DNA of 37,088 nt from Patescibacteria group bacterium (GCA_024654525.1 JANLHI010000013.1:84036-121123), one strand, 5' to 3'; counted from the first letter of the stretch, positions 1 through 37,088 are shown. Translations and numbers: made by a program. Notes: a model not told the origin generated them from the letters alone.

Positions 1-280
1 GAGAGGAGAATTTCTTACGTTCTCTTATTGTATAAGGAATGTTTCTGCCAAGCGGGATTGATTTTAGGAAATTGTGAGACGAAAAGTTTAGATTGTTCAA
101 AAAGACAAAAACTGTTTGGAAAAACATACCGCCCGTATTTGTATATAACTGCAGGAAATAATAAATAACATTGTTCCATCTTCATGAAGTTTGACGGTGT
201 ATTGTATTGTGTCGAACGTTTAGGAGAACTAAAGAGGGCGCTCTTGGTATGTAGTGTATATAACTTGTGGATAACTTCGC

Positions 281-308
281 TTGCGCACAAAATGTGAGCT
301 TTTATACT
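281..308 (+). promoter_or_regulatory. Putative sigma70 promoter (TTGCGC-16-TATACT) 8 nt before the ATG at 317
   Basis: Hexamers at 281-286 and 303-308; no Shine-Dalgarno; a perfect DnaA-box 9-mer (TGTGGATAA) lies at 266-274. Confidence 0.5.
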
Positions 309-316
309 GAAAAATA

Positions 317-2713
317 ATGATCAAATTAAAAATTTCTCGCGCTTTTTACCTTACGTTTGCAGTTTTTTTATTTGCATCGGTGTCTGCGACACATGTTCGC
401 GCACAAAACACCGATCTTCAGACACAGGTTAATGAATTGAAAAGCGAAATGTTATCGCTTCACTCGATTATTAATGAGCTACAAACGGAAATACGATCTC
501 TTATTGCGGGTACTCGAGAAACGACCTGGCGTACTTCAATAGTTACTCCTCCCACCACTCTTCAGAATACGCGAGCAGCACAAGAGTTTTTGAAAAAATA
601 CCCAGATGTATATCCTGAAGGTTTAGTGACGGGGTATTATGGGGATTTGACGAAGGGTGCAATTAAGAAGTTCCAGGAGAAATATGGAACCGACACCGGT
701 AATCAGGACGTTAAAAAATTCTATGATCTTGTGTTTGGGGGAGCTCCCTTCTCTTTACCGATACCGACTCCCTCCTCTCCACCGCCTTCTTTAATTACGC
801 CAATACTTGCGAGTACTACCATTGCAACAATATCTTCACCTCCCACACCGGTTGAATGTCCGGTTACTCCAAGTGTGAGTATATGTGCAGGAGGGGAGGA
901 TCGGGTAATGTCATTTGCTTCTGCTGCGTGTGGTACATATTACTCATGCATACCTCGCGGATCAACAATTGCAACTTCATCGTCTCCGGGGGAATTGTCT
1001 ATAACTACTTCAGGATGGCGGAGGATAACATGGGGAAGAGGAGGCTCATCGCTTGTGGCACCGCAAGTGCCTCAAGAAGTGGTTGATGCAAGGCTTCAAG
1101 AAATCGCAAGGTCATGTCCCGATGCGGTCTATTACACCTATGTAAATCCCATTGATGCTTCTCGAGCGGACGCGGGTATTGCGTCGTGCCCGACAACTTC
1201 CTCTGAAGTATCCACGCCTTCAACAGCTCTGTACGGATCTTCAACAGGGTGTGCGCGATACGGCGAAGGGTGGCGTGCGATGGATGCGAGTGGAAACTGT
1301 TTCGATACAGATATGAAAAATTATTATACTGCAGATGGATCGCTGATATCCTGTACTGCGCTCTCTGCTTCCGGGTGTAACGGCGTCACTTCATATGCGG
1401 GAGATGCCAATTCGTGTCCGGGATTTGCGTCGAGCAGATGGGATAATTCGGGAAGCCGGTATTGTGAACTAAATACCGAGCGTAAGTGTGATTACGAATA
1501 TCCCAGTTATCTTACGAATGGTTCAAACTATACAGAAAGCAATTGCCCGGAAGGCACAAGTACTGGCGTCACCTCGGTTGTCACCGGGTTTGCGCCTCGG
1601 TTTAGCGAGCCTTCCGGAGGATGTGGGCAATTTAGTCTCTATCAGTCGCGGTGGATAATACATAGTAATGCCATTGGAGGGTCGTGTGTATCGGGTGAAA
1701 GGCCTGTGAATGTGGTGAGTTCATGTCCTGCGGGGCAATGGCCGAAATGGGATTCAAGTGGATGGCCAACGGGGTGTTCGGGAGATGATTTTTCATCAAC
1801 TTCTCAAACACAAACAAGTTCCACAGGGACACAAACGAGTACGGGTACACAAACGGGATCGACATCGTCAGGAACGGGAACTTCGTATGGTTCATACAAC
1901 GGAGGATATGGAACATCTCCTGCGGGACAGAAAACCCAAGTGTGGAATTCGCTTGGGCTCCAATCATGGATTCGTACTGATGCCGATGTCTCAAGGATTG
2001 AACAGCTAAAGAGTGCATGTACCAATGTGCAGAGCGGTTCAAATATATGGTCATCGGGTGCAGGGGATTCATCAAGTGTTGATTTCGGTATGCCCGATTC
2101 GGCGAAGTGTGTCGCCGCTACGGCGTGTACGAGTGGTCAATATTATAATGGTACTTCATGCGTGAGTGGTAGCTCCGGGATTTATTATGGCGGAAGTACG
2201 ACAAGTGACACAGGAAGTATGCAAAAATGTTTCTATCCGAATGCAACAAAGAATAGCGCCGCTATTGGCTATACCGTATGGTGTGAATCGGATTATGTAA
2301 ATTGTCATGAAGGAAGCGAAAGTGGAGCCTCAATTTCTTTAGAAGGTGTTTCACTTGGTTCTCCTTCTTCATGCGAGACCGGGTGGAGCGGAGGTCCGAG
2401 CGGTTATTGTAACAGCAATAACTACTGCGACTCTTGGGAAAGTGCCACGTCATGCCCGTCAGAATGTAGCGGTTCGAGTAGTAGTGGGAGCGGTTCAGGC
2501 AATTATGGTTATTGCGAAGCATATGCGACGCAAGATACATGTACCGTACAGTCGAACTGTTACTGGCAGGCAGGAGCAGGAGGCAATTATTGTTATTACT
2601 CTTCTACACCCCCCTCATCATCGATTCCCAACGATCGCGCATCACAGTTTGGGACAATATTAGAATCAATGAGGGCAGTGATCGAAAAAATTCAAAGTGT
2701 ATTCGGACAGTAA
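317..2713 (+). CDS. Large secreted Cys/Ser/Thr/Gly-rich surface protein with a peptidoglycan-binding-like domain
   Basis: N-terminal signal peptide (..ATHVRA/Q), coiled coil, PG_binding_1-like segment (AQEFLKKYPDVYPEGLVTGYYGDLTKGAIKKFQEKYG), Pro-rich linker, about 34 Cys in paired modules, S/T/G linkers and a C-terminal amphipathic helix. Confidence 0.8.
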   Translation: MIKLKISRAFYLTFAVFLFASVSATHVRAQNTDLQTQVNELKSEMLSLHSIINELQTEIRSLIAGTRETTWRTSIVTPPTTLQNTRAAQEFLKKYPDVYPEGLVTGYYGDLTKGAIKKFQEKYGTDTGNQDVKKFYDLVFGGAPFSLPIPTPSSPPPSLITPILASTTIATISSPPTPVECPVTPSVSICAGGEDRVMSFASAACGTYYSCIPRGSTIATSSSPGELSITTSGWRRITWGRGGSSLVAPQVPQEVVDARLQEIARSCPDAVYYTYVNPIDASRADAGIASCPTTSSEVSTPSTALYGSSTGCARYGEGWRAMDASGNCFDTDMKNYYTADGSLISCTALSASGCNGVTSYAGDANSCPGFASSRWDNSGSRYCELNTERKCDYEYPSYLTNGSNYTESNCPEGTSTGVTSVVTGFAPRFSEPSGGCGQFSLYQSRWIIHSNAIGGSCVSGERPVNVVSSCPAGQWPKWDSSGWPTGCSGDDFSSTSQTQTSSTGTQTSTGTQTGSTSSGTGTSYGSYNGGYGTSPAGQKTQVWNSLGLQSWIRTDADVSRIEQLKSACTNVQSGSNIWSSGAGDSSSVDFGMPDSAKCVAATACTSGQYYNGTSCVSGSSGIYYGGSTTSDTGSMQKCFYPNATKNSAAIGYTVWCESDYVNCHEGSESGASISLEGVSLGSPSSCETGWSGGPSGYCNSNNYCDSWESATSCPSECSGSSSSGSGSGNYGYCEAYATQDTCTVQSNCYWQAGAGGNYCYYSSTPPSSSIPNDRASQFGTILESMRAVIEKIQSVFGQ

Positions 2714-2744
2714 TTCTATAATTTTGTAGGGCGTATGCAGTGCA

Positions 2745-2789
2745 ACTCATTTCTCCGCTATTTTTTTGATAGCGGAGTATGAGTTTTTT
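2745..2789 (+). terminator. Intrinsic terminator after the surface-protein gene
   Basis: ACTCATTTCTCCGCTAT / ATAGCGGAGTATGAGT near-perfect inverted repeat followed by a T-tract. Confidence 0.75.
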
Positions 2790-2946
2790 GTATGCTCTTA
2801 GTTTTAGTGTGATAGTTATACACTTTGCACGAACTTACTTTACACGAAAATCTTGACTGCACTCCACCCCTCCTTTTTTTCTGGGGGAATGAATGAGGGT
2901 ATTCGCAGATTCGTATCGTAGACTGATTAGTATTTATAAAAAATAA

Positions 2947-2997
2947 TTGACACACTATCGTCTACTTTGATAATATATCAATATATATTGATATATT
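2947..2997 (+). promoter_or_regulatory. arsR promoter with an overlapping perfect 26-bp palindromic operator
   Basis: TTGACA at 2947-2952, GATAAT at 2969-2974; palindrome AATATATCAATAT|ATATTGATATATT at 2972-2997 just before the arsR ATG, as is typical of ArsR/SmtB operators. Confidence 0.75.
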
Positions 2998-3000
2998 TTT

Positions 3001-3303
3001 ATGAAAATCAAACAAAAAGACACCCTCTTAAACATGTTTAAGACTCTAAGCGAAATAGCCCGCCTTGATATAGTTTTGCTCCTCACCTCGGGTGAAAAAT
3101 GCGTCTGTGAGATATTTAAAAACCTAAAACTTCCGCAAAATCTTGTTTCGCACCATTTGAGAATTTTACGACAAAGTGGCTTAATCATAAATCGCAAGCA
3201 AGGAAAATGGGTTCACTATTCTCTCAACAGAAAAAATATTAAAGAATTGCAAAAATTATTAACGAAGATCGGCACGGCTAAAGAAAAACCGCCAAAATAT
3301 TAG
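3001..3303 (+). CDS. arsR: ArsR/SmtB family metalloregulator
   Basis: EKCVCEI alpha3 Cys motif, SHHLRILRQSGLI HTH segment and RKQGKWVHYSL wing. Confidence 0.92.
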   Translation: MKIKQKDTLLNMFKTLSEIARLDIVLLLTSGEKCVCEIFKNLKLPQNLVSHHLRILRQSGLIINRKQGKWVHYSLNRKNIKELQKLLTKIGTAKEKPPKY

Positions 3304-3336
3304 TTGTTATTTAGTAATTACTGTAGTTCAAACACT

Positions 3337-3618
3337 ATGGCAACATATACATATATATGTTCAGGATGTGGAAATGTTTTCGACATTGAAGCAACGGTTC
3401 AAGAGAAAGAGGAGGGAAAAAGCGAAAAATTTATTTGCCCGAAATGTCAGTCGAAGGATATCAAGCAGAAATTTTCTGCCGGTAATTTTATTAAAAATGT
3501 TTTTCAGACGAATAAAAAGGGCGGTGGGTGTTGTTTCGGTGGAAATACTTGCGGGGCCGGTTGTAAGCAGGAAGAGAAAGACAAAAAGACAACCAGTAAT
3601 GGGGGCTGTTGCGGATAA
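3337..3618 (+). CDS. FmdB-like zinc-ribbon protein with a Cys-rich C-terminal tail
   Basis: MATYTYICSGCG...CPKCQS zinc ribbon; tail GGGCCFGGNTCGAGC...GGCCG; start taken at ATG 3337. Confidence 0.8.
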   Translation: MATYTYICSGCGNVFDIEATVQEKEEGKSEKFICPKCQSKDIKQKFSAGNFIKNVFQTNKKGGGCCFGGNTCGAGCKQEEKDKKTTSNGGCCG

Positions 3619-3633
3619 AATCCGCAAAAGTAT

Positions 3634-4593
3634 ATGATTCAACAATTCGCAGACTGGCTTATTTATTCCGTATTAAATTTTGATCCTGCCTCAAAATTAG
3701 GGAGCAGTATCAATTTTTTTGTATATGACACGGTAAAAATCTATTTGTTGATTTTAGTTATTATCGGAGTTATTGCGTTTATCCGGACATTTCTGCCACC
3801 GCATAAAATCAAAGAGCTGTTTTCAAGGCAAAGGTTTGGAATGGGAAATCTTTCGGCTTCAATACTCGGCGCGGTCACTCCTTTTTGTTCTTGCTCGTCT
3901 ATCCCCGTATTTGTGGGTCTTTTGAAAGCGGAAATGCCTTTGGGGATAGCATTCTCTTTTATCATAACTTCTCCTCTGGTTAATGAGGTTATTTTTGTTT
4001 TAATGGGAGGAACCTTTGGGTGGAAGATTGCTACCATCTACGCCTTGTTTGGAATTGCTTTGGGAGTTATCGCGGGAATGATTATCGGGAGAATGAAATT
4101 GGATAAAGAAATACTTTTGAAGTTTGATGATGCTACGGGAGAAAAGTTATCTCTTGAATATCTTCCCAAAAGTATTGAGGGTAAGATTCAATACTCGCTT
4201 CAAGAAGGTGTTGCCACCTTTAAAAAACTTTGGCTGGTTATTGCTATCGGGGTGGGAATAGGCGCCGTGATACATGGATATGTTCCGGCGGAATTTTTTG
4301 AACAATATCTCAATATTAATTCTTTGTTAGCCGTCCCCATTGCCACATTAGTGGGAATACCAATTTATGCGGGATGTTCCACCCTCGTACCGGTAGTATT
4401 CGCTTTGGTCGGACAAGGAATACCTCTCGGTACAGCTCTTGCTTTTATGATGTCCATTGCCGGACTATCTTTGCCTGAGGCGATTATGCTCAAAAAAGTA
4501 ATGACCGCCAAATTGCTCGCACTATTCTTTGGAGTGGTTGCTGTAGGAATTATTTTGATTGGTTATTTATTTAATTTTTTATTAGTGACGTAG
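3634..4593 (+). CDS. ArsP/DUF318 family permease
   Basis: Multi-TM protein with TPFCSCSSIP, SPLVNE and GLSLPE motifs; co-oriented with arsR. Confidence 0.88.
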   Translation: MIQQFADWLIYSVLNFDPASKLGSSINFFVYDTVKIYLLILVIIGVIAFIRTFLPPHKIKELFSRQRFGMGNLSASILGAVTPFCSCSSIPVFVGLLKAEMPLGIAFSFIITSPLVNEVIFVLMGGTFGWKIATIYALFGIALGVIAGMIIGRMKLDKEILLKFDDATGEKLSLEYLPKSIEGKIQYSLQEGVATFKKLWLVIAIGVGIGAVIHGYVPAEFFEQYLNINSLLAVPIATLVGIPIYAGCSTLVPVVFALVGQGIPLGTALAFMMSIAGLSLPEAIMLKKVMTAKLLALFFGVVAVGIILIGYLFNFLLVT

Positions 4594-4695
4594 AACGAGA
4601 GAAAGAATGATGGCGGTCATCATTATCTCATTACTATTCCTCTTTACGCGGGATATTAGAGGAGCAACGGACACGGACGGGGCTGTACGAAATAT

Positions 4696-5694
4696 TTAAA
4701 ACCAATTAAAGAGCTTCGCGAGGAAGAGAACGTACAACGAAAGATAGAACATGCCTTCCCATAAGTGTATCTGCCTTGAGATTCCGGAGATGACAAAAAG
4801 AAGCGTAGCGAAGCCCATTGCGGGGAGACCTATTAAGAATGTTTGGCTGTCCACGGGAAGTGTGCCGAGTAACCCCGGAAGGCCGATCACCACCATGCCG
4901 TTGAAGACGTTGGAACCGAAGATGTTGCCGAGCGCAACTTCAGACTTCTTCAGCAAGGCGGCTTTCGCCGAGACCAAGAGTTCCGGAAGCGATGTGCCGA
5001 CGGCGACTGCGGTGATGGCGATGACGCCGGTGCCGATATCAAGCATTGTCGAGAGATTCACCAAAGCATCAATGAGATATTTCGCGCCGATGACAAGTCC
5101 TAAGATGCCGATAATGAGCAACGCAATATCTTTGACGGTGATTTTTTGCGGGACCAATGCTTCCTGTTCGTGCGCGACGATATGCCCTTTTCGCTCCACA
5201 CGGGACGACAGGACTTCGGTAATGCCGGCCGCTTCATGGTCAATATCCTTGTGCATCACCGTGTAAAGCAGGTAGATGCCGTAGGTTACGAGAAGCAGAA
5301 TAGATTCGCCCAAAGTTACCTGCATGTCCCACGCGACGCCAAGCAGAAGCACGGTGCTGATGGAGAGGAGCGGTAAGTCGAGATCAATAAGGCTCTTTGT
5401 TACGACTAGGCGTTTACCGATGACCGCCGAGATACCTACGATAAGAAGGATGTTCGCGATATTAGAACCGACGGCATTCGCCACGACGACATCGGGAACT
5501 CCCTTAAACGCGGCGACGAACGAAGAGATGAGTTCGGGGAAAGACGTACCGACACCGACGATTGTAACGCCCACGATGAACGGCGAAAGACCCATGGCAA
5601 GGCCGATTTTTTCGGCGCTCACGATGAGCCAATCCGCTCCCTTAACGAGGAGCGCGAGAGATAAGATGAAAACGACTATCCAAAAGATGAGCAT
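4696..5694 (-). CDS. Calcium/sodium antiporter (YrbG/CaCA family)
   Basis: Two alpha repeats GTSFPE...GSNIAN and GTSLPE...GSNVFN; about 10 TM helices. Confidence 0.93.
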   Translation of the reverse strand: MLIFWIVVFILSLALLVKGADWLIVSAEKIGLAMGLSPFIVGVTIVGVGTSFPELISSFVAAFKGVPDVVVANAVGSNIANILLIVGISAVIGKRLVVTKSLIDLDLPLLSISTVLLLGVAWDMQVTLGESILLLVTYGIYLLYTVMHKDIDHEAAGITEVLSSRVERKGHIVAHEQEALVPQKITVKDIALLIIGILGLVIGAKYLIDALVNLSTMLDIGTGVIAITAVAVGTSLPELLVSAKAALLKKSEVALGNIFGSNVFNGMVVIGLPGLLGTLPVDSQTFLIGLPAMGFATLLFVISGISRQIHLWEGMFYLSLYVLFLAKLFNWF

Positions 5695-5797
5695 ACGTTA
5701 GTGAGATGTATACCTTGATATGAGTAAAAGCCATACCACTATAGCACCGCCTGAGATAACAGGCTAGAAATTATAGAGCAACTCTCCGTGTGTGGCA

Positions 5798-6958
5798 TTA
5801 TTCTCCTATTTTTTGTCCCCCTGCTTTTTTTAAAATATCTGAATCAAAGATATATGTTGTTTTTTGTTGTGAAACAAAACGTTTTTCTGCGAACGCAATT
5901 AATTTAGTAACAAGTTCTACTCCCGAAACACCAACCTTTTTCCAATTATGATGATAAAGACTTCCCGGAAGGGTGTTTACTTCATTTACATAAACCTGCT
6001 TGGATGATCCATCGACTAGAAAATCAATCCTCGCTATCCCAGAACATCCAAGCGTGCGATACGTTTTCTTTCCTAAATCTTCCACTTGCTTCGCAAGTTC
6101 CCCGTCAATATTTGCTGGAATCTCGCTATATTGACTATTCGCTCCACCACCCTTTTTATTTCCCGAGAGATATTTATCGCTAAAATCAAAAAACTCTGTT
6201 TTGTTTAGTGGTCGTTCTACTGCCGCTAGTTGTAATTCCTCGTTGCCCATAATAGGAAGGGTTATCTCGATAAGATTTTCTACGCTTTCTTCCACAAGTA
6301 CCTTATCATCATAATGAAAAGCAACCTCGATGGCATTTTCAAGTTCAGAATTTTGCTTGACCTTGGTAATAGCAATACTAGAACCAAGATGGACTGGCTT
6401 CACAAAAACCGGCCAATTTAGTTTAGCGATCTTTTCTATCCAAATACTTCTATTTATTTCCCAATCATTTTTTGTGAACCAAACATACGGCACGACCGAA
6501 ATACTTTCGGCGGTCAAAACTTGTTTTGTTAAAACCTTATCCATCGCAACCGCAGAAGCAAATAAGTCGCAACCCACAAAAGGAATGCCCGCCATGCGTA
6601 GAAGACCCATCAAACTCCCGTCTTCACCAAAAGTGCCATGCATGGCAGGAAAAGCAATATCAATTTGAATCGTTTTCGATCTGATCCCCGGCCAAATAAT
6701 TTTTAGTCCATTATCAAACAGAATTTGGACTTTTTTTTGTCTCGCCAAGTATGCCTGAAAATTATCTTGCGTGAAGTACGCAAGGTCGTTCATCGCTTGA
6801 TCGGAATACCATGAGCCATCTTTGGCGATGTAAATCGGCCAAACATCAAATTGTCCCGTTGCGAGAAGGGATTGAATAATGGGTGTATGTGCAGTGATGA
6901 TTGATACATCATGTTCAGCGCTACGACCTCCAAAAATAACCGCGATAGTTTTTTTCAT
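5798..6958 (-). CDS. ddl: D-alanine--D-alanine ligase family (ATP-grasp)
   Basis: FGGRSAEHDVS, HGTFGEDG, AMDK, VKP..LGSS, DKY omega loop, ARIDF and NEVNTLPG motifs. Confidence 0.93.
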   Translation of the reverse strand: MKKTIAVIFGGRSAEHDVSIITAHTPIIQSLLATGQFDVWPIYIAKDGSWYSDQAMNDLAYFTQDNFQAYLARQKKVQILFDNGLKIIWPGIRSKTIQIDIAFPAMHGTFGEDGSLMGLLRMAGIPFVGCDLFASAVAMDKVLTKQVLTAESISVVPYVWFTKNDWEINRSIWIEKIAKLNWPVFVKPVHLGSSIAITKVKQNSELENAIEVAFHYDDKVLVEESVENLIEITLPIMGNEELQLAAVERPLNKTEFFDFSDKYLSGNKKGGGANSQYSEIPANIDGELAKQVEDLGKKTYRTLGCSGIARIDFLVDGSSKQVYVNEVNTLPGSLYHHNWKKVGVSGVELVTKLIAFAEKRFVSQQKTTYIFDSDILKKAGGQKIGE

Positions 6959-6973
6959 AGTATTTATTCTAAA

Positions 6974-8407
6974 TTATTGATATTGATCAGGCCAGTCATT
7001 TTGTAATAACATCACATCACCTTTCACAGTCAAAAGCGGTAAAGCGGCAAAGGCCGCAAGTGCGTCATCAAACCATATCACTTCGCCCTTATATCCCTTT
7101 TCTTTTAAACCTTGTTCAATGTGAGATGTTACAGAATTTTTAATCAAAATAACTTTTTCTATGTTTGCCTCCGCTAATTGTTTGCCAATTTGCTTATGTA
7201 TCTTCTCGGTTCGCAGACCCATTTCTACAAGACCGGGCGTAACATAAAATCTCCGGCAATCTTTCAAAGACGCTAAAAACGCAATTACCGCCTTAACCCC
7301 GTCGGGGTTGCCATTGTAGCTATCATCTAGAGTAATTACCCCGGTAGTATCAGTTTTTGGCTCTAAACGATGATCAAAGGGTATTGTCTTACTGATACCA
7401 TCTCTCACCTGATCGAAAGATAGTCCGAGATTCAAGGCGATTTCAGCAGAGGCCGCAAGGGGGCCGATTTGGTGCAAGCCTAAAAGCGCTGATTTCAATT
7501 CCAGTTTTGCACCATTCTTTGTCAGGGTAAATGATGTTCCAGTCAGGTCAGTTTTCGGATTCTCAATTTTCCAATCTCCTACATGCCCACAATCGTACAT
7601 GATATGACCGGAGCGAGCATTTTTCCGCGCAAGCTCATTTTCGCCATTTACATAAATTGGTTTTTCTCCAAGATAATCTGCAAGTTCGTAAATTGTCTTA
7701 ACCGTTCGTTCCAATGATTTGAATTTTTGTAAGTGTGCCTCATTCACGCCAGTGATAACTCCCATATTTGGCTGAACGAGATCACATAATTTTTGTACGT
7801 CACCCGGATAGTATTCTCCCAATTCAAAAACTAAAATCTCCTCATCTCCCTTCAGTGTTTTTACAAACTGACTAATTCCCAGTAGGGTATTGTAACTGTG
7901 TGGCGGAGCCGCCACTTTTTTTCCTTCAGATAAAACAGTTTTGAGAATTTCGCGCATGGTTGTTTTACCAAAACTTCCCGCAATGCCTATTTTCACGGCA
8001 GTATGGGTTTTTAGTTTTTGTTTCGCCTTGCTAATTATTAAGTACTCAACCGGCCACTGAATTATGATTCTAATGACGAGAAGTGGAATAATTATTCCAT
8101 AAGCTAAAAAATATGGTGAAAAAAGTACAATCAAAAACGGAAAAATATATTTTAGCGAACTTGTGTTAATCCATAGTATGGAAATTGCTGTACCAATAAG
8201 GAAAAAGAGGAAAGCCCATGCAATAACGAGTAGCAAAAGTCCTTTTGCAGTCCTTACAAATCGCTTTCGTTGTTCCACGCGAGTAAAGTTTTTTGTTTTG
8301 TGATACCACACCAAATAATCACGAATGTTGTATTCGCTCGCTTGAAGCATATACACGAGAAATCGTGGGTAGCGTAAGTTGTAGCGTGATAGCCAATTTT
8401 TTATCAT
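6974..8407 (-). CDS. murF: MurF-like Mur ligase with N-terminal transmembrane helices
   Basis: GIAGSFGKTT P-loop, SYNT..G, DDSYNGNP and PGLVEMG motifs; hydrophobic N-terminal region in place of the usual N-domain. Confidence 0.82.
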   Translation of the reverse strand: MIKNWLSRYNLRYPRFLVYMLQASEYNIRDYLVWYHKTKNFTRVEQRKRFVRTAKGLLLLVIAWAFLFFLIGTAISILWINTSSLKYIFPFLIVLFSPYFLAYGIIIPLLVIRIIIQWPVEYLIISKAKQKLKTHTAVKIGIAGSFGKTTMREILKTVLSEGKKVAAPPHSYNTLLGISQFVKTLKGDEEILVFELGEYYPGDVQKLCDLVQPNMGVITGVNEAHLQKFKSLERTVKTIYELADYLGEKPIYVNGENELARKNARSGHIMYDCGHVGDWKIENPKTDLTGTSFTLTKNGAKLELKSALLGLHQIGPLAASAEIALNLGLSFDQVRDGISKTIPFDHRLEPKTDTTGVITLDDSYNGNPDGVKAVIAFLASLKDCRRFYVTPGLVEMGLRTEKIHKQIGKQLAEANIEKVILIKNSVTSHIEQGLKEKGYKGEVIWFDDALAAFAALPLLTVKGDVMLLQNDWPDQYQ

Positions 8408-9153
8408 AAAAACTCTTGTACTAGTTTTGAGACCTCTTGCGATTTTTCTTTATGAACGAAATGTCCAGATCCGCGTATTACCTTCAATTGAGAATCAACA
8501 ATCAGTCCGGCTAATTTTTTCCCATCAGACAAGGGTGTTTCAGTATCGTTCTCGCCCCAAATCAAGAGCGTCGGCATTGCTATTTTCTTTGCGCTTACAC
8601 TTAGGTTTTCAGAGATAATTTTCAAAAAAGTTTCTTTCAATTTTCCGGTGTTCAGGTAATCGCTGCCAATAAAACTATACATTCTTTTTCGTAGTCCTTC
8701 CCTCCAAAAAATTAAAGGTGGAATATAGGTTATCAGTCCTCCGATTTTGGCCAAAAGTTTTAAAGTCGAATTGCGAAATGTACGGTTTTTAGCGATACCC
8801 GCGGAACCGATGAGTATAATTTTTTGTGCTTGAAGATTTTTTGTGGCTTCGCCTTTTATGACAATTCGTCCGCCAAAGGAATGACCAACAAACGCATAAA
8901 CTTGAATATCAAGCTTTTCGATAAAATCCTTAACGAATTGAATATAGTTATCTAAATTCCAAGCTTCTTGCGGTACTTCACTTTTACCAAAGCCGGGTAG
9001 ATCGAGTCTGATTATTCTTCGTGTTGGGGATAAAAGAGACGCTAGGGAATCAAAAGTATGAAAATTATCTTGCCAACCATGCAAAAAAAGCAGGACTTTG
9101 CCAGTGCCCTCGTCTTGGTATTCTGTTGCTAAATCTTGAACAATAATTTTCAT
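8404..9153 (-). CDS. Alpha/beta-fold hydrolase
   Basis: LHGW oxyanion motif, GHSFGG nucleophile elbow, WGEND and GSGHF; overlaps the murF start by 4 nt. Confidence 0.92.
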   Translation of the reverse strand: MKIIVQDLATEYQDEGTGKVLLFLHGWQDNFHTFDSLASLLSPTRRIIRLDLPGFGKSEVPQEAWNLDNYIQFVKDFIEKLDIQVYAFVGHSFGGRIVIKGEATKNLQAQKIILIGSAGIAKNRTFRNSTLKLLAKIGGLITYIPPLIFWREGLRKRMYSFIGSDYLNTGKLKETFLKIISENLSVSAKKIAMPTLLIWGENDTETPLSDGKKLAGLIVDSQLKVIRGSGHFVHKEKSQEVSKLVQEFL

Positions 9154-9162
9154 TGTTTAATT

Positions 9163-9420
9163 TTATTTTTCCGGCGGTTTGATTATCGCCGCTTTAGGAA
9201 AAACCGTGTTTCCGCCAATTTTTTCGGCTAGCTTTCTGCGCAACAATTCAAGTTGAAAGTCACTATGAGATATTTTAACTGTGCCATAAGAGGCCACCGG
9301 AAGTCCAGCAGTTTTCAATTTCATTTGCGTTTGCGGTGCGTTATAGCGCCACCACTCATCGGCATACGCTTCCAACCCGACCTCTTTTATTTTTTCAATC
9401 TAGCCACCCGGATTTTTTCG
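9163..9420 (-). pseudogene. Remnant of a D-Ala-D-Ala dipeptidase (VanX/DdpX, peptidase M15D) C-terminus
   Basis: The frame reads RKNPGG*IEKIKEVGLEAYADEWWRYNAPQTQM..AGLPVASYG, resembling the VanX NRxxL..M...GF..Y..EWWH motif; in-frame stop, His replaced by Arg, no intact N-terminus. Confidence 0.55.
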
Positions 9421-9584
9421 CCGAAACCTTGGTGTAGGCGGTCAGTTTTGAACAAGTTGCATTTGGTGTTCTGCCTGTGAGGTTTTCGGGCAGTGTGGCG
9501 GGACTAATGAGGATTCCACGGACAAGTCGGCAGGGTGAAACAATTGACTGGAGGTCTTCTGAAATTCGGCGGCTCATTTCTGAA

Positions 9585-10184
9585 TTAAAACTTCAAGATA
9601 AAAATGACCAGAAACGGAACAAGTATAGTCAAAACGATTCCGCTAAAGACTGATATTATCGCATATTCCTTTCCTGCAAATTTAGTAATGATGGGAAGTG
9701 TCGTGTCCATTGAAGTTGCTCCTCCCGACGCTATTGGGGCAAGTTTTCCAAAGTATCTTAAAAGCAAAGGCGTGAGCAACAATGTGCTTATTTCTCGAGA
9801 TATATTAGATATCAAAGCCACAACTCCAAGCGCCTCGCCGCTAATTTTTGTTATGAAGATACTCGACAAGCTGTAATAACCAAAACCTGCCCCAATAGCC
9901 AATGATTCACGCAGTCCAATATCAACAAAAAGCGACATTATAGTGACACCAAAAAATGTTCCTATAATAACTGTCAGTGGCACTAAGATAATTTTCAGCT
10001 TTGCATTTTTGAGCACTTCCCAAGCTTTTTTGTCAGAGCCAATTCCTACGCCAACTAAAAACATCAAAATATAAAGAGCGTAAACACTGAAATCAGTTTC
10101 AATGAAAATTTTCGGCAATAGATTATACAAACCTATGAGGATTCCGAGGACAAAAAAGCCAACGATGATGAGTGAGTTTTTCAT
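9585..10184 (-). CDS. LysO/DUF340 family transporter, large subunit
   Basis: GFGYYSLSS, NISRE and GGATSMDTTLP motifs. Confidence 0.88.
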   Translation of the reverse strand: MKNSLIIVGFFVLGILIGLYNLLPKIFIETDFSVYALYILMFLVGVGIGSDKKAWEVLKNAKLKIILVPLTVIIGTFFGVTIMSLFVDIGLRESLAIGAGFGYYSLSSIFITKISGEALGVVALISNISREISTLLLTPLLLRYFGKLAPIASGGATSMDTTLPIITKFAGKEYAIISVFSGIVLTILVPFLVIFILKF

Positions 10185-10456
10185 TCGTTTGTCTTAAAGA
10201 AAATTTTATGCACGAAATATGCAAATACAACACTTCCCATAACTCCTCCAAAAGTCAGTAGCAACGCTTGTACGCCAAGCGTTGCTAAATTATTTATGAC
10301 AGTTTCGTTTATTCCCACCGACACGCCCAATAAAAAGAGGAGGGCGTAAATAGCAACGTTGATTGATGGATCAACGAACTTAATAATCTTCACTTTGTTT
10401 TGAAGTAAAAATCCGAGAATAATTCCTACCGCCATTAATATTAGGACTGTAAACAT
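10181..10456 (-). CDS. LysO/DUF340 family small membrane protein
   Basis: About 91 aa with 3 TM helices and LLFLLGVSVG.N; start at ATG 10456; coupled to the next gene. Confidence 0.8.
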   Translation of the reverse strand: MFTVLILMAVGIILGFLLQNKVKIIKFVDPSINVAIYALLFLLGVSVGINETVINNLATLGVQALLLTFGGVMGSVVFAYFVHKIFFKTNE

Positions 10457-10466
10457 ATTTTTTACA

Positions 10467-11081
10467 TTAAACTTTCGCAATAACTCGCACTGGTGCGGCT
10501 TCGGTATGTAATTTCGCTGGTAAGGCAAAAATCTCAAAATCTTTTATACCAAGTAGCGATTCCAAATTTGTAAGATTTTCAATAATAAGAATTTCCTTTC
10601 CAAGTAACAATTTATGAACTTTGAAAGGCGGTCTGTCAGGACTTGGTGTATCCATGCCAACAATTTTTACTCCAAGCTCAATTGCCTTACCAGCAAAATC
10701 CTCACTGATTTCGGGATATTTTTCATAATATTCTGGATGGTGATATTTTTTTGAGAAACCAGTCATTACCAAAACAATATCCCCTTTCTTTGCGGAACTC
10801 CTGTCTAAAAAATCAACGTTGATTATTGGCGCACCTCTCGCGTCAATCAAACAGCCTCTGCCAAGAAACTTTTCAACAGCAATATCAGAAAGTCGCTTGC
10901 TTCCCTCCAACATGTGGAGAGGTGCGTCCATGTGTGTTCCAACATGCATTCCAGTTTTTATTTGATAATCGGTATATCCCTCTTTGTGCAAATCGGCTAT
11001 CTGCGTAAATTCTGGAATCGGATCGCCGGGGTATACCGGCATGTCAGTATTAAATGTATGTGTTAGGTCAATATATTTCAT
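10467..11081 (-). CDS. Cyclase family metal-dependent hydrolase (kynurenine formamidase-like)
   Basis: DLTH, PVYPGDP, HVGTHMDAPLH, GMDTPSPD, IIENL and APVRVIA motifs. Confidence 0.92.
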   Translation of the reverse strand: MKYIDLTHTFNTDMPVYPGDPIPEFTQIADLHKEGYTDYQIKTGMHVGTHMDAPLHMLEGSKRLSDIAVEKFLGRGCLIDARGAPIINVDFLDRSSAKKGDIVLVMTGFSKKYHHPEYYEKYPEISEDFAGKAIELGVKIVGMDTPSPDRPPFKVHKLLLGKEILIIENLTNLESLLGIKDFEIFALPAKLHTEAAPVRVIAKV

Positions 11082-11085
11082 ACTT

Positions 11086-11195
11086 TCATTTCACTAATTT
11101 TTCCATAGGAACGCCTAACGCTTTGGCGATTTTCGCCATAGTTTGAATGCTTGGCTTAATAGCCACACCACCCTCAATTTTCGTAAGGGTATCGA
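11086..11195 (-). pseudogene. Truncated XRE-family HTH regulator
   Basis: DTLTKIEGGVAIKPSIQTMAKIAKALGVPMEKLVK matches the C-terminal half of a Cro/C1 HTH; the upstream sequence lacks helices 1-2. Confidence 0.6.
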
Positions 11196-11292
11196 ACTCT
11201 TGTGGAGTTTCGTTTTTTCCTTGAAACAAGCCGCCAATTCCGAACAAGTTAGTTTTGCTTCCGCCGTTTCGCTCCTCCAAGAAATAATTTAA

Positions 11293-12195
11293 CTACGGCA
11301 GGCTTTCGCACGCAAGACCGTCTTCGTCTTTGTCTAATCTGTGGACATCATTATTAATTCCTCCACAAGCTTCATATATTGATTGCGCTTCCGCATGAGT
11401 GTAAAAATCTGAACAATTATATGCGTTGTATGAACACTCATAGCCCGCAGGTGATGGAGGAGTTTGGCTTGTTTGCGTTTCCGTTGTCGTGGTAGTTTCT
11501 GCAGTATCACATACTCCGTCAGCCCATAGACCATTTTTCAGTATTCGCGCCCGATTTTCCGCATACTGAAATTCTGTTTGATATTTGTATGGAATTGTAT
11601 AAGTGTATTCAAAACCATAGCCATCCTCTATCATCATTTTGTTGAAAAGAGATCCATTTTCAAGATAAGCATAGGCGAGAATCCGTCCGTACTTATCAAG
11701 TTCTCCTTGCGTAGGGTCTTGCTCTAATTTAACTCTCTGACCGCTCAATATCTGTTTTGCCTTGTTTGAGGCCTCTTGTCCAAAACATTCCACTGGCTTG
11801 CTCGGATGTACAGTTTCGGGGGTGTCTAATCCAATCAGGCGTATTGTCTGAACAACACCGTCTCTGTCTACACTAAAAGTGTCGCCGTCCACAACTTTTA
11901 CTATTGGATAAAATACTTCAACTCGCTGTTCGTTTGCAGCTTGTTGGATATTTTCTTTTTGTTGTGGGGTTAATTGGTCTGTTGATTTTATAGGTTCTGT
12001 TTCTTGCAAAATAGGTTGAGTGAGTTTTTTATCTACAGGCACATTTTTTACTGTTTTATCTTTACTGATATCTTCTTGCCCAACCACCGACGAGTCATTT
12101 TCGTATTTCATACTTCTGTCCGAAAAAATAATCACGGTTGATAACGCTAAAACCGTGATTATTGCAACTATGATTTTATTGCTTAAAAAAGGCAT
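11293..12195 (-). CDS. Membrane-anchored thermonuclease (SNase-like) with a C-terminal Excalibur Ca-binding domain
   Basis: N-terminal TM; VVDGDT, IRLIGLDTPE and DKYGRILAY motifs; C-terminal NCSDF..HAEAQ...LDKDEDGLACE. Confidence 0.9.
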   Translation of the reverse strand: MPFLSNKIIVAIITVLALSTVIIFSDRSMKYENDSSVVGQEDISKDKTVKNVPVDKKLTQPILQETEPIKSTDQLTPQQKENIQQAANEQRVEVFYPIVKVVDGDTFSVDRDGVVQTIRLIGLDTPETVHPSKPVECFGQEASNKAKQILSGQRVKLEQDPTQGELDKYGRILAYAYLENGSLFNKMMIEDGYGFEYTYTIPYKYQTEFQYAENRARILKNGLWADGVCDTAETTTTTETQTSQTPPSPAGYECSYNAYNCSDFYTHAEAQSIYEACGGINNDVHRLDKDEDGLACESLP

Positions 12196-12223
12196 TTTAC
12201 ATATTTACTTATCATAATATTGT

Positions 12224-12307
12224 TGGTGCCCGGGGAGAGACTCGAACTCTCAAGGGTTGCCCCACACGATTTTGAGTCGTGCGCGTATACCATTCCGCCA
12301 CCCGGGC
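12224..12307 (-). tRNA. tRNA-Leu(CAA)
   Basis: GCCCGGG acceptor stem, anticodon arm CACGA-CTCAAAA-TCGTG, long variable arm, GTTCGAGTC T-loop and encoded CCA. Confidence 0.96.
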
Positions 12308-12502
12308 GTATATTTTTCGGAAGAATTCTAACCAAAAAACCGTATCACGTGGCGACTCTGAGCGCTTTTACGCTTGCTGAACACTTTCGTGTCCATCACT
12401 CACGCTTCTTCGTTGTTTGATTATGCCAAAAAGTAGCGTAAAATCAAACGAAATGGTACAAGTGACTCTTCGGCAAATTCAGAATTGCAATATTTAAATT
12501 TT

Positions 12503-13330
12503 ATGGCTCGAGTAATTGCAGTATGCAATCAAAAAGGGGGAGTGGGAAAAACGACTACCTCGGTGAATTTGGCAAGCTATCTTGCCATCATGGGACGCAA
12601 GGTGCTTCTTGTGGACTTTGATCCGCAGGCAAACGCGAGTTCGGCGTTAGGAGTTGACCCCATGAAAACGGAGAGGAGTGTGTATCACGGAATTATAGGC
12701 GCGGTGGAGCCACAGCATATCTGCAGAACATCCGCATTAAGCAATCTTGATTTATTTCCCGCGGCACCGCATCTTGCGGGTGCACTTGTCGAACTCGTAA
12801 GTGTTCCGGAGAGAGAATCGTATCTGAGAAAGTTTCTCCATCGTGTGCGTCATCAGTACCACTATATATTTATTGATTTACCTCCCAGTCTAAGTTTACT
12901 TACCGTAAACGGACTTGTGGCATCCGATGAGGTGCTTATTCCCGTGCAGGCGGAATACTACAGTCTTGAGGGGATAGGGCAGTTACTCCAAACAGTAAAA
13001 CTTATTCGCGATAATCTGAAACACCCACTTTCCATTACGGGAGCGCTTATTACTATGTATGACAAACGGGAAAAGTTGAGCAGAGAAGTGGCATGGAATT
13101 TGAGGAAGAACTTTCCCCATAAAGTATTTGATGTAGAGATTCCCAGAAGCGTAGCACTCGCGGAAGCACCCAGTTTTTCGAAACCGGTTGCGTTATATCG
13201 TCCGGATTCCACGGGTGCGCTTGCGTATCAGCGACTTGCGCATGAAGTGCTTCTTCAGGAGCGTGCACTGACATCCTCTAATCATTTCGTAAGTCCCGAT
13301 TTTGGGAATTTTGCATTGGCAAATAACTAG
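12503..13330 (+). CDS. parA: Chromosome partitioning ATPase ParA/Soj
   Basis: NQKGGVGKTT deviant Walker A, DFDPQANA, PVQAEYYSLEG and IPRSVALAEAPSF. Confidence 0.95.
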   Translation: MARVIAVCNQKGGVGKTTTSVNLASYLAIMGRKVLLVDFDPQANASSALGVDPMKTERSVYHGIIGAVEPQHICRTSALSNLDLFPAAPHLAGALVELVSVPERESYLRKFLHRVRHQYHYIFIDLPPSLSLLTVNGLVASDEVLIPVQAEYYSLEGIGQLLQTVKLIRDNLKHPLSITGALITMYDKREKLSREVAWNLRKNFPHKVFDVEIPRSVALAEAPSFSKPVALYRPDSTGALAYQRLAHEVLLQERALTSSNHFVSPDFGNFALANN

Positions 13331-13339
13331 CGCATATCA

Positions 13340-14548
13340 ATGCTTGGAAAAGGACTTGAATCGCTCATACCCTCGCCACACTCCGAACCGGAGCCGGAGT
13401 CGTTTCGAGAAATTTCAGAAAAGAAAGAAGGGGATGGCGTGAGTAATATTCCTGTTCAGAACAGTGAAGAAGCAAAGAGTGGTGTAGTAAATTCTGTGCC
13501 ACCAACACCGGCGTCAAGTGATCCGGTAATAATTTCCACCGAAGAAATTGGTGAAAATAGCGTGTCTGATACACAAGGTAGCGTGAAAGAGGTTGCTACG
13601 CCAAATGAGGTGTCCATGGAGTCAAATCCCATACTTGAGCCCAAACCCGCTCCTGTACTCGCAACCGAAAATTTAGCTTCTTCAAACTCAATCCCCGAAA
13701 CACCTTCTCGGCATGAATACGCTCCGGAGCAACGTGGACAGGCGGTGTTTCAAATTGAAGTGGAGAAAATAGCTCCAAACCCTCACCAGCCACGAAAAGA
13801 ATTTGATGACGCGAGTTTGCGGGAACTTGCACAATCCATCCGAGAATTTGGAATTCTCCAGCCTCTCATAGTCACCAAAATAGAACATGATACACCAACG
13901 GGTGTTGCCGTATCGTATGAGTTGATTGCGGGCGAGCGGCGACTCATGGCATCAAAGCTTCTCGGGTTGCCTCGTGTTCCCGCGATTGTGCGTACGGGAG
14001 ACACGGATCGCGACCGACTTGAAATGGCGGTAATTGAAAATATTCAGCGTGAAAACTTGAATCCTGTGGAGACAGCGCGTGCATTCGCTCGGCTTCAGGA
14101 TGAGTTTCGTATGACACAAAGAGAAATTGCATCGCGTCTCGGTAAAAGCAGGGAAGTGGTAGCAAATACACTCCGTCTTTTGGATTCGCCCACCTACATC
14201 CAGGATGCGGTTTCAAAAGGCACTATAAGCGAAAGCCATGCGCGATTGCTTCTTGCGGTGACCGATCCGGATGCACAGGAAAAATTATTTCAAGATTTGG
14301 TGGATCGGCATCTTACGACGCGCGAACTCCGTATGCGTATTTCTGCGCGAAAGCCAATCGTCCCGCAATCCGCGGCACCTTCCATGTCACCAGAGCTTCT
14401 TGCGCTTGAAGAAAAAATATCCGCGGAACTTGGTACTCCTGTGAAAATTGCACAGACTGACGCCGGAGGAAGAATCACCATTATGTTTTACTCTCCTGAA
14501 GAATTGAGAGGAATCTTGAATCGTCTTGGCACTAAAGAAGATATTTAA
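13340..14548 (+). CDS. parB: Chromosome partitioning protein ParB/Spo0J with a long N-terminal linker
   Basis: LGKGLESLI N-terminal peptide, PNPHQPRK, LIAGERRL, ENIQRENL and HTH GKSREVVANTLRLL. Confidence 0.94.
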   Translation: MLGKGLESLIPSPHSEPEPESFREISEKKEGDGVSNIPVQNSEEAKSGVVNSVPPTPASSDPVIISTEEIGENSVSDTQGSVKEVATPNEVSMESNPILEPKPAPVLATENLASSNSIPETPSRHEYAPEQRGQAVFQIEVEKIAPNPHQPRKEFDDASLRELAQSIREFGILQPLIVTKIEHDTPTGVAVSYELIAGERRLMASKLLGLPRVPAIVRTGDTDRDRLEMAVIENIQRENLNPVETARAFARLQDEFRMTQREIASRLGKSREVVANTLRLLDSPTYIQDAVSKGTISESHARLLLAVTDPDAQEKLFQDLVDRHLTTRELRMRISARKPIVPQSAAPSMSPELLALEEKISAELGTPVKIAQTDAGGRITIMFYSPEELRGILNRLGTKEDI

Positions 14549-16965
14549 GACACTGACTTCTTTACGCTTTTCTTTGCCTTTGTGTGGGATTTTTTTGTTT
14601 TTTCTTTAGATCCGGAGTTTTTGTCGGTGGATAAGAATTTTGACGAGGAGAATTTACCCAACGTCCTAATAAAAGAGGGCTTTTTCGTCGAAGTTTTAAC
14701 GGGAGCGGGAGGTTTGTTTTTCCACGCGGTGAATCCTTCATCAAGTGCCACTTGTGTTTCCGGTTTGGCGTTCATAATAAATGTGCAATCGGGGTAGCGT
14801 GTGCAGGCGTAAAAAGGTTTACTCCGGCCACGTCCTTTTTTCTCTACAATATCGCCTATTCCGGATTTCGGAATTTGGATTTCAGATGTTTGATTCCCCG
14901 CATTTGTCGTCTGATGTCCGACATTTGATATCTGATATCCAGTGATACATGCCGGACATTTAAATCCCGTCTTATTCCAAATTTTTGAGATTCCTTTGCA
15001 TTTTGGATAGTCGGTGCATCCGAGAAAAAACCCGAATCTTCCGCGTTTCACGTCCATGGATTTACCGCATAAAGGACAGAGCTCCCCGTCGGTTTTTTCC
15101 CTAAGTTCTTTTATTTTTGCCGCCTCTTCCGGCATGGGGAGTGTTACCTTGCTTTCGGGGTCTGGACATGCAAGAAACTTTCCCATTCTGCCGAATTTTA
15201 TCATCATCATTTTCCCGCAGTGAGGACACGGTGTTTCGGAGGTCTCGGTATGTTTCAATACAGTCTTTTCTTTTTCCGTAAGACGAGATTTAAATGGTTC
15301 ATAAAAATCATTACACGCTTTTTCCCATGAAAGTTTTCCTTCCGCAACTTCGTCAAGCTCCTCCTCAATGCGAGAAGTAAAGTGAACATCCACAATTTCC
15401 GGGAAGTGTTCGACGAGAAGATCATTCACCACCACTCCGATTTCCGTGGGGTGGTATGCGCGCTCACGTTTTTCCACATACCCTCGATCCTGAACCGTGG
15501 AAAGAGTGGGGGCATATGTTGAAGGACGACCGATACCTTCGGCTTCGAGAGCTTTGATGAGTGTGGCATCGGTGTAGCGAGGAGGAGGTTCGGTAAAATG
15601 TTGCCTTGGATCGATTGCATCAAGTTTCAGCTTGTCTCCTTCGCGGAGTTCAGGAAGTATTCCTTCTATTTCATCTTCAGGATCGTCGCGTCCTTCGGTG
15701 TATGCGCGGATAAATCCGTCAAAGATTACCACTTGTCCGTGTGCGCGAAATGTATGGTGTCCTTTTTGTCCGATGTCGGCACTGGTTTGTTCGAATCGCG
15801 CATTATGCATCTGTGATGCAATAGTCCGTTTCCAAATAAGGTCATAAAGCCGTTGCGCTCCGCGGTCGCCTACCGATGGATTGGCACGGATACTAAGGTT
15901 AGTCGGTCGTATTGCTTCGTGCGCTTCCTGCGCTCCTTTTGATTTTGTGGTGTAGCGACGAGGATCGGGAGATGCATACTGTGCCCCGAAATTTTCTACG
16001 ATAACGGATTTTGCCTGAACAAGTGCGGATTCAGCAAGATTTACGCTATCGGTTCTCATGTAGGTAATAACCCCTTCCTCATAAAGTCGTTGTGCGACAG
16101 TCATGGTTTGCTTTGCCGAGAATCCAAGTTTTCGGGATGCTTCTTGTTGGAGTGTCGCAGTGGTGAATGGAGCCGAAGGATTTCGGGATATTTCTTTTTT
16201 TGTGACGGAAATTACATGATGAGGGTCCTCTTTCGATTCTTTGGCGATGCTTCGTGCTTGCGCTTCGTTTCGGATCGTCATTTTTGAGATAGCGGTGTCT
16301 TTGAACGACACAAGGCGTCCCGGAAACGATTGACCGCCCGATTTTGTAAATAACGCTTCAATGGTCCAATATTCTTCTTTTGTAAACTTTTCTATTTCCC
16401 GTTCGCGCTCAACAATAAGACGCACCGCAACCGATTGTACGCGTCCTGCAGAAAGACCATAGCGTATTTTTCTCCAAAGAAACGGAGAAAGTTCGTATCC
16501 GACGAGACGATCCAATATCCGGCGTGCCTGTTGTGCATCCACAAGCTTTATATCAAGCGCGCGAGGATTTTTGAGTGCTTCTTCAATCGCATGTTTGGTG
16601 ATTTCGTGAAATACAATTCTTTCCACTCCTTTCTGCCTTTTATTTTTAGTGGGTATATCCGTGAGTTCCAATGCATGCATAAGGTGCCACGCAATAGCTT
16701 CTCCTTCGCGGTCTTCATCAGTTGCAAGGATGATGCGCGATGCAGATTTTACTTGCTTTTTCAGATTTGAGACGACTTCCTTCGCTTTCACTGGAATAAC
16801 ATAAGAAGGGCGGAAGTTATTTTCCACATCAATACCGAGTTTGCTTTTTGGTAAGTCGCGGATATGTCCATATGATGAGGAGAGAGTGTAGTGAGAACCT
16901 AAAAACCGAGAAATAGTTCTCGCTTTCGTGGGGGATTCTACGATGATAAGAGGTTTTTGCGCCAT
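14545..16965 (-). CDS. topA: DNA topoisomerase I with zinc ribbons and a basic tail
   Basis: IVESPTK, ATDEDREGE, SAGRVQS, ITYMRTD, AHEAIRPT and GIGRPSTY motifs; C-terminal C4 ribbons. Confidence 0.97.
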   Translation of the reverse strand: MAQKPLIIVESPTKARTISRFLGSHYTLSSSYGHIRDLPKSKLGIDVENNFRPSYVIPVKAKEVVSNLKKQVKSASRIILATDEDREGEAIAWHLMHALELTDIPTKNKRQKGVERIVFHEITKHAIEEALKNPRALDIKLVDAQQARRILDRLVGYELSPFLWRKIRYGLSAGRVQSVAVRLIVEREREIEKFTKEEYWTIEALFTKSGGQSFPGRLVSFKDTAISKMTIRNEAQARSIAKESKEDPHHVISVTKKEISRNPSAPFTTATLQQEASRKLGFSAKQTMTVAQRLYEEGVITYMRTDSVNLAESALVQAKSVIVENFGAQYASPDPRRYTTKSKGAQEAHEAIRPTNLSIRANPSVGDRGAQRLYDLIWKRTIASQMHNARFEQTSADIGQKGHHTFRAHGQVVIFDGFIRAYTEGRDDPEDEIEGILPELREGDKLKLDAIDPRQHFTEPPPRYTDATLIKALEAEGIGRPSTYAPTLSTVQDRGYVEKRERAYHPTEIGVVVNDLLVEHFPEIVDVHFTSRIEEELDEVAEGKLSWEKACNDFYEPFKSRLTEKEKTVLKHTETSETPCPHCGKMMMIKFGRMGKFLACPDPESKVTLPMPEEAAKIKELREKTDGELCPLCGKSMDVKRGRFGFFLGCTDYPKCKGISKIWNKTGFKCPACITGYQISNVGHQTTNAGNQTSEIQIPKSGIGDIVEKKGRGRSKPFYACTRYPDCTFIMNAKPETQVALDEGFTAWKNKPPAPVKTSTKKPSFIRTLGKFSSSKFLSTDKNSGSKEKTKKSHTKAKKSVKKSVS
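14856..14939. repeat. Degenerate heptanucleotide tandem array inside topA (12 units, 84 nt)
   Basis: ctattcc ggatttc ggaattt ggatttc agatgtt tgattcc ccgcatt tgtcgtc tgatgtc cgacatt tgatatc tgatatc. Confidence 0.75.
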
Positions 16966-16983
16966 AGTGCCGATTGGTGGGTA

Positions 16984-18042
16984 TTATGGGGAGAGTATAT
17001 ACCCACTCCCGGTTTCTTGTACCATGTTTTTAATAAGGAGGAAACTCATCGTGCGATTTACGGTTGCCGCATTGAGTCCTGTTTCGGAGATTACCATGTC
17101 GACGGAAAGAGGAGTGGAAGCGTGGTGCAACGCGCGAAGTACCGCATTTTCTTCGGGGGTGTGTATATCGTGGATGAGCGAAGCGCACGATTGAGGAGGA
17201 GTGATATTGAGATCTTCAAAAATATCTTCTGCGTTGCGAATAAGGCGTGCTCCCGCGCGAAGCAGGTGGTGAGAGCCGCGAAAGTTCGGGTGTGTCACAG
17301 GACCGGGAACTACAAATATTTCACGGTTTTGATCCAGCGCGAAGCGCGCGGTTGCAAGAGCACCGGATCCTTCCGGAGCTTCCACAATCACAGTACCAAG
17401 CGTGAGTCCGCTGATAATCCTGTTTCGTTCAAGGAATCGATGGGGCGCAGGCGCGCTTCCCGGAGGATACTCGGACACAAGAGCGCCTCCTTGCGCAATG
17501 ATGCGCGCGGCAAGTCCGGCGTTGCTTCTCGGGTGTGGGTTTTCAACTCCCCCCGCGAGTACCGCGATTGTATGTCCTTTGTTTGAGAGGCATCCGGTAT
17601 GTGCGGCAACATCGATACCGAACGCAAGCCCGCTTGTGATAACGCATGTAGGAGAAAGGTCGCGCGCGAGAGACTCTGCATATGCGCGTCCTTCGCGAGT
17701 CGCCTTACGGGTTCCCACTACGGCGATTCCATAATGCTCATGTCGAGGGAGAGTACCTTTGACGTAGATTCCGAATGGTGCGTAGGGTATTTCGCGAAGG
17801 AGAGGCGGAAATGATTCATCTTCTCTCATGATGAGAGAAATATTTTGAGACGAGAGCGATGATTCCGCGGAATCGGGCGATATTTTTCCGAAAAGTTTTG
17901 AATGAGACAAAGAGTTCCACGAGGCACTCCACGATGTGTGCTGTGTATGGAGTTTTTCAATTTTTCGATAGTCGCCATCAAGAACGGTTGCGACTGCATG
18001 AAAGAAGCGCCATTCGTTATTATCTGTGGGAGATGAGCTCAT
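16984..18042 (-). CDS. dprA: DNA-processing protein DprA
   Basis: AVVGTRKAT, SGLAFGID, FLERNRIISG, GSGALATA and REIFVVPG motifs; C-terminal winged helix; start chosen at ATG 18042 (ORF extends to 18075). Confidence 0.94.
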   Translation of the reverse strand: MSSSPTDNNEWRFFHAVATVLDGDYRKIEKLHTQHTSWSASWNSLSHSKLFGKISPDSAESSLSSQNISLIMREDESFPPLLREIPYAPFGIYVKGTLPRHEHYGIAVVGTRKATREGRAYAESLARDLSPTCVITSGLAFGIDVAAHTGCLSNKGHTIAVLAGGVENPHPRSNAGLAARIIAQGGALVSEYPPGSAPAPHRFLERNRIISGLTLGTVIVEAPEGSGALATARFALDQNREIFVVPGPVTHPNFRGSHHLLRAGARLIRNAEDIFEDLNITPPQSCASLIHDIHTPEENAVLRALHHASTPLSVDMVISETGLNAATVNRTMSFLLIKNMVQETGSGYILSP

Positions 18043-18114
18043 AATAATGCGAGTATATACTTGATTGTATCGCATATTAGAGAACAGTGAATACGTATTT
18101 GCTAGAATGAAAGA

Positions 18115-18651
18115 GTGGTATTGAATTTTAAACGTACATTGCTTATCAATATTAGTGTTGCAGTTGCCGGCATCGGTGTTCTTGCGGGTGTAATAGGATG
18201 GTTTGCATCCGATATTGAAATGCAGGCAACTATAATAAATAAGGACAGAACACTGGCGCGTGAACGTTCAGCATCAATAGCGGTACTCGCAGAGTTGAAA
18301 AGCAATGCTGCAAAAGCACTGCGGTATGAGCAAAAACTAAATGCATTTCTTCCTACACAGGAACAGCTTCTCGATTTCCCGCGTACACTTGATAACCTTG
18401 CGCGTGTGCGCAGGCTCGCACTCAGTTTTTCTTTCCGGGGAGGGCAGGGTGTGCCGGAAGGGGTAAAGCCGGGTTCGGTAGGATTTACTTTGAGCGCCAC
18501 CGGTGCGCTTAGCGATGTGCTGAATTTTATGAAGGATATTGAAATATCCCCGACACGGTTCCTTGCGACACTTAGCTCAGCAGACCTTACGCGGATCGGT
18601 GAGGGTGAGTATCGGCTTTCGGCGCAGGGAGCAGTCTTCTTTGGAAAATAA
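18115..18651 (+). CDS. PilO-like type IV pilus alignment protein
   Basis: Single N-terminal TM, coiled coil, LP..EQLLDF..L..LA and a ferredoxin-like end G...DVLNF..DIE. Confidence 0.65.
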   Translation: MVLNFKRTLLINISVAVAGIGVLAGVIGWFASDIEMQATIINKDRTLARERSASIAVLAELKSNAAKALRYEQKLNAFLPTQEQLLDFPRTLDNLARVRRLALSFSFRGGQGVPEGVKPGSVGFTLSATGALSDVLNFMKDIEISPTRFLATLSSADLTRIGEGEYRLSAQGAVFFGK

Positions 18652-18677
18652 TCCAGCATGCATACCACACATAAATC

Positions 18678-18893
18678 ATGACTATCCGCAATTTTATACG
18701 AGATCATCGGGAGTTGATGCTCATATTGAGCGCACTCTCTTTTTTAGTGTTATTGATACTCTATGTAATATGGGGAATTTCGTTTCTTACCACACATCTC
18801 ACTCAGGCTATTACCGTAAAGAAAGGGGAAGAAATTAGCGCATCGTTTCGCTTCGAAGAAGCTAAAAAGTTGCATATTCCCGGTGTTGAATAG
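18678..18893 (+). CDS. Small single-TM membrane protein, possibly pilus-associated
   Basis: 71 aa with one hydrophobic helix, directly after the pilO-like gene. Confidence 0.6.
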   Translation: MTIRNFIRDHRELMLILSALSFLVLLILYVIWGISFLTTHLTQAITVKKGEEISASFRFEEAKKLHIPGVE

Positions 18894-18938
18894 TAGTATG
18901 CATGTGTGGTGTTTTTTTAATGGCATCCTTCGTGTATC

Positions 18939-19010
18939 GCGCCCTTAGCTCAGTGGCAGAGCGTTCCCTTGACATGGGAAAGGTCGTAAGTTCGATCCTT
19001 ACAGGGCGCA
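18939..19010 (+). tRNA. tRNA-Val(GAC)
   Basis: GCGCCCT/AGGGCGC acceptor stem, TTCCC-TTGACAT-GGGAA anticodon arm, GTTCGATCC; CCA not encoded. Confidence 0.95.
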
Positions 19011-19111
19011 CGGCGTTGTTGTTTCCGTGATGTATTATTTTTTAGAGAGATGCGGGTATTATTAGAATAAGCGTTGATTTTTCTTCGAAAAATCGTATGA
19101 TGATGTGCAAC

Positions 19112-19186
19112 GCGCGTGTAGTTCAGTGGTAGAACGCTGTCCTGATAAGACAGAGGTCGAAGGTTCGATTCCTTCCACGCGCACCA
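19112..19186 (+). tRNA. tRNA-Ile(GAT)
   Basis: GCGCGTG/CACGCGC acceptor stem, CTGTC-CTGATAA-GACAG anticodon arm, GTTCGATTC and encoded CCA. Confidence 0.95.
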
Positions 19187-19190
19187 GAAC

Positions 19191-19907
19191 ATGTCTCCGG
19201 AAGTTATTTATGAAGATAAAGATGTTGTCGTGCTGAATAAACCAGCGGGTTTTTTAGTGCATCCGATAAAGAATCTAAAAATAAAGAACACGAAATTAAA
19301 AGTAGAAAATGAACCGACGCTTACCGATTGGCTTCTCGCGCGCTATCCGGAGATTTCAAAAGTTGGAGATAATCCCGAGATACGTCCGGGTATTGTACAT
19401 CGTCTTGATCGTGCGACATCCGGCGCGATGATTGTGGCGCGCACACAGGAAAGCTTCCTCTATTTAAAGTCGCTTTTTTTGGGAAGAAAAGTTTGCAAAA
19501 AATATCTTGCGTGGGTGTATGGAGTGGTGAAAGAAAAGAAGGGGATTATTGACAGTCCGATAGGTATTGTAAATGGTACGGTGAAACGCAGTACGCGATC
19601 TTCGAGGGCGGCGCGGGATGCGATTACGCGTTACGATGTGATAAAGAGCATTACTCGCGACAAAGAGACTTTTTCGCTTCTCAGGGTAATGCCTGAAACC
19701 GGACGCACACATCAAATACGCGTACATTGTGCGAGTATGGGACATCCGGTGGTGGGGGATATTCTCTATGGGAAAAAGCGAAAATATTCAGGTATGGTAA
19801 GAATGATGCTTCATGCGTTTTCTTTGGAGCTTCCTCTTCTTTCGGGGAGTGTGGTTCGTTTTGAAGCGGATACACCTCGTGAATTCGATGATTTTGGAAA
19901 AAGATGA
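19191..19907 (+). CDS. RluA/RluD family pseudouridine synthase (no S4 domain)
   Basis: NKPAG, HRLDRATSG, TGRTHQIRVH, GHPVVGD..YG and LHA motifs. Confidence 0.93.
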   Translation: MSPEVIYEDKDVVVLNKPAGFLVHPIKNLKIKNTKLKVENEPTLTDWLLARYPEISKVGDNPEIRPGIVHRLDRATSGAMIVARTQESFLYLKSLFLGRKVCKKYLAWVYGVVKEKKGIIDSPIGIVNGTVKRSTRSSRAARDAITRYDVIKSITRDKETFSLLRVMPETGRTHQIRVHCASMGHPVVGDILYGKKRKYSGMVRMMLHAFSLELPLLSGSVVRFEADTPREFDDFGKR

Positions 19908-20041
19908 CTTTTCGTTGTATTATAGAAATAACCCTTGCAGAATCAGCTAAAAGTTTCCTGGTAAAGAGGGGTTATCCACAGTATGATTTATTTCGATTTG
20001 TTAGAGTAATATCTATACAGAGGTAGACTAAATTTCTTGCA

Positions 20042-20638
20042 ATGAAACAACATAAAATATCCGAAGAAAAGAAAGGGTTTACGCTTATTGAGCTTCTTGT
20101 GGTTATTGCGATTGTCGCGATTCTTGCGGTGGTGTTGGTGCTTACTTTAAACCCCGCTCAGCTTTTGAGACAGGCGCGGGACTCAACCAGAATTTCGGAT
20201 TTCGCAACGCTAAAGAGCGCGTTAAGTTTATATCTCGCAGATGTCGCGAGCCCTAGTCTTTCCGGGGGGAGTAGTACGTGCTATGCGCACGCTTCCTCGT
20301 CCGTACCTGCATCTTCCGGGTGTAGTGGCCGTTACACAACCGCAACAAACGTATCTACATCGGCGTTGCGTAATGTTACGGGAACCGGATGGATTCCGGT
20401 GAATTTCAATGCTATCAGCTCCGGCGCTCCTATCAGTGTTGAGCCGATTGATCCCATTAATAATGCAACAAATTTTTACTCTTATGCGGCTGATACCACC
20501 AATCAAACTTTTGAGCTTAATGCAAAAATGGAAAGTACTCGTTATGCCTCAGGTGGTTCGGGTGATGTGGAGTCTACTGACGGAGGATCGAGTTCTACTG
20601 TCTACGAAGTGGGAACGGCACCGGGTTTGAGTTTGTAG
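20042..20638 (+). CDS. Type IV major pilin candidate
   Basis: Class III signal KKG|FTLIELLVVIAIVAIL, ARDSTRISD helix, one Cys pair; has its own upstream intergenic region. Confidence 0.9.
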   Translation: MKQHKISEEKKGFTLIELLVVIAIVAILAVVLVLTLNPAQLLRQARDSTRISDFATLKSALSLYLADVASPSLSGGSSTCYAHASSSVPASSGCSGRYTTATNVSTSALRNVTGTGWIPVNFNAISSGAPISVEPIDPINNATNFYSYAADTTNQTFELNAKMESTRYASGGSGDVESTDGGSSSTVYEVGTAPGLSL

Positions 20639-20645
20639 ACGAGCA

Positions 20646-21218
20646 ATGCATGTATTAGAAGCGATGAGCGTGGCGCTCCTCGGATTTTTGTTTTTGGTAC
20701 AAGTATGGAATCGCAAGCGTTTTCCTTCCTCGGTTATCGCCGTGTGGGGAATTGGAATCGTGGTGATATCCGGTTTTTTGATCCGAAGCTCATACTTTAT
20801 ATATGCATCATGGAAGAGCGACGGTCTTGGACACTTTTTTCTTCCTCCGCACAATTCAATTTATTACTTTATAAGGTATGTAATCGAGAGAATGTGGGCG
20901 CCGTGGGTTATTGCGTGTGGCGTGGGAGTGATTGTAATTTGGGTTGCGGTACGTATGAATAGAGCGCATGGAGAACGTTTTTTCAGAGAAGGAGAAGCGT
21001 CTCTTGCCGGCTTTTGTTTTTTCTCGGTGGGATATCCTGCATTTTTATTCTATCTCCTCGCCATATTACTTGTGGGCGCAATTGTTACCGCGGTGAACCA
21101 TGTTCGTGGAGGGGGAAGATCATCTCTGTATTATTGGTGGGTTCCTATTGCGGTCTCTGTTATAATTTTAAAGGTATATGTTATTCCAGAGACGATGCTA
21201 AATTTTTTTGCATTATAA
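20646..21218 (+). CDS. Polytopic membrane protein in the pilus locus, possibly a divergent prepilin peptidase
   Basis: About 6 TM helices; D-x5-FLPP and EGE..LAG...VG segments echo A24 peptidase motifs; lies between pilin and pilB. Confidence 0.55.
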   Translation: MHVLEAMSVALLGFLFLVQVWNRKRFPSSVIAVWGIGIVVISGFLIRSSYFIYASWKSDGLGHFFLPPHNSIYYFIRYVIERMWAPWVIACGVGVIVIWVAVRMNRAHGERFFREGEASLAGFCFFSVGYPAFLFYLLAILLVGAIVTAVNHVRGGGRSSLYYWWVPIAVSVIILKVYVIPETMLNFFAL

Positions 21219-21313
21219 AAAAACTTCCTTTTCATAACAGATTTTTACCGCAATCAAGTTCATACTACATTTCCAAGCAAAAATAATTCTCAATTATTTT
21301 CACACGCAATACA

Positions 21314-23026
21314 ATGAAACTTCCCATTCCTTCGCCACAATTAAAACGACGCCTTATAAGCGAGGGTTTGATTACTGGCGAGCGGTTTGATTTATTGTAT
21401 GCCGAAGCGGATAGAAAAAATCAAAGTGTGATTGATGTTTTGGTTTCGGAAGGAGTTGTGGAAGCTGAATATCTGGGAGATTTAATGGCAAAAATGTTGG
21501 GAGTGGCTCGTGTTAATTTACATCTGAATCCGATTGATAAGAATATGGTGCAACTGCTTTCCGAGGATATCGCGCGTCAACGACAAGTGATTGTGTTTGG
21601 CAAAGAAAGTAATGGTACGTATGACGTTGCGATGGCGGATCCCTCCGACCTTGAAACCATCGAATTTCTTACGCAACATCTTAAAACAAAAGTGAGGCCG
21701 TTCCTTGCAATGTCGGAAGATTTGAATCGCGGTTTTGCTATCTATGGCTTTGAAGTCGGGAAGGATTTTAAAAAACTTATCGAAGAGAATATTCATGCTT
21801 CTCTACAAAAGACGGCTAAAAATGCCGAGGAGGCGGCTGCGGAGTTGCCAATAGTCGCGATAGTGGATAATTTACTTTCGTTTGGAGAAGCATCTCGTGC
21901 ATCGGATATTCATATTGAAGTGTTGGAGGATAGGACTTTGATTCGTTACCGGATAGACGGAATTCTTCATGAGGCGATGGAAATTCCTAAACTTATACAT
22001 CCCGCGCTTCTTGCGCGTATTAAACTTCTTTCCGGACTCAAAATAGACGAACATTATAGACCTCAAGACGGACGATTCAGACATCGGATTGTAAATCAAA
22101 CCGTAGATGTGCGTGTTTCGGTGATGCCTACGTTTTATGGAGAGAAAATCGAAATGCGTTTGTTAGAAGCTGCCCAAAAACCGCTTTCACTTGAGGAACT
22201 TGGATTTTTACCGCCTGTCGCCGCAGTGATTAGAACAAATCTCAAGAAGGCGTACGGCATGGTGCTTTCATGTGGACCTACTGGATCAGGAAAAACCACG
22301 TCGCTTTACGCGCTCATCAATATGCTCAATAAACCGACTGTAAATATTGTGACGATCGAAGATCCGATCGAGTACAACATGCGTTATATTAATCAAACGC
22401 AAATTAATGCTCAGGCGGGAGTCACGTTTGCAAGCGGACTTCGCGCCATTCTAAGGCAAGATCCGAATATTATCATGGTGGGGGAAATTCGAGACGGTGA
22501 GACGGCGAATATTGCGGTACAGTCCGCACTTACTGGACATCTCTTATTATCGTCGCTTCATACGAATGATGCGCCCACGGCGATTCCGAGACTTTTCGAT
22601 CTTGGTATCCCTCCATTTCTTGTCGCATCGGTACTTAATGTGGTGATTGCGCAACGACTTGTGAGGAAAATTTGTTCTACATGTATTTTTTCCGAGGATC
22701 TTAAGTCTGATTATGCGCAAGTGATCCAAACTCAATTTGCCGAATTGGGTATTTCGAAAGAGGCGCATCTTCCAAAAACCATCTATCGCGGGAAGGGGTG
22801 TGGCGCGTGTGGGGGGAGCGGGTATAAGGGAAGACTTGGTATCTTCGAAGTGCTTGAAGTTACCGACGAAGTGAAAGCGTTGATTAACAATGCCCACTTT
22901 GACTTGGAAGGGCTTTATGCGATAACGCGCAAGGCGGGGATGAAAAGTATGTTCGAAGATGGGCTTGAAAAAACCGAACTCGCGCTTACTACCATCGAAG
23001 AAGTATTAAGAGTTATCAGAGAGTAA
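21314..23026 (+). CDS. pilB: Type IV pilus assembly ATPase PilB/GspE
   Basis: ASDIHIE, PQDGR, GPTGSGKTT, TIEDPIEY, LRQDPNIIMVGEIRD, TGHL..SSLHTND and CxxC..CxxC. Confidence 0.94.
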   Translation: MKLPIPSPQLKRRLISEGLITGERFDLLYAEADRKNQSVIDVLVSEGVVEAEYLGDLMAKMLGVARVNLHLNPIDKNMVQLLSEDIARQRQVIVFGKESNGTYDVAMADPSDLETIEFLTQHLKTKVRPFLAMSEDLNRGFAIYGFEVGKDFKKLIEENIHASLQKTAKNAEEAAAELPIVAIVDNLLSFGEASRASDIHIEVLEDRTLIRYRIDGILHEAMEIPKLIHPALLARIKLLSGLKIDEHYRPQDGRFRHRIVNQTVDVRVSVMPTFYGEKIEMRLLEAAQKPLSLEELGFLPPVAAVIRTNLKKAYGMVLSCGPTGSGKTTSLYALINMLNKPTVNIVTIEDPIEYNMRYINQTQINAQAGVTFASGLRAILRQDPNIIMVGEIRDGETANIAVQSALTGHLLLSSLHTNDAPTAIPRLFDLGIPPFLVASVLNVVIAQRLVRKICSTCIFSEDLKSDYAQVIQTQFAELGISKEAHLPKTIYRGKGCGACGGSGYKGRLGIFEVLEVTDEVKALINNAHFDLEGLYAITRKAGMKSMFEDGLEKTELALTTIEEVLRVIRE

Positions 23027-23076
23027 TATACAAATAATATTGAACGACAGAGAAACACGCATTTTCCATTTTTTTT

Positions 23077-24282
23077 ATGTTATATCATTACGTTGCATCA
23101 AATAAAGAAGGAAAAGTTGTCGAAGAGGATACTGATGCTGAAAATCTAGAGCAGGCGTTACAATTCCTTTCTTCCAAAGAATTGCGCCCGGTAACGGTTA
23201 CTCTTTCAAAAGGGAATAAAGGAGGGGTGTATCGTTTTTTTGGGGGTATTACCGTAACAGACAAGGTGTTTCTTACGAAATATCTTGCGTTAATGTTGCG
23301 CGTGGGGACAGATCTTCTTTCGGCAATCAATATTCTCATCGGCGATTTTGAGAATCCCGCAATGAGGAATTTCCTTTTGGAAGTGCGAGAGAATCTTACT
23401 AAAGGACTTCCGTTTCATCTTGCATTCGCAAAATACCCCTCGGTGTTTCCTGCGACATTCGTGAATTTGATCAAAGCCGCCGAAGCGTCGGGAAGTTTGC
23501 AACAAACATTTGAGGATCTTTCGATTGCAACAAGTCGGGATGCGGAAATGCGCACTCGGATTCGTTCCGCGCTTATCTATCCCATTATTCTTCTTGTTGC
23601 GGCGTTTACCGTACTTGTGTTTCTCGTTACATTTGCCCTTCCGAAAATAGCGCATGTTTTCTCGGACAGTGGTATCAATCCCCCGGTATTTTCACGTATT
23701 GTGTTCGGTGTAGGTCTTTTTATAGGCGATCATATTGTAGTCATTTCCATACTTTTTCTAGGAGGTCTTGCTGGCGGTTTTTATTTTTTCAGTCGTACCA
23801 TGGTGGGAAAGCATATTCTTGATCGCACCGCGAGTCGTGTTCCCGTAATAAGAACCGTGTATCGTGAAATTGCCGTGCAGCGTTTCGTATCAACGATGGC
23901 GCTATTGCTTAAGGCGGGGTTGCCGATTATTCAAACGTTGGAAGTTACCGCGGACGCGGTGGGAGCGGAGGAATTTCGTTATGCCATTCAGCGTGTTGCT
24001 CATGATGGGCTTGCCAAGGGACTTACTATGGGAGAGGCGTTCCATCGCGAAGTAGTGTTTCCGAAGGTTGTGGTAAACCTTATTGCGATATCGGAAAAAG
24101 CAGGGCATCTGGAAGAGGTGTTAGAGGCACTCGGAGAGTTTTATTCGTCAAGTATTGATGCGAGTATTAAATCACTTGTTGCCGTTCTAGAGCCTCTCCT
24201 TATCATGGCTATGGGGGGAATAGTGGTGTTAATCGCTCTTTCCATTGTCGTACCTATTTATCAGCTTACTACGCAATTCTAG
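23077..24282 (+). CDS. pilC: Type IV pilus platform protein PilC/GspF
   Basis: Two GspF domains (AEASGSL, SALIYP, EKAGHLEE, LEP) and 3 TM helices. Confidence 0.93.
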   Translation: MLYHYVASNKEGKVVEEDTDAENLEQALQFLSSKELRPVTVTLSKGNKGGVYRFFGGITVTDKVFLTKYLALMLRVGTDLLSAINILIGDFENPAMRNFLLEVRENLTKGLPFHLAFAKYPSVFPATFVNLIKAAEASGSLQQTFEDLSIATSRDAEMRTRIRSALIYPIILLVAAFTVLVFLVTFALPKIAHVFSDSGINPPVFSRIVFGVGLFIGDHIVVISILFLGGLAGGFYFFSRTMVGKHILDRTASRVPVIRTVYREIAVQRFVSTMALLLKAGLPIIQTLEVTADAVGAEEFRYAIQRVAHDGLAKGLTMGEAFHREVVFPKVVVNLIAISEKAGHLEEVLEALGEFYSSSIDASIKSLVAVLEPLLIMAMGGIVVLIALSIVVPIYQLTTQF

Positions 24283-24318
24283 ATTGTAGTGGCAAGAAGC
24301 GAGTATTACGGATTATCA

Positions 24319-24825
24319 ATGAAAAAATATTATAGATATGGTTTATTTCATCCATTCCTTTTTCGACGAGCAGGGTTTTCCATAATAGAGATAACACTTG
24401 TGATATTTATTGGTGCGATGTTTGCAGGATTGCTTTTCACAGGGTTATGGGGATACAAAAATAGGAATGATTTTGATACTACGACGCAGGAAATCGTGGC
24501 GGTGCTTCGCGAAGCACAAAGTCTTTCCGCGGCACGGGCATCGAGTACTACGTGGGGGATTCATTTTGAAAATAGCACTACTACCGCACCGTTTTTTGCA
24601 ATATTTTCTGCGACATACGGAACTTCCACGCGTACGGGGTATTATAGACTCCCTCCAAGTGTTGTGTATGTTTCGTCGAGTATAGCGCAAGGGGATTCAA
24701 AAGAAATCATCTTCTCTCAAATTACCGGGTTTTTGTCCGCAGCAGACTCTGTGGTGTTACAAAATATTTCCGGAAGCACATCATCTACAATTTCCATAAC
24801 CACGAATGGAGTTGTAACATATTAA
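24319..24825 (+). CDS. Minor pilin (FimT/GspH-like)
   Basis: RRAG|FSIIEITLVIFIG, LREAQSLS, WGIHF and I.FSQITG; start uncertain (24289 GTG or 24319 ATG). Confidence 0.8.
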   Translation: MKKYYRYGLFHPFLFRRAGFSIIEITLVIFIGAMFAGLLFTGLWGYKNRNDFDTTTQEIVAVLREAQSLSAARASSTTWGIHFENSTTTAPFFAIFSATYGTSTRTGYYRLPPSVVYVSSSIAQGDSKEIIFSQITGFLSAADSVVLQNISGSTSSTISITTNGVVTY

Positions 24826-24859
24826 TAAGTAGACGTATTTACCAACGCAAAATATAGCA

Positions 24860-25507
24860 ATGAAAAGAAATTCTATTATCCATTCGCGGGGGGATTGGCG
24901 AAAAGGGCAATCTCTTATTGAGGTGTTGGTAGCGCTCCTTATTGGGACTATTATGATAGGAGCAGGAGCCACTATTATTGCACCGGTATTACGAAGCAAT
25001 TCTCAAACACTTCGGGCGCAGGTGGGAGCATCGCTTGCAAAAGAGCTTTTGGATAATGTAACGGTGTGGGGGCAGGGAGACTGGCATAATATTTTGAACT
25101 TAAGTACCACTTCGGCGAATATATACCACTTCTCAACATCCACTTCTCCATTTTCGGTGGTATTGGGTGAGGAGAGTGTGCAAGTGGAGACCTCTACGTA
25201 TACTCGTTATTTTTATGTGGATAACGTAATGCGCGATGTGGATGGCGCGGTTACCGAGGCGGGAGGGGCAAATGATCCTTCGACAAAGAAAATTACCGTT
25301 GCATATGCATGGCCACAAAGCGCGACGAATACCATTACCACATATCTTACGCGATCCCATACTTCTTTTATATTTCGTCAGTCGGATTGGTCGGGAGGAG
25401 GAGGACAGGATTCTCCCGTAACCAGTACTAACTTCAGCGGGTTTGCAACTTCTTCATCTCAAATTGATTTCACCTCTTCTACGGGATCTTTATTCATCAC
25501 TTTTTAA
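24860..25507 (+). CDS. Minor pilin (PilV-like) with a C-terminal QSDWSGG tail
   Basis: RKG|QSLIEVLVALLIG; DPSTKKITVAYAW...YLTR core end followed by an extra ~45 aa. Confidence 0.8.
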   Translation: MKRNSIIHSRGDWRKGQSLIEVLVALLIGTIMIGAGATIIAPVLRSNSQTLRAQVGASLAKELLDNVTVWGQGDWHNILNLSTTSANIYHFSTSTSPFSVVLGEESVQVETSTYTRYFYVDNVMRDVDGAVTEAGGANDPSTKKITVAYAWPQSATNTITTYLTRSHTSFIFRQSDWSGGGGQDSPVTSTNFSGFATSSSQIDFTSSTGSLFITF

Positions 25508-25512
25508 ATAGC

Positions 25513-26418
25513 ATGATTCGATATCTGCATTACATAAAAAAACAAATAAAATTATTGATGAATATACATTCGATACATCGCGTGGGAGTCGTCATTGCGA
25601 TTGCGATATTTTGTGTGGCAGGAATTGCCGCGGTGCGCGCCGCAACCAACATAGACAGTACCGACAAATGGGCATGGAACGACATCATAGGATGGGTAGA
25701 TTTTTATGCAACCGATTCGGTCACGGTGACATCGCAGGGTCTTAAAGGATATGCAAGCTCTACCTCGGGAGATATTTCCTTGGATTGTAAAACCACAAGA
25801 AGTGGGGATATTTGTAGTCAGTCGAATTATCAAGTTTCGAATGACGGAGTTGGCAATTTAAGCAATTACGGATGGAATGATGAATATGGATGGATAAGTT
25901 TCGATTGTAATAACACCGGCGGGTGTGGCGTCTCGAACTATGAAGTACTTATCGATGCAAATACGGGAGTTTTTTCGGGATACGCATGGAACGATATTAT
26001 GGGATGGATCAGTTTTAACTGCTCAAACGACAGCAGTTGTGGTACTTCTAATTATAAAGTGATTACGTCGTGGGTTGCGACATCCGCCATTGCGACACTT
26101 GATTCAGCAACATTTGATACAGGAGTGGATGGAGGAGCGCAAATTAATTCCGTGTTGTGGCAAGGACATCAGCCGTCGGGAACGCTGGTAAGGTTTCAAT
26201 TTGCAATTTCAAATGCATCAAGTGGCCCGTGGAGTTATGGGGGGTCGGACGGCACATCAAATACTTATTATGAAGTGGATCCGAATGTCTCGAAAAATTT
26301 GGATTACATACTTCATAGTGGAAATCGCTATTTCCGTTATCGCGTAATACTTGTTTCGGATCTTGCACAAACACTTTCTCCACGCGTAGATGATGTACTG
26401 ATAAATTGGAGTCCTTGA
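25513..26418 (+). CDS. Secreted Trp/Cys repeat protein, putative pilus-tip adhesin
   Basis: Signal peptide (..AVRA/A); 3-4 repeats G-Y-A-W-N-D-x-x-G-W-I-S-F-x-C...C-x-x-S-N-Y-x-V; C-terminal beta domain ending YFRYRVIL..SPRVDDVLINW. Confidence 0.75.
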   Translation: MIRYLHYIKKQIKLLMNIHSIHRVGVVIAIAIFCVAGIAAVRAATNIDSTDKWAWNDIIGWVDFYATDSVTVTSQGLKGYASSTSGDISLDCKTTRSGDICSQSNYQVSNDGVGNLSNYGWNDEYGWISFDCNNTGGCGVSNYEVLIDANTGVFSGYAWNDIMGWISFNCSNDSSCGTSNYKVITSWVATSAIATLDSATFDTGVDGGAQINSVLWQGHQPSGTLVRFQFAISNASSGPWSYGGSDGTSNTYYEVDPNVSKNLDYILHSGNRYFRYRVILVSDLAQTLSPRVDDVLINWSP

Positions 26419-26481
26419 GTGACGCAGTGCATAAAAAACGGAAAGGGGAGATTGAAAATACAGTATAATAATGAGGGTTAT

Positions 26482-26916
26482 ATGTCCGCACTACTTATCA
26501 CTCATTACGTAATTCATATTCAGAAGGGGCAAGCCGCTCTTGCATTTGTTTTCCTTGTGGGAAGTATCGTTATCCTTGTGGGTGTAACAATCGGTTTTCT
26601 GGCGTCGAGTTTTGTAAATTCAAGCTTCGGATTTTCTGCTTCGCAACGTGCGCTTGCTACCGCGAACGCGGGAGCAAATGACGCGTATATCCGTGTATTG
26701 CGAAATAAAGATTTTTCGGATGTGGTGGGGTATTCTTTGCCGTTAGGGGAAAATTCAGCAACAGTAACAGTGACGCAAGATTCTCCTTCAGTAGGAGTTG
26801 TCACCGTCCTTTCAATAGCAACGGTTTCATTTCATACGAGAAAAGTGCAAATGACGTTATCGGTTTCATCATCTACGGGATCGGTAGAGCTTATAGGACG
26901 AAGAGAGTTACAATAA
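26482..26916 (+). CDS. Minor pilin (PilX/GspK-like, no Glu5)
   Basis: KG|QAALAFVFLVG lacking E5; RALATANAGANDA PilX N-terminal pattern. Confidence 0.75.
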   Translation: MSALLITHYVIHIQKGQAALAFVFLVGSIVILVGVTIGFLASSFVNSSFGFSASQRALATANAGANDAYIRVLRNKDFSDVVGYSLPLGENSATVTVTQDSPSVGVVTVLSIATVSFHTRKVQMTLSVSSSTGSVELIGRRELQ

Positions 26917-26929
26917 GATAAAGTATTTC

Positions 26930-28519
26930 ATGATGTCTGATACAAATCCAATTACCCCGAAGGATGTGAAGCTTGAGAAGCCGAGCTCAATGCTGAAATA
27001 TTATTTTGGGCGTACACTCGCGCTTTTGCGGGCGAAACCTGCTATTGGAGGGCTTGAGATTTCCGATACCGCGATAAGGTTTGCTTCGTATGATGGGGAT
27101 GTGTGGAAATTTATAAGTGCGAAGATTCCTCCCGGGCTCATGGAAATGAATCGGATTAAGAATAGGGACGAATTCATTAAGTTGGTAAAAAATTTCCGTG
27201 CGCAGATTCTCGGAGAAGAACAAGCGCGTCGGAAGGCGAAAATCAACGTGGTGGTTTCGCTAAGTTCTATAAGTATTTATAGTCAAGTATTTGGATTGCC
27301 AATTGTAAGGGGAGAGAATCTGGAAAAAGCGGTGCAGCTTAATATTCAAATGGTGTCTCCGGTTGAGGTAAAAGAAGCGTATTCCGGGTGGCAACTTGTA
27401 GGAGAAGATAAAGATACGTTTCGTCTTGAGGTACTCTCGGCATTCATAGATAGGAAGGTGGTGGATGATATGACCCAAGTACTTGAAGAGGGAGGGTTTA
27501 CTCCTGTCGCTATCGAGTCGCGTGCGCTTGCAATCGCCCGTCTTGCGCGCAAAAAAGGATCTCGTATCGATATTACCAAACCATACATCATTATTCATCT
27601 TGATAGTGCGGGACTTGATTTTCTCATAATACGCAATGGGCAACTCTATTTCGAATATTTCCATTCTTGGAAAGATGTGCAGAACGAGAAGCAGCAAATT
27701 ACCCAAGACGCGTTCGAAGCGCTCCTGACGAGGAGTTTGTATCAAGTTTTCAACTTCTATAGTCAGCACTGGCCTGATCCGGTAAGAGACGTGTTAATTT
27801 CTGCCGTGGCTCTTCAAGAGCAAGTCGAGAAAGTAATCTCAAAAAATTTTGGGCTTTCTGCTCAACCGCTTGTTTTTGAGGGAAGCGATAAGATAACTCC
27901 TGAATGGTTTGTGGCGTTGGGGAGTGGTATGAGGGGGCTTATTCCTCGCAGAGAGGATAAGGATATTAGTTTGTTGGGGGTTGGAGCTCAAGAGCGTTTT
28001 CGTCAGGAGCAGATTATGGATTTTATAAGTTTTTGGCGCGTTACCATCCCCATAGTAGTGAGTATATTGCTTATTACATTTGTAAGTGCGGATATGTTTC
28101 TTATAAATCTTCGTCGCTCTCTCGAATCTCAAGCGGTCTTTCAGCTGAAGCAAAGCGAAGTGAGGGAGATCGAAACGCTTCGTGGGCAGGCGGAAAGATT
28201 CAATCGTACTGTAGCTATGATTCAGACTGCGCAGAAGAGCATACGCCCCAAAGAGCCTCTTTTTGAAAAAATGGCGGATTTATTCACACAATACGAGATC
28301 ACTATAAATAGAATAAACTTTCAAGGTGGCGATGTCCCTGTTTCATTGAGTGGAGAAGCTCCGACCGAATCGAGTATTCTTGATTTGAAAAAAGCACTTG
28401 ATGCCGATTCCGAAATCAGTAGCGTGCAACTTCCGTTGACGGATATCAAGAAATCTTCAGGAAAAGGATTCTCGTTTTCTCTAAGTTTTGGCGCCAAACT
28501 GCAAGAGAGAAACGATTAG
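26930..28519 (+). CDS. PilM-PilN fusion protein
   Basis: Actin-like GLEISDTAIR start and AIESRALAIAR; ISLL (PilN INLL-like) then TM, coiled coil and a PilN-like ferredoxin domain. Confidence 0.78.
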   Translation: MMSDTNPITPKDVKLEKPSSMLKYYFGRTLALLRAKPAIGGLEISDTAIRFASYDGDVWKFISAKIPPGLMEMNRIKNRDEFIKLVKNFRAQILGEEQARRKAKINVVVSLSSISIYSQVFGLPIVRGENLEKAVQLNIQMVSPVEVKEAYSGWQLVGEDKDTFRLEVLSAFIDRKVVDDMTQVLEEGGFTPVAIESRALAIARLARKKGSRIDITKPYIIIHLDSAGLDFLIIRNGQLYFEYFHSWKDVQNEKQQITQDAFEALLTRSLYQVFNFYSQHWPDPVRDVLISAVALQEQVEKVISKNFGLSAQPLVFEGSDKITPEWFVALGSGMRGLIPRREDKDISLLGVGAQERFRQEQIMDFISFWRVTIPIVVSILLITFVSADMFLINLRRSLESQAVFQLKQSEVREIETLRGQAERFNRTVAMIQTAQKSIRPKEPLFEKMADLFTQYEITINRINFQGGDVPVSLSGEAPTESSILDLKKALDADSEISSVQLPLTDIKKSSGKGFSFSLSFGAKLQERND

Positions 28520-29032
28520 ATCGAATGCTTTCTCAAGAAGCATATAATCGCTTTGAGTGATGGGAGAAAGTACAAAATCTCCGGCTTTTTTCCTTTGAAG
28601 TTCCGTTGAGGGTCTGATTCCAATACGAATTCGCCAAAAGTTTTCCGTACCAAGTGTATTAATTATGGAAATAACTCCATTATGACCCGCGGATCCACGG
28701 GAAAATGCATCGGCGACTGTTCCCGTAGAGAGGTCGCTATCGTCGTGAAGTACGAGGAGATGTTCGGGAGGTATTTTGAAGAAAGAACATGCATCATGTG
28801 CGGCATTTCCGGATTCATTCATGAATACAAGTGATTGCGCGAGTACGTAGGGTCTTTTTTTGGAATATGAGAATGATTTTCCAGAAACATGGTGAAATGC
28901 GGGAGTGTCGTAGTGCGTGGCAATATGAGAGAGTGCAAGAAGTCCTGCGTTGTGATACGTATTGTGAAATTCTTTTCCCGGGTTGCCGATACCGAGAATG
29001 AGTTTGATGGAGCGAGGGTCGAAGCGTACCAT
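28481..29032 (-). CDS. pth: Peptidyl-tRNA hydrolase
   Basis: GIGNPG....T.HNAG, FMNESG, HDD.DL, GSAGHNGV and RIRIGI. Confidence 0.93.
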   Translation of the reverse strand: MVRFDPRSIKLILGIGNPGKEFHNTYHNAGLLALSHIATHYDTPAFHHVSGKSFSYSKKRPYVLAQSLVFMNESGNAAHDACSFFKIPPEHLLVLHDDSDLSTGTVADAFSRGSAGHNGVISIINTLGTENFWRIRIGIRPSTELQRKKAGDFVLSPITQSDYMLLEKAFDLIVSLLQFGAKT

Positions 29033-29110
29033 ATATGAGGTCTATCATAGAAGTATAAATCCCAAAAATCAACGTGGGAAATCCATTATAAAGGAAATAT
29101 GTAATTTGGC

Positions 29111-29139
29111 TTGTAGTTTGTGAGACGTTCCGTTATACT
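29111..29139 (+). promoter_or_regulatory. Putative sigma70 promoter for lepB-hisS
   Basis: TTGTAG-17 bp-TATACT. Confidence 0.5.
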
Positions 29140-29162
29140 CACAATCGAAGTGCTATTCAATC

Positions 29163-29717
29163 ATGCGTAAATTTTTCGTTTCATTGATAGAAATTTTTGA
29201 AATTGCTTTAATCGCGGTGGGTTCGGTGTTTCTTGTGAGAACATTTTTAGTACAGCCCTTTGTAGTGAGCGGTTCCAGTATGATTCCGAATTTCGAAAAT
29301 GGAGATTATCTTCTTGTAGACGAGTTAACCTATCATTTTAGATCACCGGAGAGAGGAGAGGTGGTCGTATTCAAATATAATGACGGTTCCGCAACTTATT
29401 TTATCAAGCGAATCATCGGTCTTCCGGGTGAACAAGTTTCGATAAAAAACAATGAAATTAACGTAATGTTGCCAAACGAAGGGGGAGTTGTTCCTATCAG
29501 CGAGCCATATCTTTCTTCAGGAGTGGTAACAGGAGGGGACGCCGAATATACACTCGGGTCGGATGAGTACTTTGTGATGGGAGATAACAGGTCGTTTAGT
29601 TTTGACTCGAGAAGCTGGGGGCCTTTGAGTGCCGATAATCTGGTGGGTATTGCCAGAATCAGGCTTTGGCCATTGTCTCAGCTCACTGCGTTTGCGGCTC
29701 CTCAATATTCTCGATAG
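29163..29717 (+). CDS. lepB: Signal peptidase I
   Basis: GSSMIP catalytic Ser, FIKRIIGLPGE catalytic Lys and GDNR..S.DSR. Confidence 0.95.
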   Translation: MRKFFVSLIEIFEIALIAVGSVFLVRTFLVQPFVVSGSSMIPNFENGDYLLVDELTYHFRSPERGEVVVFKYNDGSATYFIKRIIGLPGEQVSIKNNEINVMLPNEGGVVPISEPYLSSGVVTGGDAEYTLGSDEYFVMGDNRSFSFDSRSWGPLSADNLVGIARIRLWPLSQLTAFAAPQYSR

Positions 29718-29730
29718 AATTCATTTGCTT

Positions 29731-31035
29731 ATGTCTAAAAAAATAAAAAAAAGAAAAGAAATCGCAAAAATTCTTCAAGAGCCGAAAGGCATGCATGACG
29801 TATTGCCTGTCGACGAGATGTACTGGTCTCGTATCAGAGAAGTAGTCAGTGAAATTTCAGAAGGGTATGGATTTCACCGCATAGAAACCCCTTTATTGGA
29901 ATTTGAAGAACTCTTCCAAAAAACCGTCGGCGAATCAAGCGATATTGTAGCTAAGGAGATGTATACCCTTAAAACACGTGGAGGGGATATGCTGGCGTTG
30001 AGACCTGAGTTCACCGCTTCAACCATGAGAGCATATCTTGGACATAGTCTTGGACGTTTGGGACAGCCACAGCGGCTTTATACGTTTGGTCCCGTATTTC
30101 GCCATGATAATCCTCAGGCAGGAAGATACCGTCAATTTACGCAGGCTAACTTTGAAATTATTGGGGGGCAAAATGACCCTGTGTACGATGCGCATATCAT
30201 ACTCCTTTCGATGCGTTTTCTTGATATATTGCGAATCAAAGGGGTTTCGTTAAGAATCAATTCTATAGGATGTCGTGTATGTCAACCTGCATACAGGCGT
30301 CAATTGCAGAATTATTATAAAAGTCACGAAAAAGAATTGTGCGCCGATTGCGTACGCCGTGCGAAGACGAATCTTCTGAGACTTCTCGACTGCAAAGAAC
30401 AAGGGTGTGTAAAACTGCGTGAACATGCGCCGAATATTTTGGATAAGCTTTGTGTTACCTGTAGCGCGCATTTTAAATCGGTAATCGAGTACCTTGATGA
30501 GCTGAAAATTTCTTACGTTTTGGATAATACGCTTGTCCGCGGACTGGATTATTACAGTCGTACCGTATTCGAATGTGTGATCGAAGCGGAAGGAAGAGAA
30601 TTTGGAGCGTTGGCCGGTGGCGGACGATATGATTATCTTGCGGAGTTTTTAGGGGGACACGCGACTCCGGGAGTGGGAGTGGCGGTTGGCATTGAACGTG
30701 TTATCGGAGTGATCAAAGCCCAAGGAATAGTATTTTCTTCAAAGCAAAAAAAGATGGTTTTTGTGGTACATGCGGGAGAGATGGCTAAGAAAAAGGCATT
30801 CCGTTTTGTGGAAGAGTTTCGACGTGCGGGGATATATGTGAAAGAATCTCTTGCAAAAGACTCTCTCAAAGCCCAGTTAAAATTTGCGGATAAGGAAAAA
30901 GCCCGTATCGCGTTGATTTTTGGACAAAGAGAGATTTATGAAGGTACGGTAATCGTGCGAGATTTAGAAAACAGCTTACAAGAAACCGTTCCTCTGGATA
31001 GAATAGTCGAGGAGATTAAAAAACGATTAAAGTAG
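29731..31035 (+). CDS. hisS: Histidine--tRNA ligase
   Basis: PKGMHD, LRPEFTA, FRHDNPQAGRYRQF, VRGLDYY and GGGRYD; anticodon-binding domain; start at ATG 29731. Confidence 0.96.
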   Translation: MSKKIKKRKEIAKILQEPKGMHDVLPVDEMYWSRIREVVSEISEGYGFHRIETPLLEFEELFQKTVGESSDIVAKEMYTLKTRGGDMLALRPEFTASTMRAYLGHSLGRLGQPQRLYTFGPVFRHDNPQAGRYRQFTQANFEIIGGQNDPVYDAHIILLSMRFLDILRIKGVSLRINSIGCRVCQPAYRRQLQNYYKSHEKELCADCVRRAKTNLLRLLDCKEQGCVKLREHAPNILDKLCVTCSAHFKSVIEYLDELKISYVLDNTLVRGLDYYSRTVFECVIEAEGREFGALAGGGRYDYLAEFLGGHATPGVGVAVGIERVIGVIKAQGIVFSSKQKKMVFVVHAGEMAKKKAFRFVEEFRRAGIYVKESLAKDSLKAQLKFADKEKARIALIFGQREIYEGTVIVRDLENSLQETVPLDRIVEEIKKRLK

Positions 31036-31249
31036 GTATAGGTGGAGAGGATTTGTATATTTATGCCACTATGGGGTATTATGCACCAGCAAATTCCTAG
31101 GAGCCTTATAAGGAAAAATAAGAGGGGGTTTCGCAAGGTGGTGTATTTCTCGGGTGTGTCGTTATGACGAAAGAGAGATCGGTACATAACGCACAAAAGC
31201 AGTGTTTATAAAGAGTCGTATGAGGTAATGCAAAAAAAATAAATTCACA

Positions 31250-31462
31250 ATGATTGAAGTAAGAAAAAAAGAAGGAGAAAGTGCAAGCGCGCTTTTTTTT
31301 CGGTTTTCCCGGAAAATAAAGCGTAGTGGAGTGCTTAAGGAATCAAAAGCGCGTCGGTTTTACGATCGACCGGCGAGTCGCGTGAAACGGCGTGTTTCGG
31401 CGCTTCATCGCGAGGCGAAAAAAAGTAATATGGAGCACATGAAGAGAGCGGGAGTTGTATAG
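31250..31462 (+). CDS. rpsU: 30S ribosomal protein bS21
   Basis: V.KKEGES....F.RF.RKIKRSGVL.E...RRFY.RP; basic 70 aa; upstream of yqeY. Confidence 0.8.
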   Translation: MIEVRKKEGESASALFFRFSRKIKRSGVLKESKARRFYDRPASRVKRRVSALHREAKKSNMEHMKRAGVV

Positions 31463-31502
31463 TGAGAATAGGCGAAAGCAGCTTATTTATTTTTTATATT
31501 TT

Positions 31503-31946
31503 ATGACTCTTAAAGAGCGCATTATGGAAGATGTGAAGGTGGCGATGAAGTCGGGAGATTCGGCGCGTTTGGGAGTGTTGAGGATGATGATGGCGGCAAT
31601 CCGGAATCGCGAAATAGAAATGAGAACCGAGAAATCCACGGAGGTTTCCGATGCGGATGTGATCGCGGTACTGGAGAAAGAAGCGAAAAAGCGGCGAGAG
31701 GCATCGGATTTGTACAAAAAAGGAGCGCGAGCTGATCTTGCAAAAAATGAACTTTATGAAGTCGAGGTGATAGCAGGTTATCTTCCTCCTCAACTGAACG
31801 ATGAAGAAATTATGATGGTTATTGAGAAATGCAAAGTCGCAGGGGCAAATGATTTTGCATCGCTTATGCGAGATGCCATGAAAGAAATGAAAGGCAAGGC
31901 GGATGGGCGTCGAGTGGGAGAGCTGGTGAAGCAGTCACTGGGCTGA
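31503..31946 (+). CDS. GatB/YqeY domain protein
   Basis: LKERI..D.K.AMK, KEAKKRRE, YLPPQL and GKADG. Confidence 0.9.
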   Translation: MTLKERIMEDVKVAMKSGDSARLGVLRMMMAAIRNREIEMRTEKSTEVSDADVIAVLEKEAKKRREASDLYKKGARADLAKNELYEVEVIAGYLPPQLNDEEIMMVIEKCKVAGANDFASLMRDAMKEMKGKADGRRVGELVKQSLG

Positions 31947-31996
31947 CGCGGTGGGGTATATCGCACAAAAAGAGCGTAACTATCTATACGTGTGTA

Positions 31997-32488
31997 GTGA
32001 AAAAGAATATCAAAACAAAAGACAGAAATTTGGGAGAGAGGGGTAGCAGTAAGATAAATCACAATGCATATGTGATAAAGGCGGGAAAAAAGACTCTCGC
32101 GATTTTGGGTTTTCCCACGGATTCTGTCGATATTATTTTTGCACAAGACAGTGTAATGAGGGATATAAAATTTGCCACTACCGGAATTCGGAAACGTGTG
32201 GTGAACGTGCTTGCGTTTGAAGAACCTCGGGAGTTTCCACATCCGGAAAGAAAGGGGTTTATGGGTGAGGTATATCTCAATGGCGAGCGTTATTCAAAAG
32301 ATCGTGAGTATATGACTTTTTTACTAATACACGGAATTCTCCATCTTGCAGGCTTTCGTCATAATGGACGTCGTGATACGATTGAGATGCAACGCATGGA
32401 GCAGATGCTTGTTTTGTGTGTTACCAAAAAAGAAATATATAAAAACAAGCGTACGCGGACTTGCAATGCACGCATTATCACACGATGA
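31997..32488 (+). CDS. ybeY: rRNA maturation endoribonuclease YbeY
   Basis: NVLAF, GEVYL and HGILHLAGFRH (H-x3-H-x5-H). Confidence 0.88.
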   Translation: MKKNIKTKDRNLGERGSSKINHNAYVIKAGKKTLAILGFPTDSVDIIFAQDSVMRDIKFATTGIRKRVVNVLAFEEPREFPHPERKGFMGEVYLNGERYSKDREYMTFLLIHGILHLAGFRHNGRRDTIEMQRMEQMLVLCVTKKEIYKNKRTRTCNARIITR

Positions 32489-33723
32489 CATCCTCATTTA
32501 TTACAGCACTTGATATCGGAACATCTTCCATTAAGGTGGTGGTGGCGGAGAATGTGCATGGGCGTCCGGTAATTCGTTTTGTGCATCGTGAACAATCGGC
32601 GGGTGTGAGAAAGGGTGCGGTGGCGGATATCACCGAGGCATCACATGCGGTGAGTCGTGTATTGAGTGAGGTTCGAAGAGTCTCAAGGCCGGCGCTAAAA
32701 AATCTCTATCTTGCAATAGGAACGACACATGCAAAAGTACAGACATCACGCGGTATCGTTGCGGTTTCGCGTGCGGATACGGAAATATATCAAGACGACG
32801 TAGATCGTGCGGTGAAGGCGGCACAAGCGGTGAATCTTTTGCCGAATCGAACGATTATCCATAACGTCACGCGGGAGTTTATTGTTGATGGAGTAGGGGA
32901 CATTGCGGATCCGTTGGGACTTTCCGGTTCCCGTCTCGAAGTAGGGAGTTTTGTAATAGATGCGTTTACGCCGCATGTTAAAAATTTAATGAGAGTGGTT
33001 GAGCTTGCCGGTGGAAGAGTACGTGGGTTGGTGTGGGCTCCGCTGGTCGCAAGTCGTGCAGCACTCTCGCGAGCACAACGAGAATTAGGAACACTTCTTA
33101 TCGATATCGGAAGTGGCACAACGGGCATGAGTGTGTATGAAGAAAATAAGCTTTCTGGTGTGGCGAAGTTTCCGGTGGGGAGCGCGAATATTTCGAACGA
33201 TCTTGCAGTGGGGCTTCGTATTCCGGTAGATGCCGCGGAAGATTTAAAGCTTAATTATGGATATGCCCTTGCTCAAGATGTATCGGGTAAAGATATGATC
33301 GAACTTCGAAAATTTGCTCCGGATGTAAAGGGAGCAACGTCTCGTCGTTTCATTTCGGAGATTATAGAATCGCGACTTGCGGAGATTCTCGAGTTTGTCC
33401 ATAATGAGCTCAAGCTGATGGGTAAGGTGGGGAAGCTTCCCGGAGGAGTAGTGCTGGTAGGGGGAGGTTCCAAGCTTCCCGGATTGACCGATTTGGTGAA
33501 GCAGGAATTAAAATTGGCATCCCAGATTGGCGCGACAGTTGAAGGTTTTGGATCGGGAAGTGGGGAGTTTTCTGGTTATTTCGAGGATCCTGAATTTGCA
33601 ACAGTGCTAGGCCTTGTATTGTGGGGATCCGAGGATGCGGAGTGGGAAGCGAATCGCACATTCAAGAATCTTAAGTTTGAGTTCAAGACGGTAAAGGAGA
33701 TGTTTCGACATTTTCTTCCTTAA
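32485..33723 (+). CDS. ftsA: Cell division protein FtsA
   Basis: ALDIGTSSIK, IDIGSGTT, AEDLK, IIESRLAEI and VLVGGGSKLPG; C-terminal amphipathic helix. Confidence 0.95.
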   Translation: MTSSFITALDIGTSSIKVVVAENVHGRPVIRFVHREQSAGVRKGAVADITEASHAVSRVLSEVRRVSRPALKNLYLAIGTTHAKVQTSRGIVAVSRADTEIYQDDVDRAVKAAQAVNLLPNRTIIHNVTREFIVDGVGDIADPLGLSGSRLEVGSFVIDAFTPHVKNLMRVVELAGGRVRGLVWAPLVASRAALSRAQRELGTLLIDIGSGTTGMSVYEENKLSGVAKFPVGSANISNDLAVGLRIPVDAAEDLKLNYGYALAQDVSGKDMIELRKFAPDVKGATSRRFISEIIESRLAEILEFVHNELKLMGKVGKLPGGVVLVGGGSKLPGLTDLVKQELKLASQIGATVEGFGSGSGEFSGYFEDPEFATVLGLVLWGSEDAEWEANRTFKNLKFEFKTVKEMFRHFLP

Positions 33724-33738
33724 TTATTTTGTATTGTT

Positions 33739-34995
33739 ATGGCGAGCATCCAACAAAAAGACAAACAAACATCCCCCATTGCAAGTGTAAAAGTAGTGGG
33801 AATAGGGGGGGGTGGTGGCAATGCGGTTTCGCGTATCAGTTCTGATTTTGTGCGAGGCGTGCAATTTTTTGCAATCAACACCGATCATCAGGATTTGGAT
33901 CATGTAGATGTTCGAAATAAGATTTACATCGGCAAGAATCTTACGCGGGGATTAGGTACGGGAATGAACCCCGATTTGGGAAGACAGGCGATGGAAGAAA
34001 ATCGTTCGGAAATTACGGAAGCGCTTCGCGGCGCTGACTTGGTATTTCTTACCGCGGGTTTTGGAGGGGGTACGGGAAGCGGAGGTATGCCGGTAGCGGC
34101 GGAAATAGCGAAACAGCTTGGATCGCTTGTAGTGGCGGTGGTTACAAAACCATTTGCGTTTGAGGGTAGTCAACGGGAACGTATTGCACAGGAAGCGATT
34201 GTGAAAATGAAAGATAAAGTTGATGCGCTTATCGTAGTTCCCAATGACCGTATTTTCTCCATTATCAAAAAAGAAACGCCTATTCTTAAAGCGTTTGAAG
34301 CGATTGATGACGTACTTCGTAATTCATTGCGTGGCATAGTGGAATTGGTTACGTCACCGGGGCTTATCAATCTTGATTTTGCGGATGTAAAAAGCATTCT
34401 TGAGGATGCAGGTTCCGCGATTGTCGGTGTGGGAATTGCATCGGGCCCCGAGCGGGCGGTAAATGCGGTGCAAAGTGCATTGAATTCTCCTCTCCTCGAA
34501 ACGAGTGCGGAAGGAGCAAAGCGCGTGTTGTTGGGTATTTCCGGTTCGCGAGATCTTACGATGAACGAGATAAACGAGGCGGCAAAAATAGTCGCACAAG
34601 TTGCGGATCCTTCAGCGCGCATTATATTCGGTGCATATCACGACCGACGTCTTCGTGCGAGGCAACTGAAAATTACGCTTGTTGCGGCCGGATTCAACGG
34701 TGCAGGAGGGGCATCTACTCTTTTCGGAGGAGCGCCGACACCGACAAGACTTCCATTTTTCGAAGGACTAAAATCACAGTCACAATCACAGTCTGGACGT
34801 ACCGAAGATCGCAGTAAATATACCGTCGAAGACACATCCGCAAAGAAGCCTATGCCCATTTTTTCAGAACGTCAGGATAAAATAGAGAAGTCGGAATCAA
34901 AAGGGGATGCGCACGCCAAGAAATCAGAAAAACAGGAGCAACAGGAGGTGGATATTTGGGATATTCCTACCTTTCTCAGAAGGAAGAAAAAATAG
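33739..34995 (+). CDS. ftsZ: Cell division protein FtsZ
   Basis: GIGGGGGNAV, GFGGGTGSG, PFAFEG and INLDFADV; C-terminal DIPTFLRR. Confidence 0.97.
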   Translation: MASIQQKDKQTSPIASVKVVGIGGGGGNAVSRISSDFVRGVQFFAINTDHQDLDHVDVRNKIYIGKNLTRGLGTGMNPDLGRQAMEENRSEITEALRGADLVFLTAGFGGGTGSGGMPVAAEIAKQLGSLVVAVVTKPFAFEGSQRERIAQEAIVKMKDKVDALIVVPNDRIFSIIKKETPILKAFEAIDDVLRNSLRGIVELVTSPGLINLDFADVKSILEDAGSAIVGVGIASGPERAVNAVQSALNSPLLETSAEGAKRVLLGISGSRDLTMNEINEAAKIVAQVADPSARIIFGAYHDRRLRARQLKITLVAAGFNGAGGASTLFGGAPTPTRLPFFEGLKSQSQSQSGRTEDRSKYTVEDTSAKKPMPIFSERQDKIEKSESKGDAHAKKSEKQEQQEVDIWDIPTFLRRKKK

Positions 34996-35009
34996 TTTTT
35001 ATACCAGGA

Positions 35010-36113
35010 TTAGAGAAGGTGGTTCCCATCCTCTGCGTCCTCAAATGAGGGCGCTTCGAGTTTCATTGGCTCAATGCCGATTGTTTCTCCACTGATTTTT
35101 ACCACATCCTTATCTATCTTCCCGAATTCCTTGTGGGCGTTATTGTAGGCACTTACGGTGGTGGTCAGATTTTTTCCGATTTTCCCGAAGTATTCTTCGT
35201 ACGCGATAAGATGCTTCCCAAGATGACTTACTTGTTTGATGATATCTTTTGTTTGCTCCGAAATTTTTTGATTACGGAGACCTTGAAGTACCGTTTGTAG
35301 ATATGCAAGAAAAGATGTCGGAGAAACAATAACTACTTTTTTCTGGAACGCATAGGATATAAGATTTTTTTCTTCCGTTGCACTCCCCACTTTATTAATA
35401 AGCAAATCATAATAAATCGCCTCTGAAGGAATGAACATAAATGCAAAATCCATCGTTTCTTCCTCGGGTTTTACATATTTTGAAGTTTCATCGATACGCA
35501 TCTTGATGTCAGAAATAAATGCAGCTTCATACTTCTTCTTATCAAGTGGATCGGCGGTTTCTGCAAAACGATTATAATTCTCAAGACTGAATTTTGAATC
35601 AATGGGGATAATCCTTTTATCGACAAATACCACTGCATCCACAATAAGACCCTTTCCTGTTTTCTCATCTTTGCCAAGCGGATACTGCATTTGATATCCC
35701 CCGGGAGGCAGGACGTTTTTCAATACATTTTCCAGATAATATTCTCCCAAAATGCCCCGTTGTTTGGGGTTGTTAAGGGTATCTTGTAATTTTTTAAGCT
35801 GATCGGTAAAGCCAACGACCTGTTTATTGGTTTCTCCGAGTTGTGTGAGTTTCTCGGTTACGTCGCCCATAATTTTTACGCTCTGACCGAATTGCTGTTG
35901 CATCGCGCGCGTGACTTCACTTACGGTGTGCTTTGACTCGTTCGCAACTTGCCCAAGCCTTGTGTCGAGTGTCCGCGTGAGTTCATTTAATTGGTTTTGG
36001 AGAAGGATGAGTGATTGATCAGGCTTCTGCTCTTTCGGTGAGAGAAGTGTGCGGAGGTAAAAGACACCGCCGACGAGTACCGCAAGGATGAGAATAAGAA
36101 ATATGAGTTCCAT
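35010..36113 (-). CDS. rmuC: DNA recombination protein RmuC
   Basis: N-terminal TM, coiled coil, RGILGE..LE, D....IPIDSKF, MFIPSE and VSPTS. Confidence 0.92.
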   Translation of the reverse strand: MELIFLILILAVLVGGVFYLRTLLSPKEQKPDQSLILLQNQLNELTRTLDTRLGQVANESKHTVSEVTRAMQQQFGQSVKIMGDVTEKLTQLGETNKQVVGFTDQLKKLQDTLNNPKQRGILGEYYLENVLKNVLPPGGYQMQYPLGKDEKTGKGLIVDAVVFVDKRIIPIDSKFSLENYNRFAETADPLDKKKYEAAFISDIKMRIDETSKYVKPEEETMDFAFMFIPSEAIYYDLLINKVGSATEEKNLISYAFQKKVVIVSPTSFLAYLQTVLQGLRNQKISEQTKDIIKQVSHLGKHLIAYEEYFGKIGKNLTTTVSAYNNAHKEFGKIDKDVVKISGETIGIEPMKLEAPSFEDAEDGNHLL

Positions 36114-36129
36114 TTCTGCATTATACCTC

Positions 36130-36157
36130 AAAACAAAAAACGCCTTTTTGAAGGGCG
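36130..36157 (-). terminator. Minus-strand intrinsic terminator immediately upstream of the rmuC -10 element
   Basis: Minus strand reads CGCCCTT-CAA-AAAGGCG followed by TTTTTTGTTTT. Confidence 0.55.
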
Positions 36158-36319
36158 ACTTTTCGCTGTTTCATTCTTTCGAGTGGGATTATCGTACAAT
36201 ATATTTGAATTGGGAATCGATATGCATGTCGAATTCACGACATGCAGTATCGCGATTACCATAACCGAGCATGCGAGAAAGAAGCAATCAGAGGTCAATT
36301 TTATGCTAGAGTGTGAAAC

Positions 36320-37000
36320 ATGAAAGATATCCTCCTGATCGACAAGCCTGCAGGCATCACCTCATTCGACGTGATACGGAAGTTGCGTCAAAAAATGAAA
36401 ATTCGCAAAATGGGACACGCAGGTACGCTCGACCCCATGGCAACGGGACTTATGATTGTAGGCGTGAGAGAGGGTACAAAAAAACTGAATGAGTATTTGA
36501 AATTGCCAAAGGTGTACGAAGCGGAAGTAATGCTCGGGATTAGGACGGATACGGGGGATAGAGAGGGAAAGATTCTTGAAAGTTCCAATGTCAAATTCCA
36601 AAGTTTCAAAGAGGGAGAGATTAGGAGCGCTTTGGAATTGCTTCGCGGGAAAATAGTTCTACCGGTTCCAAAATATTCTGCGGTGAAGATGCGAGGTACG
36701 CCACTCTACGCGCGAGCGAGAAAAGGAGAAGATTTTGAAGCACCGAAGAAGGAGATGGAAGTGATGAGAATCACTTTGGAGAGAATATGGAATATGGAAT
36801 ACGGAATGAAGAATGAGGGAATGGGTATCGTATTGAAATTCGAAGTGGAGGTGGCAAGTGGAACATATATTCGCTCTCTTGCCGAGGAGATCGGAAGACG
36901 ACTTGGCGTGCCTGCGACACTTTGGAATTTAAGAAGGACACAAATAGGACAGGGAGAAAGCGCATTGAAGATAGAAGACGCGGAGAAGTCACCCTTCTGA
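36320..37000 (+). CDS. truB: tRNA pseudouridine(55) synthase, no PUA domain
   Basis: IDKPAGITS, GHAGTLDPMATG, YSAVK, SGTYIRSL and LRRT. Confidence 0.95.
   Translation: MKDILLIDKPAGITSFDVIRKLRQKMKIRKMGHAGTLDPMATGLMIVGVREGTKKLNEYLKLPKVYEAEVMLGIRTDTGDREGKILESSNVKFQSFKEGEIRSALELLRGKIVLPVPKYSAVKMRGTPLYARARKGEDFEAPKKEMEVMRITLERIWNMEYGMKNEGMGIVLKFEVEVASGTYIRSLAEEIGRRLGVPATLWNLRRTQIGQGESALKIEDAEKSPF
36783..36825. repeat. Heptanucleotide tandem array inside truB
   Basis: gaatatg gaatatg gaatacg gaatgaa gaatgag (g)gaatggg. Confidence 0.8.
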
Positions 37001-37088
37001 ATTTTTATGAATTTGTTTTGAATGGTGAGTGTTCGCGTAGAGCGCAATTGATAAGAGCCCGGGTGAGATAGAGATATCAAATCTGTTT

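Follow-up and report, generated by a model that had tools for sequence, protein, structure and literature searches.

Three consecutive genes in a 37,088-nucleotide stretch of DNA from a Patescibacteria group bacterium (the window) probably encode a membrane-bound version of that branch of ordinary peptidoglycan precursor synthesis which makes and attaches D-Ala-D-Ala. We propose that Ddl would join D-Ala, supplied by a separate alanine racemase, into D-Ala-D-Ala, and that a membrane-anchored ligase would attach this likely donor to a MurNAc-tripeptide precursor beside MraY, with UDP-MurNAc-tripeptide as the presumed acceptor. The ligase would be a true MurF paralogue in which the UDP-binding N-domain was exchanged for a head bearing a Y-x-L-Q-x-x-E-Y motif and an N-in/C-in hairpin, the hairpin tethering the ATP-dependent catalytic part to the cytoplasmic side of the membrane. 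An alpha/beta hydrolase (ABH) that appears to be translationally coupled to the ligase, and may associate with it physically, would act as an obligate accessory enzyme of the membrane form. Its substrate, as we infer it, might be a carboxylate-bearing precursor or by-product, the leading guess being that an ester or peptide bond is cleaved at the ligase's membrane face.

The original prediction had described the trio as a functional unit, with a MurF-derived ligase and a linked hydrolase, in a genome that might hold a second murF, and had assigned it to a side pathway for an unusual dipeptide. The unit, the MurF origin, the hydrolase linkage and the second murF were all upheld, while the side pathway and the unusual dipeptide were not.

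Architecture and conservation of the locus

The ORF listing places all three genes on the minus strand: the ABH gene (249 aa) at 8404..9153, the gene for the membrane-anchored MurF-type ligase (477 aa) at 6974..8407 and a DdlA-type ddl gene (386 aa) at 5798..6958. From the ORF coordinates, the stop codon of ABH and the start codon of the ligase share a 4-nt ATGA overlap (8404..8407), and a 15-nt spacer (6959..6973) separates the ligase from Ddl, which confirms in every detail the tight linkage that had been predicted. The trio was also rightly said to lie outside any dcw cluster as far as the window is concerned; a MurD gene sits about 6 kb ahead of the window start on the same contig, and FtsI and a soluble MurF are encoded on contig C1 of the same genome. 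The further label of an accessory block is unsupported, because the GC content is unremarkable (0.37-0.42 over positions 6001-9000, against 0.37-0.52 in the remainder of the window) and the genes are core. The trio looks like core cell-wall machinery of a tiny bacterium rather than an accessory pathway.

The arrangement is widely conserved. Of 71 related loci, 70 have a same-strand ABH directly upstream of the ligase, 49 of these with the 4-nt overlap, and Ddl lies no more than 3 kb downstream of the ligase in 62 of 64, the spacer being at most 25 nt or a small overlap in 32 of the 62. Because it recurs at this frequency, the gene order has not arisen by chance. In an independent sample of the phylum, ABH was linked in 15/17 cases and Ddl in 14/16. 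Among Clostridia-type long forms from metagenomes, ABH was upstream in all 20 listed loci (a stricter script counted 15) and Ddl was linked in 18 of 21. Lack of conservation of the hydrolase linkage had been named in advance as evidence against the original prediction; the linkage is in fact conserved. Distant members of the membrane-ligase family also adjoin genes for alanine racemase and a GT4 transferase of the MraY/WecA type.

The membrane-anchored ligase and the MurF complement

The Pfam domains of the ligase, Mur_ligase_M (PF08245, 3e-21) and Mur_ligase_C (PF02875, 1.4e-11), begin at residue 142, and no Pfam or NCBIfam model matched residues 1 to ~135. The best NCBIfam model by far was TIGR01143 (murF), matched over profile positions 65-403 with 199.7 bits, below its cut-off of 288.6; the next unrelated model, pMurC, scored 64.6 bits. 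Nothing aligned before TIGR01143 position 65, that is, to MurF domain 1, which binds UDP in the solved MurFs. A profile of the ligase family matched E. coli MurF (1GG4) at 8.8e-59 and MurD, MurC, MurE, MurT and CphA at 1e-22 or weaker, and MurF structures occupied ranks 1-10 of a Foldseek search. In a tree of 68 rows (a quick search run without bootstrap, with E. coli MurC, MurD and MurE and three Patescibacteria MurE as outgroups), the membrane forms grouped together (SH-aLRT 94) within a single clade that also held E. coli MurF and the soluble Patescibacteria MurFs (SH-aLRT 96), apart from MurE, MurD and MurC. Tree, profile and fold thus all bear out the proposal that the ligase derives from MurF, with a membrane segment in place of the soluble N-domain. 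An identity as a CapB/PgsB poly-gamma-glutamate synthase was rejected, as no such model or sequence appeared among the 18 NCBIfam families matched (E<=0.01) or the 60 PDB sequences.

Charge, alignments and the AlphaFold2 model delimit a basic, putatively cytoplasmic head at residues 1-55 (8243..8407, minus strand), which holds 13 K/R against 3 D/E, is modelled as three short helices and carries the YMLQASEY segment noted in the original prediction. Among 19 diverse sequences Q22 is invariant and Y26 nearly so, and across 89 sequences Y19, Q22, Y26, W34 and K55 are nearly invariant. The predicted membrane helices are likewise present: Kyte-Doolittle analysis and the model place a two-helix hairpin at residues 56-118 (8054..8242, minus strand), formed by hydrophobic helices 56-80, free of charged residues, and 88-118, with a single Arg. 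Hydropathy reaches at least 1.6 in 19-residue windows over residues 50-125, and the model (pLDDT 94.7) has long helices at 54-80 and 88-134. This topology fits an N-in/C-in hairpin with a cytoplasmic active site. In PDB sequence and fold searches no solved structure covered the N-terminal part, the alignments spanning only about 300-385 residues or columns.

Alignments assign residues 136-477 (6977..8002, minus strand) to the ATP-binding and C-terminal Mur ligase domains, which end in QNDWPDQY. The P-loop residues G144, S145, G147 and K148 are invariant in the 89 sequences, as are N173, E195, H225, Y364 and G397; of these, the four P-loop residues, E195 and H225 are invariant in both alignments. 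R347, D361, D362, N365, D464 and D471 are nearly invariant in the 89 sequences and invariant in the 19. Two features count against the MurF reading: the ligase has H-Q-I-G-P where E. coli MurF and the long forms have H-N-x-x-N, and the family consensus holds no conserved counterpart to the lysine that is carbamylated in MurD, MurE and MurF.

The prediction had called for a search for a second, canonical murF and ddl; the genome, which is 97% complete, does encode another MurF, and only one Ddl. The soluble MurF is dcw-linked, adjoins ftsI and is 22% identical to the membrane form; at 271.2 bits it too falls under the TIGR01143 cut-off. MurC, MurD, MurE, Alr and MraY of this genome score above their cut-offs, and MurG scores 237.8 bits, under its cut-off of 250.25. 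In five of five near-complete relatives (G131, G063, G037, G114 and G148; 99-100% complete, two of them single contigs), the membrane ligase is the sole MurF-type gene: they hold 5, 5, 5, 4 and 3 Mur_ligase_M genes, respectively, all of which class as MurC, MurD, MurE, MurT, FolC or the membrane form, and no second MurF-type gene was found among them (no MurC was detected in G148). Since it fills the MurF slot there, the membrane form must be the housekeeping MurF of those relatives that have no other MurF-type ligase. A dedicated side pathway is at odds with these findings and with the single Ddl of a nearly complete genome. By our reading, 14 of 36 searched genomes (5/19 first-tier, 9/17 second-tier) carry both a soluble and a membrane form. 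In the present genome the principal MurF could be the soluble enzyme, which has the higher murF score; the two may be redundant or divide the work.

One such division would follow if the acceptor were lipid-linked (lipid I or II carrying the tripeptide), a reading that is possible though rather unlikely. The UDP-binding domain would then have been lost for this reason, D-Ala-D-Ala would be added after MraY, much as MurT/GatD modifies lipid II, and in this genome soluble MurF would serve UDP-linked precursors and its membrane counterpart those attached to lipid. The replacement of domain 1 by a membrane hairpin and a conserved motif, the coexistence of both forms, the MraY/WecA-type neighbour of distant members and the precedent of MurT, a lipid II enzyme that also lacks domain 1, are consistent with such a scheme. 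However, the first ~45-60 profile positions are missing from this genome's MurE and soluble MurF as well, so loss of the N-domain alone is no sign of a lipid substrate. Moreover, MurT models score only 15 bits, the data show no lipid-binding site, and in genomes with the membrane form only, MraY would routinely have to take a tripeptide precursor. We prefer transfer to a UDP-linked tripeptide, although this acceptor is not assured because the ligase scores below the murF cut-off and has no UDP-binding domain.

The hydrolase and Ddl

ABH matched the Pfam families Abhydrolase_1/6 and Hydrolase_4. Its best NCBIfam match was the EstV family lipase model NF058580, with residues 8-237 aligned to positions 15-227 of 230; since the score of 109.8 bits lies below the cut-off of 300, ABH is a distant relative of the EstV family and not a member, and we regard it as a putative EstV-like serine esterase. 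The triad of S92 (in GHSFGG), D203 and H231 is invariant in 89 sequences, from which the enzyme is predicted to be catalytically intact. An invariant Arg follows the nucleophile motif (GHSFGGR), and the cap bears an invariant Tyr preceded by a near-invariant Asp. The AlphaFold2 model (pLDDT 88) confirmed the alpha/beta fold, with the cap (residues 121-170) modelled at low confidence. A literature search turned up no account of the three-gene module, nor of a function for its hydrolase, and alpha/beta hydrolases are not known to take part in precursor synthesis. Because the nearest folds and relatives are generic esterases and lipases, the role proposed above is a guess.

An unlikely alternative is that the module serves salvage or repair, as the original prediction had also envisaged. 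Patescibacteria are episymbionts with reduced biosynthesis, and the hydrolase might shorten stem peptides that stem from wall turnover or from the host, for instance from tetrapeptide to tripeptide, and the membrane ligase would re-extend these with fresh D-Ala-D-Ala by a logic like that of LdcA, Mpl and MurF recycling. The co-occurrence of hydrolase, ligase and Ddl is compatible with this idea, and the invariant Arg and the cap Tyr with its Asp could bind a carboxylate. Against it, the five relatives have no MurF besides the membrane form, which must therefore do more than salvage there; clustering of the neighbourhoods brought no muropeptide importer to notice; and the hydrolase is unlike known LD-carboxypeptidases. 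Its relatives are esterases; the H. pylori family member is reported to be a short-chain carboxylesterase (PMC3741291).

Ddl contains the Dala_Dala_lig N- and C-terminal Pfam domains and scores above the cut-offs of two D-Ala-D-Ala ligase models (NF002528, 323.6 bits, cut-off 262; TIGR01205, 279.2 bits, cut-off 245.65); the gene at 5798..6958 is the only match in the genome to do so. It falls below all Van-type cut-offs (VanG, 257.4 vs 495; D_ala_D_lac, 206.8 vs 550; VanA, 169.1 vs 775; VanC, 199.5 vs 650). In E. coli DdlB numbering it retains E15, H63, S150, K215, Y216, R255, D257, E270, N272 and G276, residues that matter for catalysis and substrate binding in Ddl enzymes, and each is kept in 79-80 of 80 related Ddls.

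Ddl does have all the features singled out earlier, namely NTLPGSLYHHNW, GSSIA and the omega-loop DKY. The first is best read not as an oddity of sequence but as a four-residue loop deletion that retains Ser-Leu-Tyr downstream: in place of the usual P-G-x-T-x-x-S loop, Ddl has NTLPG----SLY aligned with NTLPGFTNISMY, giving the short variant PGSLYHHNW. An ungapped alignment to DdlB puts His at S281; we favour the gapped version, in which S, L/M, Y and W line up. The short loop occurs in the linked Ddls inspected, except at one divergent locus (L094) that lacks the motif, and the linked enzymes also have an omega-loop insertion in common. The deletion is absent from four Ddls of Patescibacteria genomes without a membrane-ligase match.

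Lying beside the second D-Ala site, the deletion could alter the specificity of Ddl. Together with the omega-loop insertion and the absence of the short loop from the four unlinked Ddls, it speaks for an alternative stem-peptide chemistry, in which a variant Ddl makes a product other than D-Ala-D-Ala and the MurF variant installs it in a Van-like manner. We nevertheless consider this very improbable: the genome, which also encodes an FtsI-type PBP, has no other Ddl, the enzyme passes the D-Ala-D-Ala ligase cut-offs and fails every Van model, the omega-loop Lys-Tyr and the other mapped residues are kept, and the neighbourhoods showed nothing like VanX, VanY or VanH. The depsipeptide or unusual dipeptide proposed at the outset is an unlikely product of Ddl on these grounds.

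Longer, second-tier ligases have as neighbours a DegT sugar aminotransferase, a FemAB-family transferase and glycosyltransferases; Ddl was near none of 18, and 9 of 16 second-tier genomes had no Ddl at E<=1e-20. These contexts and the lipase-like hydrolase would suit a pair acting on another envelope polymer or lipid, with the adjacency of Ddl incidental, but this is highly unlikely for the first-tier clade that includes the window, given its Ddl adjacency (62/64 and 14/16), alanine racemase as a further neighbour and relatives in which the enzyme is the only MurF.

Comparison with known systems

With canonical MurF (1GG4; 4QF5 from A. baumannii; 3ZL8 from T. maritima), its best sequence and fold match and a member of the same tree clade, the membrane ligase shares the central ATP-binding and C-terminal domains, the P-loop and the conserved Glu, His, Arg and Asp-Asp-x-Tyr-Asn. 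Both are linked to ddl, a linkage that also occurs in several Gram-positive bacteria. The membrane ligase differs in having a basic head of ~55 residues and two membrane helices instead of the N-domain, a score below the family cut-off, H-Q-x-G-P in place of H-N-x-x-N and a conserved hydrolase partner; it ends in QNDWPDxY, whereas the soluble paralogue ends in LVKGSHAM. Ddl matches DdlA-type ligases (7U56, 3I12, 2I87) over its full length (2.5e-60) with the mapped catalytic and substrate residues kept, and differs from them in the four-residue deletion after N-T-x-P-G and a longer omega loop.

MurT/GatD, a membrane-level system that modifies a lipid-linked precursor, also combines a Mur-ligase-fold subunit without the UDP-binding domain (MurT, acting on lipid II) and an adjoining hydrolytic partner with a nucleophile elbow, encoded by tightly coupled genes. 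Here, however, the partner is an alpha/beta hydrolase with a full triad of its own and not a glutaminase, and to our knowledge MurT has no membrane helices. The ligase scored 15.3 bits against the MurT model NF045635 (cut-off 800), MurT chains rank far below MurF, and with no glutaminase partner an identity as MurT/GatD was rejected.

A further comparison is with H. pylori, where the gene order is presumably ddlA-estV-murF. H. pylori murF is HP0740, of 1485 bp (PMC6501431). Two reports describe its product, one as an essential enzyme of peptidoglycan precursor synthesis (PMC9507126) and one as an inner-membrane protein with "four N-terminal transmembrane domains" (PMC9448923, citing Blair 2018). 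As described there, it resembles the 477-aa ligase in its N-terminal membrane segments, a likeness by description only, and in its similar length, and differs in having four transmembrane domains rather than two helices. EstV is reported as a short-chain carboxylesterase characterised on artificial substrates only (PMC3741291, citing Ruiz 2007), and the portion of the literature available gives it no cell-wall role. EstV (NF058580) and the ABH of the window have the alpha/beta fold and the Ser-Asp-His triad in common.

Organisation of the locus and its membrane ligase

The module consists of three genes on the minus strand, encoding an alpha/beta hydrolase (ABH; 249 aa, 8404-9153), a Mur ligase (477 aa, 6974-8407) and a D-alanine--D-alanine ligase (Ddl; 386 aa, 5798-6958). 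The hydrolase and ligase ORFs overlap by an ATGA at 8404-8407, and the gap between the ligase and Ddl ORFs is 15 nt. The ORF listing and Pfam families thus confirm the coordinates, families and spacing in the original prediction. The host genome is 0.99 Mb in size and 97% complete, and its near relatives carry Patescibacteria names in source records. The composition of the window gave no sign of a foreign island, and an Rfam scan of the window returned only three tRNA genes (RF00005, 58.6-77.7 bits) at 12227-12307, 18939-19010 and 19112-19183. Immediately 5' of the hydrolase gene lies a 430-bp stretch without a long ORF (9154-9584), which matched no Rfam family at the gathering threshold. Scanning 5500-9700 for promoters and terminators yielded no signal above chance (8 promoter-like sites against 9.0 expected, 4 terminator-like sites against 3.9 expected).

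Elsewhere in the window (3001-4593), an ArsR-like 100-aa ORF precedes a 104-aa Cys-rich ORF, which has CxxC pairs and ends in a GGCC-rich tail, and the gene for a permease of the ArsP_1 family (Pfam 1.2e-64); this small group perhaps handles metals or metalloids. The LysO lysine exporter (PF03956; 9585-10537) is encoded by two overlapping ORFs of 118 aa (profile positions 2-79) and 199 aa (1-189), which makes it either a partly duplicated gene or a version split over two genes. At 10467-12195, a putative cyclase or kynurenine-formamidase-like gene (PF04199) adjoins a gene whose 300-aa product combines a staphylococcal-nuclease domain with a Thr-rich linker and a weak, sub-threshold Excalibur match; judged by its domains, this protein looks like a secreted nuclease.

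By far the best NCBIfam model for the Mur ligase was murF, although it matched below its cut-off and only from profile position 65. A profile built from 19 diverse family members recovered E. coli MurF at 8.8e-59, with no other type of Mur ligase scoring better than 1e-22. The AlphaFold model, built from 89 sequences (pLDDT 94.7), had MurF for all ten of its best Foldseek matches, over ~360 columns. Other identities were considered and rejected: a cyanophycin-synthetase-like split, because CphA scored 3.6e-9 in the profile search against 8.8e-59 for MurF, and CapB/PgsB, because neither matched the ligase among the NCBIfam models.

The N-terminal ~135 residues had no sequence match in any solved chain, and in an atlas search look-alikes of the first 135 residues lacking Mur domains reached a best score of 0.87, under the 0.9 lead level. 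This region comprises a basic head (residues 1-55; 13 K/R versus 3 D/E) and two hydrophobic helices, 56-80 (uncharged) and 88-118 (a single Arg), linked by seven residues; in both model and sequence, a basic helix then continues from the hairpin into the P-loop. We read this N-terminus as an N-in/C-in hairpin, which places the catalytic domains in the cytoplasm. The head carries a Y-x-L-Q-x-x-E-Y motif, in which Q22 is fully and Y26 almost fully conserved in sequences down to 29% identity. At least 100 residues precede the P-loop in 133 of the best 150 cluster representatives; a hydrophobic 19-mer lies there in all 133 and the Q motif is found in 110. In E. coli MurF, 106 residues precede the P-loop, and none of them forms a hydrophobic segment like that of the membrane forms.

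Conservation of the gene linkage

The original prediction had raised the question of how far the triplet is conserved, and the linkage proved to be kept both among related loci and in an independent sample of the phylum. Of 80 related loci fetched, 79 had a usable ligase ORF. The ABH gene lay directly upstream on the same strand in 70 of the 71 with enough flank, 49 of them with the same 4-nt overlap, and a Ddl gene was found within 3 kb downstream in 62/64, always on the same strand. The independent sample, 201 genomes spread evenly over the phylum, yielded 17 first-tier loci (the Ddl-linked clade that includes the window's ligase); here ABH was directly upstream on the same strand in 15/17 and Ddl within 3 kb downstream in 14/16, nine of these same-strand. 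Distant first-tier loci had an alanine racemase and a GT4 MraY/WecA-type gene as extra neighbours.

The arrangement extends to a long form whose representative has relatives labelled in source records as MurF of Clostridia or Clostridiales. Among 35 metagenome loci of this type, Ddl lay within 3 kb downstream in 18/21. ABH was directly upstream on the same strand in 20/20 by neighbourhood listing and in 15/20 by a stricter script that extrapolated the ligase start from query length, the five misses having a ligase N-terminus that was shorter or unaligned. Second-tier ligases, which are longer (510-616 aa) with extra N-terminal helices, had ABH directly upstream on the same strand in 10/18 loci and Ddl within 3 kb downstream in 0/18. 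When neighbours were clustered across 115 loci, ABH occurred in 94 and Ddl in 82, with every other family in at most 26. On these counts, hydrolase and membrane ligase make up the constant core, which a Ddl usually joins as third member.

The second-tier operon (loci L105 and L107-L124; for example in genomes G024, G101, G026, G053 and G188) combines ABH and ligase with a DegT-type aminotransferase and a FemAB-family transferase, and glycosyltransferases are also found among the ligase's neighbours. At E<=1e-20 (TIGR01205), Ddl was absent from 9/16 second-tier genomes, one of them a complete single contig.

MurF and Ddl complement of the genomes

The host genome encodes five Mur ligases: MurC, MurD and MurE (all three scoring over the respective cut-offs), a soluble MurF and the membrane form. 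Alr and MraY were also above their cut-offs, and MurG scored 238 bits against a 250-bit cut-off. The soluble MurF gene (contig C1:50632-51942; locus L001:1144-2454) encodes 436 aa, scored 271 bits and lies directly 3' of an FtsI-type PBP gene. The soluble MurF and MurE (C16:72131-73531, locus L003) lack the first ~45-60 NCBIfam profile positions, matching from 58 and 46 respectively, which suggests that several of the genome's Mur ligases, and not the membrane form alone, have reduced N-terminal UDP-binding domains. At 22% identity, the soluble and membrane MurF-type proteins are old paralogues.

A second canonical copy of both murF and ddl had been suggested as a check; the soluble MurF beside FtsI is such a copy, and no second Ddl was found in the genome, where the next-best match was part of a different ATP-grasp protein, at 35 bits. 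The window's Ddl exceeded two D-Ala-D-Ala ligase cut-offs in NCBIfam and fell below that of every Van-type model. A Van-type resistance module was rejected on this failure, and because no VanX, VanY or VanH was seen among the clustered neighbours. Mapping onto E. coli DdlB showed that E15, H63, S150, K215, Y216, R255, D257, E270, N272 and G276 are conserved in the window's Ddl as well as in 79-80 of the 80 related Ddls. The odd C-terminal motif pointed out in the original prediction is real; in the best-scoring alignments to DdlA-type structures it is a 4-residue loop deletion, after which Ser-Leu-Tyr is retained, as is the Trp. The short loop is common to nearly all linked Ddls inspected, distant ones included (the exception, at locus L094, is divergent and has no motif), whereas the ordinary long loop was present in 4/4 strong Ddls from Patescibacteria genomes without a match to the ligase query. 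This marks the deletion as a signature of the clade that accompanies the membrane ligase.

In a tree of 68 sequences (a quick search without bootstraps, with E. coli MurF on a long branch), all membrane forms fell on one branch (SH-aLRT 94) nested in a MurF clade (96) that also holds the E. coli enzyme and the soluble MurFs of Patescibacteria (92); the Ddl-linked forms made up a sub-clade (99). In many of 36 genomes searched with the murF model, every match at E<=1e-25 was of the membrane type. Judged from match ranges and ORF lengths, a soluble MurF accompanies the membrane form in the host genome, 5/19 first-tier and 9/17 second-tier genomes. Every Mur_ligase_M gene was classified in five relatives (99-100% complete, two single-contig): five genes each in G131, G063 and G037, four in G114 and three in G148. 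These were MurC (in four of the five, not picked up in G148), MurD, MurE, MurT or FolC, and the membrane form. No further MurF-type gene was present in any of the five, so the membrane enzyme must be the housekeeping MurF there.

The proposal of an accessory or alternative pathway, for unusual stem-peptide chemistry or salvage, gives way before the sole Ddl and the sole MurF of the five relatives: the module represents the core MurF-Ddl step in membrane-bound form, is common across Patescibacteria and occurs also in Clostridia-type organisms. Elsewhere, at L098 (G104:C20), a 1338-aa Mur-ligase ORF adjoins the membrane MurF module and matches the murF profile over 1-405 (118.8 bits); from this match it may be a fused Mur ligase retaining its N-terminal domain.

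The hydrolase partner and known systems

The hydrolase is a strictly conserved partner, tied to the membrane ligase by translational coupling. S92 (within GHSFGG), D203 and H231 show no variation in 89 sequences, nor do G26-W27 of the oxyanion region and the cap residue Y166; R96 and D165 are nearly invariant. The model has a pLDDT of 88, falling to ~50 in the cap (121-170), which contains a hydrophobic stretch. Its neighbours in sequence and fold are generic (aryl esterases, perhydrolases, C-C hydrolases and PHB depolymerase, as well as membrane phospholipase A (6I8W) and the monoacylglycerol lipase ABHD6), and the best NCBIfam model, EstV family lipase, scored 109.8 bits against a 300-bit cut-off. 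A search for fused forms above 835 aa, weak as evidence, found none at E<=1e-30.

It is conceivable, though we think it improbable, that hydrolase and ligase work as a pair of enzymes at the inner face of the membrane, completing or mending the stem peptide of a lipid-linked precursor (lipid I/II-tripeptide or -tetrapeptide) and so providing a second, membrane-bound route to pentapeptide. The Y-x-L-Q-x-x-E-Y head would then recognise the lipid-pyrophosphate-sugar, as domain 1 does UDP. The route would occur in Patescibacteria, in Clostridia and probably in Campylobacterota, and in many lineages would have displaced the cytoplasmic MurF step.

Both MurF and Ddl are essential and serve as antibiotic targets; the textbook account has them soluble and cytoplasmic, and we know of no place for a serine hydrolase in the textbook peptidoglycan precursor pathway. 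In the membrane-bound form of the MurF-Ddl step described here, the last cytoplasmic precursor reaction is integrated into the membrane and the enzyme lacks the UDP-binding domain, an arrangement that is the sole MurF in many ultra-small bacteria. If the acceptor is UDP-linked, the module represents hard-wired substrate channelling to MraY, with the hydrolase an unrecognised pathway component; if it is lipid-linked, the order of peptidoglycan steps differs across a large part of the bacterial tree. A literature search returned no account of the three-gene module, the N-terminal motif or a cell-wall role for the hydrolase, and a term search found the module unmentioned in the main texts of the Lipocone, Cell 2023 Patescibacteria Tn-seq and MurE-MurF architecture papers.

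Looking to known systems, Helicobacter pylori may have a comparable set of genes, with EstV as HP0739 between ddlA and murF. Excerpts from the literature on this organism describe MurF (HP0740, 1485 bp; PMC6501431) as an inner-membrane protein with four N-terminal transmembrane domains (PMC9448923, citing Blair 2018) and an essential precursor enzyme within a membrane-spanning complex with Csd5 (PMC9507126), and EstV as a carboxylesterase preferring C2-C6 esters (PMC3741291, citing Ruiz et al. 2007). With a membrane-located MurF and an esterase from the hydrolase's family, EstV, both reported for H. pylori, a cultivable test organism is available.

Follow-up and report, generated by a model that had tools for sequence, protein, structure and literature searches.

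STRR sequences are heptanucleotide repeats, mostly intergenic, originally defined in heterocystous cyanobacteria, and the palindromic elements of Rickettsia are selfish repeats lying in frame in protein-coding genes, as palindromes of roughly 100-150 bp with a family consensus. Intervening sequences (IVS) of 23S rRNA that encode S23p sit in an rRNA helix and are excised by RNase III, with no religation. In the tRNA-Leu(UAA) intron of Nostoc, the P6b stem is built from heptamers, with 7- or 14-nt indels and replacement of whole unit classes (PMC4476775), and in Nostoc PCC 7120 heptamers, including the unit TTTTGAA, are located near start codons (bioRxiv 10.1101/2022.06.06.494920). Heptamers were also described in one S23p IVS, whose stem contains two to three heptameric repeats varying by strain, the first of them being cut by RNase III (PMC4990558). 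For bacteria of the Candidate Phyla Radiation (CPR), ORFs of the PF05635 family were reported to lie within rRNA insertions (PMC11270868); neither "repeat" nor "heptam" is used anywhere in that paper's main text. The accessible portions of these last two papers do not state heptamer arms to be a general cross-phylum feature, and in the accessible portions of the literature we found no statement linking cyanobacterial heptamers to four-helix-bundle genes.

In this work, we show that a Candidatus Liptonbacteria-like genome of about 1 Mb carries a real, genome-wide period-7 signal, which partly confirms and also exceeds what was first observed in a window of 37,088 nucleotides (the whole stretch of DNA analyzed; coordinates without a contig name refer to it). 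The arrays resemble STRRs in their 7-nt tandem units, in having several dispersed unit families per genome and in forming, when paired, a stem in structured RNA; the TTTTGAA unit occurs in the focal genome too. However, the host belongs to the Patescibacteria, with relatives labelled Candidatus Liptonbacteria, and is not a heterocystous cyanobacterium, and its arrays are also found in frame in many housekeeping proteins and inside 16S/23S rRNA. An element in the 16S gene is much like the S23p IVS, with a terminal inverted-repeat stem and a PF05635/S23p ORF in the loop, whereas the arrays of the window lie in protein genes and have no ORF, partner arm or long stem. In both these arrays and the Rickettsia elements, essential proteins tolerate short in-frame repeats in their surface loops, but here we deal with short 7-nt tandems, most of them without a hairpin and with no conserved ends. 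As in phase-variable contingency loci, short tandem units with a length that is not a multiple of three lie in or near genes; unlike such loci, the arrays are degenerate, keep the frame and reside in housekeeping genes, and nothing suggests on/off switching. Finally, PF05635 shares a four-helix-bundle fold family with the Avd protein of diversity-generating retroelements (there is a weak bAvd Pfam match), and the focal genome has one reverse transcriptase, but the presence of reverse transcriptase did not track arrays across 41 genomes.

Distribution of the period-7 arrays in the genome

A +1/-1 lag scan was run on the whole 992,634-base genome, counting segments with scores of at least 12 and at least 16. 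At the lower threshold, 56 segments were found at lag 7, against 6, 3, 5, 2, 5 and 1 at the control lags 4, 5, 8, 10, 11 and 13; at the higher threshold, there were 20 at lag 7 and 0 at the control lags. Triplet-shuffled genomes gave 1, 0 and 0 segments at lag 7 (score of at least 12), and 100 kb of E. coli K-12 containing one rRNA operon gave zero at the same threshold. TRF, at a score of at least 40, retrieved 17 arrays of period 7, two of period 6 and one of period 8. The anticipated excess over codon-preserving shuffles is thus present genome-wide (56 against 0-1), and the scan bears out the idea of a DNA-level phenomenon of the cyanobacterial STRR kind.

The arrays are spread over 11 contigs and are degenerate. 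Those of the window show 69-94% matches in TRF. Only 10 tracts genome-wide have at least 2.5 exact copies, and therefore there is no sign of slippage still under way here. Among exact two-copy duplications in the whole genome, 7 nt is not specially favored.

ORFs of at least 150 aa make up 85% of the genome yet hold 29 of the 56 arrays, the other 27 being located in the remaining 15%; such a depletion is to be expected from a selective filter. Seventeen arrays are intergenic or within short ORFs, and eight lie in or beside the 16S and 23S rRNA genes, which are the densest array sites. The proposed colonization of housekeeping genes holds in the sense that many such genes are hit, but coding sequence is not the main setting. 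Besides the genes of the window, the hosts include a class V aminotransferase (four arrays), a MurD-like ligase, LeuRS, TsaD, MiaA, Alr, SecA, Fmt, FolD and a prepilin peptidase, and two class I aminoacyl-tRNA synthetases with histidine-phosphatase inserts also carry arrays. All host reading frames were open, as the original prediction had stated, and in-gene arrays sit, as it also proposed, in tolerant, length-variable loops, with in-frame insertions in the zinc-ribbon loop of TopA, the hairpin loop of TruB and loops of RluA, TsaD, Alr and the aminotransferase. The expected clustering of insert lengths at multiples of 21 nt was not found (TruB, 21 nt; TopA, 48-60 nt; RluA, 18-24 nt; TsaD, 39 nt).

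Each site had been thought to have its own unit. This is true only in part, since the units are related and fall into recurring families: 27 pairs of arrays share an identical canonical unit, against 4.6 expected. Members of the topA unit family were seen again in 16S, 23S and one aminoacyl-tRNA synthetase gene. Of 301 genomes of the order, 57 had the TCnGATn pattern and 5 its reversed control; for 401 genomes of the phylum, the counts were 28 and 8. At least two PF05635 copies were found in all eight genomes positive for TCnGATn and in 4 of 19 negative ones.

Arrays and host genes in the window

The host genes and the five sites named at the outset are as follows.

14545..16965, minus strand: host gene topA, encoding DNA topoisomerase I; ORF open; Pfam Toprim, Topoisom_bac and Zn_ribbon_Top1
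14856..14939, minus strand: degenerate heptamer array in topA, about 12 units, TCnGATn / GGATTTC family
19191..19907, plus strand: RluA-family pseudouridine synthase, host gene; Pfam PseudoU_synth_2, 1.1e-31
19266..19313, plus strand: A-rich stretch in the RluA-family gene, probably a decayed heptamer array by comparison with congeners
26491..26518, plus strand: leader of a pilX-like gene of the type IV pilin kind; a remnant array is possible
36320..37000, plus strand: truB (tRNA pseudouridine-55 synthase), host gene; Pfam TruB_N and translation
36580..36607, plus strand: first named truB site, unsupported as an array (12/21, chance level)
36783..36825, plus strand: heptamer array in truB, about 6 units, GAATATG family; lag-7 match 27/36, TRF score 43

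The topA array and the second truB array proved significant, and both are lineage-specific loop insertions. In topA, the array encodes about residues 676-703 and shows 42 lag-7 matches out of 77, against 15-28% at other lags, a level reached at 20 places of the genome at lag 7 and at 0-2 per control lag; TRF reports a row within it at 14910-14939. The insertion lies in the third zinc ribbon, between CPxC and GDIVEKKGRGR, where the site measures 90 nt against a base state of 30 nt in seven relatives. Gains of 60, 54, 54, 48 and 60 nt were found at this site in five genomes, and the units differ between G000 (the focal genome), G004/G002, G005 and G008. The focal array forms a weak hairpin (fold z of -2.0 to -3.5), with partly complementary halves in the inserts of G000 and G008; folding revealed no hairpin in those of G004, G002 and G005.

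The truB array encodes WNMEYGMKNEGMG and has 27 lag-7 matches out of 36, a level reached at five places of the genome and at 0 for the control lags. Compared with the same site in the congeners G001 and G003, it is 21 nt longer; more distant orthologues lack the loop. No hairpin was detected (fold z of +1.4). TruB of G002 holds a 141-nt palindromic insert. At the other truB site, the 12/21 matches are at chance level and there is no indel beyond about two residues relative to orthologues; chance still explains this site, and an array is not supported here.

The remaining two sites bring those at chance level, on statistics alone, to three of the five. The rluA stretch has 20 matches out of 41 at lag 7, below the lag 6 score, and such a level is reached at 206-405 places per genome at any lag, that is, chance on statistics alone. 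Although it fails as a period-7 array in this sense, the focal genome is 6-8 residues longer here than G001, G003 and G007, and at the same site the congener G004 has a clean (AAATTCC)x4 heptamer array. Judging from this alignment, the stretch is probably a decayed heptamer array. The pilX leader, also put forward as an array, is weak, with 12/21 lag-7 matches, or 20/47 across the full leader, both at chance level alone. A remnant array is possible there, and is plausible only because other pilin leaders bear significant arrays; moreover, there are pilin leaders that consist of the translated right arm of a PF05635 element.

PF05635 elements and their heptamer arms

The original prediction saw no enzyme in the window that could account for the arrays. 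No known enzyme was indeed found, and the window's contig has no PF05635 match, but this array-linked family occurs in four copies elsewhere in the genome (profile matches on C1, C16, C18 and C20). The gene encodes a roughly 120-residue four-helix-bundle S23p or "23S rRNA intervening-sequence protein", with the S23p-type 2gsc of Xanthomonas as closest solved structure. We know of no repeat-making biochemical activity of PF05635.

The 16S gene of the focal genome is split at helix 6 by an arm, a PF05635 ORF and a complementary arm (C18:18027-18470). The closing arm scores 13 and is among the 56 segments, and the opening arm, with a score of 11, is outside them. This element is also present in G005, which belongs to another genus. 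The unit of its arms is that of the topA array, and in the PF05635 element at C1:27672-28094 the arms are likewise built from the GAATATG-family unit of truB. The 23S insertions specific to G000 are hairpins with heptamer arms (fold z of -7.5 to -10).

In a flank survey of 40 loci from 12 genomes of this lineage, taken from the 87 PF05635 matches listed, lag-7 arrays were found on both sides of the gene at 25 loci, on one side at 7 and on none at 8, the last group including two of the four focal copies. The two arms of a locus were complementary (at least 17/20) at 30 of the 40 loci; mismatched pairs reached this level in 6 of 200 cases. The unit changes from copy to copy, and there is neither a consensus nor a conserved end. 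Within 130 nt of PF05635 genes, arrays were 12-fold denser, as measured in 51 kb of relatives. Most of the elements found are not in rRNA but in pilin leaders or in gaps between the genes of an operon, and ORF-less hairpins are common. Only 2 of the 56 focal arrays directly flank PF05635 outside rRNA, and 44 are solo; most are therefore not visibly part of an element.

A gene family tracking array density had been called for, and in the sampled relatives the presence of PF05635 does follow the arrays, with exceptions. In samples of 3.6-20 kb per genome, weighted to rRNA and a few genes and with statistics that ignore kinship, genomes with PF05635 had 88 arrays in 244 kb and those without had 4 in 83 kb. 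Additional protein-coding loci gave 0 arrays in 16.5 kb of G007 and G013 (0 copies) and 16 in 12.6 kb of G001 (six copies). The exceptions are G033 and G034, with two arrays each and no PF05635 match, and G021 and G038, with four copies and 0 arrays in 3.6 kb.

Origin of the arrays

The arrays occur in three settings: complementary pairs forming long stems around a PF05635 gene; paired hairpins lacking an ORF, by which variable helices of 16S and 23S rRNA are lengthened; and single arrays in intergenic DNA, pilin leaders and surface loops of housekeeping proteins. We favor the reading, at a probability of about 60%, that the topA and truB arrays, and probably that of rluA, are solo members of an STRR-type heptanucleotide population tied to S23p/IVS hairpin elements. 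Arrays would grow and shrink by 7-nt steps at the DNA level, through slipped-strand or hairpin-assisted duplication, and copies inside genes would survive only where the net length is a multiple of three and the loop is tolerant. The stems may serve as RNase III sites at which the element is cut out of the host RNA, and the PF05635 element or its protein may seed or maintain the arrays. An RNase III gene is present in the genome. Direct evidence for 7-nt steps consists only of the published difference of two versus three units between strains in one S23p IVS (PMC4990558).

The best surviving alternative, which we regard as rather unlikely, is plain microsatellite dynamics, that is, a lineage-specific bias of replication or repair toward 7-nt slippage, with PF05635 genes lacking a causal link and merely occupying hairpins of the commonest local repeat. 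Most arrays being solo and far from PF05635, the many unit types (including different units at one TopA site), the common ORF-less hairpins and the published variation between two and three units all suit such slippage. It accounts less well for the sharp peak at 7 (lags 5 and 8 are empty at a score of at least 16) and for exact two-copy seeds not being 7-specific. Nor does it account for the array-free relatives of the same family being exactly those without PF05635, or for the gene-plus-arms build recurring in three phyla and, from the portions of the literature available, in a gamma-proteobacterial IVS.

It is improbable that a small mobile hairpin element (MITE- or Rickettsia-like) inserted ready-made and left the in-gene arrays as its footprints or whole copies, with no growth in place. 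Unit families are common to distant sites and genomes, as the TCnGATn counts indicate, and the partly complementary halves of two TopA inserts and the palindromic insert in TruB of G002 could be taken as such copies. Against this stand the absence of conserved ends or a consensus, each copy having its own unit, the absence of a hairpin at the truB array, the differences in insert length and unit between close relatives at one site and the lack of an associated transposase. It is hardly credible that the pattern is made by chance, by base composition or by selection on the protein for repeated peptides (heptads). On statistics alone, three of the five named sites do not exceed chance, and the arrays are AT-rich; but triplet shuffles and the control lags that share the codon phase of 7 (4, 10 and 13) give 0-6 segments against 56, rRNA and intergenic DNA carry arrays as well, the period is one of 7 nt and not of 21, and E. 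coli has none. As a cause of the genome-wide signal, chance is refuted by the control lags, the shuffles and E. coli; it holds for the first truB site and may also account for the pilX leader.

The reading of solo arrays tied to S23p/IVS elements can be extended, tentatively, to a PF05635 gene with two heptamer arms acting as a widespread selfish "hairpin cassette" (in Patescibacteria, cyanobacteria, Bacteroidota and the gamma-proteobacterial IVS) that, by its own activity or that of its protein, seeds and maintains arrays genome-wide. Excision by RNase III at the heptamer stem would permit its life inside rRNA, operons and pilin leaders. If so, cyanobacterial STRRs and the in-frame arrays of TopA, TruB and other housekeeping proteins would be its by-products or footprints, and heptamer stems around a small selfish gene may help to explain a long-unexplained class of bacterial repeats. 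A tblastn search with the PF05635 protein of the focal genome matched mainly plasmids of Nostoc, Calothrix and Trichormus. Among 16 loci taken from the 39 plasmid matches, 15 cyanobacterial and one from Riemerella, arrays were found on both sides of the gene at 14, namely 13 of the cyanobacterial loci and the Riemerella locus.

Period-7 arrays across the genome

The stretch under study (C25:84036-121123; 37,088 bases) belongs to a genome of 992,634 bases in 33 contigs with 45% G+C, here called G000. Its close relatives, found through TruB, are labeled Candidatus Liptonbacteria, a taxon of the Candidate Phyla Radiation (CPR), that is, of the Patescibacteria. We scored self-matches lag by lag over the entire genome (+1/-1, drop-off 5) and found 56 segments with a score of at least 12 at lag 7, hereafter arrays, against 6, 3, 5, 2, 5 and 1 at the control lags 4, 5, 8, 10, 11 and 13. 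At a score of at least 16 the figures were 20 for lag 7 and 0 for the control lags, and lags 14 and 21 were also raised, as harmonics of 7. Codon structure is not the cause of this signal, because lags 4, 10 and 13 have the same codon phase as lag 7. Moreover, lag 7 yielded 1, 0 and 0 segments (score of at least 12) in three genomes shuffled by triplets, so that the excess over codon-preserving shuffles implied by the original prediction is indeed present. Tandem Repeats Finder (score of at least 40) reported 17 arrays of period 7, two of period 6 and one of period 8, and 100 kb of Escherichia coli K-12 including an rRNA operon contained no array scoring 12 or more, compared with 5.6 per 100 kb in G000. 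These results show that the population of period-7 arrays in G000 is genuine. A preference for 7 nt at the first duplication was rejected, exact two-copy repeats being enriched 1.3-2.5x for units of 5-9 nt alike; the 7-nt specificity resides in the multi-copy degenerate arrays.

The units had been thought to differ from site to site. Instead, they are related to one another: 27 array pairs share an identical canonical unit (4.6 expected) and 110 pairs have units at distance 1 (59 expected). The TCnGATn family, to which the topA array belongs, recurs in the 16S and 23S rRNA genes and in an aminoacyl-tRNA synthetase gene. Within the order its pattern was found in 57 of 301 genomes and within the phylum in 28 of 401, versus 5 and 8 for the reversed control.

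Open reading frames of at least 150 residues make up 85% of the genome and hold 29 of the 56 arrays, a depletion (binomial p 3e-9). Seventeen arrays lie in intergenic DNA or short ORFs, eight within or next to rRNA genes, and two adjoin a gene of the PF05635 family on contig C1. Besides the genes treated below, arrays lie in those for a MurD-like ligase, two class I aminoacyl-tRNA synthetases, LeuRS, MiaA, SecA, Fmt, FolD and a prepilin peptidase. Two class I synthetases of the Ile/Val type (C16:99975-103418 and C2:74738-77677) carry a His_Phos_1 (histidine-phosphatase) domain inserted in the catalytic domain.

Metagenome contigs encoding relatives of an array-bearing aminotransferase also showed the lag-7 excess, with 15 arrays in 35 kb and 42 in 405 kb, and those above 60% G+C had no array in 61 kb. 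No close strain was found through these contigs, the best aminotransferase relative being 57% identical over part of the protein. One of the metagenome loci (L182, among L141-L219) contains a 194-nt near-perfect (AGCTAGA)n tract.

Arrays inside protein-coding genes

The genes of the window that concern us here are the following:

14545-16965, minus strand, topA, array host gene
16984-18075, dprA, a few kilobases from the type IV pilus cluster
19191-19907, RluA-family pseudouridine synthase gene, array host gene
20042-28519, type IV pilus gene cluster with PilB-like, PilC-like and several pilin-like genes
26419-26916, type IV pilin-like gene containing the pilX site, no Pfam match
36320-37000, truB, array host gene

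Five arrays had been proposed in these genes, and lag statistics sustain two of them. The topA array (14856-14939) has 42 of 77 lag-7 matches, a level reached at 20 places in the genome and at 0-2 per control lag, and truB 36783-36825 has 27 of 36, reached at five places for lag 7 and at none for the controls. The rluA stretch (19266-19313; 20 of 41 matches), the pilX leader (26491-26518) and truB 36580-36607 (12 of 21 each) stand at levels seen at hundreds of places for any lag. Of these, truB 36580-36607 is not supported as an array, and it coincides with no indel in the alignment of 19 TruB sequences. The pilX leader keeps some support only because arrays occur in other pilin leaders, such as the significant solo array at C1:27223-27249, and it stays weak.

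As judged from the alignments of TopA, TruB, RluA, a class V aminotransferase (with four arrays), TsaD and Alr, the in-gene arrays are shown to be insertions in length-variable loops, as had been predicted. In TruB (G000 plus 18 orthologues), array 36783-36825 falls within a hairpin loop of 0-4 residues outside the genus, and the G000 loop is 21 nt longer than in the congeners G001 and G003. In a third congener, G004, the same loop has three related heptamers followed by other sequence. At the same site, the TruB gene of G002 (L007) has a 141-nt in-frame insert with nested inverted repeats instead of heptamers, and this insert resembles a small palindromic element.

The TopA array (G000 aligned with 13 orthologues, from 24 loci fetched) lies in the third zinc ribbon, between the CPxC and GDIVEKKGRGR motifs. 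This spacer measures 30 nt in seven relatives, 90 in G000, 84 in G004 and G002, 78 in G005 and 90 in G008, and every expanded version has a lag-7 match of 0.52-0.63 with differing units. One and the same loop was thus enlarged or replaced several times, on each occasion with period 7. In RluA, the stretch adds 6-8 residues in G000, and a clean heptamer array of four copies occupies exactly this place in G004; for these reasons, and despite its lag statistics, we read the G000 stretch as a probable decayed array.

Net gains were 21 nt in TruB, 60, 54, 54, 48 and 60 in TopA, 18-24 in RluA and 39 in TsaD. The expected clustering of insert lengths at multiples of 21 nt must therefore be abandoned, TruB being the sole fit. 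Selection would act as a filter keeping reading frames open. A hairpin reading for all in-gene arrays was likewise discarded, as no hairpin forms at the truB array and the folds of the TopA inserts were not significant in G004, G002 and G005.

PF05635 genes and complementary heptamer arms

PF05635 comprises the S23p or '23S rRNA intervening-sequence' (IVS) proteins, four-helix bundles of about 120 residues whose nearest solved structure is 2gsc. Four genes of this family are present in G000, and of the 41 genomes searched, 27 (with G000) have one or more. We fetched 40 of the 87 matches listed, with 500 nt on each side; for G000, G001, G005, G012 and G025 every match was taken, and for seven other genomes those with the better scores. 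A lag-7 array scoring at least 10 directly flanks the ORF on both sides at 25 of the 40 loci, on one side at seven and on neither at eight. Flanks were complementary at 17 or more of 20 positions in 30 of the 40 loci, versus 6 of 200 mismatched pairs. Every copy has its own heptamer unit, and given this variation from copy to copy the arms do not qualify as conserved transposase ends.

Pilus-gene regions from G001, G005 and G022 (51 kb) showed a 12-fold higher array density close to PF05635 genes (within 130 nt); a large share of the other arrays there are paired hairpins lacking an ORF. PF05635 cassettes are present in the syntenic pilus cluster of G005 and absent from that of the window. At several loci the right arm is translated as a type IV pilin-like leader. 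At one G000 locus (L244, C1:27675-28670), a PF05635 domain and a type IV pilin-like N-terminus (QQGFSLVEV...) share a single open frame of 332 residues, connected by a heptamer-coded linker; should this frame yield one protein, cleavage by the prepilin peptidase would split the two parts. Frames of similar length were found in G012, G025, G019, G005 and G002.

Complementary hairpin pairs also occur in rRNA. The 23S gene (Rfam, C2:20073-23502) spans 3430 nt where the model has 2925 positions, and most insertions that set G000 apart from G001, G026 and G029 are paired complementary heptamer arms that form long hairpins (-43 to -59 kcal/mol, z -7.5 to -10). One variable 16S site has a heptamer-arm hairpin in G000, an array of differing unit in G001 and a third unit in G008. 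The Rfam match to 16S starts at C18:18331, but its 5' 100 nt could not be aligned to relatives; the gene really begins upstream of it, near C18:17962 (gene C18:17962-20024, outside the window). An intervening sequence of about 440 nt splits helix 6, in the following order:

C18:18027-18060, heptamer arm
PF05635 ORF
C18:18437-18470, complementary arm
remaining 16S sequence

The covariance-model match had thus misplaced the 16S 5' end, which bears on rRNA gene calling. Besides this intervening sequence, the 16S gene has a further G000-specific insertion, 86 nt long (C18:18558-18643). The same helix 6 element is present in G005, which belongs to another genus. This element is of the same type as a classical IVS, its stem being built of heptamers. 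In a gamma-proteobacterial 23S IVS with an S23p ORF, the 28-bp stem includes two to three tandem heptameric repeats, in strain-dependent number, and RNase III cuts at the first repeat (PMC4990558). G000 has a gene for RNase III, and the heptamer stems would be processed by this enzyme.

The original prediction looked for a gene family whose presence follows array density. PF05635 co-occurs with arrays across the sampled relatives, with exceptions: at loci sampled for other reasons, 88 arrays were counted in 244 kb from genomes with at least one PF05635 gene and 4 in 83 kb from genomes with none (Spearman rho 0.53, a statistic that ignores phylogeny). Further protein-coding loci gave 16 arrays in 12.6 kb for G001 (six copies), 6 in 11.7 kb for G004 (four), 2 in 12.6 kb for G003 (two) and none in 16.5 kb for G007 and G013 (no copies). 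Arrays occur with no PF05635 match in G033 and G034, and G021 and G038 have PF05635 copies with no array in small samples. Reverse transcriptase (PF00078) was rejected as the tracking family: 22 of 41 genomes have it, and its presence does not follow the arrays, with none in the array-rich G025, G028 and G032 and one in each of the array-poor G010 and G013.

Occurrence in other phyla and possible origin

A tblastn search of plasmids with the C1 PF05635 protein matched 39 records, mostly from Nostoc, Calothrix, Trichormus and other cyanobacteria, and also from Riemerella. Sixteen loci with nearly full-length matches were fetched, near-duplicates and partial matches being left out. Heptamer arrays (score of at least 9) lie on both sides of the gene at 14 of these, on one side at one and on neither at one, with nine distinct unit types, several of the loci being mutually homologous and thus not independent. 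The genes are wedged between neighbors, for example cas6 and cas4 or two ribonucleotide reductase subunits. PF05635 genes with complementary heptamer arms are therefore shown in three phyla: Patescibacteria, Cyanobacteria and, by one Riemerella locus, Bacteroidota. At L272, L273 and L277 (Pseudanabaena, Picosynechococcus and Anabaena), a four-helix-bundle gene lies inside CRISPR-cas operons (cas6|cas4, cas10|cmr3).

Heptanucleotide repeats of cyanobacteria have served as fingerprinting markers for decades, and we found no origin or function stated for them in the literature as far as its text was available. In Nostoc, heptamers of two classes make up the P6b stem of the trnL intron, where class replacement occurs alongside indels of 7 and 14 nt (PMC4476775), and heptamer repeats lie near start codons genome-wide in PCC 7120 (bioRxiv 10.1101/2022.06.06.494920). 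PF05635 ORFs are among the CPR rRNA insertions, many short non-intron ones being thought to be RNase III IVS (PMC11270868); the main text of that article contains neither 'repeat' nor 'heptam'. The available text of PMC4990558 and PMC11270868 gives S23p/IVS proteins no known function. In a literature search covering few subscription journals, we found no report of heptamer arrays in Patescibacteria/CPR and no paper that ties S23p genes to such arrays in general.

The present case connects cyanobacterial-type heptanucleotide repeats with S23p/IVS proteins. Arrays would grow by slippage in 7-nt steps, and the PF05635 element may play a causal role. The recurrence of gene and complementary arms in three phyla is a testable association, and sister genera with and without both arrays and PF05635 offer natural contrasts. 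A non-triplet repeat process can extend essential enzymes by peptides (TopA, TruB, aminoacyl-tRNA synthetases, SecA) and add rRNA helices in genome-reduced bacteria, which bears on the origin of the unusual protein and rRNA insertions of the CPR.

The sole reverse transcriptase gene of G000 lies 5 kb from an armless PF05635 gene (C16:166238-166924 and C16:171904-172215), and the pair may belong to a diversity-generating retroelement, Avd protein included.
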